Positions 1 through 63,911 of a stretch of 63,911 nt of DNA are shown one piece after another. This stretch comes from a bacterium. Lineage in GTDB: Bacteria > SZUA-182 > DTGQ01. Under the pieces are notes generated by a model. The model was not told where the DNA came from and made no database searches. It worked only from the letters and a program-made list of their open reading frames with translations. How positions within the stretch are numbered: position 1 is the stretch's first letter; every line of letters begins with the position of its first letter. Location of the stretch: assembly GCA_040752695.1 (NCBI GenBank), contig JBFMGO010000022.1:1-63911 (forward strand), written 5' to 3'. The translations under genes and the position numbers were made by a program.

Positions 1-1
1 T

Positions 2-271
2 GACAGCGGTTTTTGGCAGGAATCCTCTCTTCAAGCCATCCGTTTTTTTCAGGTCTTTATATCTCCTGCGGATGGTGACCGCTGTCCCATGTATCCTTCA
101 TGCTCACACTATGCTGTGGAGGCCATCCGCACCTATGGACCATGGCGAGGGTTCATTTTAACCTCGGACCGTCTCTTGCGGTGTGGGCGGGAGGACAATT
201 ACCCCCTGGTTCAGATTCAAGGAAGACCTTATTATTACGATCCTTTGGGAGATAACACCTTATGGCCCTGA
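2..271 (+). CDS. yidD: Membrane protein insertion efficiency factor YidD (5' partial, runs off window)
   Basis: Frame is open from nt 2: ...IRFFQVFISPADGDRCPMYPSCSHYAVEAIRTYGPWRGFILTSDRLLRC, the YidD C-x3-P-S/T-C-S-x-Y...R-x-x-R-C pattern. Confidence 0.85.
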   Translation, partial: DSGFWQESSLQAIRFFQVFISPADGDRCPMYPSCSHYAVEAIRTYGPWRGFILTSDRLLRCGREDNYPLVQIQGRPYYYDPLGDNTLWP

Positions 272-273
272 GC

Positions 274-807
274 ATGAATGCTGCCAATAAATTGACGCTC
301 TTCAGGATTCTCTTGATTCCCTTTTTCGTGATCCTGCTCATCTATGATTATATCGCCGGCGCTCTTTTCATTTTCGGCCTGGCCAGTGCGTCTGATGCCA
401 TGGATGGATTCATTGCCCGCACCTGGAATCAAAAGACCCGGCTCGGCTCTTTCTTGGACCCCATGGCTGACAAGGCCCTTTTGAGCGCTTCTTTCGTTAC
501 CCTGGCTATTTTGCATTTTGTGCCATGCTGGCTGGCCGTCATTACCATTTCCCGAGACCTCATTATTGTTCTCGGCGCACTAATTGTATATATTTTGACA
601 GGAAACGTAAATTTTTCCCCAACCTTATTGGGAAAGACAACGACTGCGGTTCAAATTTTGACCATTCTGACCGTCCTTTTGAGCCATCAATTTCAGAAGA
701 TACGCCTGTGCATGCCCCTTTTTATCTGGCTGACGTGCATCTGTACTGCTGCTTCTGGTTTTCAGTATCTTTATATCGGTATGGAAATGTTTAATGAAAC
801 ATCATAG
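274..807 (+). CDS. pgsA: CDP-alcohol phosphatidyltransferase (PgsA-like)
   Basis: N-x-LT-x-x-R start; SDAMDGFIAR-x5-TRLGSFLDPMADK motif; hydrophobic. ATG at 274 preferred over 262. Confidence 0.85.
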   Translation: MNAANKLTLFRILLIPFFVILLIYDYIAGALFIFGLASASDAMDGFIARTWNQKTRLGSFLDPMADKALLSASFVTLAILHFVPCWLAVITISRDLIIVLGALIVYILTGNVNFSPTLLGKTTTAVQILTILTVLLSHQFQKIRLCMPLFIWLTCICTAASGFQYLYIGMEMFNETS

Positions 808-2404
808 CCTTTCGGTTCAGCAAATCTACCTGGCCCTGCTTTCGGGTGTACTGTTCATGGCAGCCTTCCCTAAATTCGGCCTATCGGTGTTAGCCTGGGC
901 CGGGATGATTCCCTTGTTTTTTGCCTTGAGGAATGCGCCGCCGCGATCCTCCTTTTTCCTCGGGTGGATATGCGGCCTTTTCTATTTTGGAGGGACACTG
1001 TACTGGATTGTCCAGACGATGTCCGTCTACGGTCATGTTGCCCTGTGGCAAAGCCTGCTCATTTCCATGGCGCTCATAAGCTATCTATCAAGCTACATCG
1101 GAGCCTTCGCTTTTTTGTTGAACTGGCTTCGCCGGATTTTTCCCGCTGCGGTCACTCTCTTGAGCGCTCCTTTCATCTGGACGTCTCTGGAACTTATCCG
1201 TTCCCATTTTCTGACCGGATTTCCCTGGTCTACCCTGGGCTATACCCAGTATGCCCAGGTGCGGCTTATTCAGTTTTCTGACATAACCGGGGTCTATGGT
1301 GTATCATTTCTTATCATTCTGGTCAATTCATGCCTGGCTGTCCTTTTAGAACATGTCCTGGCCGGGAAAGAGAAAAAGACCGCGGGCACGGGGAGAGAGA
1401 CAGGGAGGAAGATGATCAAGATTTCTTCCACCATCTGCGTCACCCTGATTCTCATTGCCGCAGTGAGCCTGGTTGAGGGGTATGGGGGATATAAATTGTA
1501 TTCCCGCAAGCTCCAGCCGGCACAGACTTTGAATGTTGGCATTGTCCAGGGCAATATCCCTCAAGAGGCAAAGTGGAACGACCATATGCAGGATGAGGTC
1601 TATGGTTATTACCAGTCTTTGACTCTTCAGATTGCTCAAATGGCGCCGGATCTCATTATCTGGCCCGAAACCTCTGCACCTTTCATCAACGAGCAGCGGG
1701 GAAATTATCTGGACCGCATTTCACCCTTAGCTCAACAGGCCAAAGTGCCTCTTTTGGTTGGGAGCCCCCGGCTAGAGCGGGGGGAGAGAGGGAAGATAAC
1801 CCTGAAAAACAGTGCTTTTTTTCTTTCACCTCAGGGGGAAATCTGGGATTATTATGATAAGATACATTTAGTCCCGTTCGGGGAATATCTTCCTCTGGGA
1901 TGGATTCTTTCCCACCTGGGATCTGTCGTCAATGAGGTTGGGGAATTCAGCGCAGGGGAGCGGTACACGATTTTCCATCTTGACCGCTGGCGGTTCGGAC
2001 TGGTCATTTGCTATGAAATCATCTTTCCTGACCTGTTTCGCAAATTCGCCCGGCAGGGAGTGGATTTTATGGTGAATATTACCAATGATGCCTGGTTCGA
2101 TCGAAGTTCCGCTCCATACCAGCACTTTTCGATGGCTGTTTTCCGGGCTATCGAAAATGGCGTAAGCGTAGTGCGGGTTGCTAATACCGGCATCTCCGGC
2201 ATTATCGACCCTTTCGGCGAAATTTCTGTCGAAACACCGCTTTCTTCCCGGCTGGCCCTGGTCAGGCCTCTTGAGCTCAACAGAGGAGACACCTTTTACG
2301 TTCGACACGGAGATCTTTTCGCTCAACTGTGCCTTTTTGTCCTGGGTTTTTGGCTGATTCTGGGGTATTACAAGACTTACCAAACAAAAAAACTGGAGGG
2401 ATAA
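794..2404 (+). CDS. lnt: Apolipoprotein N-acyltransferase
   Basis: Multi-TM N-terminus with TGFPW; nitrilase-fold motifs VQGNI, WPETS, YDKIHLVPFGEY, ICYEIIFP, TNDAWF, RVANTGIS. Confidence 0.97.
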   Translation: MKHHSLSVQQIYLALLSGVLFMAAFPKFGLSVLAWAGMIPLFFALRNAPPRSSFFLGWICGLFYFGGTLYWIVQTMSVYGHVALWQSLLISMALISYLSSYIGAFAFLLNWLRRIFPAAVTLLSAPFIWTSLELIRSHFLTGFPWSTLGYTQYAQVRLIQFSDITGVYGVSFLIILVNSCLAVLLEHVLAGKEKKTAGTGRETGRKMIKISSTICVTLILIAAVSLVEGYGGYKLYSRKLQPAQTLNVGIVQGNIPQEAKWNDHMQDEVYGYYQSLTLQIAQMAPDLIIWPETSAPFINEQRGNYLDRISPLAQQAKVPLLVGSPRLERGERGKITLKNSAFFLSPQGEIWDYYDKIHLVPFGEYLPLGWILSHLGSVVNEVGEFSAGERYTIFHLDRWRFGLVICYEIIFPDLFRKFARQGVDFMVNITNDAWFDRSSAPYQHFSMAVFRAIENGVSVVRVANTGISGIIDPFGEISVETPLSSRLALVRPLELNRGDTFYVRHGDLFAQLCLFVLGFWLILGYYKTYQTKKLEG

Positions 2405-2411
2405 ATCCGTT

Positions 2412-3504
2412 ATGTACTACGAGGAATATGATTCCGAGTACCAAAAATTGAAAGTCAAGATCGAAAACCTTCGAGGTTACCTTTGACATCGAAGGTAAAC
2501 AAAAACGGCTGACGGATCTGGACCAGAAGATGGGGGCCCCCGATTTCTGGTCAAATAACGAGGCAGCCCAGACCGTGATTCAGGAGCGGTCGGCCCTCAT
2601 GGAGTGGGTTGAAAAAATCACCCTGCTTGAAAAAGAACTGGAAGAACTGGAAGTGGCCATTGAGCTGGGTCAGGAAACAGACGATGCCGCTATGGCCGAG
2701 GAAATAAAAGATCTTCTGAAATCGGCTCAAGAGGGAGTGAACGAACTGGAAATCGAGGCGCTTCTGAGTGATGAAGACGATCACCGCAATGCCATTATAT
2801 CCATCCACTCCGGTGCAGGGGGAACCGAATCCCAGGACTGGGCAGGAATGCTTTTGCGGATGTATCTGCGCTGGATCGAGAAGCGGAAGTTCAAGGTTCA
2901 GCAGGTCGATTTACTGCCCGGCAGCGAGGCAGGAATCAAGAGCGTCACCCTTATCGTCTCCGGCCAGTATGCCTACGGGCTCTTGCGGGGAGAATCCGGA
3001 GTCCACCGCCTGGTTCGGATCTCACCCTTCGACGCCAATCGCAGAAGGCATACTTCCTTTGCCTCGGTTGCCGTGTATCCTGAGGTGGATGAGAACATCG
3101 AAGTGGAAATCGAGGAGTCGGACCTCAGGATCGATACCTTTCGATCCAGCGGCGCCGGCGGGCAGCATGTAAATGTCACCGATTCGGCGGTGCGGATTAC
3201 CCATATCCCTACCGGAATCGTCGTCCAGTGTCAAAACGAGCGGTCCCAGCACCAGAACCGCGCAGTGGCCATGAACATTTTGCGGGCCCGGTTATATGAG
3301 CTGGAAAAGGAAGAACAGCAAAAAAAACGTGATGCCCTGGAAGAGGGAAAACGGGAGATCGCCTGGGGGAGCCAGATTCGCTCCTATATTTTTCAACCTT
3401 ATCAACTCGTGAAAGATCACCGCACCAGCCTGGAGATTGGCAATATTGAGGCGGTCATGAATGGAGAGATTGATCCCTTCATTCAAGCGTATCTGAGACT
3501 TTAA
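2412..3504 (+). CDS. prfB: Peptide chain release factor 2 with programmed +1 frameshift
   Basis: SD GGAGGG 2395-2400; ATG 2412 gives 24 codons ending CTT-TGA-C (2481-2487); the +1 frame continues into the 2530 ORF with SPF and GGQ motifs. Confidence 0.97.
2473..2487 (+). promoter_or_regulatory. prfB +1 ribosomal frameshift signal
   Basis: GAGGT-TAC-CTT-TGA-C: internal SD-like sequence 3 nt before the CTTTGAC slippery stop. Confidence 0.95.
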
Positions 3505-3532
3505 AGGCGAAAAGGAAAAGGCTTACCTGACT

Positions 3533-4804
3533 ATGAATATGCCTTATGAGCTCTTAATCGGGCTGCGGTACCTGCGGGCAAAACGAAAGCAAACGGTGAT
3601 CTCGGTCATCAGCATTATCTCGATCTGCGGGGTGGCGCTCGGCGTTATGGCCTTAATCATTGTCCTGGCGGTCATGAGCGGTTTTGAAATGGATTTAAGG
3701 GACAAGATTCTCGGCACCAATTCCCATATCGTGGTGCTTGAGTATAATGGCCAGGGGATTGAGAACGGGGCAGAATTGATGTCAAAAATTCTGAAGATTA
3801 AAGGGGTTACCTCCTGCGCTCCCTTTATCTACGGGCAGGTTATGCTCTCCTCCAGCCAGAGTGCTTCCGGGCTGGTCCTGCGGGGGATCGATCCAAAGGA
3901 GGAGACACATGTCACGGATCTTGCCCGAAACATCGTGGCCGGGGACCTCCATGAGCTCGTTGCTCCTCAATCTCAGGGGCAGGGCCGGGACGAGGACACT
4001 CCCACGCCGCAGATGGCAGGAGTCGCGCTTGGCCAGGAGTTGGCCAGAAACCTGGGCGTTTTCGTTGGAGATGTCATTACTGCCATATCGCCGGTAGAGC
4101 GTATCTCTCCTATGGGACTCACCCCCAAGTTTTTGCGCTTCAAAGTGGTGGCGATCTTTAATTCGGGGATGTATGAATATGACACCAGTCTGGCCTATGT
4201 CTCCTTGAGGACAGCTCAGCGCCTTTTTAATATGAAGAACACGGTTACCGGCATTGAAGTCAAGGTTGCCAATATCTTTCAGGCCCAGGATATATCAAGG
4301 GATATCCAGAAAGCTCTGGGGTTTCCGTACTGGACACGGGACTGGATGGAGATGAACAAAAATCTGTTCTCTGCTCTTAAACTGGAAAAATTTGCCATGT
4401 TCATTATTCTGGTCTTGATCATCCTGGTAGCTGCTTTCAATATTATCAGCACCCTGGTCATGATGGTTATGGAAAAGAACAAGGATATCGCCATACTCAA
4501 GTCCATGGGTGCTACGGCCCGCAGCATCCTTTTCATTTTTATTGCGGAAGGGTTGATTATCGGCCTTTTAGGAACACTGATCGGCTGCCTGGGGGGAACC
4601 TTTGCCTGCTGGATTGCGGATACTTATCATCTCATTAAGCTTCAGGGGGATGTATACTATATCAGTTATCTGCCGTTCAAAATGAAATTTCTGGATGTCT
4701 TCGCCGTCTGCTTTTCCTCAATCCTGATCAGCTTTCTGGCTACCATGTATCCGGCCTGGCAGGCTTCAAAGCTTGATCCGGTCGTATCCTTGAGGTATGA
4801 ATGA
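3533..4804 (+). CDS. lolE: Lipoprotein-releasing ABC transporter permease LolC/E
   Basis: YELLIGLRYLRAKRK, VLAVMSGF, AAFNIISTLVMMVMEK-x2-DIAILKSMGA, YPAWQASKLDPV-x-LRYE. Confidence 0.93.
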   Translation: MNMPYELLIGLRYLRAKRKQTVISVISIISICGVALGVMALIIVLAVMSGFEMDLRDKILGTNSHIVVLEYNGQGIENGAELMSKILKIKGVTSCAPFIYGQVMLSSSQSASGLVLRGIDPKEETHVTDLARNIVAGDLHELVAPQSQGQGRDEDTPTPQMAGVALGQELARNLGVFVGDVITAISPVERISPMGLTPKFLRFKVVAIFNSGMYEYDTSLAYVSLRTAQRLFNMKNTVTGIEVKVANIFQAQDISRDIQKALGFPYWTRDWMEMNKNLFSALKLEKFAMFIILVLIILVAAFNIISTLVMMVMEKNKDIAILKSMGATARSILFIFIAEGLIIGLLGTLIGCLGGTFACWIADTYHLIKLQGDVYYISYLPFKMKFLDVFAVCFSSILISFLATMYPAWQASKLDPVVSLRYE

Positions 4805-5475
4805 CTTCCATCCAGGTTCGGGGTATTTATAAATCTTTTCTTAACGGCAGAGGCGAGTTGCGGGTTCTGGAGGATATCAGCCTCGATATCGAGGGAGGAA
4901 AGGTTTACAGCATTGTCGGCGCTTCCGGAGCAGGGAAAAGTACTTTTTTACATATTTTAGGCGCGCTTGACCGGCCATCCCGTGGAGAATTATGGTATAA
5001 TGATAAGAATCTCTTTACCTTAAACGATCGTGAACTGGCCCAGTTCCGGAACCGGAAGGTCGGATTCGTTTTTCAATTCCATCATCTGCTTCCGGAATTC
5101 ACTGCACAGGAAAACGTTATGATGCCGATACTAATTAGCAGGCAAGATCGCAAAGCAGCCGAGGAGAGGGCTTACCAGTTAATGGTGGAGGTCGGATTGC
5201 AGGGACGGGAATATCATAAACCAGGAGAACTCTCCGGGGGAGAGCAACAGCGGGTCGCCATCGCTCGAGCTCTTTCCAATCACCCTGAGCTGCTCCTGGC
5301 CGATGAACCAACGGGAAACCTGGACTCAAAAACAAGCGAGATGATTTACGCCCTGCTTCAGCAAATCAATCAGGAACGTAATATTACGATAGTCATGGTG
5401 ACACATAATGAATCGTTAGGAAGTAAGGCAAATTACCGTCTCCATTTAACAGACGGAAAGTTGCAGTTTATCTAA
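4801..5475 (+). CDS. lolD: Lipoprotein-releasing ABC transporter ATPase
   Basis: GASGAGKST, LolD motif GFVFQFHHLL, LSGGEQQR, DEPTGNLD. Confidence 0.95.
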   Translation: MTSIQVRGIYKSFLNGRGELRVLEDISLDIEGGKVYSIVGASGAGKSTFLHILGALDRPSRGELWYNDKNLFTLNDRELAQFRNRKVGFVFQFHHLLPEFTAQENVMMPILISRQDRKAAEERAYQLMVEVGLQGREYHKPGELSGGEQQRVAIARALSNHPELLLADEPTGNLDSKTSEMIYALLQQINQERNITIVMVTHNESLGSKANYRLHLTDGKLQFI

Positions 5476-5663
5476 TTGGCTTTTTCATTGAAAATGCATG
5501 TGTCACAGGAAGATTTAATTGAAATCAAACTGCTTTTGTCGTAGAATATAAATCAAAGAGGTCTGGCAGATGAAAGAGGTCAGATTCCTTGAGCGAGGGA
5601 GTAAGAGAAGTATATTCCCTGTGGGCATTATGAAACTACTGAAAGAATTGGCAGGTTTGTAAA

Positions 5664-8102
5664 ATGTTTGAACGGTTTACTGAAAGAGCAAGAAGGACTA
5701 TTGTCCTGGCTCGAGAGGAAGCGATTAGGTTAGGGAATCCATATCTGGGAACAGAGCACGTCCTTTTGGGTTTAATCAAAAAGGACGATAATACGGCGGT
5801 AAAGATCCTGAGGGAAAGCAATATCGAGTTGGATGAAATCCGGTTCGAGGTTGAGCGGAGAATCTCAAAACAGGTAGCGAAACCCGAAATAGGAGAGATC
5901 CCCTTCACTGCCCGATCCAAAAAGGTACTGGAGCTGGCCATCGATGAAGCAAAGCTCATGGGCCATAACTATATTGGAACCGGGCATCTGCTGTTGGGTT
6001 TGATGCGGGAAGGGGAAGGGATCGGCGCCGGAGTGCTGGAAGATTTAAGGCTCGAACTCTCGGAAGTACGGAAAAAGGTGATGGAATATGCCAATGCCTC
6101 CAAGTACGATCTTAAGGAAACGCCCAAAACCGAAACCCTCGACGAATTCGGCCGGGATATTACCAAATTGGCCAGGGGCGGAAAGCTGGATCCGGTTATC
6201 GGCAGAGATGACGAAATCGAGCGGGTTATTCAGATCCTGAGCCGGAGGACCAAAAACAATCCAGCTCTGATCGGAGAGCCGGGAGTAGGCAAGACGGCGA
6301 TTGTCGAAGGGCTGGCGCAGCGCATCATCGATAATTCAGTTCCGCAGATTCTTTCCAATAAAAGAATCGTGACCTTAGACCTGGGTCTTCTGGTTGCCGG
6401 AACCAAGTACCGGGGCCAGTTCGAAGAGAGACTCAAGGCCATTATGAAGGAAATTTCCCAGGCGGACAATATTATCCTTTTCATTGATGAGTTGCATACA
6501 CTGGTAGGCGCGGGGGCGGCTGAAGGCTCTATCGATGCTTCCAATATGTTGAAGCCTGCCCTGGCTCGTGGAGAATTGCAATGCATAGGCGCTACCACCC
6601 TTTCGGAATATCGAAAGTATATCGAAAAGGATGGAGCTTTAGAACGAAGATTTCAAACCGTTATGGTGAATCCGCCAACCGTGGAGCAGACCGTGCATAT
6701 TATCCGGGGACTGCAAAACAGGTATGAGGAGCATCACGGTGTTCACTTTAGTGAAGAGGCTATTATCGATGCAGCGAAACTGTCCGATCGGTATATCACG
6801 GATCGGTTTCTGCCGGATAAGGCCATTGACGTAATCGATGAGGCGGGCTCCCGTGCACGGGTAAACAGTACCGCCTTGCCCGCAGAACTGAAGGAAATCA
6901 AAGCCAAGATCGAAGAGACCAAACGGGAAAAAGAAATGGCTATCCGTGTTCAGGACTTCGAGAAGGCTGCCTCTTTGCGGGATATGGAAAGGAAGATGCG
7001 GCTTAAGTTCGAAACCTTAAGCAAAAAGTGGTTTGAAAAGCAAAAGAAAGCCACCCTGGTCGTAACAGGAGAAGATGTGGCTTATGTCGTGTCCAAATGG
7101 ACCGGTATCCCGCTTTTCAAACTGGAAGAGAAGGAATCGACCAGGCTTTTACATCTGGAAGATGAACTGCACCGAAAAATCATCGGGCAGGATGAAGCCA
7201 TCCGGGCCGTGGCCAGAGCTATCAAACGGTCAAGGACAGGGGTAAAAAGCGTGACGAGGCCGATAGGCTCCTTTATATTCCTGGGGCCGACAGGCGTCGG
7301 GAAAACCGAACTTGCCAAGAGGCTGGCTGAATTGCTCTTCGGCAAGGAAGACGCTATGGTAAGAATAGACATGTCCGAGTACAGCGAAAAGTTTTCGGTC
7401 TCCCGCCTGGTCGGCGCACCTCCGGGATACGTAGGCTACGAAGAAGGCGGACAACTGACCGAAAGGGTGAGGAGAAAACCCTATTCGGTAGTCCTGATCG
7501 ACGAGATCGAAAAAGCCAACCCGGAAATATTCAATATCCTCCTGCAGGTCCTGGACGAAGGTCAACTGACCGACAGCCACGGCAGACATGTGGATTTTAA
7601 GAATACGGTCCTCATCATGACCTCCAATATCGCGGCGAGAACCATCGAGCAAAAAACAACCGTCGGATTTCAAAAGGGGGCAGATGAAGTGCTGTCATAT
7701 AACCGGATGAAGGATACCATCATGGAGGCCCTGAAGAAGACCTTCAACCCGGAATTTTTAAACCGGATTGATGAGCTCATCGTCTTCCATACCCTGAATC
7801 AGGATCATATCCGGAAGATCATGGGGCTGGCCATTCAAGAGCTGAATCATAGACTGGAAAGCAAGAGGCTTTTTCTGGAATTGAAGCCGGAAGCCGAAGA
7901 GTGGCTTTTAAAGAAAGGGTTTCAGCCTGACTACGGCGCACGGCCAATCAAGCGGATTATCCAGCGCTATATCGAAGATCCTCTATCGGAAGAGCTCCTT
8001 AAGGGAAATCTGAAAGAAGGAGATTTCCTGCAGATCGGGATTGAAAACGGAGATATTACCTTTGCCAAGAAATGCCTCCGTAAAGAACTGGTGCTTCTCT
8101 AG
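5664..8102 (+). CDS. clpC: ATP-dependent Clp protease ATP-binding subunit ClpC
   Basis: [11 protein letters not shown]lp-N repeats; two AAA modules ([16 protein letters not shown]); UVR coiled coil ([11 protein letters not shown]); VGF ClpP-docking loop. Confidence 0.95.
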
Positions 8103-8112
8103 GTCATATTCC

Positions 8113-8147
8113 TCACCCTCTTCCTTATTGAAGAAGGAAGAGGGTGA
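8113..8147. repeat. Perfect 14-bp hairpin after clpC (terminator/stabiliser-like, no U-tract)
   Basis: TCACCCTCTTCCTT-attgaag-AAGGAAGAGGGTGA. Confidence 0.6.
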
Positions 8148-8264
8148 AGATTCTCAATAAACAAATAAAAAGAACAACACGCCACATACAGGGGGGAAAT
8201 GTCTACAACAGCCACTTTAGGATTATCATTTCGAGCCGCTCCCGAGGAATCTGGTAAGTAGAGC

Positions 8265-10550
8265 ATGCGAGTTCGGAACAGCGCTGTCTACTATGTTGGA
8301 TTATGTATACTGACGATTCTCATATCGGCTTCCTTTTGCCTGGGAAATGGATGGGACAATATCCCGGTGAAAGAGATTGCCGTTGAGGGCAACCGGAAGA
8401 TCGAACGGCAGGCTATTGTGCATAAGATCCAAACGAAAATAGGAGAGACATTCGACCCCCGGAAAATCGATGAAGATATCAAAGCCATTTATGATATCGG
8501 ATACTTCGAGAATATCAAGGTAGATGTCAAAGAAATCGACGGCGGGGTGACGGTAACCTATATCGTCAGTGAGAGACCTCTCATCAAAAAGATCTCTTTC
8601 CGGGGAAACAAGAAGATCAAGACAGAGACCCTAAAGGAAAAAACCGATATTACACCCGGAAGCATTTATAACCCCTATCTGGTCAAAAAAAATATCCAGA
8701 GCTTAATGCAATATTATAAAGACGAGGGATACTACCTTGTCCAGATCAGTTCGGCACAGGAGGCGGTTTCCGAAGAGCAGACCGAACTCGTCTTCGATAT
8801 CGAGGAAGGCAAAAAGGTCAAGATCCGGGAAGTGAATATCGAGGGCAATGATTATTTTCCGGACAACCAGATCAAAAAACTCCTGAAGACCAGGGAGCAC
8901 GGTCTTTTTTCATTCGTTACCTCGTCAGGATACCTTAAGAAAGAAACCCTGACTCAAGACGTACAACAAATCGAAGACCTCTACTATAATCAGGGCTTTA
9001 TTCAGGCATCCGTTCAAGAGCCAAATATTGTCTTCGATCCTGAGAAAAAGGGACTGATCGTCAATTTCCCCATATCCGAGGGTGATCAGTACCGGATTGG
9101 AAAGATTACCGTCAAGGGGAACAGCGTTATTCCGGCATCCGAGATCCAGGAGCAGGTTCAGATCAAGGAAGATGAGGTTTTCAACCGGGCACAATTGCGT
9201 CTTGACATCTCTGCCATCCAGGATCTGTACGCCAATCAGGGGTACCTGTTTGCCCACATCTCCCCTTTGACTCATGAAATACCCGAAGAAAAAAAAATCG
9301 ATGTCACTCTCGATATCGAGGAGAATGGACTGACCTACGTAGACAGGATCAAGATTTCGGGCAATGTCAAGACCAGAGACAAGGTCATCCGCAGGGAGAT
9401 CAAAGTTCAGGAGGGAGAAATTTTCCGCAGCCAGAAAGTCCGCCAAAGTTATAATAATATCAATAACCTGGGGTTCTTCGAAGAGGTCAACCTGGACATT
9501 CAGCCAAAGCCGGAAGAGAGCAAGGTGGACCTGTCCGTCAAGGTCAAGGAGCGGATGACCGGGCAGGTGAGCGTAGGCGGAGGCTACAGCTCGGTGGATA
9601 AACTGGTGGCCACGGCCGATATCAAGTTCGGAAACCTGTTCGGTCTGGGGCAGCAGCTCAATCTCTCAGCGGAACTTGCAGAAAAAAGAAGCACTTATGA
9701 TCTTGGTTTTACCGAGCCGTGGCTCTTCGATATCCCTTTGAGCGCCGGTTTCGATCTTTACTATACGGATAAGCAGTACGACGCTTTTACCAAAACTGCC
9801 AGGGGCGGAGACCTACGCCTTGGGTATCCGGTGGCCGAGTACAGCCGTCTTTACGGAACCTATTTATATGAAGCGGTGAATATTAAAATCGATGACCCCT
9901 CCACAGCCCCTTCAATATATATGGATGCCAACGGCCCGTCCACGACCAGCAGTCTGCGTTTGGCACTGGTCCGGGACAGCCGGGATAACCGGATTAAACC
10001 GACCACCGGCTCGCTCAATAAGATTTCCTTTCAGGTGGCCGGAGGCTTTCTGGGGGGGACCAACTACTTCACCAAGACACTGCTCGACAGTGGCTGGCAC
10101 TTTCCGGTCTTTAAACAACTGGTTCTGTCCCTCCACGCGAAAGTGGGTTATGCCCGGGGATTCGAGGGAAGAAGTCTGCCGATATTTGAACGCTTTTATA
10201 TGGGAGGTCTGGACACGGTCCGGGGCTACAGGGAGCGCACAATTGGCCCGGATGAGACGAAAGATGAAAATGGCGATCCCCTTGGAGGAAACAAATCGGT
10301 GGTCACCAATGTGGAATTTCATTTTCCCATCTATGATATCATTCGAGGCGTCCTGTTCTGGGATGCGGGAAACATTTACGCCCAGGGGCAGGAATTTTTC
10401 GATGAGCCTCTCAGGATGGGAGCAGGAGTCGGAGTCCGCTTTTTTACCCCTGTAGGCCCCCTGCGCCTTGATTATGGATGGGTATTGAACTATCGCTCCG
10501 AGGACAGGAGTCGCTCTCAGGTACACTTTGCTATCGGTACCTATTTTTAA
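8265..10550 (+). CDS. bamA: Outer membrane protein assembly factor BamA
   Basis: Signal peptide, POTRA repeats (GN-x-KTRDKVIRRE), VRGY motif, TPVGPLRLDYG, C-terminal Phe. Confidence 0.96.
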   Translation: MRVRNSAVYYVGLCILTILISASFCLGNGWDNIPVKEIAVEGNRKIERQAIVHKIQTKIGETFDPRKIDEDIKAIYDIGYFENIKVDVKEIDGGVTVTYIVSERPLIKKISFRGNKKIKTETLKEKTDITPGSIYNPYLVKKNIQSLMQYYKDEGYYLVQISSAQEAVSEEQTELVFDIEEGKKVKIREVNIEGNDYFPDNQIKKLLKTREHGLFSFVTSSGYLKKETLTQDVQQIEDLYYNQGFIQASVQEPNIVFDPEKKGLIVNFPISEGDQYRIGKITVKGNSVIPASEIQEQVQIKEDEVFNRAQLRLDISAIQDLYANQGYLFAHISPLTHEIPEEKKIDVTLDIEENGLTYVDRIKISGNVKTRDKVIRREIKVQEGEIFRSQKVRQSYNNINNLGFFEEVNLDIQPKPEESKVDLSVKVKERMTGQVSVGGGYSSVDKLVATADIKFGNLFGLGQQLNLSAELAEKRSTYDLGFTEPWLFDIPLSAGFDLYYTDKQYDAFTKTARGGDLRLGYPVAEYSRLYGTYLYEAVNIKIDDPSTAPSIYMDANGPSTTSSLRLALVRDSRDNRIKPTTGSLNKISFQVAGGFLGGTNYFTKTLLDSGWHFPVFKQLVLSLHAKVGYARGFEGRSLPIFERFYMGGLDTVRGYRERTIGPDETKDENGDPLGGNKSVVTNVEFHFPIYDIIRGVLFWDAGNIYAQGQEFFDEPLRMGAGVGVRFFTPVGPLRLDYGWVLNYRSEDRSRSQVHFAIGTYF

Positions 10551-10653
10551 CAAGGAGTCGAAAGAATCAGAATGAAGCTTCAAAATGGCCCTTCATTCTG
10601 AAGTCTGGATTTTATTACCACTTACCTTACTTATTACCAAACAGGAGAAAAAA

Positions 10654-11193
10654 ATGAGACCTAAAATCATTCCCCTTTTTATACTCGCCCTGGTGGCGGC
10701 AATGGTGTCTTTTGGTTCCGCTCAGGCTCTCGCTGAATCCTCAGCAGGTATCGCTTATATAGACAGTCAGCGCGTGGTTGATGAATCTAAAGCCGGCAAG
10801 GCATCTCTCAAGGAATTGGAAGAGTTTAAAAAGAAAAACGAGGCTGAGTTAATTCAAAGGGATAAGGAAATGAAGGAGATGGAAGATGAATTACAGAAGC
10901 AAAAACTTGCTCTTTCTCCTGACGCCCTGAACAAGAAAGAGGATGCTATAAGGCGCAAGGGCATTGAACTCAAGCGGTTTAAAGAGGATAAGGAGCAGGA
11001 GTTGAAGGATCTGTATTTCAAACACCTGAATAAGATCAAAGAAGAGATCATCCAGATTGTCCAGAAGATCGGGCAGGAAAAAGGATATACGATGATTATT
11101 AATAAGGATGACAGTATCATCTATGCCAGTCCGGCTCATGACATCACCAATCTGATCATCGAAGCCTACGACAAGGGCTTCGACAAAAAATAG
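10654..11193 (+). CDS. skp: Periplasmic chaperone Skp/OmpH
   Basis: SD AGGAG before ATG 10654; signal peptide; IAYID, coiled coil, DIT; position between bamA and lpxD. Confidence 0.9.
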   Translation: MRPKIIPLFILALVAAMVSFGSAQALAESSAGIAYIDSQRVVDESKAGKASLKELEEFKKKNEAELIQRDKEMKEMEDELQKQKLALSPDALNKKEDAIRRKGIELKRFKEDKEQELKDLYFKHLNKIKEEIIQIVQKIGQEKGYTMIINKDDSIIYASPAHDITNLIIEAYDKGFDKK

Positions 11194-11274
11194 ACTGCAA
11201 TCTTAAAGAGTGATTCGGCATAAAGAAGTCAGGTGATATATCCTTATACTTCTTGAGGAGGAAGGGCGGTAACA

Positions 11275-12384
11275 ATGGAAAAGACACTGAAGGAACTGGC
11301 AGAATTCGTAGGTGGGACCGTAGATGGAGATCCTCAAATCCTTATCCGGGGTGTGGCCGGAATCAAAGAGGCAATAGAAGGTGAAATCACCTTTGTTGCC
11401 AATCCAAAATATTTGCCGCTCCTGCCATCAACCCGGGCCTCGGCTGTAATCCTATCGGATAAGGTCAAGGGGGCCCCGGTTCCCTCTATCAGGACATTTG
11501 CCCCCTATGTTGCCTTTGCCAAAATACTCCACCTGTTCTGCGATAAGCCATATCAGCCTTTGGGAATCCATCCCCAGGCATGGGTTGACCCTTCAGCCGT
11601 GATCGGAAAAAATGTATCCATCCATCCTCTTTCGGTAATCGATAAAGAGGTCAGGATCGGGGATAATGTTCAAATTTACAGCGGGGCTTACATCGGGAGT
11701 TTTTCCCGGATCGGTGACAGATGTGTTATTTATCCGAATGTCACCATTTATCACCATACCCTTATTGGATCTGCGGTTACCATCCATGCTAACACAGTGA
11801 TCGGGAGCGATGGTTTCGGCTATGTCTGGGATGGTCATGAACATTACAAGATCCCTCAGGTTGGCAGGGTGGTCATCGAAGATAACGTGGAAATTGGTGC
11901 CGGAACTGCCATAGACCGGGGAACGATGGGAGATACCGTTATCGGTGCCGGAACCAGGATCGATAACCTCGTGCAGATAGCCCATAATGTCGTGATTGGA
12001 GAATCATCGATCATTGTCAGTCAGACCGGTATTTCCGGGAGCGCGGAACTGGGTAAAAAGGTAACTCTGGGTGGTCAGGTAGGTGTAGCCGGGCATTTAA
12101 AGATCGGTGATAACACGATCGTGGCTGCCAAAGGCGGTGTCAGTAAAGACATTCCTTGTAACAGCATCATTGCCGGTATGATCGGCCGCCCCATTCAGGA
12201 GTGGAAGAAATCCGAGATCGGCATCCGGCGACTGCCCGAATTATTCGAGGAAATCAAAAGGCTTAAAAAAAAGGTGCAGGAGTTGGAAGCCAGGGGAGGC
12301 GGCCAGATCCATGATTACGGGGAAAAAATCCAGGCCGATGAGCAAAAGACAGATGAAGGCCCGCTGTCAGACTCCCGATCCTGA
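11275..12384 (+). CDS. lpxD: UDP-3-O-acylglucosamine N-acyltransferase
   Basis: Hexapeptide repeats, IGSDGFG, IPQVGRV, IDNLVQIAHNV, GGQVGVAGH. Confidence 0.97.
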   Translation: MEKTLKELAEFVGGTVDGDPQILIRGVAGIKEAIEGEITFVANPKYLPLLPSTRASAVILSDKVKGAPVPSIRTFAPYVAFAKILHLFCDKPYQPLGIHPQAWVDPSAVIGKNVSIHPLSVIDKEVRIGDNVQIYSGAYIGSFSRIGDRCVIYPNVTIYHHTLIGSAVTIHANTVIGSDGFGYVWDGHEHYKIPQVGRVVIEDNVEIGAGTAIDRGTMGDTVIGAGTRIDNLVQIAHNVVIGESSIIVSQTGISGSAELGKKVTLGGQVGVAGHLKIGDNTIVAAKGGVSKDIPCNSIIAGMIGRPIQEWKKSEIGIRRLPELFEEIKRLKKKVQELEARGGGQIHDYGEKIQADEQKTDEGPLSDSRS

Positions 12385-13209
12385 TCAGGCAAAGAGCTCT
12401 TCCATCGAAAGCGTCAATCCATCGCAGCAGGCAATAACCTCGATCCCGCTCTTTTGCGATAATTCTTCGGCCAGAAGTTCCGGTCCTGCCTGCAGCATCA
12501 TGGAACCAAAATGGGTCAGGAGTACTTTTCGAGGCCGGATTTCGTTCATGATCCTTTGTGCATCCTCGATGCACAGATGATAAATAATCTTTTCCGAAGG
12601 GGTTGCCTCCAGGCGGACCACATTGATGATCAGGCAGTCGGACTGATGATAATGACTGGCAAGCTCTTCGAAAAAGAGCGTATCGGCGATGAGAGAGAGT
12701 ACTTTTTCGGAAAAGGAAAACTTCAATCCGTAGGTTTCCGCAAGGTGCACATGCCGCACGGGGGTGGAAAACCGGATCGATCCGAGTGTATAAGACCCTC
12801 CCTCACGGAGTGTTTCAATATTGGCCAGATAAGCCCGAACGTACTGAAGCACGACAGGATCGGTTTCCATGGCGTCCGGCGGAGCGAACAAGGTCCCCTT
12901 GCGCCGGTACCCCCCCTTCGTCATGGCTTCGATCATAATATTGACATCGGATGCATGATCCAGATGCCGGTGGGTCAGGATAATCCCATCGAGTTGTGAA
13001 GGATCGAGCCTGGGGTGAGCGGAAAGACACCGTACCAGGGCTCCCGGCCCCGGGTCGATATGAACCTGCGTTCCCTGAAAGGAGAGCCAGATCCCTCCTG
13101 AAGCCCTCATCTGCTGGGAAACGACAAAGCGGGCTCCGCCGGTACCCAGGAATTTGATAAAATCAGGGCAATTCTTTTCCACTGCTTCCACAACTTCTCC
13201 AGCTTTCAC
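12385..13209 (-). CDS. MBL-fold metallo-hydrolase (RNase Z/PhnP-like)
   Basis: FLGTGG, IDPGPG, THRHLDHASD, ADT, LTHFG; GTG start with AAGGAG SD. Confidence 0.88.
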   Translation of the reverse strand: MKAGEVVEAVEKNCPDFIKFLGTGGARFVVSQQMRASGGIWLSFQGTQVHIDPGPGALVRCLSAHPRLDPSQLDGIILTHRHLDHASDVNIMIEAMTKGGYRRKGTLFAPPDAMETDPVVLQYVRAYLANIETLREGGSYTLGSIRFSTPVRHVHLAETYGLKFSFSEKVLSLIADTLFFEELASHYHQSDCLIINVVRLEATPSEKIIYHLCIEDAQRIMNEIRPRKVLLTHFGSMMLQAGPELLAEELSQKSGIEVIACCDGLTLSMEELFA

Positions 13210-13218
13210 AATTTCTCC

Positions 13219-15066
13219 TTACTCGGGTTTTTCTTGCGGATGAAAATAATCATAAATCCGGCGAGCGACCCCGCTGTCAAGTCCCGGAACTTCGGCCAAC
13301 TGGCTCAGACTGGCCTCCTTGACGCGGGAAAGGCTTCCAAAGTGACGAATCACCGCCTTTTGCCTGACCAGACCGACCCCCTCGATTTCCAGCAACGGGG
13401 AGTGTAAAAGACTCCTGGACCGCAGGCTCCGGTGATAGGTGATCGCAAAGCGATGCGCCTCATCCCGGATTCTCTGTAAAAGCTTAAGAGTGGGAGAATG
13501 CCGTGACAGACGCAACGGCTCCTCACGTCCGGCCAGAAAAATCACTTCCTCACGTTTGGCCAGGCTCGCTACCGGAATCCCGGAAATATGCAGACCTTCG
13601 ATGGCCAGAAGACCAGCCTGCAAATGCCCTTTTCCACCGTCGATCAGGATGAGGTCAGGCAGGCTCTTTTTTTCTTCAAGGATACGGCTATACCTGCGTT
13701 GAACGACCTCTGCGATCATGGCATAATCGTCAATGCCGGTAATCCGTTTAATTTTAAATCTGCGGTATTCGGATTTGGTGGGTTTATTGTCAATCCAGCA
13801 AACCATCGATCCGACCGCTTCTGCCCCTGACAGGTTCGAGATATCAAAAGCCTCGATCCTGGATGGCACATGAGGAAGACCGAGGTCCTCCCGCACACTC
13901 CTTAACACCGGGTCTTCATGGAGATTCCTGGTCAAATGGGAATCGAGGAGAATCCGGGCGTTCTGCATAACCATATCAAGCTGTCTTTTTCCCTCTCCGC
14001 TTTTCGGAAAGACCAAAGTAACCGCAGAACCTCGCTTTTCAGACAAATAAGCCTCGATCACCCCTGCTTCACTCGTTGCCTGCGCCAACAGGATGGTTCT
14101 GGGAACGCCGACCTCTCGATCATAAAATTGCTTGATAAAGGATTCGAGTGCCTCTTCGTCCGGGACATCGCGGGAGACCGAGAGGAGAAAGTCCTTTTTG
14201 CCCATCAGTTGCCCGTAACGGACGATGAAAACCACAAAACAGATAAGGTCCCCGGATCTTGCAAAGCCGATAATATCTTTATTCTTCAACTGAGTATTGA
14301 ACACGTCCTGCGGCTGCAAGGTCTTTTGAATTGCCCGTATCTGATCTCTGATTTTCGCTGCCCTCTCGTACTCAAGCCGCTCTGCTGCCTCCTGCATCTG
14401 CTTTTCCATCGAGGCCAGAAGGTGGTCTTTCTTTCCCAGAAGGAACAGTTTCACCTCTCGAACCACGGCCTGGTACTCTTCAGGATCAGTCACTTCCGCA
14501 CACGGTCCCCCACATCTTTTCATCTGATGCTGCAGGCAGGGCCGCTCCCTCTTTGCTACTGCCCGGCACTGGCGCAGGGGGAAGAGCTGGTTGATGGTTC
14601 TCAACGTCTTTCGGAGGGCGCTGGCCGGGATGTAGGGGCCAAAATACAGATTGCCGTCCTTTTGGACCTTGCGGCTGACGATCAGGCGAGGATATTTTTC
14701 AGTCATGGTCAGGCACAGATAGGGGTAATTCTTATCGTCCTTCAGGATGATGTTGTATTTTGGCTTATGCTTCTTGATAAGGCTATTCTCCAGGATAAGG
14801 GCTTCCAGCTCCGAAGAGGTAACAATGTAGTCGATGGTGTGAACCTGCGGAACCAGTGATTCAACCTTGAGGTCTTTGGCGGTCTTTCGAAAGTAGGAAC
14901 TGACGCGCTTTCGTAAAGATATGGCCTTGCCGATGTAGAGAACCTTTCCGCTTTCCTCTTTCATGAGGTAAACGCCGGGCAGCTCCGGCAGATTTCTCAC
15001 CACATCCTTGAGGGATGTTTTCTCTCCGGCTGTCAGGGTTGCCTTATCTTCTGAAACAAAGACCAT
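13219..15066 (-). CDS. uvrC: Excinuclease ABC subunit C
   Basis: GIY-YIG (PGVYLMK...YIGKA), UVR domain, RIEAFDISN, DGGKG, RDEAHRFA, C-terminal HhH. Confidence 0.98.
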   Translation of the reverse strand: MVFVSEDKATLTAGEKTSLKDVVRNLPELPGVYLMKEESGKVLYIGKAISLRKRVSSYFRKTAKDLKVESLVPQVHTIDYIVTSSELEALILENSLIKKHKPKYNIILKDDKNYPYLCLTMTEKYPRLIVSRKVQKDGNLYFGPYIPASALRKTLRTINQLFPLRQCRAVAKRERPCLQHQMKRCGGPCAEVTDPEEYQAVVREVKLFLLGKKDHLLASMEKQMQEAAERLEYERAAKIRDQIRAIQKTLQPQDVFNTQLKNKDIIGFARSGDLICFVVFIVRYGQLMGKKDFLLSVSRDVPDEEALESFIKQFYDREVGVPRTILLAQATSEAGVIEAYLSEKRGSAVTLVFPKSGEGKRQLDMVMQNARILLDSHLTRNLHEDPVLRSVREDLGLPHVPSRIEAFDISNLSGAEAVGSMVCWIDNKPTKSEYRRFKIKRITGIDDYAMIAEVVQRRYSRILEEKKSLPDLILIDGGKGHLQAGLLAIEGLHISGIPVASLAKREEVIFLAGREEPLRLSRHSPTLKLLQRIRDEAHRFAITYHRSLRSRSLLHSPLLEIEGVGLVRQKAVIRHFGSLSRVKEASLSQLAEVPGLDSGVARRIYDYFHPQEKPE

Positions 15067-15822
15067 AGACTGATTTTCCTTTCTGTATGATGGTTATCGT
15101 CCAAGCTCTCCTTCATCCATTATAGGTGTTGTTCTATCTTATTGCAATCCCGAACTTTATTTTCAAAGAATTAAGGATTTTGACGCAGGAATTCCCTTTC
15201 GCTCATACCCTTGGCAAGAGGCACTACACCGGAAAGGGACTGCCGGAATCGATAACAAAACAAATTTTCTCCTTTTCAAATGCAGTAAAAAACTAAAAAA
15301 CGTCGATTATGTATTGTCAAAGTTAAAAATGCTTCTATTTGGTTAAGGGGAAGTAATAAGGCTACTTCACCATGGTTTGGTAATATAAATAATAACTAAT
15401 AAAATAATTATCTGTTTTATTGCATAGTTTTATAATGATATAGTAAAAATGTACGAAATAAAAGTATTTTTTGCGTTGAATTAAATAACTACTGAATGTG
15501 AAAATGACAGGAATTGGGTAAGATAAGGAAGAGATACTTTGTATAGTATAAGCATTTTATGTATCTTGCTGATCAGTGAGATAAGAACAGGAAATTGCAC
15601 ATCTGCAACGTATCAACCTACGTATTCACCACTCCCAGACAGGAACTGGTAAGAGTGGGGAATTCACCTCGAAGTAATGAAGTCATTTTCCGTCAGGAGA
15701 TAAAACCAGCAGGAAAACTAAAGGGTTTTTATAACATAAATGATAGATCAGAAAGAACAGGATAGAGACATAATTCTTAAAGATATATTCACAACGCCAG
15801 ATTATTGAGGGAAAGCAATCTT

Positions 15823-18800
15823 ATGCGAACATTTAGAATGATCGTTCTGACTCCGGCTGGGAAGCCAGAACCTTCCCTGGCCATAGCGGCAAGCCGGGCC
15901 GGGGAACTGGGAGTCCTGAATCTTGAGTATTCCCGCAGCCTGCCGACTGCTCGAGAGAGTATTGAGCACCTGACCAGACATAGCAGATGTGATTTTGGGA
16001 TCAAGCTGGATGGCCAATCCGGTGATTTCCTCTTTGAGATGAGCTCTTATCTCGCGGAATTCATGCCTGAGCGGCTTCATTATATCATTTTAACTTCCGG
16101 GCCGATTCAAAACTTGCGCAAATTTATGCGCACGTTTCATGACCTGGGTCTTTTCATTTTTTACGAAAGCATTTGTCTTCGTCAGGCACAGATTGGAAAG
16201 GAACTCGGTGCTGATGGAATTATCGTCAAGGGCCATGAGGCGGGAGGCAAAGTCGGTGAAGAAACATCCTTTGTTCTGCTTCAGAAGGTACTCTCTTCTC
16301 TGAGCCTGCCCGTCTTTGTTCATGGAGGAGTCGGTCTGCATACCGCAGTGAGCTGCTATGCTGCCGGGGCGGAGGGAATCGTTCTGGATTCGCAGCTTTT
16401 GCTGACCAGAGAATCCCCGCTTCCCAAAGAGGTAAAATTTCGTCTGGCCTCGATGGATGGCAGTGAAGTGACCTGCCTGGGAGAACGGCTGGGTGCACCA
16501 TACCGTGTTTATTCAAGGCCCAATCTGCCGATCCTGAAAGAGCTTCAGGCTCAGGAGGAGCGGCTTTGCCGAAACGACTCTTTGCATTCTCCCTCGACGG
16601 TCGCAAACGTATATGACCGGCTGTCAACCTGGAGGGAACTGATCTGCCAGCAGGTAGGCTGGCAATCCCTCGAAAAGGATCTTTTCATATTGGGGCAGGA
16701 TGTATCGTTTGCTTCCTCGCTGGCTCGAAGGTTTGGAACGGTGGGAGGGATTTTGCAGGGAATCCGCCAGTCGATAGACTCTCACCTTCGGGCTGTAATG
16801 CATTCATCATCATCACTCACTGACGAATCAACAGCCGCTGCCGGAATGGCTGGCGATAAGGAAGAAGTTCAGGCTGAGGATGCGGTAAGCCGGGATGCGG
16901 ATGCCGAATGCGGCATGGAAGATACCGGCAGTCTTGAATGGGAAACCACAAACCGGGCAATCAATTTTCCCTTCCGTGAGGGGAGCAAGCTGGCCAGGAG
17001 CCACGGCACCCGGTATCCGATTGTCCAGGGACCGATGGCCAGGATTTCCGATGTCCCTGAATTTGCCACTCAGGTAGCTGCAAAAGGTGCCCTGCCCTTT
17101 ATCGAACTGGCCATGATGCGGGGTAAGAATGCCAAGAGCCTTTTGGAGCGTTGTGAAAAGGCCCTGTCCGGTCTTCCCTGGGGCGTAGGGATACTGGGAT
17201 TCATCCCTTTGGATCTCTTCAAGGAGCAGGGAGAAGCCATTATGGCTCACCGGCCAAAGTTCGTTCTCATTGCCGGGGGGAAAGCGGAGCAGGTTAAATC
17301 CTTTGAACGGCAGGGGATTCCCACCTATATTCATTGTCCTTCTCCGGGAATGCTCAAATTATTTCTCCGTGAAGGATTGAAACGCTTTATTTTTGAAGGA
17401 TTGGAGTGCGGCGGCCACCTGGGGCCGCGAAGCAGTTTTACCTTATGGGAGAGCAGCCTTGAGGTTCTTCTGGATTTTTTGGGGAACCGGCAGCAGGGCC
17501 AGGGGGCAGGGACCGGTCCGGCTTTGCAGTCTTCGTCCGCTGATGCATCAGCGTATCAGGTACTGTTCGCGGGAGGAATCCATGATGCGCGATCTTCCCT
17601 CATGGTATCGGTGCTGGCCGCTCCCCTGGCTGAACTAGGGGTTCAGGTGGGTGTGCAGATCGGCTCTGCCTACCTGTTCACGGAAGAAGCCGTATCTTCA
17701 GGAGCCATCGTCAGGGAATTCCAGCAACAGGCTCTGGCATCGAGGGGCACGATCAGACTGGAAACCGGTCACGGTTATGTGACCCGCTGTTTATCCACTC
17801 CCTTTACGCAGCTCTTTATTCAGGAGCGGCAAAAGATGCTTTCCGAGGGCCGCTCGGTTGAAGAGATCCGTAATGCGTTGGAGGAGTTGAACCTTGGACG
17901 TCTTCGGATCGCGGCTAAAGGTATTGACCGGAGCCCGGGGGGCGGTGCTGATCCGTCCTATGTTCCGGTAAGCGGGGAGGATCAAAAAGAGAGGGGCCTG
18001 TATATGATCGGCCAGATTGCAGCGCTCAGGGACCAGATCAATACGATCCAAGAGCTGCACCAGAGCATATGCAGGGGAGGGGAGGAGGAGCTCAGGAAAC
18101 TGGTTCACGGTACATGGTCCAGGGTGTATGGTTCGCCAAAAGACACGGGCTCTTGGCAGCCAGTCACCGCCTCTGAGTATCCGGCATTGGATGGTCAGCA
18201 TTCGAATTTCCGGAATCCGCCCGTAGCCATTATCGGCATGGCCTGTATTTTACCCAAGGCTCCCGATGTGAGAACGTATTGGTCGAATATTCTGGACAGG
18301 GTCAACGCCATTGAGGAAATCCCTCCTGACCGCTGGGATTGGCGGCTCTACTACCATACGGACCGCAAGGCAAAGGACAAAATTTATTCCCGGTGGGGCG
18401 GGTTTATCGATGATGTCCCGTTCGATCCCATGGATTATGGCATGCCGCCCAATACCCTGCGCTCCATCGAGCCTTTACATCTCTTGACCCTCGAAGTGGT
18501 CCGGGAGGCGATGAAAGACGCCGGATATTTAAACCGCTCCTTTAACCGGGACCGCACCTCGGTCATCCTTGGAGCTGGAGGAGGTGTGGCCGACCTTGGG
18601 ATCACCTACAGCATCCGCTCCTTTCTCCCACTCATGGAGCATATGAGCGCCTTGCGTGCTCCCGATGGCCCCGCTCACGATAAAGCGATGTTCGATGCGG
18701 AAAAGCTCATCGCCCGGCTGAACTCCACTTTCTCGAATCCGCCTCCCGTGGGGGAGAATGCCAAAGGTGCCGGACAGCGAGCTGTCAGCGATCACGGAAG

Positions 18801-21800
18801 GCCCTTTTTCCCCGAGTGGACCGAGGACTCCTTCCCCGGCATTCTCATGAATGTGGCTGCCGGACGAGTGGCCAACCGGTTCGATCTGGGAGGGGCGAAC
18901 TTCACCGTGGATGCTGCCTGTGCTTCATCCATGGCCGCAGTCTATCTGGCGATGAAAGAACTGCAAACCTATAGCAGTGATATGGTTGTGGTAGGCGGAA
19001 GCGATACCATGCAAAATCCCTTCACCTATCTGTGCTTTTCCAAAACACAGGCCCTGTCTCCTACGGGACAGTCCCGTCCACTGGATGAAAGTGCTGACGG
19101 CATCGTGTTGGGGGAGGGTGTAGCCATAGTGGTCCTGAAAAGGCTTGAGGATGCCGAACGTGACGGGGACAGGATCTATGCGGTGATCAAAGCTGTCGGA
19201 TCGTCCAGTGACGGCCGTGATAAGTGCCTTACCGCGCCCCGGCCCGAGGGACAGATTCAGGCACTCAGGCGGGCCTATGCTCAGGCTGGCGTCAGCCCCG
19301 CGACCATCGGCCTGATCGAGGCTCATGGGACAGGGACCGTAGCAGGTGACCGGGCAGAAGTCCAGGCGCTCAGCAAGGTATTTAAAGATGCCAGCGCCAG
19401 GCGGCAGTCTTGCGCGATCGGGTCGGTCAAATCCATGATCGGCCATACCAAGTGTACGGCAGGGGTGGCGGGCTTGATCAAAGTGGCTCTGGCCCTTAAG
19501 ACCAAGGTCCTGCCACCGACTCTGGGAGTCAATCAACCCAACCGGAAAGCCAATTTCGAGCAAAGCCCCTTTTACGTAAATACCGAAGCCAGACCCTGGC
19601 TCAACGCTGCGGAATCGAAAGAGGCGGGTTCCCGTGCCTGCCCGCATCCGCGACGGGCGGGAGTGAGCGCTTTCGGATTTGGGGGAACCAATTTCCACGC
19701 CGTATTGGAAGAATATATCGAGGATCTTCCCCGGCAGGTGCCGGAGATGCTGTATCAGAAATGGCCCGGAGAGCTCTTTCTGTGGGAGGCGAAATCGAAA
19801 AACGATCTTCTGGACCTGCTCAAGACGATGCGAAAGACCCTCGATGCGGGAGCAGGCACAAGCGCTGACTTAGCCAAAGGGCACGGACGGCCGCTGACCG
19901 CCGCCCCTTTTGCTCCATCAACGCTTGCAGACCTGGCATCGAGCCAATGGGAGCAGATGAAGTCGGTGATGAAATCCTCTTCGATGGTCACTGAGGGGTC
20001 CATAGCCGCCAAGGAGACCCCCGCTGCCTCTCAGCGGCCATCGAATGGATTCCGTCTGGCCGTGGTAGCAACTTCCATTGAGGATCTTCAAAAGAAAATA
20101 GAAAAGAGTATCGAGGTTCTGTCCTCTGCAGAAAACGACAGCCAGAAACCGGCATCCGGAAACCGGATCTATGATTACTATGACCCAAGGGGAATTTATC
20201 TGGCCGGACCCACAAGGCGGGTGGCGGGAAAAATCGCTTTTCTCTTCCCTGGTCAGGGTGCACAGTACCCTGGCATGGCCAAAGACCTTGTACTGCATTT
20301 TCCCGAGGCACGATCCTGTTTCGAGCGGGTAGACCAGATTTATTCCCGGATCTATTCGATGAACGCTAACGCCTGCAAAAGCGGGAACCCGGCGGCGGAT
20401 CCGGAAAAGCTCAGCGATTACATTTTTCCTTTGCCAGCCTTTAGTGAAGAGGACACAGCAAGCCAGAAAAAAAACCTGACCAGGACCAGTATTGCACAAC
20501 CAGCTATCGGTGCCGTCAGTATGGCTCTTTGCCACGTGCTACGCGGGCTGGAAGTCTATCCGGATATGACGGCTGGCCACAGTTACGGCGAGTATGTGGC
20601 CCTGTGGGCTGCCGGAGCGCTCAGCGAAGAATCGCTGCTGCGGGTGTCAGAGGCCAGGGGGCGGATCATCGAAGAGGCTCAAGGAGTCGGGAGTGCGGAT
20701 ACGGGAACCATGGCTGCCTTAAGGGCGAGTGAAGAGGCGATTCCGGAATTGATTGCCGGCATCAAGGATGTCTGGATCGCCAATTATAACTCTCCGCAGC
20801 AAATAGTCATTTCGGGCACAAAACCGGCTGTGCAAAAGGTAATCGACCGTTGCGCGGGCCGGGGGATAGAGGCACGGATGCTGGATGTATCCTGCGCCTT
20901 TCACTCTCCTCTCGTCACTCCTGCCAGGGAAAAGTTTGCGGAGTTTTTGAGCACGCTGCCATTGAATGAGCCAGAAATAGCAGTTTACTCAAATACTACG
21001 GCTTATCCTCACTCCACTGATCCTGCGCGGATAAAAGACCAGTTAGTCAGGCATCTGGTTAGCTCCGTTCGTTTCAGACATGAAATTGAGGCCATGTATG
21101 AGTCCGGAGCACGGATTTTCGTCGAGGTCGGGCCGCGAAGTATCCTGAGCCGACTGGTTACCCAGATTTTTCCCGCAGCTTGTGACAGCGAGAAGGACAG
21201 CGAAAAGAGCAGTGCAAAAGGTGAGGTGCAAGGTTCTGAAAAGAGCGCAGGGCGCAGGCCACAGGATGCGCACTCTGTAATAGGCGCCCTCCCATCACTG
21301 ACCGCTGACGGCCAGGACCGGCCTATCCTGAGTATTGCTTTGGACCAGCCGGGACGACCAGGATTATTACAACTGCAACATTGCCTGGGGCAATTATTTG
21401 TCCAGGGGGCATCCATGAATCTGGACCGGCTCCATTCAGGCCGCAACGCCAATGACATGGATTGGATACGTCCGGGACACCGCTCATCCGGCAGAACGTT
21501 CACTCCAACTACGTGGTTCATCCGGGGAGACCGTATCCATCCGTTACAGCAAAAAGTTGTCCGCAATTCCCGTCCCCTGGGCCGTCACTTCCAGGAAACC
21601 GGAAATGGAGAAGCCAGAAGGGAAATGCCTCCGAAAGCCGCTGGCAGCGAAAAGAGCAGTACGGGATACGAGGTACGGCAGGCGGAACAAATCGCACGAC
21701 ACACGGCGCAGGACTTACAATCTTCAATAACCGCAAAAGGGAAAGGCCACTTTTACGCCTCCAGAGAGGAAATGCCGAAAGAGGCTGTCGAAAACCGGAT

Positions 21801-24800
21801 GCGGAATGTGGAATGCGCAATGCAGGATGCTGAAAACCGCAGCCAGCATCCGGCTCCCGGAAACCAGGCGGCTCAGGAAAGGGATAAGAACATGGCACTG
21901 CATGAAGAGGCCACCCAGGACAAGAGCAGGGGAAATCAAAAGGCTGTATTCGACCGCACCGATAATGCCGGCGCAGAAAAGAGGCAGGGACAGACCCAGG
22001 GGCCTTTCCATTTACACGGCCAGCATCCGCGATCCGATGCCGGTGCTTTTGGCGGGGAATCTTTGACCCGGTCCTTCCCTCAAGGAGACTTTCCCGCTAT
22101 CGCTGATGGCTCTCGCATTGCTGATGGCGAGCCTTCGCACCAATTGGGGGGGGAAAGCCAAAAGGGGTATTTCATGCCGGCAGCAGAGGATCAGGTTATG
22201 ATTCAATTCCAGGAAATCATGACCCGGTTCCTGGACACACAAAAAGAAATAATGCTGCGGTACATACAAAACAGGGGTCAGGATTCAGCTACAGGGACAG
22301 GCTGCTATCCGTATCCTTCTTCAGGGACAGCGCTCACCGAGCCGTGGGCAGGCAGGGATGCCCATGGGTCGAGAGTCGAGAGAGCGAACGATAAAACCCT
22401 CATGCCGGATACCGGATACCTGCCACTGGATCAAGGCAGCCAGGAGAGCTTTTCCGGCGGCCAGGCGTTTGATGCCAGTTCCCCGGCACCGGAGGCCGGG
22501 TACCCGACTGCGGCTTTCGACCACCAAGCACCCGGACACAGCCACCTGACGCCGCATGTCGATGAGCAGCCTCCAAAAAGCAGTTACCAGGCACCGGATG
22601 CAAGCTTTAAGGCGCCAAAGACCGATGAGCAGGAATTCGAAACCAGCAGCATCCAGACAGACGGTGCCCAGGAATCTGAAAAGCTGAATGAGGAAAAGAT
22701 CCGTGATGTTTTGCTGAATATTGTCAGCGAACGGACAGGATACCCTCACGAGATGCTGGACCTGAACCTGAACATGGAAGCCGACCTTGGTATCGACTCG
22801 ATCAAACGGGTGGAGATCCTGGGGAGTTTCCAGCGGGAGTTCAGTGCTTCCATGGGACAGAGTATGGAACAGGATATGGAAAGCCTGAGTGGAGCGAAAA
22901 CTCTGCAGGAGATCATTGACTGGGTGGTCAGGAAAACCCCGCAAACTGATGCCGATATTTCACACTCCTTATCTGGCCCTGACAACAGCCCTGGAGAATC
23001 CACTGTGCCCGAAGACCCTGTGCCGGATGCAGGATACGCAGAAAGTTCAAAAGAGACTTCACCAGATGCCGGGGGAATCCAAAGGTATATCCTGGAGAAA
23101 GTGGAATTCCCCTGCATCTGCCAGGGGCAGGCTGTTCTTGACAAAAGCAGGGTGGTGGTAATCACCGAAGATCAGGAAAGAAAACTGGCCCGTTGTCTGG
23201 CAGATGCGCTCAAGGGACAGGGATATGAAGTGGCCCTGATCCGGATGGCGAATGCCAAAGAGGAGCACGAGCCTGAACACCTGAGTCATGCGTCCGAGGC
23301 CCTGGGGAATGTTCCGGTATATGGAGCAGATCTTGGTTCCTGTGAGAGTGTGGAGGCTGTCCTGAATATCATCCGGCAAAAGCAGGGCCGGATCGGAGGT
23401 CTGATTCATCTCTATCCCTTTGCCTCGTCCGGTCAGGCTTTATCGCAGATGGACCTTTCCCAATGGAGACAGCGGCTGCGACTGGAAGTAAAAAGCCTTT
23501 TCTACTGCGCCAGGGCATTGGAGCCTGATTTACGAATGGAAACAAGCGGCCAGCATCCGGAAACCATGCTCATGGCAGTTACGTCGATGGGAGGATTGTT
23601 CGGCAGCGTTCCCACGTATAGCGATCGCACCTTTTCACCCTCGCAGGGAGGCTGTGCCGGACTGATCAAGAGCCTGAAAGCGGAGTGGCCGGAAGTAAAC
23701 CTGAGGGCGGTGGATCTTGATCCTCGGGAGGATGCGGACCGTCTGGTTCATTACCTCCTGAAGGAAATGCACTGCCGGGGGGAGGGCGCCTCCTATGTTG
23801 AAGCCGGATACTGGCGGGGGAGCCGGTTCACCTTGAGACCGAAAGCCGCACCGCTCAAGCCGCACGGCAGCGCATCTTTATCAAAGAACCGGGAAGGGGA
23901 GGGACAGCCGGGTTTTGCGATCGAGTCCTCCTGGGTCATACTCGTCACCGGAGGGGCCAGAGGGATTACCGCCGATGTAACCAGGGAACTGGCACGACGC
24001 TACCGCCCCGTCTTGATCCTGGCCGGAAGCTCTCCTTTGCCCAAGGAAGAAGAGGACTTTTTGACGACCGGTTCCCTTCAGGAGGTGAAATCACGCGTTA
24101 TTCAAAGGATGAAGCAAGAGGGGGAGGAGGTCACTCCCGCCCGTGTAGAGGCCAGATACCGAAACTTGTGCAAGGCGGCGGAGATCAGGGCCAGTATCGG
24201 AGCCATCAAGAAGCAGGGCGCACGGGTGCACTACTATCAGGTAGATGTGCGGGACGACAAGGCACTGGCCGGATTCATCGATCATCTTTATGAAACGTTC
24301 GGCAGGATCGATGGAGTAATCCATGGAGCGGGAATCATAGAAGATAAGCTTATTAAGGATAAGACAGTCGAGTCCTTCGACCGGGTATTTGACACCAAAG
24401 TCGACAGTGCCTTTGTCCTGAGCCGCAAGCTTCGCTTCGACTCCCTGAAATTCCTGGTCTTCTTCTCCTCTGTGGCTGCCCGTTTCGGCAACCGGGGACA
24501 GGCAGATTACGCTGCCGCCAACGAGGTCATGAATAAATTAGCCATTTATCTCGACGATGGCCTGGCCGTGCTGCCGCCAGGGCAGAATTACTCTTCTCAA
24601 GGGGATAGGAGTGCGAATTTCCCGCGGATCGTTTCCATCAACTGGGGTCCCTGGGAAAACTCAAATATGGTTCCTCCGGCCTTGCAGGCGGAATTCCTTA
24701 AGCATGGCGTGCAGCTCATCTCCCGGTCTTTTGGTCCCATGCTGCTGGATCAGGAACTGCACTATGGCCGTGAGGGTGAAATTATCCTCGGCGGAGGAGG

Positions 24801-25944
24801 GTGGGAGGCGTCTTTGGACAGCAGGGGAGGCAGGAGAAAAGACGAACACCAGAAGATGCCTGATCATGGATGCGCAACCGGGGGTGGGGAATACTCCTCC
24901 AGGGCTCCGGAGAAAGAGGTAAGGGGGATGGTTTTTCCCCTCTTTGCGCCGGGAATCGCTTTTCCTCCGAACGAGGAAGGCGTGATCGAGATTGTACGGG
25001 AACTGGATACGGCCAGGGACTTGTACCTCTGGGACCACCGTCTGGACGGGAAGCCCGTTTTACCCATGACCATGGCGCTTGAATTGATGGTGGAAGTTGC
25101 TTCGCTTGGGTGGCCTGATTGGTACATAGATCATATCAGTGATCTGCGTGTATGGCAGGGAATCATTGTTTCCAAACCTGCCAAAGTACGTATCGTAGCC
25201 ACTCCCTCCAGAAGTCCAGGGGAAGCCGGAGCCCAGATGGTGCTCAAGGTGGAAATACAAAATACGGATAAAGTCCCGCGATGCCACTACAGCATTGTCA
25301 TGGAGATGACAAGGCTGTCATCGGCTCCTGAAGGGGGAAGGGATAATGGTGATGAGAGTGCAGCGCACGTGGCACCTTCCATCCAGCTTGACTGGCAGCC
25401 GCCAGCTCTTCTGGATGCCAGGCCATTTCCCATGAGCATCGAGGATGCGTATCAAAAGATGCTGTTTCATGGCCCCCTGATGCAGGGTATTACCGAAGTG
25501 CATGAAATCGGTATTAATGGTATCGATGGAATATTGGTTCCTTCCGATCCCCGGCAGCTTTTGACTGGCAGTCCTTCGGGAGATTGGCTGATCGACCCGG
25601 TGATCATGGATAGCGGATTGCAAATGATTATCTTATGGTCAAGAACCTATTGGGATATGATGCCCCTTCCTTCGCGCTTCCGGCGTTTTCGGATCAGTGC
25701 TCCCCTCTCCGGCAAGACACAGCCCTCCCACAAAGGGGGGAGGGAAGATCACCGCCGGATACACTTTAGGGGCCGGATCTTACCTCAGTCCGTTGGCGGC
25801 AGCTCCCTGGCAAATGGAATCCTCCATGCGGATCTGGCCTTTTTCAATGAAGAAGGGGTCTTGATCGCCTTACTGGAAGATATGGAAGCTGCCTGCAGCA
25901 GGGCTCTGAACCGGCTGGCTGAAAAGGCAGAGCGGATCGGTTGA
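15823..25944 (+). CDS. PfaA-like type I PKS 1: ER(FabK-like, degenerate)-ER(FabK/PfaD-like)-KS-AT-ACP-KR-DH
   Basis: Two TIM-barrel segments (KGHEAGGK; PIVQGPM...EGLECGGH...FAGGIHD); KS DAACASS (Cys 18919), HGTGT, KSMIGH; AT GHSYG (Ser 20581), AFHS; ACP LGIDSIKRVE (Ser 22798); KR TGGARGIT and YAAANE; DH HRLDGKPVLP and DSGLQ. ATG 15823 has a GAGGG SD; the ORF track starts at 15805. Confidence 0.93.
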   Translation: MRTFRMIVLTPAGKPEPSLAIAASRAGELGVLNLEYSRSLPTARESIEHLTRHSRCDFGIKLDGQSGDFLFEMSSYLAEFMPERLHYIILTSGPIQNLRKFMRTFHDLGLFIFYESICLRQAQIGKELGADGIIVKGHEAGGKVGEETSFVLLQKVLSSLSLPVFVHGGVGLHTAVSCYAAGAEGIVLDSQLLLTRESPLPKEVKFRLASMDGSEVTCLGERLGAPYRVYSRPNLPILKELQAQEERLCRNDSLHSPSTVANVYDRLSTWRELICQQVGWQSLEKDLFILGQDVSFASSLARRFGTVGGILQGIRQSIDSHLRAVMHSSSSLTDESTAAAGMAGDKEEVQAEDAVSRDADAECGMEDTGSLEWETTNRAINFPFREGSKLARSHGTRYPIVQGPMARISDVPEFATQVAAKGALPFIELAMMRGKNAKSLLERCEKALSGLPWGVGILGFIPLDLFKEQGEAIMAHRPKFVLIAGGKAEQVKSFERQGIPTYIHCPSPGMLKLFLREGLKRFIFEGLECGGHLGPRSSFTLWESSLEVLLDFLGNRQQGQGAGTGPALQSSSADASAYQVLFAGGIHDARSSLMVSVLAAPLAELGVQVGVQIGSAYLFTEEAVSSGAIVREFQQQALASRGTIRLETGHGYVTRCLSTPFTQLFIQERQKMLSEGRSVEEIRNALEELNLGRLRIAAKGIDRSPGGGADPSYVPVSGEDQKERGLYMIGQIAALRDQINTIQELHQSICRGGEEELRKLVHGTWSRVYGSPKDTGSWQPVTASEYPALDGQHSNFRNPPVAIIGMACILPKAPDVRTYWSNILDRVNAIEEIPPDRWDWRLYYHTDRKAKDKIYSRWGGFIDDVPFDPMDYGMPPNTLRSIEPLHLLTLEVVREAMKDAGYLNRSFNRDRTSVILGAGGGVADLGITYSIRSFLPLMEHMSALRAPDGPAHDKAMFDAEKLIARLNSTFSNPPPVGENAKGAGQRAVSDHGRPFFPEWTEDSFPGILMNVAAGRVANRFDLGGANFTVDAACASSMAAVYLAMKELQTYSSDMVVVGGSDTMQNPFTYLCFSKTQALSPTGQSRPLDESADGIVLGEGVAIVVLKRLEDAERDGDRIYAVIKAVGSSSDGRDKCLTAPRPEGQIQALRRAYAQAGVSPATIGLIEAHGTGTVAGDRAEVQALSKVFKDASARRQSCAIGSVKSMIGHTKCTAGVAGLIKVALALKTKVLPPTLGVNQPNRKANFEQSPFYVNTEARPWLNAAESKEAGSRACPHPRRAGVSAFGFGGTNFHAVLEEYIEDLPRQVPEMLYQKWPGELFLWEAKSKNDLLDLLKTMRKTLDAGAGTSADLAKGHGRPLTAAPFAPSTLADLASSQWEQMKSVMKSSSMVTEGSIAAKETPAASQRPSNGFRLAVVATSIEDLQKKIEKSIEVLSSAENDSQKPASGNRIYDYYDPRGIYLAGPTRRVAGKIAFLFPGQGAQYPGMAKDLVLHFPEARSCFERVDQIYSRIYSMNANACKSGNPAADPEKLSDYIFPLPAFSEEDTASQKKNLTRTSIAQPAIGAVSMALCHVLRGLEVYPDMTAGHSYGEYVALWAAGALSEESLLRVSEARGRIIEEAQGVGSADTGTMAALRASEEAIPELIAGIKDVWIANYNSPQQIVISGTKPAVQKVIDRCAGRGIEARMLDVSCAFHSPLVTPAREKFAEFLSTLPLNEPEIAVYSNTTAYPHSTDPARIKDQLVRHLVSSVRFRHEIEAMYESGARIFVEVGPRSILSRLVTQIFPAACDSEKDSEKSSAKGEVQGSEKSAGRRPQDAHSVIGALPSLTADGQDRPILSIALDQPGRPGLLQLQHCLGQLFVQGASMNLDRLHSGRNANDMDWIRPGHRSSGRTFTPTTWFIRGDRIHPLQQKVVRNSRPLGRHFQETGNGEARREMPPKAAGSEKSSTGYEVRQAEQIARHTAQDLQSSITAKGKGHFYASREEMPKEAVENRMRNVECAMQDAENRSQHPAPGNQAAQERDKNMALHEEATQDKSRGNQKAVFDRTDNAGAEKRQGQTQGPFHLHGQHPRSDAGAFGGESLTRSFPQGDFPAIADGSRIADGEPSHQLGGESQKGYFMPAAEDQVMIQFQEIMTRFLDTQKEIMLRYIQNRGQDSATGTGCYPYPSSGTALTEPWAGRDAHGSRVERANDKTLMPDTGYLPLDQGSQESFSGGQAFDASSPAPEAGYPTAAFDHQAPGHSHLTPHVDEQPPKSSYQAPDASFKAPKTDEQEFETSSIQTDGAQESEKLNEEKIRDVLLNIVSERTGYPHEMLDLNLNMEADLGIDSIKRVEILGSFQREFSASMGQSMEQDMESLSGAKTLQEIIDWVVRKTPQTDADISHSLSGPDNSPGESTVPEDPVPDAGYAESSKETSPDAGGIQRYILEKVEFPCICQGQAVLDKSRVVVITEDQERKLARCLADALKGQGYEVALIRMANAKEEHEPEHLSHASEALGNVPVYGADLGSCESVEAVLNIIRQKQGRIGGLIHLYPFASSGQALSQMDLSQWRQRLRLEVKSLFYCARALEPDLRMETSGQHPETMLMAVTSMGGLFGSVPTYSDRTFSPSQGGCAGLIKSLKAEWPEVNLRAVDLDPREDADRLVHYLLKEMHCRGEGASYVEAGYWRGSRFTLRPKAAPLKPHGSASLSKNREGEGQPGFAIESSWVILVTGGARGITADVTRELARRYRPVLILAGSSPLPKEEEDFLTTGSLQEVKSRVIQRMKQEGEEVTPARVEARYRNLCKAAEIRASIGAIKKQGARVHYYQVDVRDDKALAGFIDHLYETFGRIDGVIHGAGIIEDKLIKDKTVESFDRVFDTKVDSAFVLSRKLRFDSLKFLVFFSSVAARFGNRGQADYAAANEVMNKLAIYLDDGLAVLPPGQNYSSQGDRSANFPRIVSINWGPWENSNMVPPALQAEFLKHGVQLISRSFGPMLLDQELHYGREGEIILGGGGWEASLDSRGGRRKDEHQKMPDHGCATGGGEYSSRAPEKEVRGMVFPLFAPGIAFPPNEEGVIEIVRELDTARDLYLWDHRLDGKPVLPMTMALELMVEVASLGWPDWYIDHISDLRVWQGIIVSKPAKVRIVATPSRSPGEAGAQMVLKVEIQNTDKVPRCHYSIVMEMTRLSSAPEGGRDNGDESAAHVAPSIQLDWQPPALLDARPFPMSIEDAYQKMLFHGPLMQGITEVHEIGINGIDGILVPSDPRQLLTGSPSGDWLIDPVIMDSGLQMIILWSRTYWDMMPLPSRFRRFRISAPLSGKTQPSHKGGREDHRRIHFRGRILPQSVGGSSLANGILHADLAFFNEEGVLIALLEDMEAACSRALNRLAEKAERIG

Positions 25945-26309
25945 ATTTTTTTTTTGCCGGGTGGAGAGAGGAAGGGGTAAGAATGCGGCAGGCAGAAAAA
26001 GGTGTGGAGGGACGCTTTACGTGACTGCCATCGAGAATGAGAATTCGGGAGTCAGATGGGAATATGAGGTCGGCATCTTCAAGATAAAGTGGGTAAAAAG
26101 AGAGAGGATTAAGGATGCTTCCTCTTGTTCCTTTTTTGGAGGAAGCAAGCAGCCGAGAAGACTGCAAGTCAGGAGGAAAACCGCCTTCGATGATCGACGA
26201 CGGGTTGTGGATTTCTGTTTTACTCCGATTCCTGCTGGATTCTGGTTCCTGCTTTACCGTGAATCCTGCTTTATTCTGAATCCTGTTCCTTAAAAACAGA
26301 GCGGATGAG

Positions 26310-29300
26310 GTGATGATAATGAGTATAGCTAGCGCCTGCGGCAATAGCGAAAATAACGAAATCGATAGCGCCAGGAATAAAGCTGACAGGCGGGGTTTTC
26401 CAGCCCTGCATCCGAGAGGAGCAAAAGACCCCGCCTGTCTATCCAGGCTGACGACCGTCCGGGGTGATGTAGCCATCATAGGCATGGCCTGTATCTTTCC
26501 CGGAGCGCCGGATCTTCGGGCCTACTGGCGTAACATTCTTTCCAAAACGGATGCGGTTATCGATGTTCCTCCCGGACGGTGGGATTCTGGATTGTATTTT
26601 TCGGAGGATGCGAACGATATCAATAAGGTTTATTGTAAGCGTGGCGGATACCTGGATGAATGTATGAACTTTGACCCTTTAAGACATGGGGTGATGCCGC
26701 TTGGCGTAGAGGGAGGGGAACCTGATCAGTTTCTGGTTTTACAGGTAGTTCAAGAAGCCCTCGAAGATGCCGGGTATGGAGACAATGGATTGCTGTCGCT
26801 GAATGCGGGCAGCCACCATCCGGCATCAGGCAGACAGAATCCTGAATCCGGCAGACAGGAGGCAGCGGACAGCGCCCGGCATCCAGGTAAAAGCCAAAAG
26901 CGGCAACAGGCACCTGGCAACCAGAAAACGGAATTTATCCTTGGCCGGGGAAATTATCTGGGTGTGGGAGCCTCTAACCTTATCCAGAGGAGTATCGTTA
27001 CCGAGCAGACCCTGCAGATCCTGAAAAGCCTTCATCCGGAGTATACAAAAGAGGATCTGGCCGGGATACGACGGGAACTTTTGGCTGGTCTGCCACGGTT
27101 CAGTGCCGACTCCGCCCCTGCCTTTATCCCCAACCTGACGACGGGCCGGGTAGCGAACCGGCTGGATTTCATGGGGCCGAACTTCACGGTGGATGCAGCC
27201 TGCGCCTCTTCCCTGATTGCCACGGAAATCGGTGTCAATGACCTTTTGACCGGAAAATGTGATCTGGCCATTACCGGCGGAGTTCACATATTCGCCAATG
27301 TACCCTTTTTGCTCATCTTCTGTGCTTTTCAGGCCATGTCATTAAGCTCCCGGATTCGCCCCTTCGATCAGGATGCTGATGGAACGCTTCCCGGTGAGGG
27401 TGTGGGAGTAGTGGTCCTCAAGCGGCTGGCCGATGCCGAACGTGATGGAAATCGCATCTATGCCGTCATCAAGGGGATCGGAACAGCCAGCGATGGCCGA
27501 GCGGTCAGCGTGGTTGCCCCGCGTCTTGAGGGTGAGGAACTGGCCCTGCGCCGGGCGTATGAGATAGCTGGAGTATCTCCCCGCACCGTGCGGCTGATAG
27601 AGGCCCATGGTGTAGGCACTCCCGTCGGGGATGTAATTGAGGTCCAGGCCATGAGGCGGGTTTTTGGCGAGCGCGGGAGGTCAGGCCCCCGGTGCGCTCT
27701 TGGGACCGTCAAGTCCATGATCGGTCATGCCATGCCTGCCGCCGGGATTGCCGGATTGATCAAGGCTTCCCTCTCCCTTTATCATAAGGTGCTGCCCCCT
27801 ACCATCAACTGTGAGAAAGTCAATCCGAAGCTGGAGATCGAGAAGACGCCCTTTTATGTGAATACCGAAACCCGCCCCTGGATCCATGGAGAAAAGGATT
27901 TTCCCAGAAGGGCAGGAGTAAACGCCTTCGGTTTCGGAGGCATCAATGCCCATGCGGTCCTCGAAGAATATACCGGGAGCCGGAGAGCAAAAGGTAGGAG
28001 TCAAAAGCCGGGAGTCAGAAGCCAAAAGCCGCAGGCCGGCCTTCAGCCTCCCGGATCCGCACCACAGAGGCAGATGGAGCCGGATTCTTTCCTCACTGAG
28101 CCGGGGCGGAATCAGCCCATGGAGAGTGCCTCTTTGGAAAGTACTCCCTCCCAGTGGGAAACGGAGGTGTGTATCTTCGGTGGAGAATCACGTCCGGAAT
28201 TAATCCGGCAAGTACAGGGCGTTCAACGGTTTTTGAAGCTTTCTCCTCATGCACTCAAGGATCAAAAGACGCTGCTGCGGGATGTGGCCTTCAGTCTCAG
28301 CCAGGCCCTTGAACAGGGACAAAAGGCGCATGATCTGCACGGGCAGAATAAGGACAACAGGTCCCATGACGGGCATGCACCTTTTACAGGGGCGAAAGGC
28401 TCTGAGCTTTCCCTTAAAACAGCATCAGGCGAAAGCCCGGCAAGGCCCTTCCGCCTGGCTGTCGTTGCTGCAACGATCGAGGATTTGCAGCGCAAACTGG
28501 ACTATGCACAAAGAAGGCTTTCCGATCCGGCCTGTCAGCAAATCAGGGACGTGCAGGGAATTTATTTCTTTGCTACTCCGTTCAGCAAAGAGGGGAAGAT
28601 CGCTTTTCTTTTCCCTGGCGAGGGCTCTCAGTATGTGAATATGCTGGCTGACCTGTGCATCTATTTCCCGGAGGTTCGCGCCTGTTTTGATCGCACCGAC
28701 CGGATACTCGGAGAGCAGAGCCAGGTCGATGCTTGTTCCCACCCATCTCAAAGTCATCCGCAGGAGGATAGCGGGAAGCCTTTGCCGGATGACCTCATTT
28801 ACGAAGAAAGCGGGAATCCTGAGGCGGATGGGGATTTACCTAGCTTTAATATTTTCCCTCCTCCTTCTTTTTCCAGCCTGGATCGTGTAGCAGCCGCAGA
28901 TAGACTCTTTCGAATGGACCGGGCCACGGAGGCTGTCCTGACCGGCAATCTGGCCATGCATACCCTTTTGACCTCCCTGGGGATCAGGCCCGACCAGATG
29001 GCGGGGCACAGCGCGGGAGAATGGTCTGCCATGGTTTTTTCCGGCATCATCGATGCCGACGAATTTCTCCATAACACAGGCAGGTTGAACCGGATTTACC
29101 GGAAATTATCTCTTGACCCGGATATCCCGAAAGCCACCCTGATCGCTGTAGGCGCCGGATTGTCTCAAATCACTCCCATTCTCGGTCAGCTCCATGGTAT
29201 CACTTCGAATACGGCTGCCGTCACACCATGCAGCGGCATAGGCAGGGAAGGATCACTGCACCATGGCGGCGCTGGTGGTTTTCAGCCTGGGAATGATGAG

Positions 29301-32300
29301 CACCCAAAGGTTAACCGCTCCATGCAGAATCAGACATTACTCTATGTAGCCGACGATAATTGCCCTCATCAAGTCGTGATTGCCGGAGAAGAGCAGGCAG
29401 CGGAGGAGGCTGTCCGGCTTTTACGCGCCGCCGGTATACAATTCGAAAAACTGCCCTTTAACCGCGGTTACCATACTCCGTTATTTGCTCCGATTTGCCA
29501 GCACTTGCGGGAATATTTCTCCTCTTTCTCGCTCTCTTCCCCTCAGGTCGAGGTCTATTCCTGTACCACGATGACCCCGTATCCGAAGGAAACGGAAGAG
29601 ATATTGGAGTTGGCCGTAAAAACCTGGGTCATGCCTGTGGCCTTTCGCCAGACCATCCTGAATATGTACGATTCCGGAACCCGGATTTTTATCGAGGTAG
29701 GTCCGCGAGGAAACCTCACCGCCTTTGTCGAAGACATTCTGCGGGGAAAGAAGCATCTGGCCATAGCCTCGAATGTCTTGAGGCGGTCCGGTATTACCCA
29801 GCTCAATCACCTGGTGGGCCTTCTGAGCGCTCAAGGGGTCGGTCTGAATCTTGGATATTTATATCGATACCGCTCACCTCGCCTGATTACCTGGGCAGAA
29901 GATGCGGGCAGTGAGGATATGGCCGATGAACATGATTGTTTAACCCCGGAGGGGGATACCGGCATCAGGCGGAAGTCTTCAGCCAATGAGGGAAAAATTC
30001 GAAAGCAGGTGTCAAAAAGTACGCCTAAAGGAGTAGAACTCAAGTTGCCCCTTGGGCTGTATTCTTTAACGGTAAAGGAAAGAAAGGCTAAGTCATCGGC
30101 CAACCAGATGGAAAGTGCTGACGGAAAGAAGGTACATGCTGACGGAAAAAGAATGCAGGATACTCCAGAAAGACAGATGCTCGATGCCGGACACCGGATG
30201 CCGGATACCGAAAGCGGGCAACCAGTCGCCGGAACCAGGCATCCGGAAAATCCCATCCAGGAACCGGGATTCGGAAGACCCCATCCGGAAACCAGGCCGC
30301 AGTATCCAAAAACCGTAGCCTCCGACGGGTTCAGGGCAGCGGATGTTCCCCGCTCTTTTCCCGAAAGCAAGAACTTGTGCCCAGCTCCTTCGGGCTTTGT
30401 GATGCAGGAGTATCTTAAGACCATGGGCCGCTTTCTCGATACTCAAAAAGAGATGATGAACGCTTACCTGCAACAGAAAGGGAAACTCTGGCAGGCAGGC
30501 ATACCTGCCCGGCAGGCACCCTCTTTTTCAGATCAGATGAAGGATACCGGATACCCGGTGCCCGATCCCCGAAACCATCTGCCTGAGCCTCAAAACCAGC
30601 ATTCAGCAGCCAGTTCCCTGCATCCTCCTGAAGCCGGCATCCAGTTACCGGCTGCTGCCGGCCGTGAGCATCCTTTTGCCAGTGAACAGCCATCATATGA
30701 CAGCATCCAGCATCAGGAAACTAGCCATCAGCTCCCGGCTGCCAGCATCCCGGATCAACCGCCGGGCACTCAAGCCCCGGCACCCGGCCTATGGAACACT
30801 GAATTGAGCATCACGGATCCCGAATCCAGCACTCCAAAAACCGATGAACAGCCTCAGTACGGGCAGGCATCAGCCAATGCCATGACAGAGGGAGAACTCA
30901 CCCGGATCATGCTCGAGTTGATCAGCGAAAAAACCGGGTATCCGATCGAGATGATCGACGTAAACCTGGATATGGAAAGTGATTTGGGAATCGATTCCAT
31001 TAAGAGGGTGGAGATTATCGGATCCTTTCGCAGTCAGTATGCCCAATTGGAAGAGGATGACATCGAGGCGATCTCAAGCCTGAAAACGATACGGCAAATA
31101 ATCGACTTCTTAGGGAAAAAAATGGAAACCGCAGCTCAGCCGGCCGAAGGAGCGGCAGCCGATGCTCAGGAGTCAATGGCGGGCCAGCAGTCATCGAATC
31201 CGAAACCACCCGGAGCCATCACCCAGGCACCAGAATCCAGCTCCCTGCAATCGAAATCCGGCTTTCAGACCCCAGCCGCGGAGAAGCGGCGGGACGGGGT
31301 TCTTCCCTTTACCGGGACGGTTACAGATTTAAAGCCTGGCAAAAGCGTTACTCTTTTGAGACAGGTGGATTTATCTGAGGATCTTTTTCTGGATGATCAT
31401 CGGTTTGGGCAAAAGATTTCCGAATTAGATGACTCTTTAGGTGCCCTGCCTGTGGTTCCCATGACCGTAAGCATTGAGATAATGGCTGAAGCCGCATCTT
31501 TGCTGTTCCCCGGGCAGAAGCTGATCCGGGCTGAACGGATAGGTGCCAGCCAATGGATCTGTCTGGAAAAGGAGGAGCCTGTAACCTTGAGTATCAAGGC
31601 TGAGGTTACAGCCCCCGGAGAGGCTCTGGTTCAGATCGGCATCATTCGTTCAGGTCTTCAGGAAAAGCCCCGGCAGCAGGTGGTTTCAGGGCGGATGATT
31701 TTCGGACAGGCATACCCTTCTCCGCCCTCCCTGGCTGAGTTTATCCTTCAGGATGAGCGGGTGCCTTCCCATACGGCAGAGCAGGTTTACAGCGAGCACC
31801 GGATGTTTCATGGCCCGAGGTTTCAGGGAATTGCTTCCATGGACAGCGTCGGGAGGAACGGCCTCAAGGCGCACCTTAAAACCTCTCCCGCATCATTCCT
31901 GCCGAAGATGGAAGACGCATCGGGAGAAATCGCCTCTTACGGCACGCTTGGCAGCGGATTTTTCCGGTCCTGGCCGGTACCGCGGCTTTTGACCGATCCC
32001 TTTTTGCTGGATGCGGCAGGACAGTTAGTAGGATATTGGCCGGTAGAGTATCTGGACAGCGGATTCGTCATTTTCCCGATTGCCCTTGAGGCTCTCTGCA
32101 TTTATGGGGACACTCCTCCTCCTCTCTCGTGCCTCAGGACCCGGATGCGGCTTCGGGAAGTAACCAATACGCAGGTACGGGCCGATCTGGATATTCTGAA
32201 CGATGACGGACAGGTATGGATGCAGCTGATCGGCTGGGAGGATTGGCGTTTTTACTGGTCCAGGCAACTCTATGATTTTTGGAGATTTCCGAATCGCGGT

Positions 32301-33353
32301 TTTATCGGCCAGATCACAGAGCTTCAGGTCAAAGCGACCGGCTATGGAGCAGAATACATTCAAGGGACAAAAGCGGACCAAGGGACAAAAGCCTTGTCAA
32401 TTTCCCTGATTCAACAATTCTGGCGGGGTGAAGCCGATATGTTCAGGGATGTCATGGCGTATATGATACTCAGTCGCCGGGAAAGAGAGATTTACCATCG
32501 CCTTCCCTCGGTGAAGGAGCAGGGAAACTGGCTGCTTGAGCGAATGGTGGTCAAAGATGTCATTCGAAATTTTTTGGAAAAACATGGGCAGGGAGTCAAC
32601 CATCACGCCCGGCAGGAGGCAATAGCCTATGCCCGGCAGGGAGATGCGGAGTATTCGCCGGCGGGTATTGAAGTCTCTGCGAGTGACCATGGGAAGGATT
32701 TTTATCCGGCGGATATCAGCATCGGAGAAAATGACCGGGGACAGCCGGCAGGGGAGGGGAAATGGGTACATGAGGTATGTGAAGTTCCTTCTTTCTCGTT
32801 TGCGCATACGGACAATGCAGCCGTAGCAGTGGCAGCCGGAGCAGGACTGGCTGTTGGGGTCAGCATCGGATCACTGAATGACGGGTGCCGGATGCCGGAT
32901 GCCGGACGCTCCGCACCGGTGACGGAGACGGATGGTGCTCTGGTTGCAGGAAGCCGCCTGAAAGCCGCCGGCAGCAAGACCAAAAATCCGTGCACTTTTC
33001 TCACCCCTGAAGAGGTCGCACTTTTGTCCGGTCTTTCCGATAGATCCAGGCTAGCAGAAATAGCCATGAGAATTCGATGTGCCAAGGAGGCAGTCATAAG
33101 AGCCCTTGGCCGCAGGGGTGAAGGCAGGGATATTATTGTTCAAGAGTTTGATCTGCACACAGGAGGCATGAAAGTATCTCTTGAGGGGGGGCACGAATTT
33201 CATTCCGTGAACGCTCCTCGGGCAGCAGGCATGGAAGACGGAAAGGTCGAGGAGACCGGGAAAAGGCCCATCCGGGTACATACCGCTCTTGAGCGGGAAT
33301 ACATCATTGCCATAGCCATTATCGAAAAACAAAGGGTAAAGGAGCCAGGATAA
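26310..33353 (+). CDS. PfaA-like type I PKS 2: KS-AT-ACP-DH-PPTase-like (no KR seen)
   Basis: KS DAACASS (Cys 27201), HGVGT, KSMIGH; AT GHSAG (Ser 29010), GYHT; ACP LGIDSIKRVE (Ser 30996); DH HRFG...LPVVP and LDAAGQ; C-terminal Sfp-like fold (SFAHT...VGVSIG...CAKEA). Start may be 26313 or 26319. Confidence 0.9.
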   Translation: MMIMSIASACGNSENNEIDSARNKADRRGFPALHPRGAKDPACLSRLTTVRGDVAIIGMACIFPGAPDLRAYWRNILSKTDAVIDVPPGRWDSGLYFSEDANDINKVYCKRGGYLDECMNFDPLRHGVMPLGVEGGEPDQFLVLQVVQEALEDAGYGDNGLLSLNAGSHHPASGRQNPESGRQEAADSARHPGKSQKRQQAPGNQKTEFILGRGNYLGVGASNLIQRSIVTEQTLQILKSLHPEYTKEDLAGIRRELLAGLPRFSADSAPAFIPNLTTGRVANRLDFMGPNFTVDAACASSLIATEIGVNDLLTGKCDLAITGGVHIFANVPFLLIFCAFQAMSLSSRIRPFDQDADGTLPGEGVGVVVLKRLADAERDGNRIYAVIKGIGTASDGRAVSVVAPRLEGEELALRRAYEIAGVSPRTVRLIEAHGVGTPVGDVIEVQAMRRVFGERGRSGPRCALGTVKSMIGHAMPAAGIAGLIKASLSLYHKVLPPTINCEKVNPKLEIEKTPFYVNTETRPWIHGEKDFPRRAGVNAFGFGGINAHAVLEEYTGSRRAKGRSQKPGVRSQKPQAGLQPPGSAPQRQMEPDSFLTEPGRNQPMESASLESTPSQWETEVCIFGGESRPELIRQVQGVQRFLKLSPHALKDQKTLLRDVAFSLSQALEQGQKAHDLHGQNKDNRSHDGHAPFTGAKGSELSLKTASGESPARPFRLAVVAATIEDLQRKLDYAQRRLSDPACQQIRDVQGIYFFATPFSKEGKIAFLFPGEGSQYVNMLADLCIYFPEVRACFDRTDRILGEQSQVDACSHPSQSHPQEDSGKPLPDDLIYEESGNPEADGDLPSFNIFPPPSFSSLDRVAAADRLFRMDRATEAVLTGNLAMHTLLTSLGIRPDQMAGHSAGEWSAMVFSGIIDADEFLHNTGRLNRIYRKLSLDPDIPKATLIAVGAGLSQITPILGQLHGITSNTAAVTPCSGIGREGSLHHGGAGGFQPGNDEHPKVNRSMQNQTLLYVADDNCPHQVVIAGEEQAAEEAVRLLRAAGIQFEKLPFNRGYHTPLFAPICQHLREYFSSFSLSSPQVEVYSCTTMTPYPKETEEILELAVKTWVMPVAFRQTILNMYDSGTRIFIEVGPRGNLTAFVEDILRGKKHLAIASNVLRRSGITQLNHLVGLLSAQGVGLNLGYLYRYRSPRLITWAEDAGSEDMADEHDCLTPEGDTGIRRKSSANEGKIRKQVSKSTPKGVELKLPLGLYSLTVKERKAKSSANQMESADGKKVHADGKRMQDTPERQMLDAGHRMPDTESGQPVAGTRHPENPIQEPGFGRPHPETRPQYPKTVASDGFRAADVPRSFPESKNLCPAPSGFVMQEYLKTMGRFLDTQKEMMNAYLQQKGKLWQAGIPARQAPSFSDQMKDTGYPVPDPRNHLPEPQNQHSAASSLHPPEAGIQLPAAAGREHPFASEQPSYDSIQHQETSHQLPAASIPDQPPGTQAPAPGLWNTELSITDPESSTPKTDEQPQYGQASANAMTEGELTRIMLELISEKTGYPIEMIDVNLDMESDLGIDSIKRVEIIGSFRSQYAQLEEDDIEAISSLKTIRQIIDFLGKKMETAAQPAEGAAADAQESMAGQQSSNPKPPGAITQAPESSSLQSKSGFQTPAAEKRRDGVLPFTGTVTDLKPGKSVTLLRQVDLSEDLFLDDHRFGQKISELDDSLGALPVVPMTVSIEIMAEAASLLFPGQKLIRAERIGASQWICLEKEEPVTLSIKAEVTAPGEALVQIGIIRSGLQEKPRQQVVSGRMIFGQAYPSPPSLAEFILQDERVPSHTAEQVYSEHRMFHGPRFQGIASMDSVGRNGLKAHLKTSPASFLPKMEDASGEIASYGTLGSGFFRSWPVPRLLTDPFLLDAAGQLVGYWPVEYLDSGFVIFPIALEALCIYGDTPPPLSCLRTRMRLREVTNTQVRADLDILNDDGQVWMQLIGWEDWRFYWSRQLYDFWRFPNRGFIGQITELQVKATGYGAEYIQGTKADQGTKALSISLIQQFWRGEADMFRDVMAYMILSRREREIYHRLPSVKEQGNWLLERMVVKDVIRNFLEKHGQGVNHHARQEAIAYARQGDAEYSPAGIEVSASDHGKDFYPADISIGENDRGQPAGEGKWVHEVCEVPSFSFAHTDNAAVAVAAGAGLAVGVSIGSLNDGCRMPDAGRSAPVTETDGALVAGSRLKAAGSKTKNPCTFLTPEEVALLSGLSDRSRLAEIAMRIRCAKEAVIRALGRRGEGRDIIVQEFDLHTGGMKVSLEGGHEFHSVNAPRAAGMEDGKVEETGKRPIRVHTALEREYIIAIAIIEKQRVKEPG

Positions 33354-33436
33354 AGGTTAAGGGAGAGATACTAAAAAATCAGATACTGGATAGTGGTCCT
33401 CGGGAAACCAGCTTTCAGCAAAATGAGGGGTTCATT

Positions 33437-33727
33437 ATGGAAGAAAAAAATCAGGAAAATATTTTTCGATCAGTGTCAGTAATCATTAGCAGTTTGAAAG
33501 ATGAATGGGAATATTCCGGAGAGATTACTCCCGAGACTTCACTTTTTACCGATCTGGATTTCGAATCGATCGATGCTGTGGTCCTCGGGTCAATGATTGA
33601 AGAACATTATAATCGTCCCTTTCCTTTTGCCGAATATCTGGCGAGCATAGGGGAGCAGGAAGTGCGGGACATAAAAGTCAAGGATCTGGTCAGTTTCATT
33701 TATCAGAATCTCTCCAATGGCAGCTAA
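33437..33727 (+). CDS. Stand-alone acyl carrier protein
   Basis: 96 aa, acidic, ITPETSLFTDLDFESIDAV (Ppant Ser in an ESI context), VKDLVSFI. Confidence 0.85.
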   Translation: MEEKNQENIFRSVSVIISSLKDEWEYSGEITPETSLFTDLDFESIDAVVLGSMIEEHYNRPFPFAEYLASIGEQEVRDIKVKDLVSFIYQNLSNGS

Positions 33728-33744
33728 AAGGAGAGTAAACCAAC

Positions 33745-33780
33745 TCAAACCCTCCCCCCAACCCGGACGGGAGGGTTTGA
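33745..33780. repeat. Perfect 12-bp inverted repeat (REP-like hairpin)
   Basis: TCAAACCCTCCC (33745-33756) / GGGAGGGTTTGA (33769-33780). Confidence 0.7.
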
Positions 33781-33821
33781 GCGAGAGAGGCCAAGGTGTA
33801 CATGTTGAGGAAATAAAGCGT

Positions 33822-33904
33822 ACTACGAAATACATGAAAGGCACGAAAAAGGCTTCTTCCAGTATCTATGCCGCTGATTTCGCGTATTTTGTGTATTTCG
33901 TGGT
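33822..33904. repeat. REP-like palindrome with 3 x 9-nt periodic arms
   Basis: ACTACGAAA TACATGAAA GGCACGAAA ... TTTCGCGTA TTTTGTGTA TTTCGTGGT. Confidence 0.75.
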
Positions 33905-33995
33905 TAACATTTAAAAGGGCTTTTCAAATATGCCCTGATACATCGGAATTCCCTCATAAAGGGGGAAGATATTTACGTGAAAACGCTCTATCTCT

Positions 33996-35879
33996 ATGGA
34001 GAGCATGAAGGAAACCAAAAGCATGAAGGAAAAAAAGAGCACGAAGGAAACGAAAAGCGCGAAGGGGAAGAAGAGCATGAAGGAAACGGAGAGTATGAAT
34101 GAGTGTGGGAAGAGGACATGTGAAGCTGGCAGAGAAACGCACAAAGAAGCGGGCGGAACAGGAGAGGTAAAAAGGGGGCTCGATAGACGAACGGTACTCA
34201 TTGGACTGGACGGGGCATCCTTTACCGTGCTTGATCATTTGATGGAAGAGGGGACGATGCCTTTTCTGAAAAGATTTCTGTCATTGGGGTGTCGTGGAGA
34301 GTTGACCTCAGTAGTGCCGCCCCTGACGCCACCAGCCTGGATTTCGCTGGTAACGGGGTGCGCGCCCGGGGCACACGGAGTGTTTAATTTTCTGCAATTC
34401 GAGTCGCCGAAGAGTCGCTACATCAAGTGGCTTTCCTTTCGGGACATCCGGCGGGAGACAATCTGGTCAATCGTGAACCGGCACGGTATGCGGGCCGGGA
34501 GCTTGAATTTCATAGGCATGAATCCCCCCCCGGCGATATCGGGATATATGATACCAGGTTTTGTGAGTTGGCGGTGGTTGAGGAAGAACAGTCATCCGGA
34601 GGATCTTTTTGACCGGTTGCGTTCCATTCCCGGCTTTGATGCCAGGGAGATGGCGCTCAACTTTCGGGAGGAGGAGAAGGCGGTCAAGGGATGTCAAAGG
34701 GAAGAGTATGAGGATTGGATCAGGCTGCACATCCGGCGGGAGCGGCAGTGGTTTGATGTGGTACGTCATCTGATGAAGACGGACCCCTGCCATCTGACAG
34801 CGGTGGTATTTGACGGCATGGACCGGATACAGCATGTATGCTGGCGTTTTCTGGATCCTGCCTACGCTCTCGGTACCCTCCAGCCCTGGGAAGAAAAGGT
34901 GAGGCAGCTATGCCTGGAATACTATCGTAATCTGGATGGATTCCTGGAGGAGATCGTCAGCATTGCGGGGTCTGAGGCAAGCATTTTCATGGCCTCCGAT
35001 CATGGATTCGGTCCGACCAGGGAAATAGTGTACATAAATCAATGGCTCCATGATCACGGTTACCTGGAGTGGAAGGGGAGTGTCAAACCGGCCGGCGGTA
35101 AATCGTCCGAGCGTCAGCCCGAACATTCCCCAAAGGACGGGAAACCAGCATCCAATCAGGCGAATAAAGGGAATGAAGACCTGGAGAGCCTTGGAGTAGA
35201 GTCTCCCTACCGGAGTCTTTTGCATCTGGATTGGAAAAAGACCAAGGCGTATGCTGCGACTGCCAGCAGCAACGGAATTATCATCCAGGTAGCGGGAAAG
35301 AGGGGAGAAGAAGGGATCAGACCCGAGGAGTATGAAACGTTTCGTGAAGAATTAATGCATAAGCTGTTGACAGATTGCCGCGATCCCAAGACGGGTGAGG
35401 CATTGATCACCAAAATCTGGACCAGGGAAGAGGCTTTTGCCGGTGATTATCTCGACTGTGCACCGGATCTGACACTGGTTTTGCGGGATAGCGGCTTTAT
35501 CTCCATTTATCCCTCGGATGTGTGGTGTCGCCCCCGGCAGCAGGTAATGGGGACGCATCGTCCGGAAGGTATTTTTGCCGCCGTGGGGCCGGGTATTCGC
35601 GGCGGAGGTCAGACTCTGTCACCCTTATCGATCATTCAGGTAGCGCCGGCCATGCTCTATACGCTGGGGATCCCGATCCCATCGGATATGGACGGAGCAA
35701 AGAGCGCAGACCTTGTTATGGCCCGGATGTTCGATCCTGAGTATCTCCGGAAACGTCCGGTGGAGAAGGGAGAACCGAGTCTTTTGCCGGAGCGCTATCA
35801 GGATCCCCCGCCTCAGACTGAGGATGCGGAGGGGCAGGAGCAGATTATGCTGAGACTGAAGAGCCTGGGATATGTTTAG
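33996..35879 (+). CDS. AlkP-superfamily phosphodiesterase/nucleotide pyrophosphatase
   Basis: LIGLDGA, SVVPPLTPPAWISLVTG...HG, DRIQH, SDHGFG, GTHRPEG, C-terminal RLKSLGY; repetitive N-terminal extension. Confidence 0.88.
   Translation: MESMKETKSMKEKKSTKETKSAKGKKSMKETESMNECGKRTCEAGRETHKEAGGTGEVKRGLDRRTVLIGLDGASFTVLDHLMEEGTMPFLKRFLSLGCRGELTSVVPPLTPPAWISLVTGCAPGAHGVFNFLQFESPKSRYIKWLSFRDIRRETIWSIVNRHGMRAGSLNFIGMNPPPAISGYMIPGFVSWRWLRKNSHPEDLFDRLRSIPGFDAREMALNFREEEKAVKGCQREEYEDWIRLHIRRERQWFDVVRHLMKTDPCHLTAVVFDGMDRIQHVCWRFLDPAYALGTLQPWEEKVRQLCLEYYRNLDGFLEEIVSIAGSEASIFMASDHGFGPTREIVYINQWLHDHGYLEWKGSVKPAGGKSSERQPEHSPKDGKPASNQANKGNEDLESLGVESPYRSLLHLDWKKTKAYAATASSNGIIIQVAGKRGEEGIRPEEYETFREELMHKLLTDCRDPKTGEALITKIWTREEAFAGDYLDCAPDLTLVLRDSGFISIYPSDVWCRPRQQVMGTHRPEGIFAAVGPGIRGGGQTLSPLSIIQVAPAMLYTLGIPIPSDMDGAKSADLVMARMFDPEYLRKRPVEKGEPSLLPERYQDPPPQTEDAEGQEQIMLRLKSLGYV
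34002..34103 (+). repeat. In-frame 18-nt tandem repeat (about 5.7 units) encoding S-M-K-E-T-K-like repeats
   Basis: AGCATGAAGGAAACCAAA / AGCATGAAGGAAAAAAAG / AGCACGAAGGAAACGAAA / AGCGCGAAGGGGAAGAAG / AGCATGAAGGAAACGGAG / AGTATGAATGAG. Confidence 0.85.
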
Positions 35880-36042
35880 CTGGATTTCGGATATTGAGTT
35901 TAAGGCTGGCAGATGGCTGTCTTTTAGCTCGATACCGGGAGTTAGGAGTGCCGGATACCGGATTTTGGATTCCGGTAACCGGATGTTGATCAATCGTCAT
36001 TCCCTCGAGAGCGGGAATCCGGAGTAAGAAAAAGGAGAAGGA

Positions 36043-36870
36043 ATGCCGAAAGTTTTCGTGGGACAATTAGCTATTCATTATCAGCAGCACGGAAGTGGTC
36101 CTGATGTTATTCTGGTTCATGGAATCACGGGGAATTTATCCCTTTGGTTCATGCGCATTTTGCCTGCTCTGGCTAAAAAGTACCGGGTCACCGCCTATGA
36201 TCTGCGGGGACACGGATACAGCGACCGGCCTTCGACCGGGTATACTTCGGACGATATGGTTAACGATATCGAGGGGCTTATCAACCACCTGAATATTGAA
36301 CGCGCCTTTGTGATCGGGCATAGTTTCGGGGGAGCCATCGCTCTTCACTTTGCGGCCCTTTATCCCCAGAAGGTGGCAGGATTGGTGATTCTGGACTCAG
36401 GCATTCCCTCCCTTTTGCATCTTCGGCGATTGGATGACTGGCAGGGCTGGGAGCTTTATAAAGATGATCTCGATCAGTTGGGCGTCCATACCGAGGAGGA
36501 ATTGCTGAATGTGGAAAATGCCGTGCGAAAAAGCTTTTATGTACCTATTCAGCACGGGCTTCGCATCGGAGGAAGCAGGAAATCGGACCGTCTTTCGCGA
36601 TTAATCGAAGAAACCACCGTCCTAAAGGAGTTCCGGTCGATCAAATTTCTGACGGAGGAAAAAATTTCCCATATCACCTGCCCGACACTTTGCATATACG
36701 GTGCATTTTCGCCCTATCGCGGCATTGGGGAACGACTGAGCAAAATTATGCCTGATTGTGAATTTCTATCGGTTTCTGACCATGGACATTTTTACCCGAT
36801 GCAATCACCCGATATCCTCCTGGAAATGCTGGATGCCTTCTTTCAAAAACAGGAGGCAGGAAAACAATAA
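36043..36870 (+). CDS. Alpha/beta hydrolase (possible thioesterase/release enzyme)
   Basis: LVHG, YDLRGHGYS, GHSFGG nucleophile elbow, C-terminal GHF; SD AAGGAG. Confidence 0.9.
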   Translation: MPKVFVGQLAIHYQQHGSGPDVILVHGITGNLSLWFMRILPALAKKYRVTAYDLRGHGYSDRPSTGYTSDDMVNDIEGLINHLNIERAFVIGHSFGGAIALHFAALYPQKVAGLVILDSGIPSLLHLRRLDDWQGWELYKDDLDQLGVHTEEELLNVENAVRKSFYVPIQHGLRIGGSRKSDRLSRLIEETTVLKEFRSIKFLTEEKISHITCPTLCIYGAFSPYRGIGERLSKIMPDCEFLSVSDHGHFYPMQSPDILLEMLDAFFQKQEAGKQ

Positions 36871-37464
36871 ATCAGGGAGTCGGGATAACTGAAAATCAAA
36901 ACCGGGTCGTCAACAATCTTAATGGAGATGCAGACCCTTTAGGGCCTATTCCCAAGTAGTTGGGATAATAAGGAGCGGAAGGTCCTTGCGAGGCATCATT
37001 ATTCACCATGAGGTATTACTTTATAATCACTTATCGTTAATCGTCACTCATTATCAGGAACCAGGAGGTGGTGAAGAGCAAAACTACGTTATCAGTCGTT
37101 CCCTCAAAAAAGCGGGAATCACCAGATATTGATTTTGCTGAAAAGCTGTTGCGGAGGATGGAGAGGGGACACAAGGGTACAGGTTCTTTTTTTCCTGTTC
37201 TTGGCAGCACAACCGGATCAAGGGACCGGTGTCATCTTACCGAAGTATTTTATATTTACTGAAGCATAAGCGTCAAGGGTTGTATACATGCAGGGTCTTT
37301 ACGGGTATTCAGACCTTTTTGCTGCATGTATACTGATTGAGGAGGCTAACAGGAGGCCAACAGGAGGCTGACAAAGATGGCGATCGAGTGAGCGTGCGGC
37401 TTCATTGCAGGCCATACAACACTTAGATGCGTCATCCGAAGATAGCCAAGGGGGGCTAAAGGCC

Positions 37465-39897
37465 ATGAGAAAAAAACATTCAGCGGTAATGTCATCGGGC
37501 AATAATGTCATTGAAAACGGATCATGGGGCATCGATGTGGGAATATCATCACCGGCTGTTTCCAGATCGGTTATTTCAGAAGTTTCAGATAGTTCGGGTG
37601 TTTTTGCGAAGGGAGTCAAAAGAGCGCTCATGGCGCTGGTCGTATTGACCTTCATTTTGGGATACATAAGCTGTCCTGTCGTTGCCACCGCGGCTGCCGG
37701 GCAGGAGAATCAACAGAGCATATGGAATGCGATCGGATTAGGTCATAGAGGATTCCAGCAAGTCAATAAGGATGGATTCGGATCTTTCCACAACAGCTAT
37801 GCATGGTCATCCGCATGGTACAAGGGTAGATTGTATGTCGGCACGAACAGGGACATGCTCTGCTATCTATCAGTGGTTTTTGGGACAGATCCAGCGAGCC
37901 TTCCGGATGTGAATTGTGACGACCCTGACTATTATGGCGAAATCTGGGCATTTGATCCCGAAATGATCAATGATCCTGAAAACGCCTGGGAGCGTGTTTA
38001 TCGGTCCCCTGAAGCAGCTTCGCCTTCGGGTTCCGGCTCGGTGCCGAGGGACCAGGGATACCGGGGTATGCAGGTGGTAGTGGAGCCCGATGGGACAGAG
38101 GCGCTCTATGTCGGGGGGTACATCAGCAGGGAAGTGGTGCCGGTGGATCTTCCGGCCAGGCTTTTACGATCTGTCGATGGCAAGACTTTCAAGGAAGTGA
38201 GAAGCTCTGATGGTTCGGTACTGGGAAATATCGACACCTTCGGATTACGTTCATTCACGCAGTATAAGGGAAAGCTGTACATGACAGCTAATATGAATCC
38301 TCCGCAAAGGCCGAAACTCCTCGAGGCGGATCTGGCCACACTCACTCCGAGCGGCACCAGTGCGTATACGATGAACATTCGCCAGGTGAATAACACTGCC
38401 GAAGTTCAGCCATTCGAGATTGAGGTATTTAACAACTATCTGTACATCGGGACAGTAGATGCCGATAACGGTTTTTCCGTGTTGAAGACGGACTGCACGG
38501 GGAACCCTCCCTACACCTTCAAGCCCGTAGTCACGCATGGGGCTTACCGCACGGACCGGGTCGGGAAGGACAGCTATAATTTAAACGAATATGTCATCAG
38601 CATGCGTGTATTTCAGAACCGGCTGTATATCGGAACCGGGTGCGGGCTTGGGGGGTTCGATTTTGTAAGTAAGGTAGGCCCTGCCGCAGCGGAGATGATA
38701 CGGATAAATCCTGACGATAGCTGGCAGCTTGTGTGCGGAAAAAAGCGCAACACGCCGGACGGGTTAAAGGTGCCGATCAGTCATCTGCCTGCCGGCATGG
38801 GGAATCCCTTTTCCGGGTATTTCTGGCGGATGGCGGTTCACCGTGATTGGCTCTATGTTTCGACCATGGACAGCAGCATCGCCCTGCGGAACCCCGACGT
38901 ATTGGCCAGCCTGGATCCGTCGAAGCTGCTGGCTTCAGATGACGACAGTGGCCACAATCTGATTAATATCGCTGACTTACTGCTGCTGCCCGGACTCATG
39001 GGAGACGGTATCAGCAATCTCCTTGGTGGATTCGATCTGTGGAAAACGCGCAACGGTGTGCAATGGTACCCGGTAACCACCACCGGCTTTGGTGACAAAT
39101 TCAATATCGGGGCCCGTATCATGGAATCCACACCATTAGGATTTTTTATCGGTACGGCCAATCCCTATTATGGAACACAGATATGGCTGGGAGACGATCA
39201 TTTCCCCCTGGCCCGGAATCTCCAGGCGGAACCTGATGAAAATGGCGCGAAGTTGCGCTGGACTGCACCCCAGGGAACAACAATCAGCCATGTTTACCGC
39301 AGACAGATCCTTGGAGGCATAAACGGCCTGTTCGATGGCCTGGGCCTGTTGAACGGAGAGGTGGGAACCGGCCAGTCATCGTTGAGCACTGACGGGTTCG
39401 GTCTTAAGGAGATCGCAGCAACGCAGGATCAATTTTATATCGACACCAATGCAAGGGCCGGTACCCTCTATCTTTACCAGGTGAGCTGTGAAGGAGAAGG
39501 CGGAGGACTTTCGGACCGATCGAACCTGGCTCTGTGCCGGATACCTTCGATGACCGAGGATGGAATATTCTGGAGCGGCAGCACGCGAATCCTGGAGCAA
39601 AGGCTGCGTCCGGACCGTCTGCGTGGGCAATGGACACAGTGGATAACGGTGATCAACCAGACAGATGAGACCATGTCATCACCACTGAACATAATCCTGG
39701 AAGGACTGGCCAATGGTCTTTCGGTGCTGAACATGACAGGCACAGCCGAGAATGGCAGCCCGTACCTGAGTATCCCGGTCGGATCGGGAGGTCTGCTGCC
39801 GAGAGAGAGGGTACAGGTCCAGCTTCGCTTCAGGGGTAAAAACTCATCCCGCATCAGTTATATACCCTTTGTGACCAATCCTCCTGTGGAGCCATAG
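37465..39897 (+). CDS. Secreted/anchored beta-propeller-like protein with FN3-like domain
   Basis: Hydrophobic segment KRALMALVVLTFILG...ATAAA; repeated (F/Y)-x-(G/N)-x-LY(V/I)GT blades; NLQAEP...LRW...YLYQV FN3-like stretch. Start uncertain (37405-37492). Confidence 0.7.
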   Translation: MRKKHSAVMSSGNNVIENGSWGIDVGISSPAVSRSVISEVSDSSGVFAKGVKRALMALVVLTFILGYISCPVVATAAAGQENQQSIWNAIGLGHRGFQQVNKDGFGSFHNSYAWSSAWYKGRLYVGTNRDMLCYLSVVFGTDPASLPDVNCDDPDYYGEIWAFDPEMINDPENAWERVYRSPEAASPSGSGSVPRDQGYRGMQVVVEPDGTEALYVGGYISREVVPVDLPARLLRSVDGKTFKEVRSSDGSVLGNIDTFGLRSFTQYKGKLYMTANMNPPQRPKLLEADLATLTPSGTSAYTMNIRQVNNTAEVQPFEIEVFNNYLYIGTVDADNGFSVLKTDCTGNPPYTFKPVVTHGAYRTDRVGKDSYNLNEYVISMRVFQNRLYIGTGCGLGGFDFVSKVGPAAAEMIRINPDDSWQLVCGKKRNTPDGLKVPISHLPAGMGNPFSGYFWRMAVHRDWLYVSTMDSSIALRNPDVLASLDPSKLLASDDDSGHNLINIADLLLLPGLMGDGISNLLGGFDLWKTRNGVQWYPVTTTGFGDKFNIGARIMESTPLGFFIGTANPYYGTQIWLGDDHFPLARNLQAEPDENGAKLRWTAPQGTTISHVYRRQILGGINGLFDGLGLLNGEVGTGQSSLSTDGFGLKEIAATQDQFYIDTNARAGTLYLYQVSCEGEGGGLSDRSNLALCRIPSMTEDGIFWSGSTRILEQRLRPDRLRGQWTQWITVINQTDETMSSPLNIILEGLANGLSVLNMTGTAENGSPYLSIPVGSGGLLPRERVQVQLRFRGKNSSRISYIPFVTNPPVEP

Positions 39898-40495
39898 AGG
39901 CTTTCGGAAAAGGCGTGATAAGAAATCCTTTCCGATGATCGCTAAAGGGATTCGATTAATCGTTAACGCCCTGAACGATCACCGGTAAGCCGCTTAGAGG
40001 CATGGACGCTTATGGGGCAATGACTGCCCAAGGACGATGATCTTTCATCATCCCCGGATGACGGGCCTTTAAGTCATCCCGACCCGACAGTACTTCATGC
40101 GGCATGCCGACGGCTTCGATGATTGCTTAAGGGTTACCGCTCTCTATATGTCTTGCATCTTAAGATTGCCAGGATATTTCTCAACGTATTCATAAGGAAT
40201 GTGCAGGCAGGGCGTTATTCTCTCCGGAAGAGGACACCAGAGTTTGGGGAGAATATGCCCTGTCTGTACAAACCAAAGCCAGCCTGAAACGAAATCCATT
40301 TCGACCTCTTTTTCCCTGTAGGTCTTTTTCTTCATAGTTCCGAATTATCTACAGCATATTAACTTACTTATTAAAAATTATAAATAAGTGTAAAGCCTAC
40401 TCTACACTGTATTCGATGATTGCTGACAGATGAATACCCCGTGCCTCAATAATCGAGTATGTTTAAAGCGGGCTACCCATAGGGAGGAATACTGT

Positions 40496-41233
40496 ATGAA
40501 TTTTTTAACAGGGACTACGAAAAAACTTTGTTTCATCCTGGGAGTACTCTCCTTCTGTTTATTTATTACTACAGCCGCCAAGGTGCAGCTCACTGAGGCA
40601 GCCGGGAGAGATCTTGAGAGTGCATTCCAAGGAGCAGAACAATCCCAGGATGGCTTCCTTGAGGATTTTGATCGGGGCATGGCTGATAATTGGATAGATG
40701 ATGAGTCGGGGGTATGGTCTATTACGGATAAAGTCTACAGAATGACCGGTACCGGAACCGGCGCTTTAAGGGCCAGTTGCTATAATGCAACTTTTGGCGA
40801 TTTTGCCTATCAGGTAGATGTCCGGCGGATGCAGGGAAACCTCGATGCTTCGCAGGGTCTACTCTTCCGGTTGAACACCAATGGAGACTTTTATGTGTTT
40901 GCATTAGCGAGCAGTGGTTACTACAGTGCTTATAAATTCGACAGCCGAAACGGGACCGAGGTAATCCCCTGGACTACCAGTTCCGCTATCAAGCAAGGCG
41001 CCGGGGTATGGAATACCATGAAAGTTGTTTGCAAAGGCCCTGCCATAGATTTTTATATCAACGGTACGCTCTTGAAAACGGTGAGGGATAATAACCCCTA
41101 TTTAACCGGTATGGTCGGCTTAGTGGCTGTTGATGAAAAAAGGAGTGATCAGGGCAATCCTATCGTGGATTTCGATAACGCAAGACTCAGTATCTCCGGC
41201 AGGCTTTCCCCCCCGGATTCTCCGGTGAATTAG
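40496..41233 (+). CDS. Secreted DUF1080 (3-keto-disaccharide hydrolase-like) beta-sandwich protein
   Basis: SD GGAGG before ATG 40496; signal peptide; GLLFR, WNTMKVVCKG-x-IDFYING, GMVGL, FDN. Confidence 0.72.
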   Translation: MNFLTGTTKKLCFILGVLSFCLFITTAAKVQLTEAAGRDLESAFQGAEQSQDGFLEDFDRGMADNWIDDESGVWSITDKVYRMTGTGTGALRASCYNATFGDFAYQVDVRRMQGNLDASQGLLFRLNTNGDFYVFALASSGYYSAYKFDSRNGTEVIPWTTSSAIKQGAGVWNTMKVVCKGPAIDFYINGTLLKTVRDNNPYLTGMVGLVAVDEKRSDQGNPIVDFDNARLSISGRLSPPDSPVN

Positions 41234-41270
41234 ACTTCAAAAGGCGGCTTTCATGTTCCATGGTTTTTCA

Positions 41271-41306
41271 GTGAATACCCATTTTTTCAGAAAAATGGGT
41301 ATTCAC
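41271..41306. repeat. Perfect 16-bp hairpin downstream of the DUF1080 gene
   Basis: GTGAATACCCATTTTT-tcag-AAAAATGGGTATTCAC. Confidence 0.7.
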
Positions 41307-41569
41307 GGGTCGCTCATGTTTGAATTTTCGTGTTTTACCAGGCATGTATCCATCAATTATCAATCCGATAGCATTTCCAGGCTTATAAGCATTTCCAGGC
41401 GAATTTTTACTTTTTTGTACCTTAAGGTGAAAGAATCGAGATAAAAAAAACCGAAATAGTACAGAAAGTGCAGGCCACAGCCTGCTTCTTCCTCATTGAA
41501 CCCGCTTAAAAAATTCTTACAGAAAATGGATCTTTTTCAAGGCAGGAAAGGGAGGATGGATAAAAATCA

Positions 41570-42901
41570 GTGAAAAAGCTGAAAATAGCCTTGATCATGC
41601 CGGCTATCGGTAAAAAAGACAATCAAAAATATATCGCCTCATGGAAGATGGAACCGTTGGGAATAGCAGCTCTTGCTTCCCTGACTCCACCCGATGTGGA
41701 GGTTGACTTTTTTGATGACCGGCTGGAGAGAATTCCCTATGATAACCGGTATGATCTGGTTGGAATCACGGTAGAGACCTATACAGCCCGCAGAGCCTAT
41801 CAGATTGCAGCGCGGTTTCGAAAAAGAAATACCCCTGTGATTCTGGGCGGGTTTCATCCGACGCTGATGCCGGATGAGGCCATCCACTTTGCAGATGCCC
41901 TTCTTTTGGGTGAGGCCGAAGGGGTATGGCCGGGGGTGCTGGAAGATGTGAAGCACCACCGGCTGAAAAGGATCTACAGGGCCCCGGGCAGGTCTCCTCT
42001 TTCAGGGGTCCGGCCCAGGAGGGAGATCTTTCAGAAAAAAAAATATGTCTCTCTCGGTCTGGTTGAGGCGAGCCGGGGATGCACCAAGGGGTGCAGTTTT
42101 TGTTCCGTAGCCGGTTTTTTCAACCGGACCCAGAGCCAAAGACCTCCTGCGGAGATTGCTGCCGAAGTGGAATCTTTGGGAAGAAAGTATATTTTTTTTG
42201 TGGACGACAACATTGCCCTTAACCGGTCATGGGCCAGGCAGCTTTTTCGGGAATTAGCTCCGCTCAAGATTCAGTGGATCAGCCAGATGAGCCTTGACTT
42301 GGCGAGGGATGAGGAACTGATCAGCCTCATGGCTAAAAGCGGGTGCTGCGGAGTATTGATCGGTCTTGAATCTTTGAATCAGAAGAATCTGGATAGCTTC
42401 GATAAGGGGATCAAGGGGAGTGAATTCAGCCTTAGCTTAAGGCGGCTGCGGGAATATGGGCTTTGCGTGTATGCGACCTTTCTTTTCGGCTATGACCATG
42501 ACACCAGAGAATCTTTTGAAATGACCCTGGAATTTGCCCTTAAAAACCGCTTCTTCTTTACGGCCTTTAACCACCTGACTCCTTTTCCGGGTACTGCACT
42601 GTATCAAAAGCTCGCCAGGGAAAAAAGACTGCTCTACCAAAGCTGGTGGCTGAATCCCCGCTATCATTACGGAGACCTGGCCTTTATTCCCCGGAATATG
42701 TCACCGGAAGAGGTCTCGGAAGGCTGCCGGGAGGCCAGAAAGAAATTTTACAGCCTGAGCTCGATCTTCCGCCGCGGCCTGGACTGGCGATGCAACTGCC
42801 GGTCCTTTCCTCTGGCGGTCACTTTCCTGGCTCAGAATTTACTGGCCCAGAAGGAAGTAGAAAAAAAATATGGACTCCCCCTGGGAGAGGGATTGGACTG
42901 A
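41570..42901 (+). CDS. B12-binding-domain radical SAM protein 1
   Basis: MEPLGIAALA...DLVGIT...VILGGFHPT...GEAE N-domain; SRGCTKGCSFC; FFVDDN; IGLES; TPFPGT. Confidence 0.92.
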   Translation: MKKLKIALIMPAIGKKDNQKYIASWKMEPLGIAALASLTPPDVEVDFFDDRLERIPYDNRYDLVGITVETYTARRAYQIAARFRKRNTPVILGGFHPTLMPDEAIHFADALLLGEAEGVWPGVLEDVKHHRLKRIYRAPGRSPLSGVRPRREIFQKKKYVSLGLVEASRGCTKGCSFCSVAGFFNRTQSQRPPAEIAAEVESLGRKYIFFVDDNIALNRSWARQLFRELAPLKIQWISQMSLDLARDEELISLMAKSGCCGVLIGLESLNQKNLDSFDKGIKGSEFSLSLRRLREYGLCVYATFLFGYDHDTRESFEMTLEFALKNRFFFTAFNHLTPFPGTALYQKLAREKRLLYQSWWLNPRYHYGDLAFIPRNMSPEEVSEGCREARKKFYSLSSIFRRGLDWRCNCRSFPLAVTFLAQNLLAQKEVEKKYGLPLGEGLD

Positions 42902-42903
42902 GT

Positions 42904-44220
42904 ATGAAAATTACTTTCATAAGACCAAATATCGGAAGCAAGGATCATCGGCAGTATGCTCCTTCGGATAACCTCGAGCCTCTGGCCCTGGCCATCCTGG
43001 CCGGATTGACACCGAAGGATGATGAAATCACCCTTTTCGATGACCGGATCGAGGAAATCGATTATAACTATCCTGCCGACCTGGTCGCAATTACGGTTAC
43101 CACCCATACAGCCAGACGTGCCTATCAGATTGCCGGGCAGTTTCGCCAGAGAGGAATCCCGGTCGTCATGGGAGGAGTCCATCCTTCCCTGCTGCCGGAG
43201 GAGGCCAGCCGCTATGCTGACGCCGTTGTCGTCGGTGAGGCTGAAAACACCTGGCCGCTGGTGTTAGAAGATGCCAAAACCCATCGCCTGAAGCCCCTCT
43301 ACCGGGCCGAGGAGCTTCCCCGGCTTGAGGGCCTGAAACCTGATCGGAGTATTTTTGCTCATAAACCCTATCTGCCCGTTTCGATCGTAGAATTCAGCCG
43401 GGGCTGTCCACATACCTGCGAATTTTGTTCCGGAGCGGTTCTTTTCCAAAGAAAGATACGCCACCGCCCGCATCGGGAGGTCATTGAGGAAATCCGTAAT
43501 CTGCCTAACCGATATATTCTCTTTGCCGATGACAACCTCTATGCCTGCAAGAAGGCTGCCGAAGAGCTCTTTTTAGCCCTTATTCCCTTAAAGAAGAAGT
43601 GGCTGACCCAGATTCATCTTGATTTTACCAAAGATGAAAACTTCATAGAGCTGATGTCTCGCAGTGGCTGTGTCGGTGTATTTGTCGGCTTTGAATCCCT
43701 GGACTCGAAAAATCTCGGTCAGATGAACAAAGGCGGCTCCACGATTCACCGCTATCAGGAGTGTCTGGCTACCATTCGCAAGTACGGTTTTTGTATTTAC
43801 GGATCGTTCCTGTTCGGATATGACGAAGACAGAGAGGAAACCTTCACGGAAACCCTGCGTTTTGCAGTGAAGGAGCGCTTGTTTTCGGCAGCCTTCAATC
43901 ATCTTGCTCCCTATCCCGGTACACCTCTTTATCAGCGCATGAAAAACACCGATCGCCTGCTGTACGATTCCTGGTGGAACAACCCCGGTTTTCAGTATCA
44001 CCAGTTTTCTTTTCGCCCCCGGCATCTTTCTCCTGAAAAAATGGCTGATCTGTGCCGGAAAATCAGGCGTCAATTCCATAGCTGTCCCAATATCCTGCTA
44101 AGGGCCCTTGACATGAAGACAAATGCCAGAAACCTTCGTAACCTTACCTTATTTCTGACTGTTAACTTCATCTCCCGCCGGGAGACAAGAGGAAAGCATG
44201 GACTTACATTCGGCAACTAA
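42904..44220 (+). CDS. B12-binding-domain radical SAM protein 2
   Basis: Start ATG 42904 (MKITFIRP) matches the paralogs; SRGCPHTCEFC; FADDN; VGFES; PYPGT. Confidence 0.92.
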   Translation: MKITFIRPNIGSKDHRQYAPSDNLEPLALAILAGLTPKDDEITLFDDRIEEIDYNYPADLVAITVTTHTARRAYQIAGQFRQRGIPVVMGGVHPSLLPEEASRYADAVVVGEAENTWPLVLEDAKTHRLKPLYRAEELPRLEGLKPDRSIFAHKPYLPVSIVEFSRGCPHTCEFCSGAVLFQRKIRHRPHREVIEEIRNLPNRYILFADDNLYACKKAAEELFLALIPLKKKWLTQIHLDFTKDENFIELMSRSGCVGVFVGFESLDSKNLGQMNKGGSTIHRYQECLATIRKYGFCIYGSFLFGYDEDREETFTETLRFAVKERLFSAAFNHLAPYPGTPLYQRMKNTDRLLYDSWWNNPGFQYHQFSFRPRHLSPEKMADLCRKIRRQFHSCPNILLRALDMKTNARNLRNLTLFLTVNFISRRETRGKHGLTFGN

Positions 44221-44271
44221 ACTGTTAAGCATGTAATTTTAGGGGGAAAACCCAAAGGCGAAGATCAAAAT

Positions 44272-45594
44272 ATGAAAATTACCCTGATTAGACCGGACAT
44301 GGGGATCAGAAAGAAAATATGGGGGATATTTTCGGATAATGTGGAGCCTCTGGAGTTAGCCACGCTGGCCGGATTGACGCCAAAGGAAGATGAAATAACC
44401 CTGTTTGACGACCGTATCGAGGAAATCGACTATGACCATCCTGCCGACCTGGTTGGCATTACGGTCATAGCCCATACGGCCAGACGTGCCTATCAGATTG
44501 CCGGACAGTTTCGCCAAAGAGGGGTCCCGGTCGTCATGGGAGGTGCCCATCCTTCCCTGCTGCCGCAGGAGGCAAGCCGCTACGCGGATGCAGTGGTCAT
44601 CGGCGGGGCTGAAGATACCTGGCCCCAGGTGCTCAAGGATGTTAAAGCCCATTCCCTCAAACCGCTCTATCGAGCCTCAGACCTTTCCGACCTTAAAGGG
44701 TTAAAACCCCGGCGTGACATTTATGAAAAGGGCCGCTATTCACCGGTGTCTATCGTAGAATTCAGCCGGGGATGCCCTCATACCTGTGAATTTTGTTCAG
44801 GAGCCGCTTTTTTCCAGGGAAAGGTGCGACACCGGCCGGTTCAGGACGTCATTGAAGAAATCAGCTCTCTATCCCGCAGCCAGTTCTTTTTCTTCTCTGA
44901 TGATAACCTCTACGCCCATAAGGAGGCATCCATCGAGCTTTTGAAAGCGCTGATTCCTCTGAAGAGGAAATGGATGGCCCAGATTCATCTTGATTTTTGT
45001 AAAGATGAAACGTTTATGAAGCTCCTGGCCGAAAGCGGCTGTATCGGAGTATTCATCGGCTTTGAATCCTTAAGCTCCAAAAATCTCAAACAAATGAAAA
45101 AGGGCGGCTCCATGATTCAGCGGTACAGGGAAGGTCTGGCCAGAATCCGCACCTATGGCTTTTGTATTTACGGCGCATTTCTCTTCGGATATGATGAGGA
45201 CAGAGAAGAAACCTTCGAGAAGACCTTACGTTTTGCCGTCCAGGAGCGCTTATTTGCTGCTGTCTTCACCCCCCTCCAACCCTTTCCCGGCACACCTTTA
45301 TATGAAAGGCTAAAGAGTACGGGGAGATTGCTGTACGATTCCTGGTGGAATGACCCGGACTTTCACTACCACGGATTTGCCTTTCGCCCCCGCTATCTTC
45401 ACCCAGAATCCTTCGATCTTTGCCGAAAAATCCAATGCAGTTTCTACAGCTATCCCTCGATCCTGCGCAGGGCTTTGGATTCGAAAACAAATGCCCGAAC
45501 CATGAGCAGCCTCCTTTTCTTTCTTGCCTACAATTCCATTTACCGGAGATTGCTCAAAAGGAATCCATGGTCTGAAACCTGGCAAAGCTGGTAG
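44272..45594 (+). CDS. B12-binding-domain radical SAM protein 3 (close paralog of protein 2)
   Basis: MKITLIRP; SRGCPHTCEFC; FSDDN; IGFES; PFPGT. Confidence 0.92.
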   Translation: MKITLIRPDMGIRKKIWGIFSDNVEPLELATLAGLTPKEDEITLFDDRIEEIDYDHPADLVGITVIAHTARRAYQIAGQFRQRGVPVVMGGAHPSLLPQEASRYADAVVIGGAEDTWPQVLKDVKAHSLKPLYRASDLSDLKGLKPRRDIYEKGRYSPVSIVEFSRGCPHTCEFCSGAAFFQGKVRHRPVQDVIEEISSLSRSQFFFFSDDNLYAHKEASIELLKALIPLKRKWMAQIHLDFCKDETFMKLLAESGCIGVFIGFESLSSKNLKQMKKGGSMIQRYREGLARIRTYGFCIYGAFLFGYDEDREETFEKTLRFAVQERLFAAVFTPLQPFPGTPLYERLKSTGRLLYDSWWNDPDFHYHGFAFRPRYLHPESFDLCRKIQCSFYSYPSILRRALDSKTNARTMSSLLFFLAYNSIYRRLLKRNPWSETWQSW

Positions 45595-45689
45595 TGGGGA
45601 GGGGGGAAGGGGAGGGGGAAGGAGCTGAAAGCGGGTTATTAATCTTAAGGGGGAAGGAGCAGGCTCGATTTTTAGGGTTCGGAAGCAGC

Positions 45690-45799
45690 GGGTTGGATTT
45701 ATCGAAAGGGTAAAGAATTTGGACTTCGTAACTCCCCGGCGCCAGAAATGACCAAATTCCCTGGGTTGGATTTATCGAAAGGGTAAAGAATTTGGACTT
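45690..45799. repeat. Two identical 37-bp direct repeats separated by 36 bp
   Basis: GGGTTGGATTTATCGAAAGGGTAAAGAATTTGGACTT at 45690-45726 and 45763-45799. Confidence 0.9.
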
Positions 45800-46904
45800 A
45801 CCGGAATGGTAAAGAAAAGGATTTAATCTGAGGCAGACATTCCCCGATCTTCGCATCAAGTGCAATCGAAACCACCCGCACGGGACGGGAATAGTCCGGT
45901 AAAAATCCCAGAGTCAGAAGAGCCATTCTTTCCGATAGCCGAAAGAGGGGAAAAATACTCATGATCATTTTCTTTCCCTCCCTTTTCATGGCCGAAATAA
46001 AAAGCGCCAGGCAGGTACGCAGGTGAAAGGGCCTGGTCCAGACCTGCTCGATAACCACCGAGGGAATCAACTCCCCTCCCCGAATTGCAAGGTCCAGTAT
46101 TCTGACGATTCCGATTCTCTCACCTTTTCTCCTGATTTCAAATAAGCGAAAAAACCGGCTGAAATCCGCTCCAGGAGGGCAATATTGGCTGAATTCGTTT
46201 ATGATTTTCAGGTCATAGGCTTTCTCATTCAGGATATCCTCATAAAGACGCTGTCTTGAGAGGGGGATCTCTTCGACTTCACCGCTACCTTTACCTTGAT
46301 CATCACCGCCATCGTGATCAGGCGGCTTTTCATCCTTCCACTCTCTTTGAAGGAGCCTGAGCAGGAGCTCTTCATGGCGGTTCAAATACATTTTCTCCAG
46401 CATTTTTTTCGATTCGATGCTGGCCATGGCCACAAGAGGCTTCGAGATGACAGGATAGACCCCTTTAGATTTTATCCTGGCCGCATTCAGCATGGCCGAC
46501 TGTGCATCCACAATCCCAAGGACCAGATCATACTTTTTCATTCTTGCGGTTTCAACCATGTCCATGCACATTTGAACGACTCCTGTCAGTCTCAGTGCCT
46601 GACTCATACTGCTGGCAGTCTCCTCAACCACGGAAAACCAGCTTATCAGCACGACCCGAAGGGACCTTGAGAAAATTTCCGCTCTATATCCAAGGTTCAG
46701 ACATAAACAAACAGGCTCTTTGCGGTAATACGTCGCCAAACCGTAAAATTCCAGGCTCGACCCCTGAACGGCTTCCAGATATTCCGGAGAAAAGAAATCC
46801 AAAACCAGGGTCTTTTGATACATTTTATCCCAGACCGGTCTGGCCAGAGAGCTGAATTCTCTCATTGACCCCGTGAACTGTGCGGTATAGAATATTCTGC
46901 CCAT
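45798..46904 (-). CDS. Hypothetical protein, possibly tandem GNAT/NMT-like acyltransferase fold
   Basis: 368-aa ORF closing the minus operon; strand/helix pattern (GLATYYRKEPVCLC...RVVLISWFSV; RIGIVRIL...LGF) suggests GNAT. The ORF is likely real; the fold call is weak. Confidence 0.5.
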   Translation of the reverse strand: MGRIFYTAQFTGSMREFSSLARPVWDKMYQKTLVLDFFSPEYLEAVQGSSLEFYGLATYYRKEPVCLCLNLGYRAEIFSRSLRVVLISWFSVVEETASSMSQALRLTGVVQMCMDMVETARMKKYDLVLGIVDAQSAMLNAARIKSKGVYPVISKPLVAMASIESKKMLEKMYLNRHEELLLRLLQREWKDEKPPDHDGGDDQGKGSGEVEEIPLSRQRLYEDILNEKAYDLKIINEFSQYCPPGADFSRFFRLFEIRRKGERIGIVRILDLAIRGGELIPSVVIEQVWTRPFHLRTCLALFISAMKREGKKMIMSIFPLFRLSERMALLTLGFLPDYSRPVRVVSIALDAKIGECLPQIKSFSLPFR

Positions 46905-46916
46905 CGGCTTTTCCTC

Positions 46917-47600
46917 TCAGGTATCGAAACTTACTAAAACAGTTTCACCGGCATAGACCGTATCCCCAACCTCAACCTGGATTTTGACGGCATCCTGTTC
47001 GGGAAGAAAGAGATCCACCTGTGAGCCCATCCGAATAAGACCAAACTCTTCGCCCTTAGCCAGATATTCCCCTTCTGCAATACGGCAAATGATCCGGTTA
47101 ATCCAGGCATCTGCTATCTGGGTCACGGCCACCGTGCATCGTGTTCCCTGGATAACGATCGTATTTCTTTCGTTTCTTACGATATATTCCGAGTCCTGCT
47201 CGTACGGCTTCAGGTTAAAGAAAGAAGTAAAGCCGATCTTGAGCATGGTTATGTTTCGCGGAGCCCTCAAATAATGCTTTTTGATCACTCTTCCGGCAAT
47301 GGGGGACCGGTTCCGGTGGACACTGAAAGGAGATAAAAATATCCCGAATAGATACCCATCATGATCTTTAAACTCCTCAAGACCGATGATTTCATCCAGC
47401 CTGATGGCACTTTTCTTAATGGCCAGGGGAACCTGCCCCTTTAAAACTTTCTGAATATAGATGACTTTCCCATCCGCAGGGGCAACGATGGCATCCCCTT
47501 TAGGGATATCCCTTCGAGGATTTCTGAAGAAATAGAAAAACCTCCAAAAAAGGAAAAAGGCCAGATAGATTCCTCCCGCCAGGAGAAAAAGTCTCAGCAT
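46917..47600 (-). CDS. psd: Phosphatidylserine decarboxylase family proenzyme
   Basis: N-terminal TM, FFRNP, VAPADGKV, IFLSPFSVHRNRSP, RNER, VTQIA, FGLIRMGSQVD (G/S self-cleavage). Confidence 0.9.
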   Translation of the reverse strand: MLRLFLLAGGIYLAFFLFWRFFYFFRNPRRDIPKGDAIVAPADGKVIYIQKVLKGQVPLAIKKSAIRLDEIIGLEEFKDHDGYLFGIFLSPFSVHRNRSPIAGRVIKKHYLRAPRNITMLKIGFTSFFNLKPYEQDSEYIVRNERNTIVIQGTRCTVAVTQIADAWINRIICRIAEGEYLAKGEEFGLIRMGSQVDLFLPEQDAVKIQVEVGDTVYAGETVLVSFDT

Positions 47601-47651
47601 TTCTTCCTCTTCTCTCCCCCATTTCTCTTCATTTCTCTTCCCTATTTACTA

Positions 47652-47903
47652 CTAATCAATACCGAAAGTATCAATACCGAAGCTCTTCTTGTGCTCCGTG
47701 AAGTTCCGGGCGAAAAACCCGGTTGTCTGCCGGAGTATCTTTTCATGCTTTTTGGCTGGCAAAAAGAACCTCAAGAGCCACAAACCAGCAAAAAGAACAT
47801 AGCACAGCATGACCAGGGTAAAAAGATAGAAGTCGCGCCCAAAAAAAACCAGAGACATCACGCGACCCCTCATAGTATCTATACCATTTGCTGGACGCAT
47901 CAT
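47652..47903 (-). CDS. Small single-TM hypothetical protein
   Basis: 83 aa; ATG abuts the upstream stop codon; one long hydrophobic helix. Confidence 0.5.
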   Translation of the reverse strand: MMRPANGIDTMRGRVMSLVFFGRDFYLFTLVMLCYVLFAGLWLLRFFLPAKKHEKILRQTTGFFARNFTEHKKSFGIDTFGID

Positions 47904-49013
47904 TTAAACCCTCTCGAATATTCCAGCCAGGTCAAAAGGGCGATAGCTCTGCTCCGCTACCGGGATTCCCGGCTGACAGGCAATCAACCCTGTAAGAGAA
48001 TCAAGCTCTATCACCAATGAGTAGACTGTCTGGGAGGTGCTCTTTGATCTTTCTGACAGCCTTTTCATGAATGCTGCCACATCGCTGACCTCTTGATTTT
48101 CGGGGTCATGGGCCCAATAATCTTCAAAGATCCTTTGCCGGGAATCGATGAATGGGTTTCTCCCCGCTCTTTTCCAGGAAGCCCTCCACAGATCCTTTGA
48201 GAAAAAATGATTGGCTGCATATAAAATATCTTTCTCTTCCAGGCGCTGGGTCCTGTAATCCAAAAGAGCAAGTTCCAGATGAACCGCCCGTGCTCGATTA
48301 GCTAAAAATACGTTGAATTCACCGCTTCTTTTTTCTTGAATCAAATGGCTTTGCAACTCCTCTAAAGATCCGGCCCGCTCCAGTGCCCGGCGAAACAAAA
48401 AAACCGCCGGCATGGCTTTCGGATCTGTTCTGGAACAATCGATTGAACTCTCACAAAAAAAGACACCTTTTTCCGAATAGGCGGTCAATACCCCGATAAA
48501 CCCTGGAAAGGTTATCGTAAAAAAGGCATGCCCGCCCTTTGGCCGGTAAACCGCGAACCTTATAAGTTTCTGGAAGATGGCGGCAAAGCCAAAATCCAGA
48601 TTTCTCCCGATCAGTATCCCTCTCTCCCTTGTCCTCCTCCCCGATAAGGCCACCAGCGAACAGGCAGCCACCTCAGGCACCAGATTCAGAAAATATTTCC
48701 TGATCATAGTCACAGGAAGACAGGAGGCGACCGTAGGCAGTAAATTCAAAAAATACACGGTTTCAAAGGGAATTTTACCTCCCACAGCAATTCCTTTCAT
48801 TTCCTGTACGTATTCATCGGGGAGGCAGGGAAGCATTTTTTCACCCAGATAACGAAGAATGAACCTTTTCAAGGAGGCAAATTTAACGATTCTCCTGAGT
48901 ACAATGTGCTCGATATCCTGTAATTCTTTTCTGAATGCCTGGCCATGCTGCAGGCCAATCTCATGATGGTTCCCGCTAAAATGATGAAGTGAAAAAGGGA
49001 CAGCAGGCTTCAT
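47904..49013 (-). CDS. Peptidase C45 / Ntn-hydrolase acyltransferase (AAT, acid-ceramidase-like)
   Basis: EIGLQHG, EMKGIA, autoproteolysis site A|CS, GRNLDF, FPGFIGVLT, ANHF, TVYS. Confidence 0.88.
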   Translation of the reverse strand: MKPAVPFSLHHFSGNHHEIGLQHGQAFRKELQDIEHIVLRRIVKFASLKRFILRYLGEKMLPCLPDEYVQEMKGIAVGGKIPFETVYFLNLLPTVASCLPVTMIRKYFLNLVPEVAACSLVALSGRRTRERGILIGRNLDFGFAAIFQKLIRFAVYRPKGGHAFFTITFPGFIGVLTAYSEKGVFFCESSIDCSRTDPKAMPAVFLFRRALERAGSLEELQSHLIQEKRSGEFNVFLANRARAVHLELALLDYRTQRLEEKDILYAANHFFSKDLWRASWKRAGRNPFIDSRQRIFEDYWAHDPENQEVSDVAAFMKRLSERSKSTSQTVYSLVIELDSLTGLIACQPGIPVAEQSYRPFDLAGIFERV

Positions 49014-49230
49014 TCGATTGCTTTCAGGTGCCTTTTTGATAGATTATCCTGTTGATATTGGATACTTATCGGTTTTTAAAACCCTTCATCATTACTTCGA
49101 GGAACTTCCGGAGGAAAAACTTAAAAAATAGCGGCAGAAATAGGTTTTATCCAGTGACAATACAGATTTGTCATGCCTTAAACGAATGATGGGCTGCAAC
49201 CATATGCAGTATTTACGTTTTAAAGCGCTC

Positions 49231-50352
49231 TTACAGCATACCGCATTCAAGATAGGGGAACCTCTCTGGTTCCAGTTTGTCAACAACCGATCCGGATTTA
49301 TTCCAGTCTACAAGGTAAATCCTGCTCCTGTATACGAGGTGTGGAATCTTTCGAAGGACATTCCTGAGGGGATTTTTCTCGTGGAGGCCGATCAGAAAAA
49401 ATGGATAATCATGCAGGCTGGCTGAAAATTGGTTTAAAAAGCTGGTAAACAAATAAGGATCGTTATCCCTTACCGCCCAGAAGGAAAGCGTAAAAAATTT
49501 CAAGATTGTTCCCGGCCTGACGAGGGCAGGGTATCCCAGGCTGGCCAGAAGTGACGAGAGGGGAGAACAGAATTTGAGGATTCCCTTATATCCCTGGATG
49601 ATATATTGTTTATACTTCTTCTGGTCCCAGGCTGCTCCGGCTGCCAGGATCTCGCCTCCTTGACCGTACAGGATAAAAAAATCTTCATAGGTTAAGCCGG
49701 GATATTTTTCATGGGTACAGTCTTCGCTTATAAGCTCTTCCCTCTCGATAACGGGGAAAAATTGATACTTTTTCCCTTGATAATTCAAGAACTTGACCAG
49801 CGCCGGAATATCGGTTTTTTCCGTCCTTTTAAAGTGGAAGGGATGCTTTTGCTTATCCTTTCTCTTTGTCTTGATGGTATATACCTCATAGAGCCCGAAA
49901 GGCTCGTATGCGGGCATACATGCTCTTTTTTTCTCAAGAAGTTTTTGCGCATAAAGGTTTTCTTCCAGAATGGTAGTAAGGAACAGCGGAACATCCTGAT
50001 GAAGGGAATGGAGAAAATGATAACCCCTCGAAAGGAGGGCATAGGTTTTTTTATATTCTTTTCTCTCCCGCAAGGCAAAAAGATACCCTGCTTTTTCTTC
50101 TTTTCCATTGATGTACAGCTTTCGCACTCCGCAGGCGCCAAATCCTACGATTTTATTCTTTTGGGAGTCTTTGCATACTACAATGCTTACTTCATCGCCC
50201 TCTTTTTTCAAAGAAGCATAGGCATTTGGTCTTCTTGTATAAAGGATCGATATTCTCCCCTTGAAATCGTTTTGTTCGAGGATTTCGAGGATCTGCTCTT
50301 TATCTTCGGGCTGGCCAAGCCCAAAGGAAAATCTTCTGGTTGATTGACTCAT
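49231..50352 (-). CDS. GNAT-like acyltransferase
   Basis: YTRRPN, IVGFG...RKLYING...AGYLFALR, TTILEEN..A; second half ILAAGAAWDQ. ATG 50352 has a GGAG SD; the ORF track starts at 50439. Confidence 0.7.
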   Translation of the reverse strand: MSQSTRRFSFGLGQPEDKEQILEILEQNDFKGRISILYTRRPNAYASLKKEGDEVSIVVCKDSQKNKIVGFGACGVRKLYINGKEEKAGYLFALRERKEYKKTYALLSRGYHFLHSLHQDVPLFLTTILEENLYAQKLLEKKRACMPAYEPFGLYEVYTIKTKRKDKQKHPFHFKRTEKTDIPALVKFLNYQGKKYQFFPVIEREELISEDCTHEKYPGLTYEDFFILYGQGGEILAAGAAWDQKKYKQYIIQGYKGILKFCSPLSSLLASLGYPALVRPGTILKFFTLSFWAVRDNDPYLFTSFLNQFSASLHDYPFFLIGLHEKNPLRNVLRKIPHLVYRSRIYLVDWNKSGSVVDKLEPERFPYLECGML

Positions 50353-50439
50353 CACACAACGCTCCCTTTCAAAAGATCTGCCGAAGACTGCTTTCCTGTT
50401 AAAGGAACCTGCCGGGACCGGTGGACATACAGAGGCCAT

Positions 50440-51531
50440 TCATATGATGCCCCTTTTTGCCCGGCATCCCTCTTTGGTTACAAATCCCAGATGCGGTGAG
50501 CGATACATCTTTTCCCAGACCGTCCTTAACCTTTCGGTTCTTATGTTGCCGAAAGACTTCCGTGAGCATTCACATGGCGTGATATCACCATAAGGGGAGA
50601 TGTAAAGCCTGGTGGCACCTGCCGTACATCCAAAACTCACATCACAGAAGAATGGGTAATAAAATATGCCAAACCGATACTTATTATTCCTGTTTACTTT
50701 TTTGACCAGGGCATAAAATTCGTCATCGAGGAAGTCATGGTAAAAAGCCATCTTTTCAGGATCATATTCTTTACTCAAAAATACTTCGCAAACCCCTAAA
50801 GTTTTGCAGAGTTCAAAGATGCCGGATAAATCCTCAACCGTTGTCTTTGGCGTTATGGTAGTAGACACGCCAAGAAGCATCCCTTTCTTTTTGGCCTGGA
50901 TGATCCCCTGGACTGCTTTTTCAAACAGCCCTTTTTGTCTTCTGAAGGCATTGTGCTTTTCCGCCTCTGGAAAATCGATGCTGACCATGATTCTCTTCAA
51001 ACCTGCCTTTTTCAGGCCGGAGGCATTTTCTGTCAGTAAACTTCCATTGGTAAAGAGAAGGAGATTGACCTTTGCCGTATCAGTCAACTGGATTATTTCC
51101 ATGAGGTCACGGTTCATGAGCGGTTCTCCACCAAGCAAATTTATGGTGGAAACGCCAAGTTCCTGACATTCGGTAATGCATCTTAAAATCTCTTCCCGGC
51201 TCAAGGGAATTTTATCCTGCCTGATACTTTTCAGAATGCAATGTTCGCAATGACTGTTACATAGATCGGTAACAGCTAAATTAACCCCAAAGGGAATCCG
51301 GACATTGAGGAGCGATTCAAACGTCATTCTCATTAAAAAGTTCCTGTACTGATCACTCAACAGCGCTGGCATAAGTAACGAATAAACCGGTTTTCCCTTT
51401 TCAAATCCTATTATTTTCTTATGCCCTAATTGTTTTTCATACATTTCATCAATAAACGTATTATAAAAACTCAATCCATTCCCTACGACCGACAGTTTTT
51501 TTCGTGCGCTGCTCCACAGTTGAGTCCACAT
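50440..51531 (-). CDS. Radical SAM protein with twitch/SPASM domain
   Basis: TDLCNSHCEHC, GGEPL, FTNG, VSID; GCTAG-x5-ISPYGDITPC...FGNIR. Confidence 0.9.
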   Translation of the reverse strand: MWTQLWSSARKKLSVVGNGLSFYNTFIDEMYEKQLGHKKIIGFEKGKPVYSLLMPALLSDQYRNFLMRMTFESLLNVRIPFGVNLAVTDLCNSHCEHCILKSIRQDKIPLSREEILRCITECQELGVSTINLLGGEPLMNRDLMEIIQLTDTAKVNLLLFTNGSLLTENASGLKKAGLKRIMVSIDFPEAEKHNAFRRQKGLFEKAVQGIIQAKKKGMLLGVSTTITPKTTVEDLSGIFELCKTLGVCEVFLSKEYDPEKMAFYHDFLDDEFYALVKKVNRNNKYRFGIFYYPFFCDVSFGCTAGATRLYISPYGDITPCECSRKSFGNIRTERLRTVWEKMYRSPHLGFVTKEGCRAKRGII

Positions 51532-51583
51532 TATTATAAGCTCCGTTCAAGGCTGTTTTTCCAAAAGAATATCCTAATTATCA

Positions 51584-52888
51584 TCAAGAATATTCTTTTA
51601 TCCGGTTGGCAATACATCCTTGCTGGTGAATGCCATCTTTATTCCGGTAAGCAGTACCGCATCTTATGGCTCTTTGCTCATCCTGAAACCTGGAATACAT
51701 GAACTGCTCGACTTCAATCAGTACCAGACAATCATCTCCTTTGCTCCGGATAAAGCCATGGATAGATCTGAGTAATTTGGCCCTTTTCCCTTTATAGGCG
51801 CAAGTGAATAAAAGATACAATATGGTCAGGTAACTTATCCAGCCCGGCAGGCCCGTCCTTGTATAGCTGGCTAACCTTTTGTAGAGTAAAGACCTGTCTA
51901 CAAAATCGTCAAGAGGATACAGACCACCGTTTTCGATCAGGATAGCTGTCATGACACCGCAATCCGGGTGGATCTCCATACTCAGCGGCCTGAATCTCGG
52001 TATCGGCCAGAAAAATTCGGAGCTTAATACGGATGATAGTCCAGGATACGACTCCAGCGATCTGAGGGTTTCTTCCCGGTTCACTATTTTATCCTCTTCA
52101 ATCTCGGTGTATCCAGTAGGGAAATATGGCTGAAGGATTACCATATTGAGATGGGGCCTAAATTGAAGGCAAAATTGAATTAATAGCCCTAACTCTTTGA
52201 GATTATATCGGGTAACGGTAATCACAGCCGATATTCTCAATCCAGCCTTTTGGCAGTTTTTGAAGGCTTCGATTTTTTCCTCGATAAACGTGTTGTTTCT
52301 ATGCTTTTTGTGAGTAGCGGTGTCGATGCTGTCCAGTTGTATCCCTATGCCGCTTAAGCCATTCTTTTTCAAGGCCCTTGCCAGACCCGGATCCTTGGCC
52401 AGTAAATATCCGTTAGAAGCCATGTTGACCATTAATCCGAGTTTTTTTAATCCCCGGATGATCCGGAGTAACTGCCTGTGCAAAGTGGGCTCCCCACCGG
52501 TAAGAGTCACTTCGTAGCCCCTCTCTTTTTTGATGGTCTTACCGATCTCGATAATCTCATCAAGCGGTTTGTAGGTTTTTGGTCCACTTTTATTGGAACT
52601 GCAAAAGCAAAATTTGCATTGAAAATTACAGTCATTGGTTATTTCGATGAGGTTGATATGGCGATAGCCGATAAAATCAGCCGGTTCATTGAAGTCATAG
52701 TTTGCTTTAGCTCTGATTTTCCTGAATAGTTCCGCATCGGTAGAGACGAGTTGAGTAAACTTTTTTTGAGGGCAATCGACTATAAAATAAACTGCATTAC
52801 CCTTTTGCTCGTATCGCGCCGGATGGGTCAGGCAGCAATCCGGGCAGAAGGAGGTAGTTTTATTAATAACGTGAAAGTCTTCATTCAC
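51584..52888 (-). CDS. MJ0619/Tes (tetraether synthase)-family radical SAM protein
   Basis: TTSFCPDC-x20-CP N-terminus; EITNDCNFQCKFC; GGEPTLH; HPDCG; FM-x4-D-x2-R-x2-RC-x3-Y-x3-DG-x5-C-x2-N C-terminus. Confidence 0.8.
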   Translation of the reverse strand: MNEDFHVINKTTSFCPDCCLTHPARYEQKGNAVYFIVDCPQKKFTQLVSTDAELFRKIRAKANYDFNEPADFIGYRHINLIEITNDCNFQCKFCFCSSNKSGPKTYKPLDEIIEIGKTIKKERGYEVTLTGGEPTLHRQLLRIIRGLKKLGLMVNMASNGYLLAKDPGLARALKKNGLSGIGIQLDSIDTATHKKHRNNTFIEEKIEAFKNCQKAGLRISAVITVTRYNLKELGLLIQFCLQFRPHLNMVILQPYFPTGYTEIEEDKIVNREETLRSLESYPGLSSVLSSEFFWPIPRFRPLSMEIHPDCGVMTAILIENGGLYPLDDFVDRSLLYKRLASYTRTGLPGWISYLTILYLLFTCAYKGKRAKLLRSIHGFIRSKGDDCLVLIEVEQFMYSRFQDEQRAIRCGTAYRNKDGIHQQGCIANRIKEYS

Positions 52889-52889
52889 G

Positions 52890-52965
52890 GTTTTTATCCC
52901 TCATGGCTTTTATCCACAAACCTTTTGTCCACATGCCTTTTATTCGAATGCCTTTTATCCGCACG
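52890..52965. repeat. 15-nt tandem repeat (about 5 units) with DnaA-box-like cores
   Basis: GTTTTTATCCCTCATG / GCTTTTATCCACAAA / CCTTTTGTCCACATG / CCTTTTATTCGAATG / CCTTTTATCCGCACG. Confidence 0.8.
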
Positions 52966-54817
52966 GCCTTGATCCTTCCTGGTAGTATTGTCCAACAAAT
53001 ACCGTATCCCAATCTAACTCCGTTCTGAGATAGCTTGTTTTTATATCACCGGCCTTTTTGCCTCTCTTTACGAAATAATCACGATACGTTCGATCCGCGG
53101 TGCCTTTCTTGATTAAAAAAAGCCTGAGCGGCTTCAACTGAGAGAGATTTCTCGCATGCTGATAATGAAAATTCTTAGCCAGTTCACGTTCGAACATCTC
53201 TATGATTCGCTCATACTCATAAAGCCTCCCCGGTAATGGCTCGATAAACAGGCTGTAGTGAAAGTACGGGCCATGTCTTACGGGAGCCAGCAGCCTGAAA
53301 CCAAAACCAACATGAAGAGTTTCTTCTAAAAGCGCGAAAGCCCTTGCAACATGTGATTCATTGATCTTCTCCCCTACGGTATCCGAAATAATGTCCCCTT
53401 TTGAAAGGAAATCGAAACAGGGGATCTTCCCTGTAAAGCCGGTTACCTTTACAAGATCGCAAAGTTTGTATCTAAAGAGACCACCACCGGTTGTAATAAC
53501 AACATTGTAGACATGATTCTTTTCCAATTCCCATGCATTTCGTATCAGACCTTTTGATTGCTGATCTATAAACTCAAAAAAATGTGACCGGTACGCCAGA
53601 GCTTTTTTTCCGGCTTTTCCAAAGGGGATCGATACGATTCCCTCGGTGGCTAATAACCCCTTGCCTTCCCTCTTGACCCCTGGGAAATAATCATCCAGTT
53701 TTTTGGCTGCTGCCGAAGAGTTACCATCGGTCCAGCAGCTTATCACCTTGAGCTTAGGCCATATTTTTACCGGAGCCTTTCGGTCTGAGATGTTAATTTG
53801 GGAAAGTTCCTGCGCTCTTTTAGGGTCCGGTTTCAATTTCCTTTCGAGTTTTGACCTCAACTCCCTGTCGATTTTGATTGTTTCATCGATAGTGCCAGCC
53901 TTTATATCACAGACGATCCGGCTGTAATACCTGCCGAGCTTATCCATCAATATCATCAAAAAAGTGGGATTCCAGACGGATATCAGTCTTAGATTCCGCT
54001 CTGCCACAAGAAACAGGACGGTAACGTATTCAAACCCCTGCATATCATGAATCCTGCTTACCTCAGAAGGTACGGCAAAGAGAATTTGCGCGAATAACCT
54101 CTTGACCGGATCGAGGTATTCCGCATCCTCGGCAAACCCTATCCTTATGCAGCTATCTGCTGCCTTAGGTATGCCACTATCCGGGCCGTTACCGTTACGT
54201 ATACCTCTATCTATGCTGTCACCTATGCCTCCATCCGTGGCATCCTTTACACACGCATCATCAGTGCCTTCCCCAATGCGTTCATCTGTGCAATCACTGA
54301 ATTGCGTGTTTGGACTGATCGACCAGTAATGCTTACCGAAAAGCACTTGGTAATTAAACAGGAACATGTTGGCTATCCATACATCAATGGCTTTTCGAAA
54401 CTGTTTTTGTAAGCTTCTGGTATAAGGAATAAGTTTTGATCCACCTGAGGAACCGCCTGTCGGTTCAAGGAGAAGAACCTCATCTTCGGTTAAGATTTTT
54501 CTTTCCCCTCTCCTGATATCAAGGATATATCCGGTATAATCTTCATAATCGCTGAGTGGAAGCTCTTTGTATGTTTCGAGCATGGATAAAGGGCCATCAC
54601 TGAGCATATCACTGAACGCATGGGCAAGACCATAGCTCGTACGGCTATTCTCAGTAATGATTTTTTTGATCACTTTCACCTGTGTGGCTTTCAGTGTACG
54701 ATTGCCTATACGATACCTGCACCATTCAGGAAACGAGGCGGCAAACCACAGGAAATTGGCCAGAGGTACCCTCAAGATCATGCTACGAATCATGATGCGA
54801 TTCATGTTGCGATTCAT
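52955..54817 (-). CDS. GH3-family acyl-adenylate/amide synthetase
   Basis: EPTGGSSGGSKLIP P-loop, ISVWNPTF, GLLATEG, FFEF, TTGGGLFRYKLCD, DTVGEK. Confidence 0.88.
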   Translation of the reverse strand: MNRNMNRIMIRSMILRVPLANFLWFAASFPEWCRYRIGNRTLKATQVKVIKKIITENSRTSYGLAHAFSDMLSDGPLSMLETYKELPLSDYEDYTGYILDIRRGERKILTEDEVLLLEPTGGSSGGSKLIPYTRSLQKQFRKAIDVWIANMFLFNYQVLFGKHYWSISPNTQFSDCTDERIGEGTDDACVKDATDGGIGDSIDRGIRNGNGPDSGIPKAADSCIRIGFAEDAEYLDPVKRLFAQILFAVPSEVSRIHDMQGFEYVTVLFLVAERNLRLISVWNPTFLMILMDKLGRYYSRIVCDIKAGTIDETIKIDRELRSKLERKLKPDPKRAQELSQINISDRKAPVKIWPKLKVISCWTDGNSSAAAKKLDDYFPGVKREGKGLLATEGIVSIPFGKAGKKALAYRSHFFEFIDQQSKGLIRNAWELEKNHVYNVVITTGGGLFRYKLCDLVKVTGFTGKIPCFDFLSKGDIISDTVGEKINESHVARAFALLEETLHVGFGFRLLAPVRHGPYFHYSLFIEPLPGRLYEYERIIEMFERELAKNFHYQHARNLSQLKPLRLFLIKKGTADRTYRDYFVKRGKKAGDIKTSYLRTELDWDTVFVGQYYQEGSRPCG

Positions 54818-54818
54818 G

Positions 54819-55571
54819 CTATGATATCCATTCCACCGATACGGACCTGATTACCCTCTCCATGAGATCACTTTTGAAGTTTTCCTTCTTCAAACTGGCT
54901 ATGCATACCAGTTCATCTCCCAGATAATAACGAGGATTTTTTTTCAAAAAATAACTGATATGGGGGTTACTCTGCCGGCCTTGCCTGATTGCAGCCATAT
55001 GCGGCTTCAGGTAATCACTTTGTCCATCGGTGAGGACCAGCCCGCTCTGTGAATCATAGCGGCTTGCGAATTTTATCGAGCAGATATGGTCCATCAATGC
55101 CTTTACGTTTTCCGGAGTCTGCCGGTCATAAACGGGGTAAAATTCCTTATAGTAAAGAGACAAAAACCGGTAGGTTCTGAATCCTTTTGAAATCAGCAGC
55201 CAATATAACTCATGGTGAGGAAATTTCTGGTTTAAATACAGAACAAAATGCCCAAAGGCACCCGTCAGCAGGTTATCTCGCCAGTTCTCCTGAGCTACGA
55301 GAGTATCACCACTGAACAGGAATTTGCACTGCTTTCCATCAAATGTCGTGTCAATAAGCTGTAGAGAAGAATATCCCTTTATCGATTTATCCTCATCACC
55401 AATCAGTATGCACCAATCTTTTTCCTTAAGGTCATGAACGAAATTTTCCATCCTGGCCTGATCAAAATACTGGGTATGGAGGAGAAACATCTTTTCTATT
55501 TCCGAACGGCTTATTTTATTTACCCTTTTCAGATACACCGCCAGGGTATCCTTTAATGCTTCTTCAGCCAT
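54819..55571 (-). CDS. Conserved hypothetical protein, probable GNAT-like fold
   Basis: DLKEKD, IKGYS, FSGDTLV, YWLLISKGFRTYRFL, NPHI-x-YFLKKNP-x-Y-x2-GDELVC; stop is 1 nt from the GH3 start. Confidence 0.65.
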   Translation of the reverse strand: MAEEALKDTLAVYLKRVNKISRSEIEKMFLLHTQYFDQARMENFVHDLKEKDWCILIGDEDKSIKGYSSLQLIDTTFDGKQCKFLFSGDTLVAQENWRDNLLTGAFGHFVLYLNQKFPHHELYWLLISKGFRTYRFLSLYYKEFYPVYDRQTPENVKALMDHICSIKFASRYDSQSGLVLTDGQSDYLKPHMAAIRQGRQSNPHISYFLKKNPRYYLGDELVCIASLKKENFKSDLMERVIRSVSVEWIS

Positions 55572-55707
55572 TCTCTAGCTCCTTTTTCTTTTCGCTTTCA
55601 CCTGAATTTCGCAGGAGAAATAATTTTTAGCTTCTTTTCATACTCCTGTCCATAGTCCAGTCCATACTACAGTCTCCAGTCCATACTACAGGCTTTACAG
55701 GCTTCAA

Positions 55708-57051
55708 TCACTCTTCACTCTTCTCCAGTTTCCAATCACTCTCCATATAATCAGCGCCGAATTTATCATGACTCCTGGCATATTGCCGGTAGCCAAAATT
55801 GGCCAAAAAAACGAATTCTAAAAAGCATCGCGAAGAAAAAATTCGCCTGGCAATTTGGGGATACTGATAAGATGCAGTCCATATCCATCGGTGTCCCTCT
55901 TCCAATTCATTTACACTCATTTTGCGAGGGCGAAAAACTACATGCTGAGCATCATAAAGAGTCCAGTTCTCGGTCAGGATTCGGCCTTCATTTTTAAGCC
56001 TTTTAAAAAATGGCGTACCTGGGAATGGTGTACAGATAGTATAGCGAGGCAAATCTATTGAAGCCTTCTTGACAAATTCCCATGTCCTTTGAAAGCAATC
56101 TTTATCGTCTTCATCGAGACCATGAACGAAACAGCCCATGATAGCTATTCCCCGGTCATGTAATTTTCTCACTAGGGTATAATACGTGTCTACATTGTTG
56201 AATCTCTTTTGCATCTTGTTATTGCTCGATTGCGACAGTGACTCAAAGCCGATGAGTAACCCCTTGCAGCCGCTTTCTGCCATGACATCCATCAATTCCT
56301 CATGCTCCACCAGGCGGGTCGTAGCTAAGCCCGTCCACCTCTTTTTTAAAGGGATCATGGCCTGGCAAAGCTCGACTGCATAGCGGGGATTTTCAATCGG
56401 ACTCGGATCGACAAAAGTCATATACCTGCCCGGCATGAGCTTTATCTCCGAACAGACATCTTTGATGGGCCGGTGTTCATATTTGTTCCGGCAGGTTACG
56501 GGGGTAACGCAGAATTCACACTTATTGGGACAGCCGAAAACGGCCTGGATACTATTGAGACTGATAAATGGCTTGTTTTTCAGGTATCTCCTGTCAGGAT
56601 GGGGAATAGTGCTAAAATCGATACATCCGGGAGGATAATAGAATTCCTTCAGGTTATTGTGCGTAAAATCCCGCAGTAATTGGGGCCAGGTCTGGTAAGC
56701 ATGCCCTATCACTACCGCGTCGACATGCTCTTTGGCCTCATGGGGCATAAGCGTGGCATGAGGGCCGCCCATAACTACCGTGATGCCTTTTGATCTAAAG
56801 TAGTCTGCATAAGCATATGCTCTCAGGGATGATCCGGTAATTGCCGTTAAACCAATAATATCCGCGGATATATCCTCCCTTTTAATATGCTCTACGCTTT
56901 CATCATATATTTCTACCCTGCCTTTTAATTCTCCTGGCACAAGAGAGGCAAGCGTCACCAGGTTTAAGGGTGCATACCGGAGAAAGAGGGAAAAAGCACC
57001 TGTTTTATACCGGTACATACCGGTACGGGGTGATATGAGAACGATTTTCAT
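55708..57051 (-). CDS. B12-binding-domain radical SAM protein 4
   Basis: MKIVLISP, APLNLVTLASLVP, VVMGGPHAT, GCPNKCEFC, IGFES, TPFPGT; SD AAGGAG. Confidence 0.92.
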   Translation of the reverse strand: MKIVLISPRTGMYRYKTGAFSLFLRYAPLNLVTLASLVPGELKGRVEIYDESVEHIKREDISADIIGLTAITGSSLRAYAYADYFRSKGITVVMGGPHATLMPHEAKEHVDAVVIGHAYQTWPQLLRDFTHNNLKEFYYPPGCIDFSTIPHPDRRYLKNKPFISLNSIQAVFGCPNKCEFCVTPVTCRNKYEHRPIKDVCSEIKLMPGRYMTFVDPSPIENPRYAVELCQAMIPLKKRWTGLATTRLVEHEELMDVMAESGCKGLLIGFESLSQSSNNKMQKRFNNVDTYYTLVRKLHDRGIAIMGCFVHGLDEDDKDCFQRTWEFVKKASIDLPRYTICTPFPGTPFFKRLKNEGRILTENWTLYDAQHVVFRPRKMSVNELEEGHRWIWTASYQYPQIARRIFSSRCFLEFVFLANFGYRQYARSHDKFGADYMESDWKLEKSEE

Positions 57052-57275
57052 TCTTCTCCTTCCATACCGTACTGTTTTAATGTATTTCTGCTTACTGCGT
57101 ACCGTTTTCGCGACGATTCAGTTCTCTCTGGAGGGTCTCAAATTAAATTCGATTAAACATATCGGGATTTTTTACGATTTACTTTCTATGGAAAGTAGAG
57201 TAATATGCACCTTTGGAAGAGGGGAGGACAGGGAAACTGTAGTCTGGTTAATGGCGAGGAACTCTTCACAGCTAA

Positions 57276-57343
57276 GAGCCCATCCCAAAACCTCCGGCAA
57301 TAGGCGTAATCACTCGTCTGAAATGAGGTTTTGGAATAGCCTC
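57276..57343. mobile_element. 68-bp MITE-like element, 19-bp TIRs, flanked by TAA
   Basis: taa|GAGCCCATCCCAAAACCTC ... GAGGTTTTGGAATAGCCTC|taa; TIRs match 16/19. Confidence 0.65.
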
Positions 57344-57359
57344 TAAGTTTGTAGGTTTT

Positions 57360-57422
57360 TATCATTTCGAGTGAAGCGAGAAATCTTCAAGATTCCTCGG
57401 AGCAAGCTCCTTTAGAATGACA
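57360..57422. repeat. REP-like palindrome of the TGTCATT(T/C)CGAG...GAATGACA type
   Basis: TATCATTTCGAGTGAAGCGAGAAATCT tca AGATTCCTCG...AGAATGACA. Confidence 0.65.
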
Positions 57423-57589
57423 ATTTTAATTGTGAAGAGCTCCTGGTTGCATTGGCTTATCATATTGTGTACTATCTCAATAGAGAAGAGAAAAATAACT
57501 TGTTATCTTTAAAACTCTATCTGCTGGACTAAAAGTTCAAGCCAAATTTAGCTTAGTACGCTGCATCTAAAATTCGCGGCCACTGTCGA

Positions 57590-57643
57590 TAGGGGCAGGT
57601 CCCCGTGCTAAACCCTTGGCAGCCACAAGGGGCTACCCTTACA
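57590..57643. repeat. Degenerate GTAG-type REP doublet
   Basis: TAGGGGCAGGTCCCCGTGCT ... GGCAGCCACAAGGGGCTACCCTTACA. Confidence 0.55.
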
Positions 57644-57693
57644 AGATTGAACGTGTAATTAAGACTGCCTGTACTTAAGGAGGTAAATTTTCA

Positions 57694-58005
57694 ATGCCCG
57701 CGATATCGGAAAAAATTTCTCAGTTCATCGATCATTTGGAAGAATCTGGAGGAGATTCTGAATCAAAGTTAAAAAAAATTTTAGAAAATGAGTATCGACG
57801 CAGGCTAAACAGATATCACCTCGTAGATAGACTTTTAAGAAAAAAATATAAAATGAGTTTTGAAGAGTTTAGAGACCAGGAACTACTGAAAAAATTAAAT
57901 TACTCTTTAGATGCTGAATCTGACTTTTGCGATTGGGAAATGGCCATAACCGGAATTGAATACTTGCAAAAAGATTTATCGGAATTACTGGAAAGAGACG
58001 CATGA
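57694..58005 (+). CDS. Small helical protein, putative antitoxin
   Basis: SD AAGGAGG; 103 aa; KYKMSFEEF...DFCDWEMA; ATGA overlap with the next gene. Confidence 0.6.
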   Translation: MPAISEKISQFIDHLEESGGDSESKLKKILENEYRRRLNRYHLVDRLLRKKYKMSFEEFRDQELLKKLNYSLDAESDFCDWEMAITGIEYLQKDLSELLERDA

Positions 58006-58355
58006 GGGTTGAAGATCTGGAAATAGAAGCGATAGAGGCCACGAAGAAATTCCCATTCCTGAAGAGAGTAGAAGTGGTTGATAAACACCCGTGTGCTATC
58101 AAGCTCAAACTTTATATTGAAGAAAATTTCTACGTCCAGGCCTACTGCAATACAGCAACAAAAACAACTAATTTTGTTGCCATAGTTGGCAATCAAAGGA
58201 TTTTTGGAAGAGATTGCATTCGGGAAAGTTGGCACTTGCATCCATTTCACGATCCTGATACTCATGATTTCTCTTCAGAAGGAAGAAGAAAGATCAGCTT
58301 GACTGATTTTTTAGAAGAATTGCAGGAAATTATTGAAAAAGAAGAATTGCTCTGA
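58002..58355 (+). CDS. Putative toxin (DUF6516/TumE-like)
   Basis: 117 aa; RIFGRD-x4-WHLHP-x5-H His cluster; translationally coupled to the upstream gene. Confidence 0.5.
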   Translation: MRVEDLEIEAIEATKKFPFLKRVEVVDKHPCAIKLKLYIEENFYVQAYCNTATKTTNFVAIVGNQRIFGRDCIRESWHLHPFHDPDTHDFSSEGRRKISLTDFLEELQEIIEKEELL

Positions 58356-58530
58356 TTCCAATCCGCTCAATTCCATAACGGCTTTTATTCCCATTTCGGT
58401 TTTCAATTGAATTCATAGAGCGATTTTCAATTTGCATTCAATGCGAATTTGTAAGCACTGCATATAATGCTCTGCCCTCTGTGCCTGGACACCGAAGTTC
58501 ACGTCGAGGTTAACTTCATGCCTGGCGCAC

Positions 58531-58568
58531 TAAAAAATAAGAGGTAGACCCCGATCGGGCCTACCTCT
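58531..58568 (-). terminator. Intrinsic terminator of the surface-protein gene
   Basis: Minus strand AGAGGTAGGCCC-GATCG-GGGTCTACCTCT followed by TATTTTTT. Confidence 0.8.
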
Positions 58569-58618
58569 CATCTACTTCTACGGGCTTGTCAAACTTACCC
58601 TTATCAAGAAAATCGAGA

Positions 58619-61447
58619 TTACCTGAAGCTTCTCATCAATGAATTGATAAAGCAACCATCGTCATCACCTTTATCGTTATCGGTGTTAGTCACTGACACA
58701 GATTTTGTCTTGCCTTGATAGTCTGTGTCATTAGAGGACGCGGTCAGATTAATTGTATAAGTAATATCACCATCATCACTCTTGTCATTGACTCCTTTTA
58801 CCGTTACGGTTTGTGCAGTATTCCAGTTTGCAGCAGTAAAGGTAAGGCTGGCAGGTGTTGCCGTCCCTTCGCCTGTATCAGAACTGCTCACAGCTATGGT
58901 TACCTCAGCAGTTGGCTCTGTAGCCAGTTTAACCGTGAAGGTATCTTCGTCGCCTGTTTCCGATGTTTCCAATCCGCTTTCTTGACTGACAATTATGCCT
59001 GCCCCACCAGTAGGTCCGTCATTATCCTCATTGATTACTGTCACATCGTTTGGATCTATAGCGGCGTATTTTGTATCGGTGGACGTTGGTGCTGTCAGGA
59101 TGATTTGATACTGGACATTACCATCATCTACGGTATCATCTACACCAGTTACCGTTACGGTTTGTGCAGTATTCCAGTTTGCAGCAGTAAAGATAAGGTT
59201 TTCTATCGCTACTGTCCCTTCGGTTTCATCAGAAGAATCTACTGGAATGGTGACTTCTGCCGTCGGCTCACTGTCTAACACTACGGTGAAAGTAGCTGTG
59301 CCTCCAGCTTCGGTGGTATTTCCACTGATCGCACTTACCGTTATACCTGCGGTATCGTCGTTGGTATTGGTCACGGCTACGTTATTTGGATCCATGCCAC
59401 TGTAATCTGTACCAGTGGTCACTACGGCTCCCAGGTCGATCGTGTAAGCTACATTACCATCATCAACGTTATCATCCTGTCCGGTTACGGTTACGGTTTG
59501 AGGAGTATCCCAGTCGGTGGTAGTGAATACAACCTTATTCGGATCTACTGTCCCCTCAGTCAGATCATTACTGGTCACTGGTATGGTGACAGTAGCATCC
59601 GGCTCGCTGTCTAACACTACGGTGAAAGTAGCCGTGCCTCCAGCTTCGGTGGTATTTCCACTGATCGCACTTACCGTTATATGCGGAGTATCGTCATCAT
59701 CGTTGATTACGTCTATGTCGTTCGGATCAAAGCCGCTATAATTTGGATCTGTGGACACTGCAGCTCCCAGGATGATCTTGTATGCTACAGAGCCATCCTG
59801 GTCAGCGTCATCGACACCGGTTACGGTTACTGTCTGGGCTACATTCCAGTCGGTAGTCGTAAATATAACCTTATTCGGATCTACTGTCCCCTCGCTGAGA
59901 TCGTTACTGCTCACTGGTATGGTGACAGTATCTGAAGGCAAGGTTTTTAATACAACCGTGAAGGTAGCTGTGCCTGCATTATGCTCTTTTGTATGCCCAC
60001 TGATTCCACTTACCGTTACGCCTATTTCATCATTGTCCGTATTGGTTACGTCTAAATTAACAGGACTGAGGCTGCTGTAATTTGTATCGTTGGAAACGGG
60101 AGTTCCTAAGGTAATGTGATAGCCTACATCACCATCAACTACATTGTCATCCTGACCAGTCACGGTTACGATTTGATTCTGATTCCAGTTTGTAGTAGTA
60201 AATTCAACTTTGTTCGGATCTACTGTCCCCTCCGTTGTATCATCACTGCTCACTGCTATCGTGACGGTATCCGTCGGTGCTGTTTTTAACGAAACCGTGA
60301 AGATAGCCGTAGTTCCGTCTTCGCTTGTATTTCCACTGATAGTACTTATGTTTAAACCTGGAATTTCGTTATCGGTGTTGGTCACGGTTACATCGTTAGG
60401 ATCAATTGCGGCGTATTTTGCATCATTAGACGTTGCTTGTGCCAGGATGATCGTATACGTTTTATCACCATCGTCATCAGTATCATCTTGTCCGGTTACG
60501 GTTACGGTTTGAGCAGTATTCCAGTTATCAACCGTAAATACTACTTTGTTCGGATCTACTGTCCCCTCGGTTGTATCATCACTGCTCACTGGTATCGTGA
60601 CAGTATTCGTTGGCTTGCTGTCCAATACGACCGTAAAAGTAGCTGTGTCTCCATCCTCTGTTGTAGATCCGGAGATTGTACCTACGGTAACCCCTGCATC
60701 GTCATCATCTATATTGGTAACGTCAACATCGTTGGGGTCCATGATACCGTATGCTGAATCAGTAGAATTCATACCGAGGATAATCTTGTATGATACATCA
60801 TCATCATCGACCTGATCGTCTTGACCTGTTACGGTTACCGTCTTGGCAGTATGCCAGTCGGTAGAAGTAAATTCAACTTTGTTAGGATCTACCGTCCCTT
60901 CGTCTTCATTATTACTGCTCACTGGTATCGTGACAGTTGCCGACGGAGCGCTCTTTAACTTAACCGTGAAGGTAGCAGTATTTCCCGTCTCGGTCGTATC
61001 TCCACTGATTGGACTTACTATGATATCCGGTGTATCGTCATCGATGTTGGTTACGGTTACATCGTTAGGGTCATAATTGTTGTAAGCAGTATCATTTGAC
61101 ACTGCCTGATAGAGAATAACCTGGTAGGTTACATCGCCATCCTGGTCAGCATCATCGACACCGGTTACGGTTAACGTTCTTGCGCTCCAATCACCAGGAG
61201 CAAATACAACACTGTTAGGATCTACCGTCCCTTCAGTTGGATCAGAACAGGTCACATTTATCGTAACCGTATCCGTTGGCTCCTGCGATAAGGTAACAGT
61301 AAATGTAGCTGTACCTGTCTGATATTCTTCGGTAGGTCCGCTGATTGCACTTACTGAAATACTTGCAGCCGTCGCGTAGCTTTGGAAACCTAAAAACAGA
61401 GCAAAAAAGAGAAAAAACCCTATGGTTACTACTTTTAATGACTTCAT
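58619..61447 (-). CDS. Secreted surface protein with 8 Calx-beta/Ig-like repeats and a C-terminal GCFI motif
   Basis: Signal peptide; 8 repeats of about 110 aa (T-x-E-x3-ATFTV-x-L...W-x3-QTVTVTG-x-DD-x3-DG); ends DDDGCFINSLMRSFR; SD GGAGG. Confidence 0.88.
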   Translation of the reverse strand: MKSLKVVTIGFFLFFALFLGFQSYATAASISVSAISGPTEEYQTGTATFTVTLSQEPTDTVTINVTCSDPTEGTVDPNSVVFAPGDWSARTLTVTGVDDADQDGDVTYQVILYQAVSNDTAYNNYDPNDVTVTNIDDDTPDIIVSPISGDTTETGNTATFTVKLKSAPSATVTIPVSSNNEDEGTVDPNKVEFTSTDWHTAKTVTVTGQDDQVDDDDVSYKIILGMNSTDSAYGIMDPNDVDVTNIDDDDAGVTVGTISGSTTEDGDTATFTVVLDSKPTNTVTIPVSSDDTTEGTVDPNKVVFTVDNWNTAQTVTVTGQDDTDDDGDKTYTIILAQATSNDAKYAAIDPNDVTVTNTDNEIPGLNISTISGNTSEDGTTAIFTVSLKTAPTDTVTIAVSSDDTTEGTVDPNKVEFTTTNWNQNQIVTVTGQDDNVVDGDVGYHITLGTPVSNDTNYSSLSPVNLDVTNTDNDEIGVTVSGISGHTKEHNAGTATFTVVLKTLPSDTVTIPVSSNDLSEGTVDPNKVIFTTTDWNVAQTVTVTGVDDADQDGSVAYKIILGAAVSTDPNYSGFDPNDIDVINDDDDTPHITVSAISGNTTEAGGTATFTVVLDSEPDATVTIPVTSNDLTEGTVDPNKVVFTTTDWDTPQTVTVTGQDDNVDDGNVAYTIDLGAVVTTGTDYSGMDPNNVAVTNTNDDTAGITVSAISGNTTEAGGTATFTVVLDSEPTAEVTIPVDSSDETEGTVAIENLIFTAANWNTAQTVTVTGVDDTVDDGNVQYQIILTAPTSTDTKYAAIDPNDVTVINEDNDGPTGGAGIIVSQESGLETSETGDEDTFTVKLATEPTAEVTIAVSSSDTGEGTATPASLTFTAANWNTAQTVTVKGVNDKSDDGDITYTINLTASSNDTDYQGKTKSVSVTNTDNDKGDDDGCFINSLMRSFR

Positions 61448-63911
61448 CCTTCTTTACCTCCAGTATTTATTAGATTATGCTTTATTGCCCCAAAATAAAA
61501 GCTCTTAACTTTTTTCAAAATGATAATTGTAATGGTTATCGTAATGAGTATCGTATCAAAAGCCAAAAGAATATCATTACATTAATTATTTATTACGAGT
61601 ACATGTTTTCCGCGCTGATGTCCGATAAATACTAGATCGAGCTCGTCTTACAAAAGTAAATTAGCAAAAATCTTATGTGCCGAATCTCGGATGATGATGT
61701 CTAATTTATTGTGTATACACTCCTTTCTAGGTATACTTTCTTATTACCTTAGCTATGGACATGTAAGAAGAGGTGGGGACAAGCATAAAGGAAAAGGATA
61801 AAACTCAAATCGAAAGGACTCCTGAATCAGAAACAAAACTTGTATCATTGTATCTTTCTTAGTAAGACGATCCTTGATAGACCATGAATGACTATTAGAT
61901 AATAACAAGCTCATATAACGTTGCTGATGTCACCGAATAAGAGTTAAGGAATTGAAAATAAGAATATGAACAAAACCGGTAAATTTTTATCTTTATTAAT
62001 AAAGATCAATAAAATTTATTAAATTTTACTTATATTATAGCCTACTAAATTAGGATAAATAGAATATATCTGCATGAAATGTGCCAATAAATAAGCTATT
62101 ATTAACTCATGTTAACTTAAGCAGATATCTTTAACTTTCAAGTAGATATTCTTATTAATTAATGGTAATACCCAGTAATATCAGATAATAGATAACCTGT
62201 TAAAAATGGCCTGCTATGAATAAATTTTCACACCGATTTGTTTTTATATGCTAACATTTTGTATAATAAGTAAAAATTTGTATAAATACAATGTGAAAAA
62301 AAATTCATTGTTATATAATTCTAATACTCTTTTATCTCGGCTCGCCAGTATATCGTTATACCGTATCGGAAGTCTCTCAGTAGTTTCCTATCCCATAGGG
62401 GGGAACATGAGGGGGGAGCTGTCTCAATTCCTCGTCACCACCTAGCCTTCGTTACAAGGGCAGGTTTTTCACATTCATTAAAAAATTTCAGTATCTTAAG
62501 CCATTCCTCACGAAAATTCTCCATCATTCAACACCATAACCATGAAAGAGAAAACAGACTCCAGCACCAAAAACCGCTATCGTCTTATCCTCTTGCCAGT
62601 TCGATTTTCGGAAAAACAGCATCAGGAAGGGAGCGCTTTGGATGTATACGATGACACAATGCTCTCTCTGCCTCACGCTTCTTATCGTCACGCTAACCTG
62701 ACAAATGCGGCATTAAAATACATTTTTTAGAATTAATATCACTCCCAATTCGGCGACTTGAAGATTCTAATAAACTAAAACACAGTTCCATATCCAGCGG
62801 ACACATCATCACGCTCAGATCTTTGATCTTTCCATTACATTTTGAATTTCAGTCTTTTTATTAGATTCAGCCTTGGGCCATCCCAAGGGCTCTTTACCGC
62901 AAAAGGGAACCATGCAAGATATTTTTCCTTGCGGGTCCACAGGATCTCCCTTGTGAGTACTTTACTTTTATCCAGCCGAGAGTATTACTCGCTGTATATG
63001 CGGTCCAGTAAAAATCAGCTCGTATGGTTATGTAAAATATGGGTGGGACTTTGCCCCACTGTTACCATCGTTTTGGCAGGGCTTCAAGCCCATGTCCGTC
63101 AGTTTATGGTGCAAGGCATTCATTTGAGAAAGTAGGCCATTTCAAGAAACAAAACGATAAGAAAATTCTCTTGATGTTCGCTGACTCGCTCTGTTCCGGT
63201 CAAGATTCACCTCTTCAAGATTCCACGTCGTTCGTACAAAGTGACAACCCACTGAGAAGAAGGTTCTTTCAAGTGCTTGATAAAACTGACAGCTATGGTA
63301 CAAAAGTCATGTCCTATACAATTTACATAGGAGCTACCACGAATCTAGCCAGGAAATTTTACCCAATGTGCAAGGTAAAATGAACAAACCTGATTTCAGT
63401 CAGCATCATTTATTACTACAATTTATAAACAGCTAATTCTAAACCAAAAATGTTAAATTGTCTACCATATTTTAGCGATTTTACACTAAAGTTTGTTACT
63501 AAATTGTAGATGATCATTTTGAAAGTATGATATCATTAATTCTGACAGACATACATTTCGTCGATCGTCTCTTTACTGCTCCTAATACTTGGGTTAATCC
63601 TATAGATAAGTGAATGTATTGTCAACTTCTTTTATCCCTGCCCACCTATATTTTTTTACTATTTTAAATAATGATCTGATTTAATTAACATTTTCTGCAA
63701 GTATAATTACAAGAAGGGAGAGTGTAAGGTGCCTTTTAAAAAGGAAGATGATTCTCTATGTGTTTTAAATCCCCATAGGAGTCTGTCCGATAACGAAAAA
63801 ATTTGGCAACATTTTATAAACGAAGACTAAAAACAATGCCTCGTCGGTACCAAGCCGGCACTAATCTTCGATTACTTCAAAATCGGCACCTAAAGAACGG
63901 GCTTTTTCAGG

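Follow-up and report, generated by a model that had tools for sequence, protein, structure and literature searches.

A conserved two-protein, PfaA-like PKS cluster that probably directs synthesis of a long-chain envelope lipid

In PUFA synthases, the KR-less protein PfaC works in one complex with PfaA. The Azotobacter pair ArsA/ArsD, reportedly the only characterised member of the 'secondary lipid' synthase types M–P, is said to yield plain saturated acids of C22–C26 by the joint action of its two proteins. The two-PKS locus described here has the layout of the published 'pfaDA + pfaBC-PPTase' secondary lipid synthases (Shulse–Allen types M–P). PMC3098273 defines Type M among these synthases and gives the Azotobacter ars cluster, responsible for the C22–26 acyl portion of phenolic lipids, as Type P; PMC4824345 calls ArsD a PPTase. 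Our likening of PKS1 and PKS2 to the Ars proteins is tentative. The literature we searched contained no description of an ACP-phosphodiesterase-hydrolase-propeller module and, as the original prediction had supposed, no defined product for such clusters.

The window, by which we mean the whole 63,911-nt stretch of DNA analysed, carries six genes on the + strand between positions 15823 and 39897: PKS1, PKS2, a discrete ACP, a phosphodiesterase, an alpha/beta hydrolase and an exported beta-propeller. Pfam, the ORF list and fold comparison recovered every one of the genes that had been named from the letters alone. They form a genuine gene cluster and not a chance arrangement, because their order is kept in relatives and across phyla. 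We compared 41 genomes, namely this one, five of the same family and 35 more distant relatives. PKS2 orthologues (42–54% identity) were present in all five family genomes, and PKS1 orthologues (57–64% identical) lie upstream of PKS2 in family relatives; the 35 distant genomes yielded no orthologues, and in two of them only weak matches at the level of the DH (E 4.6e-7, E 1.9e-5). The full order was seen in three of the five family genomes (G001, G002 and G004), and the same order in the other two (G003 and G005) as far as their short contigs reach. The propeller occurred in 4/5 family genomes and 0/35 others, and was thus confined to the PKS-bearing family among the 41 genomes.

Across phyla, the DH-PPTase part of PKS2 had 460 homologues and PKS1 had 2996, both at E ≤ 0.001; the PKS2 type spans eight phyla or more, and a pattern search of species genomes gave 344 matches, 323 of which encode a relative, so that the expectation of similar architectures elsewhere held. 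Linkage was counted in the best 80 of these 323 loci, 68 of which had at least 2.5 kb and 49 at least 9 kb of downstream sequence. Of the 68 loci, 46 had the ACP and 45 the phosphodiesterase; 43 had both, directly after PKS2. Among the 49 longer ones, 36 had the phosphodiesterase, 27 the hydrolase (25 of them with the phosphodiesterase) and 21 the propeller, which was seen only alongside the phosphodiesterase (21/36 loci with it versus 0/13 without). Loci of other phyla also carried tailoring genes (SDR, two to three GT1 glycosyltransferases, sulfotransferases, TauD and PAF-AH-like lipases), with the propeller joined to an NAD-dependent reductase at L050, the hydrolase fused to a B12-radical-SAM enzyme at L069, and sulfotransferases at six cyanobacterial loci (represented by L099) and at L081. 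Such genes suggest that the head or the chain of the lipid is modified. Reductase, glycosyltransferase and sulfotransferase genes are absent from the window's own cluster, and the head-group chemistry of other phyla therefore need not apply here.

PKS1 (3373 aa from its ATG) scored 1152 bits against the NCBIfam PfaA model TIGR02813 (cut-off 1010), which agrees with the proposal of a PfaA-like, non-canonical synthase of the 'secondary lipid' type. Searching Pfam with the whole protein and with chunks of it gave two ER-like domains, KS, AT, a long P/Q/S-rich linker, ACP, an SDR-like half with the KR, and a PKS-type DH, in this order:

15823..25944, + strand: PKS1
15823..16812, + strand: PKS1 ER-like domain 1, NMO/FabK-like TIM barrel (PF03060, E 3.1e-14)
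17005..18102, + strand: PKS1 ER-like domain 2, NMO/FabK-like, motif VQGPMARISD (PF03060, E 8.2e-11; FabK, E 1.2e-18)
18220..19542, + strand: PKS1 KS (PF00109, PF02801; DAACAS Cys, HGTGT, GH)
20239..21171, + strand: PKS1 AT (PF00698, E 1.4e-44; GHSYGE, AFHS)
22708..22923, + strand: PKS1 ACP (PF00550, E 1.1e-8; Ser2326 in LGIDSIKRVEI)
23185..24558, + strand: PKS1 SDR-like structural half and catalytic KR (adh_short_C2; PF08659 KR, E 5.1e-36)
24997..25734, + strand: PKS1 PKS-type DH (PF21089, PF14765; HRLDGKPVLP)

The predicted reducing set ER-KS-AT-ACP-KR-DH was thus recovered with one amendment: since the NMO/FabK-like domain was found twice (about aa 1–330 and 395–760), the single 'ER' is a tandem ER-like pair. 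The first of the pair matched the FabK model TIGR03151 with E 8e-18, scoring far short of the model cut-off. The KR carries the motifs TGGARGIT and YAAAN, read from the sequence.

PKS2 (about 2345 aa) has the order KS, AT, linker, ACP, PKS-type DH and a degenerate PPTase-like domain, and Pfam found no KR in it, as had been predicted, and no ER, the PPTase-like end being a sub-threshold match only:

26310..33353, + strand: PKS2
26463..27815, + strand: PKS2 KS (PF00109, PF02801; DAACAS, HGVGT, GH)
28608..29765, + strand: PKS2 AT (PF00698, E 2.9e-23, two stretches; GHSAGE; GYHT replaces HAFH)
30912..31109, + strand: PKS2 ACP (PF00550, E 1.1e-8; LGIDSIKRVEI)
31338..32234, + strand: PKS2 DH with invariant His and DAAGQ (PF14765, E 7.8e-13)
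32403..33335, + strand: PKS2 PPTase-like domain (sub-threshold ACPS; profile matches in PDB)

The KS retains its Cys-His-His and is therefore not a CLF. Each PKS has a single ACP by Pfam, and the identical LGIDSIKRVEI motif noticed earlier was read in both. In an alignment of the DH-PPTase part (A1), H85, D289 and Q293 of the DH were invariant in 12/12 rows, and in PDB searches the A1 profile matched the DH domains of PksJ, CurF and CurK as well as AcpS, Sfp, human AASDHPPT and the fungal FAS PPT domain. The C-terminus itself matched ACPS below threshold (E 0.0019, 18.7 bits, cut-off 25); its motif P2 reads GVSIGS in place of G-x-D-x-E, and P3 (AKEA) is retained. With the P2 metal-binding Asp and Glu lost, the domain is probably inactive, so that priming of the carriers would have to come from a stand-alone PPTase, presumably one of the two encoded elsewhere in the same genome (contigs C83 and C17).

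In combination, PKS1 and PKS2 hold two KS with intact Cys-His-His, two AT, two ACP, one KR, two PKS-type DH and FabK-like ER; Pfam found no second ACP, CLF, FabA-type DH, TE or R domain in either protein at E ≤ 0.05. Likewise, none of the canonical PUFA features whose absence had been noted (tandem ACPs, KS-CLF, separate PfaD) was found by Pfam. From this domain content we propose, with a probability of roughly 0.6, that the two proteins function together as a single type I synthase, iterative and fully reducing, that belongs to the PUFA-synthase lineage, and that the discrete ACP would receive its long saturated chain, which the alpha/beta hydrolase and the NPP-type phosphodiesterase would release or process and which would go to the cell envelope. 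As there is no FabA-type dehydratase/isomerase and no CLF domain, the expected chain, built from malonyl units, would be long and mostly saturated. Having no KR or ER, PKS2 more likely sits in one complex with PKS1, like PfaA/PfaC, and would rely on its partner's KR and ER. With its own intact KS, AT and ACP, it could also have a separate, sequential role. The product is probably a long-chain envelope lipid, and we class the locus as an orphan 'secondary lipid' cluster.

The genes downstream of PKS2 that may act on the chain are as follows:

33437..33727, + strand: discrete ACP, 96 aa (ORF; NCBIfam ACP models, E 5e-7)
33996..35879, + strand: NPP-type phosphodiesterase, alkaline phosphatase superfamily (PF01663, E 1.2e-35; core from about 34170)
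34000..34099, no strand: 18-nt tandem repeat, 5.4 copies (Tandem Repeats Finder)
36043..36870, + strand: alpha/beta hydrolase (PF00561, E 3.7e-32; GHSFGG nucleophile elbow)

The discrete ACP was present in 53 of the best 80 of the 323 related loci, and its Ser44, in DLDFESID, was invariant in 31/31 rows. The phosphodiesterase keeps the full NPP set of seven metal-binding and nucleophile residues (D14, T53, D215, H222, D277, H278 and H463), each of which, like D218, was invariant in 29/29 rows. Its model (pLDDT 89.4) had Xanthomonas NPP, ENPP1-7 and PhnA as best fold matches, and no signal peptide was seen on the protein. Homologues align only from about query residue 60 onward; the tandem repeat encodes a K/E-rich N-terminal extension of the ORF, and relatives are without it. 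The enzyme family has many paralogues in this class (26–38% identical) that do not adjoin a PKS. The closest linkage of the enzyme is to the discrete ACP (both in 43 of the 48 loci having either), and at several loci, L029, L034 and L050 among them, the two genes touch or overlap.

Our preferred guess, a tentative one that falls short of even odds, is that the phosphodiesterase cuts the carrier's serine-phosphopantetheine phosphodiester, a cut that would serve to recycle blocked carriers or else to eject acyl-phosphopantetheine. We know of no NPP-type enzyme that cleaves holo-ACP, and the known ACP/Ppant hydrolases AcpH and PptH belong to other superfamilies. A possible alternative, to which we give about one chance in three, is that the enzyme acts off the carrier, hydrolysing or transferring a lipid phospho-head, or serving as a nucleotide/CoA pyrophosphatase to clear 3',5'-ADP or split acyl-CoA. 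Lipid phosphodiesterases (ENPP6, ENPP7) and autotaxin are among its fold matches, as are NPP1 and NPP3, which are specific for nucleotides; sulfotransferases and PPTases both release 3',5'-ADP, and the former occur at the L099 group and L081, the latter as a domain within PKS2. However, the conserved core lacks a gene for making a lipid phosphodiester (no kinase, CDP-alcohol or phospho-transferase), the enzyme is kept at 68–76% identity in a family with a degenerate PPTase and no cluster sulfotransferase, and the discrete ACP is its tightest partner. The cluster holds neither a kinase nor a CDP-alcohol transferase, nor any further gene to install a phosphate head group, so the original suggestion that the AlkP enzyme and hydrolase add a polar head is unsupported.

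It is unlikely, in our estimate, that the two synthases act in sequence, as the original prediction proposed, PKS1 alone making a saturated chain to which PKS2 adds one or a few unreduced units (beta-keto, or enoyl via its DH), or PKS2 condensing two such chains, with the hydrolase decarboxylating, lactonising or cleaving the reactive end. An intact KS triad with its own AT and ACP yet no KR or ER in PKS2, and the AT motif GYHT against AFHS in PKS1, would fit such a division of labour. So would the hydrolase, whose nearest models are of enol-lactonase/C-C hydrolase types such as PcaD, a match far below cut-off (96 bits versus 255.85); it also matched Pfam Thioesterase weakly (E 4.9e-6). The sequence does not separate this scheme from a single synthase, but the precedents of PfaC, KR-less within the PfaA complex, and of the plain acids ascribed to ArsA and ArsD argue for the latter.

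Enediyne PKSEs have the architecture KS-AT-ACP-KR-DH-PPTase, and PKS2, with its KS-AT-ACP-...-DH-PPTase order and relatives of a PKSE-like size (1600–1860 aa), might be taken for one that makes a conjugated polyene; this is very improbable, as PKS2 has no KR between ACP and DH, the window lacks a hot-dog thioesterase and the enediyne cassette genes, a fully reducing partner with ER lies directly upstream, and the 60 best sequence matches in the PDB include no PKSE structure. An EPA- or DHA-producing synthase of the canonical omega-3 PUFA kind is least credible of all, for despite the PfaA score of PKS1 and the ACP motif, labelled 'PfaA-type' in the original prediction, the single ACPs, the fused rather than separate ER and the lack of a KS-CLF pair and a FabA-type DH/isomerase speak against it.

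Under the preferred one-synthase reading, the lipid would be bound or processed at the envelope by the exported propeller and, in this genus, by a DUF1080 protein:

37405..39897, + strand: exported 7-bladed beta-propeller with C-terminal extension (830-aa ORF; structure model)
40430..41233, + strand: exported DUF1080 / 3-keto-disaccharide-hydrolase-like protein (PF06439, E 1.8e-8)

The propeller ORF had no match in Pfam or NCBIfam; its probable start is the ATG at 37465, and residues from about 75 to 97 form a hydrophobic signal or anchor. The model (pLDDT 73.8, core mostly >85) aligned with virginiamycin B lyase (VIA-align Z 27.5, rmsd 2.7 over 291 residues), with which many propellers tied. 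Most non-cyanobacterial copies have a signal-like N-terminus; cyanobacterial, Nitrospinota and Entotheonellaceae copies are without a signal peptide, and an envelope location is therefore not general. The DUF1080 gene is a neighbour at genus level only: copies 57–65% identical adjoin the propeller gene in G001 and G002, not in G004. Its product has a signal-like N-terminus, as read from the sequence.

The apparently new element of this cluster is a conserved module of a discrete ACP, an NPP-type phosphodiesterase (PDE), an alpha/beta hydrolase and a beta-propeller protein; the two giant synthase genes that precede it (PKS1 and PKS2) form a pair of a known kind. Pfam and motif reading located the originally predicted cluster, with its named genes, on the + strand from 15823 to 39897, and with the neighbouring gene the region 15823–41233 holds eight genes, all on the + strand, with intergenic gaps of 83–594 bp. 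Its features are:

15823–25944, +, PKS1: 3373 aa from ATG; two ER-like domains, KS, AT, linker, ACP, SDR-like half and KR, PKS-type DH (Pfam)
26310–33353, +, PKS2: KS, AT, linker, ACP, PKS-type DH, C-terminal PPTase-like region (Pfam)
33437–33727, +, discrete ACP: 96 aa
33996–35879, +, phosphodiesterase: PF01663
36043–36870, +, alpha/beta hydrolase: GHSFGG motif
37405–39897, +, propeller ORF: 830 aa, without family match
40430–41233, +, DUF1080-like protein: family match, exported

For PKS1, Pfam reproduced the predicted domain order ER-KS-AT-ACP-KR-DH but not its single ER, which is a tandem pair: two NMO/FabK-like enoyl-reductase-type domains lie ahead of the KS (Pfam, NCBIfam). The motifs read DAACAS, HGTGT and GH for the KS, GHSYGE and AFHS for the AT, YAAAN for the KR and HRLDGKPVLP for the DH, and a P/Q/S-rich linker of ∼490 aa gave zero Pfam matches. 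PKS2 was found to be KS-AT-ACP-DH-PPTase-like without a KR, as had been proposed; its ACP ends at about residue 1600 and its DH starts at about residue 1675, with no KR or SDR match in between, and the Pfam PPTase model reached only E = 0.0019 at its C-terminal end, with a score below the cut-off. The KS of PKS2 retains its Cys-His-His triad and is therefore not a chain-length factor, and its AT motif is GHSAGE. Each protein has a single KS, with the active Cys present, and one PP-binding match (Pfam), and a motif search likewise returned one copy of the identical LGIDSIKRVEI motif per protein, at the ACP, in agreement with the original prediction. Against the PfaA model TIGR02813, PKS1 scored 1152.4 bits and passed the cut-off of 1010.1, and PKS2 scored 666.7 bits, under the cut-off. 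No second ACP, CLF, FabA-type dehydratase, thioesterase or reductase domain was detected in PKS1 or PKS2 at E ≤ 0.05, the DH domains matched the PS-DH/PKS_DH_N type only, and chunks of the PKS linkers matched no family at the same threshold and held no tandem ACPs. Sequence searches of the PDB with both proteins returned generic modular PKS matches. Short tandem repeats occur within the P/Q/S-rich linkers of PKS2 (26818–26858, 27978–28023 and 30183–30297), and the protein is ∼350–530 aa longer than its full-length orthologues in the same family. An ORF between the two PKS genes (25961–26293, 110 aa) was treated as spurious, having no Pfam or NCBIfam match and no counterpart in 80 loci. A promoter scan gave 8 sites (8.8 expected by chance) and a terminator scan 15 (7.9 expected), none of the latter clearly at a gene end.

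The cluster is conserved and not a chance neighbourhood. Its contig (C22) belongs to a 6.05-Mb assembly of 96.6% completeness, and a query with the DH-PPTase part of PKS2 found strong matches in all five other genomes of the same family; among 35 more distant relatives it gave only two weak matches at the DH level (E = 4.6e-7 and 1.9e-5). By tblastn on contigs, the order PKS1-PKS2-ACP-PDE-hydrolase-propeller is the same in three of the family genomes (G001, G002 and G004), and the shorter contigs of G005 (9.1 kb) and G003 (6.1 kb) show this gene order as far as they reach. Identity to the window's proteins was 73–88% for the ACP, 68–76% for the PDE, 67–78% for the hydrolase, 46–60% for the propeller and 42–64% for the PKS proteins. 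Four of the five family genomes carried the propeller gene, which was absent from all 35 others; PDE orthologues (≥68% identical) were restricted to the family, with distant paralogues (26–38%) common in the class. The PKS region is richer in G+C (54–57.5%) than its flanks (40–52%); this difference and the patchy distribution would together fit gain of the cluster by transfer.

Similar architectures had been expected in other genomes, and this was borne out. At least 460 proteins of 1289–4104 aa matched the DH-PPTase part of PKS2 at E ≤ 0.001, a lower bound obtained by scoring the 8000 best candidates, and 2996 matched the double-ER N-terminus of PKS1; most of the 120 homologues listed cover 94–99% of this N-terminal query. 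Carriers of PKS1-type proteins include Solibacter usitatus Ellin6076; double-ER proteins of this type were also seen in MAGs of the anammox bacterium Candidatus Brocadia (P0179 and P0229, 46–49% identity over the ER region). In contigs from one genome per species, a relative was encoded at 323 of 344 pattern matches, and the best 80 loci came from Planctomycetota/Phycisphaerae, Poribacteria, Acidobacteriota, Nitrospinota, Nitrospiria, Entotheonellaceae, Chloroflexota, Thermodesulfobacteriota, Actinomycetota and Cyanobacteria. The last include the cultured strains Fischerella sp. PCC 9431, Fischerella muscicola PCC 7414 and Westiellopsis prolifica.

The window's proteins then served as tblastn queries for counting downstream neighbours, in loci that are relatives of one another and not independent samples. 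The association of ACP, PDE, hydrolase and propeller reaches across many phyla. Where at least 2.5 kb of downstream sequence was available (68 loci), the ACP was found in 46, the PDE in 45 and both in 43. With at least 9 kb (49 loci), the PDE was present in 36 and the hydrolase in 27, 25 of these together with the PDE; the propeller occurred in 21, every one of which had the PDE, whereas the 13 PDE-less loci had no propeller. Neither ACP nor PDE was found in the recovered loci of Pseudonocardiales, Mycobacteriales and Egibacteraceae (L056–L058, L060, L062, L064, L070–L074, L076, L078 and L079), and the PDE was absent from every recovered actinobacterial locus. Variable tailoring genes accompany the core in other phyla: B12-radical-SAM enzymes with DUF4070, SDRs, sulfotransferases, TauD-type dioxygenases, PAF-AH-like lipases, an NAD-dependent reductase/epimerase, two or three GT1 glycosyltransferases (L063 and L081) and a stand-alone PPTase (L067). 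Such a gene set is consistent with a long-chain lipid that receives different head or chain modifications from one lineage to the next. Two gene fusions were also observed, one of an alpha/beta hydrolase to a B12-radical-SAM-DUF4070 enzyme in a Phycisphaera MAG (L069:13679–16639) and one of the propeller core to an NAD-dependent epimerase/reductase domain in an Entotheonellaceae MAG (L050:14640–17324).

Among described systems, the synthase pair is of a known but uncharacterised kind, which we assign to the group of Shulse-Allen types M–P and not to one letter type. These types are fused pfaDA plus pfaBC-PPTase, as in Renibacterium salmoninarum and Frankia (PMC3098273, PMC13291983), and the Renibacterium arrangement is Type M (PMC3098273) and is described as uncharacterised (PMC13291983). 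The likeness extends to two large proteins, the first with an ER N-terminal to KS-AT-ACP-KR, as in PKS1, and the second with KS-AT-DH and a C-terminal PPTase, as in PKS2, where it is degenerate in the window; actinobacterial loci with the same protein pair were recovered as well (L057, L070, L097 and L100). Unlike types M–P, the window and 43 of the 68 loci have two further genes directly after PKS2, for a discrete ACP and an NPP-type PDE, and most of the loci bearing these two also add the hydrolase and the propeller. Full-text searches of the literature found no description of such a module; one might be shown in the figures and supplements of PMC3098273 and PMC13291983.

To our knowledge, ArsA/ArsD of Azotobacter vinelandii (Type P) is the sole characterised member of types M–P. 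Miyanaga et al. are said to have reported in 2008 that ArsA and ArsD make saturated C22–C26 acids, which are kept on the ACP and passed on by hand-to-hand transfer. The ars cluster makes the C22–26 acyl part of phenolic lipids (PMC3098273), and ArsD has been reported to be a PPTase (PMC4824345). The window resembles this system in having a type I FAS-like protein pair with a PPTase on one member; no domain maps of ArsA/ArsD were found in the open literature. It differs in that two type III PKS genes between the ars FAS genes take the chain, whereas no member of the chalcone-synthase-type family was found among the scanned window ORFs of ≥150 aa, and the ACP-PDE-hydrolase-propeller module is not reported for ars.

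Heterocyst glycolipid (hgl) synthases share a PfaA-like iterative synthase and a very long chain, and the Acidobacteriota and Chloroflexota relatives L063 and L081 also carry SDR and glycosyltransferase genes; the window, however, has neither a reductase-release domain nor a glycosyltransferase, and we know of no hgl cluster with an NPP-type enzyme. PfaABCDE resembles the window in KS/AT lineage, ACP motif, P/Q/S-rich linkers, FabK/NMO-type ER and iterative logic. A canonical PUFA synthase is nevertheless disfavoured: Pfam found no tandem ACPs, no KS-CLF pair and no separate PfaD, as the original prediction had noted, and no FabA-type DH/isomerase, and in the window the ER and the PPTase are fused. 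An enediyne PKSE (KS-AT-ACP-KR-DH-PPTase) is disfavoured, since the KR that it requires between ACP and DH is absent from PKS2.

Summed over both proteins, the domains amount to a complete fatty acid synthase plus a second condensing module; KR and ER are confined to PKS1, and the pair lacks the isomerising type of dehydratase by which cis double bonds enter PUFAs. On the basis of this domain sum, the published types M/P and the saturated acids attributed to ArsA/ArsD, PKS1 and PKS2 would act as one iterative, fully reducing synthase that makes a long saturated chain.

The PPTase-like end of PKS2 deserves separate mention. PF01648 is a precomputed annotation in most PKS2 relatives, and in a profile built from 12 PKS2 C-terminal regions the first half matched PKS dehydratases and the second half AcpS (E = 2.6e-8), Sfp (E = 3.5e-4), human AASDHPPT and the fungal FAS PPT domain. 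At the level of these profile matches, the assignment of a PPTase fold to the C-terminus holds. Motif P2, which in active enzymes reads G-x-D-x-E and supplies metal ligands, reads GVSIGS in the window; its Asp is missing in all six closest proteins (P0001–P0006) and present in 83 of 120 family members. Motif P3 retains its K-E pair (CAKEAV), and motif P1b′, stated as hShxH for types M–T in PMC3098273, is FSFAH in the window and VSIAH or VSISH in relatives. Judging by motif P2, the PPTase-like domain of the window's PKS2 is probably inactive. Two stand-alone PPTase genes are present elsewhere in the same genome (contigs C83 and C17).

The ACP named in the original prediction proved to be a real separate gene. 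All 31 aligned rows keep Ser44, which lies within a D-x-x-x-S-h-D helix-II motif, and the protein's best match among NCBIfam ACP models (E = 5e-7) is under the model cut-offs. The PDE likewise conserves D14, T53, D215, D218, H222, D277, H278 and H463 in 29 of 29 orthologues, residues that, by motif position and family knowledge, we take to include the complete NPP bimetal site and the Thr nucleophile. By sequence, its match to the PDB was confined to the N-terminal 90 residues of PhnA (phosphonoacetate hydrolase), and its protein atlas label says only 'alkaline phosphatase family protein'. A predicted model (pLDDT 89.4) was closest by Foldseek to the Xanthomonas NPP 2gsn (E = 2.8e-16, TM 0.66 by target), followed by ENPP1-7 and PhnA, at sequence identities of 13–16%. 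The first ∼60 residues of the PDE ORF form a K/E-rich extension encoded by an 18-nt tandem repeat (34000–34099, 5.4 copies) that is absent from relatives, and the true start may lie downstream of it. In three genomes of the same order or class as the source (G008:C180, G014:C56 and G016:C51), we also observed arrays of 3–5 PF01663-type paralogues that share one strand, lie within ∼10–13 kb and have no connection with a PKS match.

As to the substrate of the PDE, the conserved core itself supplies no phosphodiester other than the one joining Ser and phosphopantetheine in the carriers. The tightest genetic partner of the PDE is the discrete ACP, and the two ORFs abut or overlap in several loci (L029, L034 and L050). 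In Mycobacterium tuberculosis, the genes for the PPTase PptT and the phosphopantetheine hydrolase PptH lie side by side, a model for reading the order PPTase domain, ACP, PDE; PptH is a metallophosphoesterase and not of the NPP or alkaline-phosphatase fold. On the strength of the sole core phosphodiester, the ACP linkage and this gene order, the PDE may act on the carrier phosphodiester, which we rate at odds somewhat short of even. The predicted complex of PDE and discrete ACP scored 0.12 and 0.20, under the mark of 0.32, and weighs neither way on binding. A lipid head group or a nucleotide/CoA as the substrate carries roughly a one-in-three chance, and the remainder falls to some other role. 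For release, the chain would be transferred to the discrete ACP, after which the hydrolase and the PDE would act. In its full form, with the four genes as an undescribed off-loading module for PUFA-synthase-like enzymes whose PDE would cut the carrier Ser-O-P bond and eject (or pass on) acyl-4′-phosphopantetheine, yielding a new class of envelope lipid in at least eight phyla, cultured Fischerella strains among them, we consider this reading unlikely (probability ∼0.15).

The propeller was modelled as a 7-bladed beta-propeller (pLDDT 73.8 overall, core mostly >85). Its top fold match was virginiamycin B lyase (Z 27.5, rmsd 2.7 over 291 residues), with Bacteroides sensor domains, YncE, WD40 and Kelch proteins within ∼2 Z units; as these matches are all generic and tied, no function can be read from them. 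The protein had no PDB sequence match and no Pfam or NCBIfam model match, and its family comprises 1869 representative clusters at E ≤ 1e-30. A signal-like hydrophobic N-terminal segment is present in the window's copy and in most non-cyanobacterial copies, and is missing from those of Cyanobacteria, Nitrospinota and Entotheonellaceae. The exported propeller and, in this genus, the exported DUF1080 protein suggest that the product ends in the envelope.

Catalogues of 'secondary lipid' clusters resembling PUFA synthases date back to 2011, and almost all of the entries lack a product; a fixed accessory set is now recognised for one large subgroup, which ranges over Planctomycetota, Acidobacteriota, Cyanobacteria, Chloroflexota, Nitrospinota, Nitrospirota, Poribacteria and others. 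Cultured carriers make this open to experiment: the cluster occurs in Fischerella/Westiellopsis strains and a PKS1 orthologue in S. usitatus Ellin6076. A PDE working on the carrier arm would be a new route to release or proof-read carrier-bound products, and ejection of the chain by Ser-O-P cleavage would be a mode of release for which no PKS or FAS precedent is known. Should the PDE not act on the carrier, the cluster would still point to an unknown, widely distributed envelope lipid.

Several further observations concern the surroundings. Three tandem B12-radical-SAM genes immediately downstream (41570–45594) were rejected as cluster members, being on the PKS contigs of none of the five family genomes; nor do they include the genome's best match to the cluster-embedded radical-SAM enzyme of Planctomycetota, which lies on contig C31. 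Family genomes each hold 16–25 candidate B12-radical-SAM paralogues at first look and 2–6 at E ≤ 1e-20. Contigs C69 and C100 of the source genome carry more giant PKS reading frames (1991, 4714 and 4862 aa). On the − strand, 45798–57051 encodes a phosphatidylserine decarboxylase, a peptidase-C45/AAT-like protein, two radical-SAM enzymes (one with a SPASM domain), a GH3-family amido synthetase, a B12-radical-SAM enzyme and three ORFs without family, a group that may be a peptide- or lipid-modifying cluster. Finally, the release factor 2 gene (2404–3504) shows the classical programmed +1 frameshift, with a short upstream frame that stops at CTT TGA C (2481) and a PCRF/RF-1 frame that goes on from there.

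Follow-up and report, generated by a model that had tools for sequence, protein, structure and literature searches.

Among enzymes that join two unactivated carbons of lipid tails, Tes/GDGT-MAS is, to our knowledge, the only one understood at the structural level. Branched tetraether lipids are widely used as climate proxies, and the bacterial enzymes behind membrane-spanning and branched tetraether lipids are only partly known. [quoted passage not shown] In bacteria, the radical SAM enzyme Mss of Thermotoga and Thermoanaerobacter is proposed to couple unactivated lipid-tail carbons (PMC13159169, PMC13459092); it is described as remotely related to Tes (PMC13159169), and we liken it to the protein studied here by description only. 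TrsS, a radical SAM (seleno)protein (NF045646), belongs to the same superfamily as that protein, and our literature search, with subscription journals outside its coverage, returned no paper on TrsS function. A second bacterial route of relevance is that of OlsH, a GH3-like lyso-ornithine-lipid synthetase (NF052613) that makes N-acyl ornithine, whose authors propose that other bacterial GH3 enzymes yield other N-acyl amino acids (PMC12493201). Besides OlsH, no biochemically characterised bacterial GH3 enzyme was found in the literature search.

The gene analysed here lies at 51584..52888 on the minus strand of a bacterial stretch of 63,911 nucleotides, the whole of which we call the window. 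The initial annotation had described this region as a Tes/GDGT-MAS-like enzyme with remodelled metal sites, and its coordinates held: on the minus strand a GTG opens one uninterrupted frame of 434 aa, with a GAGG some 10 nt 5' of this start, and the plus strand is riddled with stops over this interval. The leader between this gene and the preceding GH3 gene (52889..52962, minus strand) contains degenerate 15-nt tandem repeats of the GGATAAAAGG type (period 15, with 2.5 copies at 52907-52943 by TRF and about five by eye). The protein matched Pfam Radical_SAM (PF04055) with 96.9 bits (gathering cut-off, 29.5). All motifs named earlier could be read in its translation, namely, C15-P-D-C18 followed by C19 and H22, C39-P-Q-K42, the radical SAM cluster motif C87-x3-C91-x2-C94 (52607..52630, minus strand), which is the only CX3CX2C in the protein, HPDCG at 307-311, and a C-terminal tail with F396-M397, R409-C410, Y414, C425 and N428.

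Against the NCBIfam equivalog models, the target scored 136.6 bits for Tes (NF045702; cut-off, 450) and 133.2 bits for TrsS (NF045646; cut-off, 490), below the cut-off in both cases. In a genome search with the Tes model it reached 118.8 bits, with the controls M. jannaschii, S. acidocaldarius and M. acetivorans above the cut-off, and four other short-family members gave no Tes or TrsS match at E ≤ 1e-45. When 1.84 billion representatives were searched with an HMM, about 100 family rows came back with 215 to 628 bits; full-length members scored at least 297 bits, and Tes-like proteins began at about 205 bits. The family comprises about 100 clusters at 50% identity, nearly all metagenomic. In a quick free tree the family formed one clade (37/37 rows; SH-aLRT, 99), set apart from a Tes+TrsS clade (SH-aLRT, 99). 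Trees constrained to join the family with Tes (p-AU 0.53) or with TrsS (p-AU 0.59) were not rejected and had likelihoods above that of the free quick tree. The MJ0619-family placement that had been proposed therefore stood in part, in that sisterhood with Tes was not rejected (nor was sisterhood with TrsS), but the score lay far below the Tes cut-off and the family formed a clade of its own. The target belongs to a distinct, coherent, uncharacterised short Tes-like radical SAM family. Since this family lies under the thresholds of published Tes surveys (E < 1e-50), such surveys would miss it.

A homologue search with a 76-row profile of the family returned no named family member, and its matches among longer proteins were limited to intein-containing Tes and a single protein named MoaA. 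P0124, a fused form described below, was not recovered by this search, so that fused forms may be under-counted. A profile search of genome contigs with a 6-sequence alignment gave 60 loci, all of them radical SAM-core matches and many from Brocadiaceae; no full-length family member was present in these 60 loci, and as both patterns used were derived solely from close relatives, this does not imply absence. A literature search with subscription journals outside its coverage returned no paper on the short Tes-like family.

The AF2 model of the target (pLDDT 94.3; pTM 0.93) had 7TOM and 7TOL, i.e., GDGT-MAS, as best Foldseek matches (E = 5.7e-30; TM 0.81 normalised to the query), the next fold being MoaA (TM 0.44-0.49). 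By VIA, GDGT-MAS aligned with Z 38.1 over 408 residues (rmsd, 3.0 Å; about 24% identity), followed by MoaA (Z 21.1) and SkfB/SuiB (Z 19), and the best PDB sequence match of the target was again GDGT-MAS (E = 5.8e-26). Judged from the model, the closest solved structure across the whole target chain is by far that of GDGT-MAS. The label of a Tes/GDGT-MAS-like enzyme was thus upheld by fold and by PDB match, but not by the score against the Tes model. Both proteins have an N-terminal ribbon, a radical SAM partial barrel and a C-terminal helical/cluster domain, and they have in common the CX3CX2C motif, three C-terminal cluster cysteine columns and amphipathic C-terminal helices. The target differs from GDGT-MAS in being about 60 to 90 residues shorter, in having no [4Fe-4S]N segment, and in coming from a bacterial accessory island.

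Conservation was counted in an alignment of 76 full-length short Tes-like members. C15, C18, H22, C39, C87, C91, C94, C310 and C410 were each present in 76/76 members and C425 was present in 75/76; these nine cysteines and H22 are exactly the conserved set. Residues 5-49 (52742..52876, minus strand) form a four-stranded ribbon in the model (strands 5-15, 20-29, 32-37 and 44-49), for which model and conservation predict a mononuclear Cys2-His-Cys site of C15, C18, H22 and C39. This ribbon aligns to the rubredoxin-like CxxC...CPxH of Tes. Its match to Pfam PF23545 (Zn_ribbon_HMPTM) was 24.5 bits (cut-off, 27), and a precomputed table assigns PF23545.2 to the target and two close relatives, not to most family members. 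In an alignment with Tes-scoring proteins, K42 occupied the His column of the Tes CPxH, as the initial annotation had noted for this lysine; across the family this column is led by G (31 members) and K (12), with His outside the eight commonest residues. The CX2C-X20-CX2H of Tes is accordingly not matched in the target, which has the invariant H22 instead. Of the two residues put forward earlier as substitute ligands, H22 was borne out by its conservation and C19 was not: Cys is outside the eight commonest residues of a column led by G (17) and R (12). As the C19 column is not conserved, H22 rather than C19 is the candidate replacement ligand, which would give a CxxCxxxH...C arrangement in this family versus the CxxC...CxxH of Tes.

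The CPxDCGLC..H auxiliary-cluster stretch was missing from the target in the same alignment, in agreement with the earlier remark that the CGLC segment is absent. With it goes the whole N-terminal auxiliary [4Fe-4S] segment (three Cys in CX3CX2C plus a His), and between C39 and C87 no Cys is conserved across the 76 members. P0236, which scored 584 bits against Tes, is also without the N-terminal cluster cysteines.

At the other end of the chain, a C-terminal domain of residues ~295-430 (51599..52006, minus strand) was delimited by alignment, conservation, model helices and hydropathy. It comprises HPDC (C310), amphipathic helices at 332-381, C410 and C425. The three cysteines align with those of HxxCG, RxxxC and PFC in Tes, so that the C-terminal cluster ligands were indeed kept, and they are predicted from these columns to form a three-Cys auxiliary [4Fe-4S] site. 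M397 and Y414 lie in the columns of the Tes HFMD Met (Met439) and HY Tyr (Tyr459). The FM...RC...Y...C..N tail noted previously is therefore real in the target, but as a family trait it did not hold, with Met at 397 in only 31/76 members and Tyr at 414 rare (outside the eight commonest residues). Maximum 15-residue hydropathy of the C-terminal helices, over roughly defined segments, had a median of 1.24 in the family, 1.26 in Tes and 0.59 in TrsS. By this measure the amphipathic helices of the family are on par in hydrophobicity with those of Tes and above those of TrsS. Taken over all members, the remodelling of the metal sites that had been proposed for one protein is real and conserved throughout the 76-member family.

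Downstream of the target, after a gap of 53 nt, comes another radical SAM gene (50440..51531, minus strand), whose 363-aa product ends in a SPASM/twitch-like region. This product matched Pfam Radical_SAM with 78.4 bits and SPASM with 32.5 bits, and its C-terminus holds three to four cysteines. In a metagenome scan with a generic GGEPT pattern, family members were found at 5 of 80 loci among the matches listed, and these five loci (L070 to L074) were compared with the window. A second radical SAM gene adjoins the target homologue in five of the six loci; in the sixth, L073, the sequence ends at the gene. The partner is of the SPASM type in the window, L070, L071 and L074, with its orthologues immediately 5' of the target homologue in the latter three, and of another type in L072. 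P0124 is an 816-aa fusion of both radical SAM proteins, and the L072-type partner is 31% identical to its N-terminal half over 373 aa (E = 1.5e-66). Gene order and fusion suggest that the target forms a module with the second radical SAM enzyme encoded beside it; such an adjacent gene is a further difference from Tes.

Target and partner sit in a low-GC accessory island that is absent from same-genus genomes. Synteny with these genomes stops at about 41.2 kb, GC falls to 0.43-0.45 in the island, and neither the target nor the GH3 gene was found in relatives. The collection covers the phylum with 20 species genomes, and the 19 besides the present one all lack the target gene. An accessory location argues against a core membrane role.

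The minus-strand operon of the island starts with a gene for a B12-binding radical SAM enzyme (447 aa; 55708..57051; Pfam B12-binding, Radical_SAM and DUF4070), a 39% identical homologue of which adjoins the target homologue in L072. It is followed by a 250-aa protein (54819..55571) that is GNAT-like by language-model features only (Atlas feature score of 0.98 to clusters auto-named GNAT); its structural matches (TM 0.90) are mostly unnamed clusters, with one of three auto-named GNAT, it has no Pfam family, and a homologue with 37% identity occurs in L072. Then comes a GH3-family acyl-acid amido synthetase (620 aa; 52955..54817; Pfam GH3 N, M and C with 149.1, 58.6 and 41.9 bits; cut-off, 23.6), with no NCBIfam match, the OlsH model included. 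Its homologue in the L072 cassette scored 69 bits against OlsH (cut-off, 620). Window GH3 and OlsH have the same three-domain GH3 architecture, but the OlsI-type alpha/beta hydrolase and OlsG are absent from the operon. Downstream of the target and its partner, the same strand encodes a tandem GNAT-like protein (402 aa; 49231..50439) with Atlas features of 0.98 and a structure TM of 0.88 to GNAT-annotated clusters, which has no Pfam or NCBIfam match and has a homologue in L072; a C45-family autoproteolytic acyltransferase/hydrolase (369 aa; 47904..49013; NF040521 151.8 bits with a cut-off of 85; Pfam AAT 36.4 bits); an abutting 83-aa ORF (47652..47903) of uncertain gene status with one hydrophobic stretch and no Pfam match; a phosphatidylserine-decarboxylase-like protein (227 aa; 46917..47600; Pfam PS_Dcarbxylase 152.2 bits, cut-off 22); and, as last gene, a 368-aa protein (45798..46904) with no Pfam or NCBIfam match and a single-sequence AF2 model of too low a pLDDT (35.7) for use. 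The decarboxylase-like gene shares a tight co-directional operon with the target, and its product lies below every NCBIfam PSD cut-off (best model, 146.4 bits; cut-off, 230). Searches of the unnamed neighbours at E up to 5 (Pfam) and up to 10 (NCBIfam) gave nothing credible. Together, the decarboxylase-like gene and a GH3 enzyme of OlsH's family fit the earlier description of the operon as lipid flavoured.

Convergent with this operon, three tandem plus-strand genes encode B12-binding radical SAM proteins by Pfam (41570..45594; ORFs 41570-42901, 42646-44220, with a real start probably near 42.9 kb, and 44272-45594). Homologues of the 41570-42901 product lie beside target homologues in L072 (50% identical) and L074 (44% identical). 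Over the six family loci, GH3 genes were present in two and B12-radical SAM genes in three, and L071 had neither within 10 kb. Just upstream in L071 are an Acetyltransf_5-type GNAT-aminotransferase fusion (the GNAT a weak Pfam match, below cut-off) and an ABC ATPase; by BLASTP the 250-aa protein had no similarity to this fusion. A START-domain gene neighbours the target homologue in L073. A promoter scan gave 22 candidate sites against a shuffle mean of 20.1, i.e., no enrichment. The initial annotation had mentioned neither the second radical SAM partner nor the four B12-radical SAM genes, the GH3 and GNAT-like genes or the accessory nature of the block.

We favour the reading that the short Tes-like enzyme and its partner form a module for radical tailoring of the alkyl chains of an amino-lipid, to which we assign a probability of about 0.45. 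The protein would carry a mononuclear metal in the N-terminal ribbon on C15, C18, H22 and C39, as the invariant residues and the GDGT-MAS alignment suggest; a SAM-cleaving [4Fe-4S] cluster on C87, C91 and C94; no N-terminal auxiliary cluster; and a C-terminal auxiliary [4Fe-4S] cluster on C310, C410 and C425, with a fourth position that may be open or labile (M397 in the target). If it works like GDGT-MAS, a 5'-deoxyadenosyl radical would abstract a hydrogen from a lipid chain at one of its unactivated alkyl carbons, the substrate radical would be stored on one of the sulfides of the C-terminal cluster, and a C-C bond would form as a cross-link or ring. The target would act as a module with the adjacent radical SAM enzyme within an island that was probably acquired horizontally, in which the GH3, two GNAT-like, C45 and decarboxylase-like proteins and the four B12-radical SAM enzymes would suit a pathway that builds and tailors an amino-lipid or N-acyl amino acid. 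Fold, conserved ligands, linkage to the partner and make-up of the island were read from the data, whereas we infer from comparison that the substrate is a lipid, that carbons are coupled and which metals are bound. Hints of lipid chemistry are the decarboxylase-like gene of the operon, the OlsH precedent with the weak OlsH match of the L072 GH3, the neighbours in L071 and L073, the hydrophobicity of the C-terminal helices and the FabF/FabG cluster of a same-order relative. Counting against the amino-lipid reading are the missing OlsH match of the window GH3, the PSD scores of the decarboxylase-like protein, the small number of loci (six) from which the context was drawn, and the Met/Tyr pair, fully conserved in archaeal GDGT-MAS but not in the short family. 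GH3 enzymes conjugate non-lipid acids too, and B12-radical SAM, SPASM, GNAT and C45 Ntn-hydrolase genes would equally fit a peptide or small-molecule cluster.

The reading of the island as such a cluster, RiPP-like or for another small molecule, with target and partner modifying a peptide or an amino-acid-derived metabolite, is a possible but unlikely one. SPASM radical SAM enzymes and B12-radical SAM C-methyltransferases are typical in RiPP pathways, tailoring is a common role of GNATs, C45 Ntn-hydrolases and adenylating amide ligases, and a low-GC strain-specific island is typical for secondary metabolism. The island enzymes also matched ApyD, WgkB, StsB and other peptide maturases in NCBIfam, but these weak matches were all far under the cut-offs. 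No candidate precursor peptide was found in the operon gaps, which span 0-218 nt, or in the 1.5-kb region upstream, the sole small ORF being the hydrophobic 83-aa one, and Pfam and NCBIfam showed no leader-binding domain, protease-exporter or lanthipeptide-type gene. Moreover, over its entire chain the closest fold of the target is that of a lipid enzyme, with Z 38 versus 19 for SkfB/SuiB.

That the target is a true Tes, i.e., a membrane-spanning-lipid synthase whose tail-to-tail coupling yields diabolic-acid or brGDGT-type lipids, seems improbable to us. The fold match to GDGT-MAS along the whole chain, the kept C-terminal cluster cysteines and, in the target alone, Met and Tyr in the Met439/Tyr459 columns speak for it, as does the unrejected sisterhood with Tes-scoring rows, and P0236 shows that the N-terminal cluster may be dispensable. 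A role in brGDGT synthesis has been suggested for Tes homologues of bacteria, although by the accounts in PMC8941075 and PMC11868695 this was never confirmed, and the four B12-radical SAM genes could provide methyl branches or rings in the manner of archaeal Gmm and Grs (PMC13459092). Nevertheless, the Tes score is less than a third of the cut-off, sisterhood with TrsS is equally unrejected, and Met and Tyr are not conserved across the family. A core membrane trait would not be expected to be missing from the 19 other genomes or to lie on an accessory island, Pfam and NCBIfam showed no genes for ether-lipid or glycerolipid assembly there, and the confirmed bacterial coupling enzyme, Mss, is described as a member of another family (PMC13159169).

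Slightly more doubtful still is a function like that of TrsS or another member of the Tes-TrsS superfamily with a substrate other than a lipid, for instance a cofactor or a metabolite that contains selenium or sulfur. Here the near-equal TrsS and Tes scores, a family+TrsS tree that was not rejected and had a higher likelihood than the free tree, and the lack, in both the family and TrsS, of the Tes-specific insert before HxxCG have to be set against a score far under the TrsS cut-off and C-terminal helices that are more hydrophobic than those of TrsS. TrsS rows keep the CPxDCGLC segment, mostly keep CPxH and have a Cys-rich stretch with a CC pair after HxxC; the family has neither that segment nor that stretch, and no selenium genes were seen in the island by Pfam and NCBIfam. 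Pterin methylation can be set aside almost entirely: two family members bear the source name '7,8-dihydro-6-hydroxymethylpterin dimethyltransferase', an old MJ0619 annotation still on some metagenome records, but that annotation is judged incorrect in PMC9433317 and Pfam and NCBIfam revealed no island genes for pterin or methanopterin.

A bolder form of the amino-lipid reading is to see in the island a counterpart of the archaeal tetraether toolkit, in which GH3 and GNAT-like proteins would make an N-acyl amino-lipid, the Tes-like enzyme and its partner would weld its tails into a macrocyclic or membrane-spanning form, and four B12-radical SAM enzymes would add methyls or rings. We consider this a long shot. 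The island and the Gms/GrsA/B/Gmm toolkit, as described in PMC11186832 and PMC13459092, have the same three radical SAM classes (Tes-like, SPASM-type and B12-binding), a likeness of domain classes only, with a partner here that is shorter (363 aa) and has few C-terminal cysteines. If true, bacteria would have a new class of bolaform lipid, and C(sp3)-C(sp3) coupling would have a new route that takes two enzymes.

For the amino-lipid reading, a link to GH3 would connect radical tail chemistry with the recently discovered GH3 amino-lipid route. The short family is a separate Tes-fold family, with a predicted cofactor set simpler than that of Tes, a putative His ligand at a new position and an obligate second radical SAM partner, and as such it offers a natural experiment on the metal sites that coupling chemistry requires; the two-gene module is small enough for expression and assay. 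In a same-order relative, Tes/TrsS-clade radical SAM, small radical SAM and B12-radical SAM genes were found clustered with FabF and FabG.

The gene at 51584-52888 was encoded on the minus strand as a single open frame of 434 aa with a GTG start and a GAGG about 10 nt 5' of it; the plus strand of this interval contained many stops and was closed. All motifs listed for the interval in the initial annotation were present in the minus-strand translation: C15-P-D-C18-C19 ... H22 ... C39-P-Q-K42 at the N terminus, a single CX3CX2C (C87, C91, and C94), HPDCG at residues 307 to 311, and a tail with F396-M397, R409-C410, Y414, C425, and N428. The motif comparison made there with GDGT-MAS (MJ0619), the archaeal Tes, was also correct and agreed with the description in PMC9433317, which gives the rubredoxin-like motif as C9X2C12X20C33X2H36, the N-terminal cluster ligands as C73, C77, C80, and a His, and Met439 of the C-terminal cluster as labile. 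In alignments with Tes-scoring proteins, K42 indeed occupied the Tes His column (CPQK) and the CGLC segment (CPxDCGLC..H) was missing, as annotated, and the Tes columns HxxCG, HFMD, RxxxC, HY, and PFC corresponded to C310, M397, C410, Y414, and C425, respectively.

Pfam identified the radical SAM core (96.9 bits) and, below threshold, an HMPTM zinc ribbon (24.5 bits versus a cutoff of 27). The two best NCBIfam models, Tes (136.6 bits) and TrsS (133.2 bits), scored far under their cutoffs of 450 and 490, and a sequence search of the PDB returned GDGT-MAS first (E = 5.8e-26) and SkfB next (E = 1.9e-10). An AlphaFold2 model built with 76 family sequences as input was very confident (pLDDT, 94.3; pTM, 0.93). 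In the comparison with GDGT-MAS that the initial annotation had suggested, this model matched over nearly the whole chain, both by Foldseek (E = 5.7e-30; TM by query, 0.81, versus 0.44 to 0.49 for MoaA) and by VIA (Z = 38.1 over 408 residues; root mean square deviation, 3.0 Å; MoaA, Z = 21.1). From this near whole-chain match we confidently predict the fold and domain order of GDGT-MAS, minus the N-terminal cluster domain.

A word-indexed search with the target retrieved only 14 close relatives (415 to 454 aa), and the next hits were archaeal Tes proteins, at about E = 1e-26. When 1.84 billion representatives were searched exhaustively with an HMM, about 100 family rows (215 to 628 bits) emerged, with full-length members at ≥297 bits and Tes-like proteins from about 205 bits downward. 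In a motif survey of 268 proteins, family rows had one CX3CX2C, CxxCxxxH...CP, and HPDC; Tes-like rows mostly combined CPxDCGLC with the radical SAM motif and mostly had CxxC...CPxH. The CxxCxxxH...CP pattern occurred in none of the 16 Tes-labelled and none of the 7 TrsS-labelled rows of this survey. Exactly nine Cys and one His were conserved among 76 full-length family members, a ligand set of which we are confident: C15, C18, H22, and C39 in the ribbon, C87, C91, and C94 in the radical SAM motif, and C310, C410, and C425 (C425 in 75 of 76) in the Tes columns of the C-terminal cluster, whose ligands had been annotated as apparently kept. C19 and H22 had been put forward as possible substitute ribbon ligands; only H22 remains a candidate. 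Because Cys at position 19 is not conserved, Gly or Lys predominates at position 42, and H22 is invariant, H22 is likely the fourth ligand, the His having been relocated rather than lost. Met397 was kept in 31 of 76 members and Tyr414 was rare; their equivalents are completely conserved among 1000 archaeal GDGT-MAS homologues, and the M439A variant of GDGT-MAS stays active (PMC9433317). Judged by its ligands, N-terminal cluster loss is found beyond this family too: a Tes-scoring protein (P0236, 584 bits) had no Cys in the auxiliary-cluster segment, and on this basis at least one lineage of canonical Tes seems able to do without [4Fe-4S]N.

When 101 rows, labelled by NCBIfam cutoffs (16 Tes rows; TrsS, 5 passing and 2 just below cutoff), were placed in a quick maximum-likelihood tree, the family was monophyletic (37/37 rows; SH-aLRT, 99), and Tes, TrsS, and 31 unassigned rows formed another clade (SH-aLRT, 99). 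The deep placement of the family was not robust, as trees constrained to join it with Tes (lnL +2.9 versus the free tree; p-AU, 0.53) or with TrsS (lnL +9.1; p-AU, 0.59) were not rejected. We therefore restrict the claim to monophyly, which is confident, and to membership of the Tes/TrsS superfamily, outside the two curated equivalogs, whose models gave no match at E ≤ 1e-45 to four family members. The initial reading as a divergent Tes-like enzyme was partly supported: the fold and the remodelled metal sites agree with it, and the target scores below the Tes cutoff in a family that forms its own clade. All family members came from metagenome assemblies. Neither the 40 other genomes sampled around that of the window nor the 19 others of its phylum (20 species genomes in the collection) yielded the target gene, and Tes above cutoff was absent from genomes of this phylum, with archaeal controls passing. 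Published bacterial Tes surveys describe a threshold of E < 1e-50 to archaeal Tes (PMC8941075; PMC13159169; PMC11868695), which would miss this family because it reaches only about E = 1e-26 to GDGT-MAS. Among the open-access papers listed for MJ0619, GDGT-MAS, Tes/brGDGT, and GH3 with radical SAM enzymes, none described a short family of Tes-like proteins that combines a relocated His with a radical SAM partner.

The target is the fourth of ten co-directional minus-strand ORFs from 57051 to 45798 (gaps, 0 to 218 nt), encoding a B12-radical SAM enzyme, a 250-aa GNAT-like protein, GH3, the target, a radical SAM partner with a SPASM-type C terminus, a 402-aa tandem GNAT-like protein, a C45 acyltransferase/hydrolase, an 83-aa hydrophobic ORF, a PS-decarboxylase-like protein, and a 368-aa protein with no assigned family. 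Three further B12-radical SAM genes (41570-45594) converge on this operon; the longest ORF of the second (42646-44220, plus strand) overlaps the first by 256 nt, and since its Pfam domains lie about 85 residues out of register with those of its paralogues, its true start is probably near 42.9 kb. The region from 15.8 to 41.2 kb was syntenic in two same-genus genomes (57 to 87% amino acid identity; two giant PUFA-synthase-like genes and the four following), and from 41.3 kb to the window end these genomes had no counterpart. The GH3 gene was not found in five relatives, and GC content dropped from about 0.50-0.55 to 0.43-0.45 in the island. Synteny end, GH3 absence, and GC drop together make the island confidently accessory and probably acquired. 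In the 66-nt GH3-target spacer and into the GH3 end (52889-52962), about five degenerate 15-nt tandem repeats of the GGATAAAAGG type (2.5 copies by TRF) may form a regulatory or protein-binding array. At the island's upstream edge (57694-58355, plus strand), ORFs of 103 and 117 aa with a 4-nt overlap have a toxin-antitoxin-like layout; neither matched Pfam.

The partner gene (50440-51531, minus strand) begins 53 nt downstream of the target, and its linkage to the family, surveyed in the window and at least five further metagenome loci (L070 to L074), is confident. A partner orthologue (35 to 38% identity) lay directly upstream of the target homologue in L070, L071, and L074, the last also carrying a B12-radical SAM homologue. 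In L072, which has the window's set (B12-radical SAM, target, radical SAM, B12-radical SAM, 402-type, 250-type, and GH3 homologues), a different radical SAM gene followed directly downstream; the whole length of this partner was homologous (31% identity over 373 aa; E = 1.5e-66) to the N-terminal half of P0124, an 816-aa fusion that carries a family member as its C-terminal half. The L073 contig ends within the target gene, its upstream side unseen. As a second radical SAM gene adjoins in 5 of 6 loci and one fusion exists, there is good evidence that the family would act as a two-enzyme module.

We give about even odds to a lipid substrate. The nonradical island enzymes fit amide-linked lipid assembly: OlsH, the single biochemically characterised bacterial GH3 enzyme found in our literature search, uses ATP to join a fatty acid to ornithine, giving N-acyl ornithine, and the paper describing it proposes that further bacterial members of the GH3 family produce N-acyl amino acids of other kinds (PMC12493201). 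The L072 GH3 matched the OlsH model weakly (69 bits versus a cutoff of 620), and the window GH3 not at all. We counted as lipid hints the PS-decarboxylase-like gene in the target's operon, an Acetyltransf_5-type GNAT (weak Pfam match, below cutoff) fused to an aminotransferase just upstream in L071, a START-domain gene near the target homologue in L073, and amphipathic C-terminal helices in the family that match those of Tes in hydrophobicity and exceed those of TrsS, with segments roughly defined. As a further hint, in a same-order relative, two Tes/TrsS-clade, two small radical SAM, and one B12-radical SAM gene cluster with FabF and FabG. The gene mix could instead serve a peptide or small-molecule pathway; no precursor peptide candidate was found in the operon gaps or the 1.5-kb upstream region. 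For the lipid reading, C-C coupling by the target is plausible by analogy with GDGT-MAS, in which the substrate radical is parked on a C-terminal cluster sulfide and the C-C bond is completed by a second H-abstraction (PMC9433317; PMC13459092). The target would likewise park a radical until the second abstraction, with C-C bond formation on an unactivated alkyl chain belonging to an island-made lipid, and the partner would supply a second radical step or electrons. Membrane-spanning or brGDGT-type products, as the initial annotation envisaged, are a minority reading and improbable.

Elsewhere in the window, 61448-63911 (about 2.4 kb; GC, 0.40) lacked notable repeats, its ORFs did not exceed 114 aa, and nothing in it reached the gathering score of an Rfam family. 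At 58619-61447 (minus strand), a secreted-looking 942-aa protein with a short Cys-containing tail at its end comprised about ten near-identical repeats of about 85 to 90 aa (TATFTV ... TEGTVDPN ... VTVTG.DD) with weak, sub-cutoff Pfam matches. Two giant PUFA-synthase/PKS-like ORFs (3379 and 2347 aa; 15805-33353, plus strand) with domains including an enoyl-reductase-like NMO, KS, AT, ACP, KR, and DH precede genes for a phosphodiesterase, an alpha/beta hydrolase, an 830-aa unassigned protein, and a 3-keto-disaccharide-hydrolase-like protein; all six recurred in same-genus and same-family genomes at up to 87% identity in matched segments. A co-directional fatty-acid-synthase-linked multi-radical-SAM cluster in a same-order relative (G007:C59:9000-26000) encodes two FabF-like and two FabG proteins, a hexapeptide acetyltransferase-like protein, MoaA-like and SPASM-like radical SAM enzymes, NifS, a B12-radical SAM enzyme, and two Tes/TrsS-clade enzymes (471 and 460 aa; 236 to 275 bits, below both cutoffs), and is reminiscent of proposed ladderane-type clusters.
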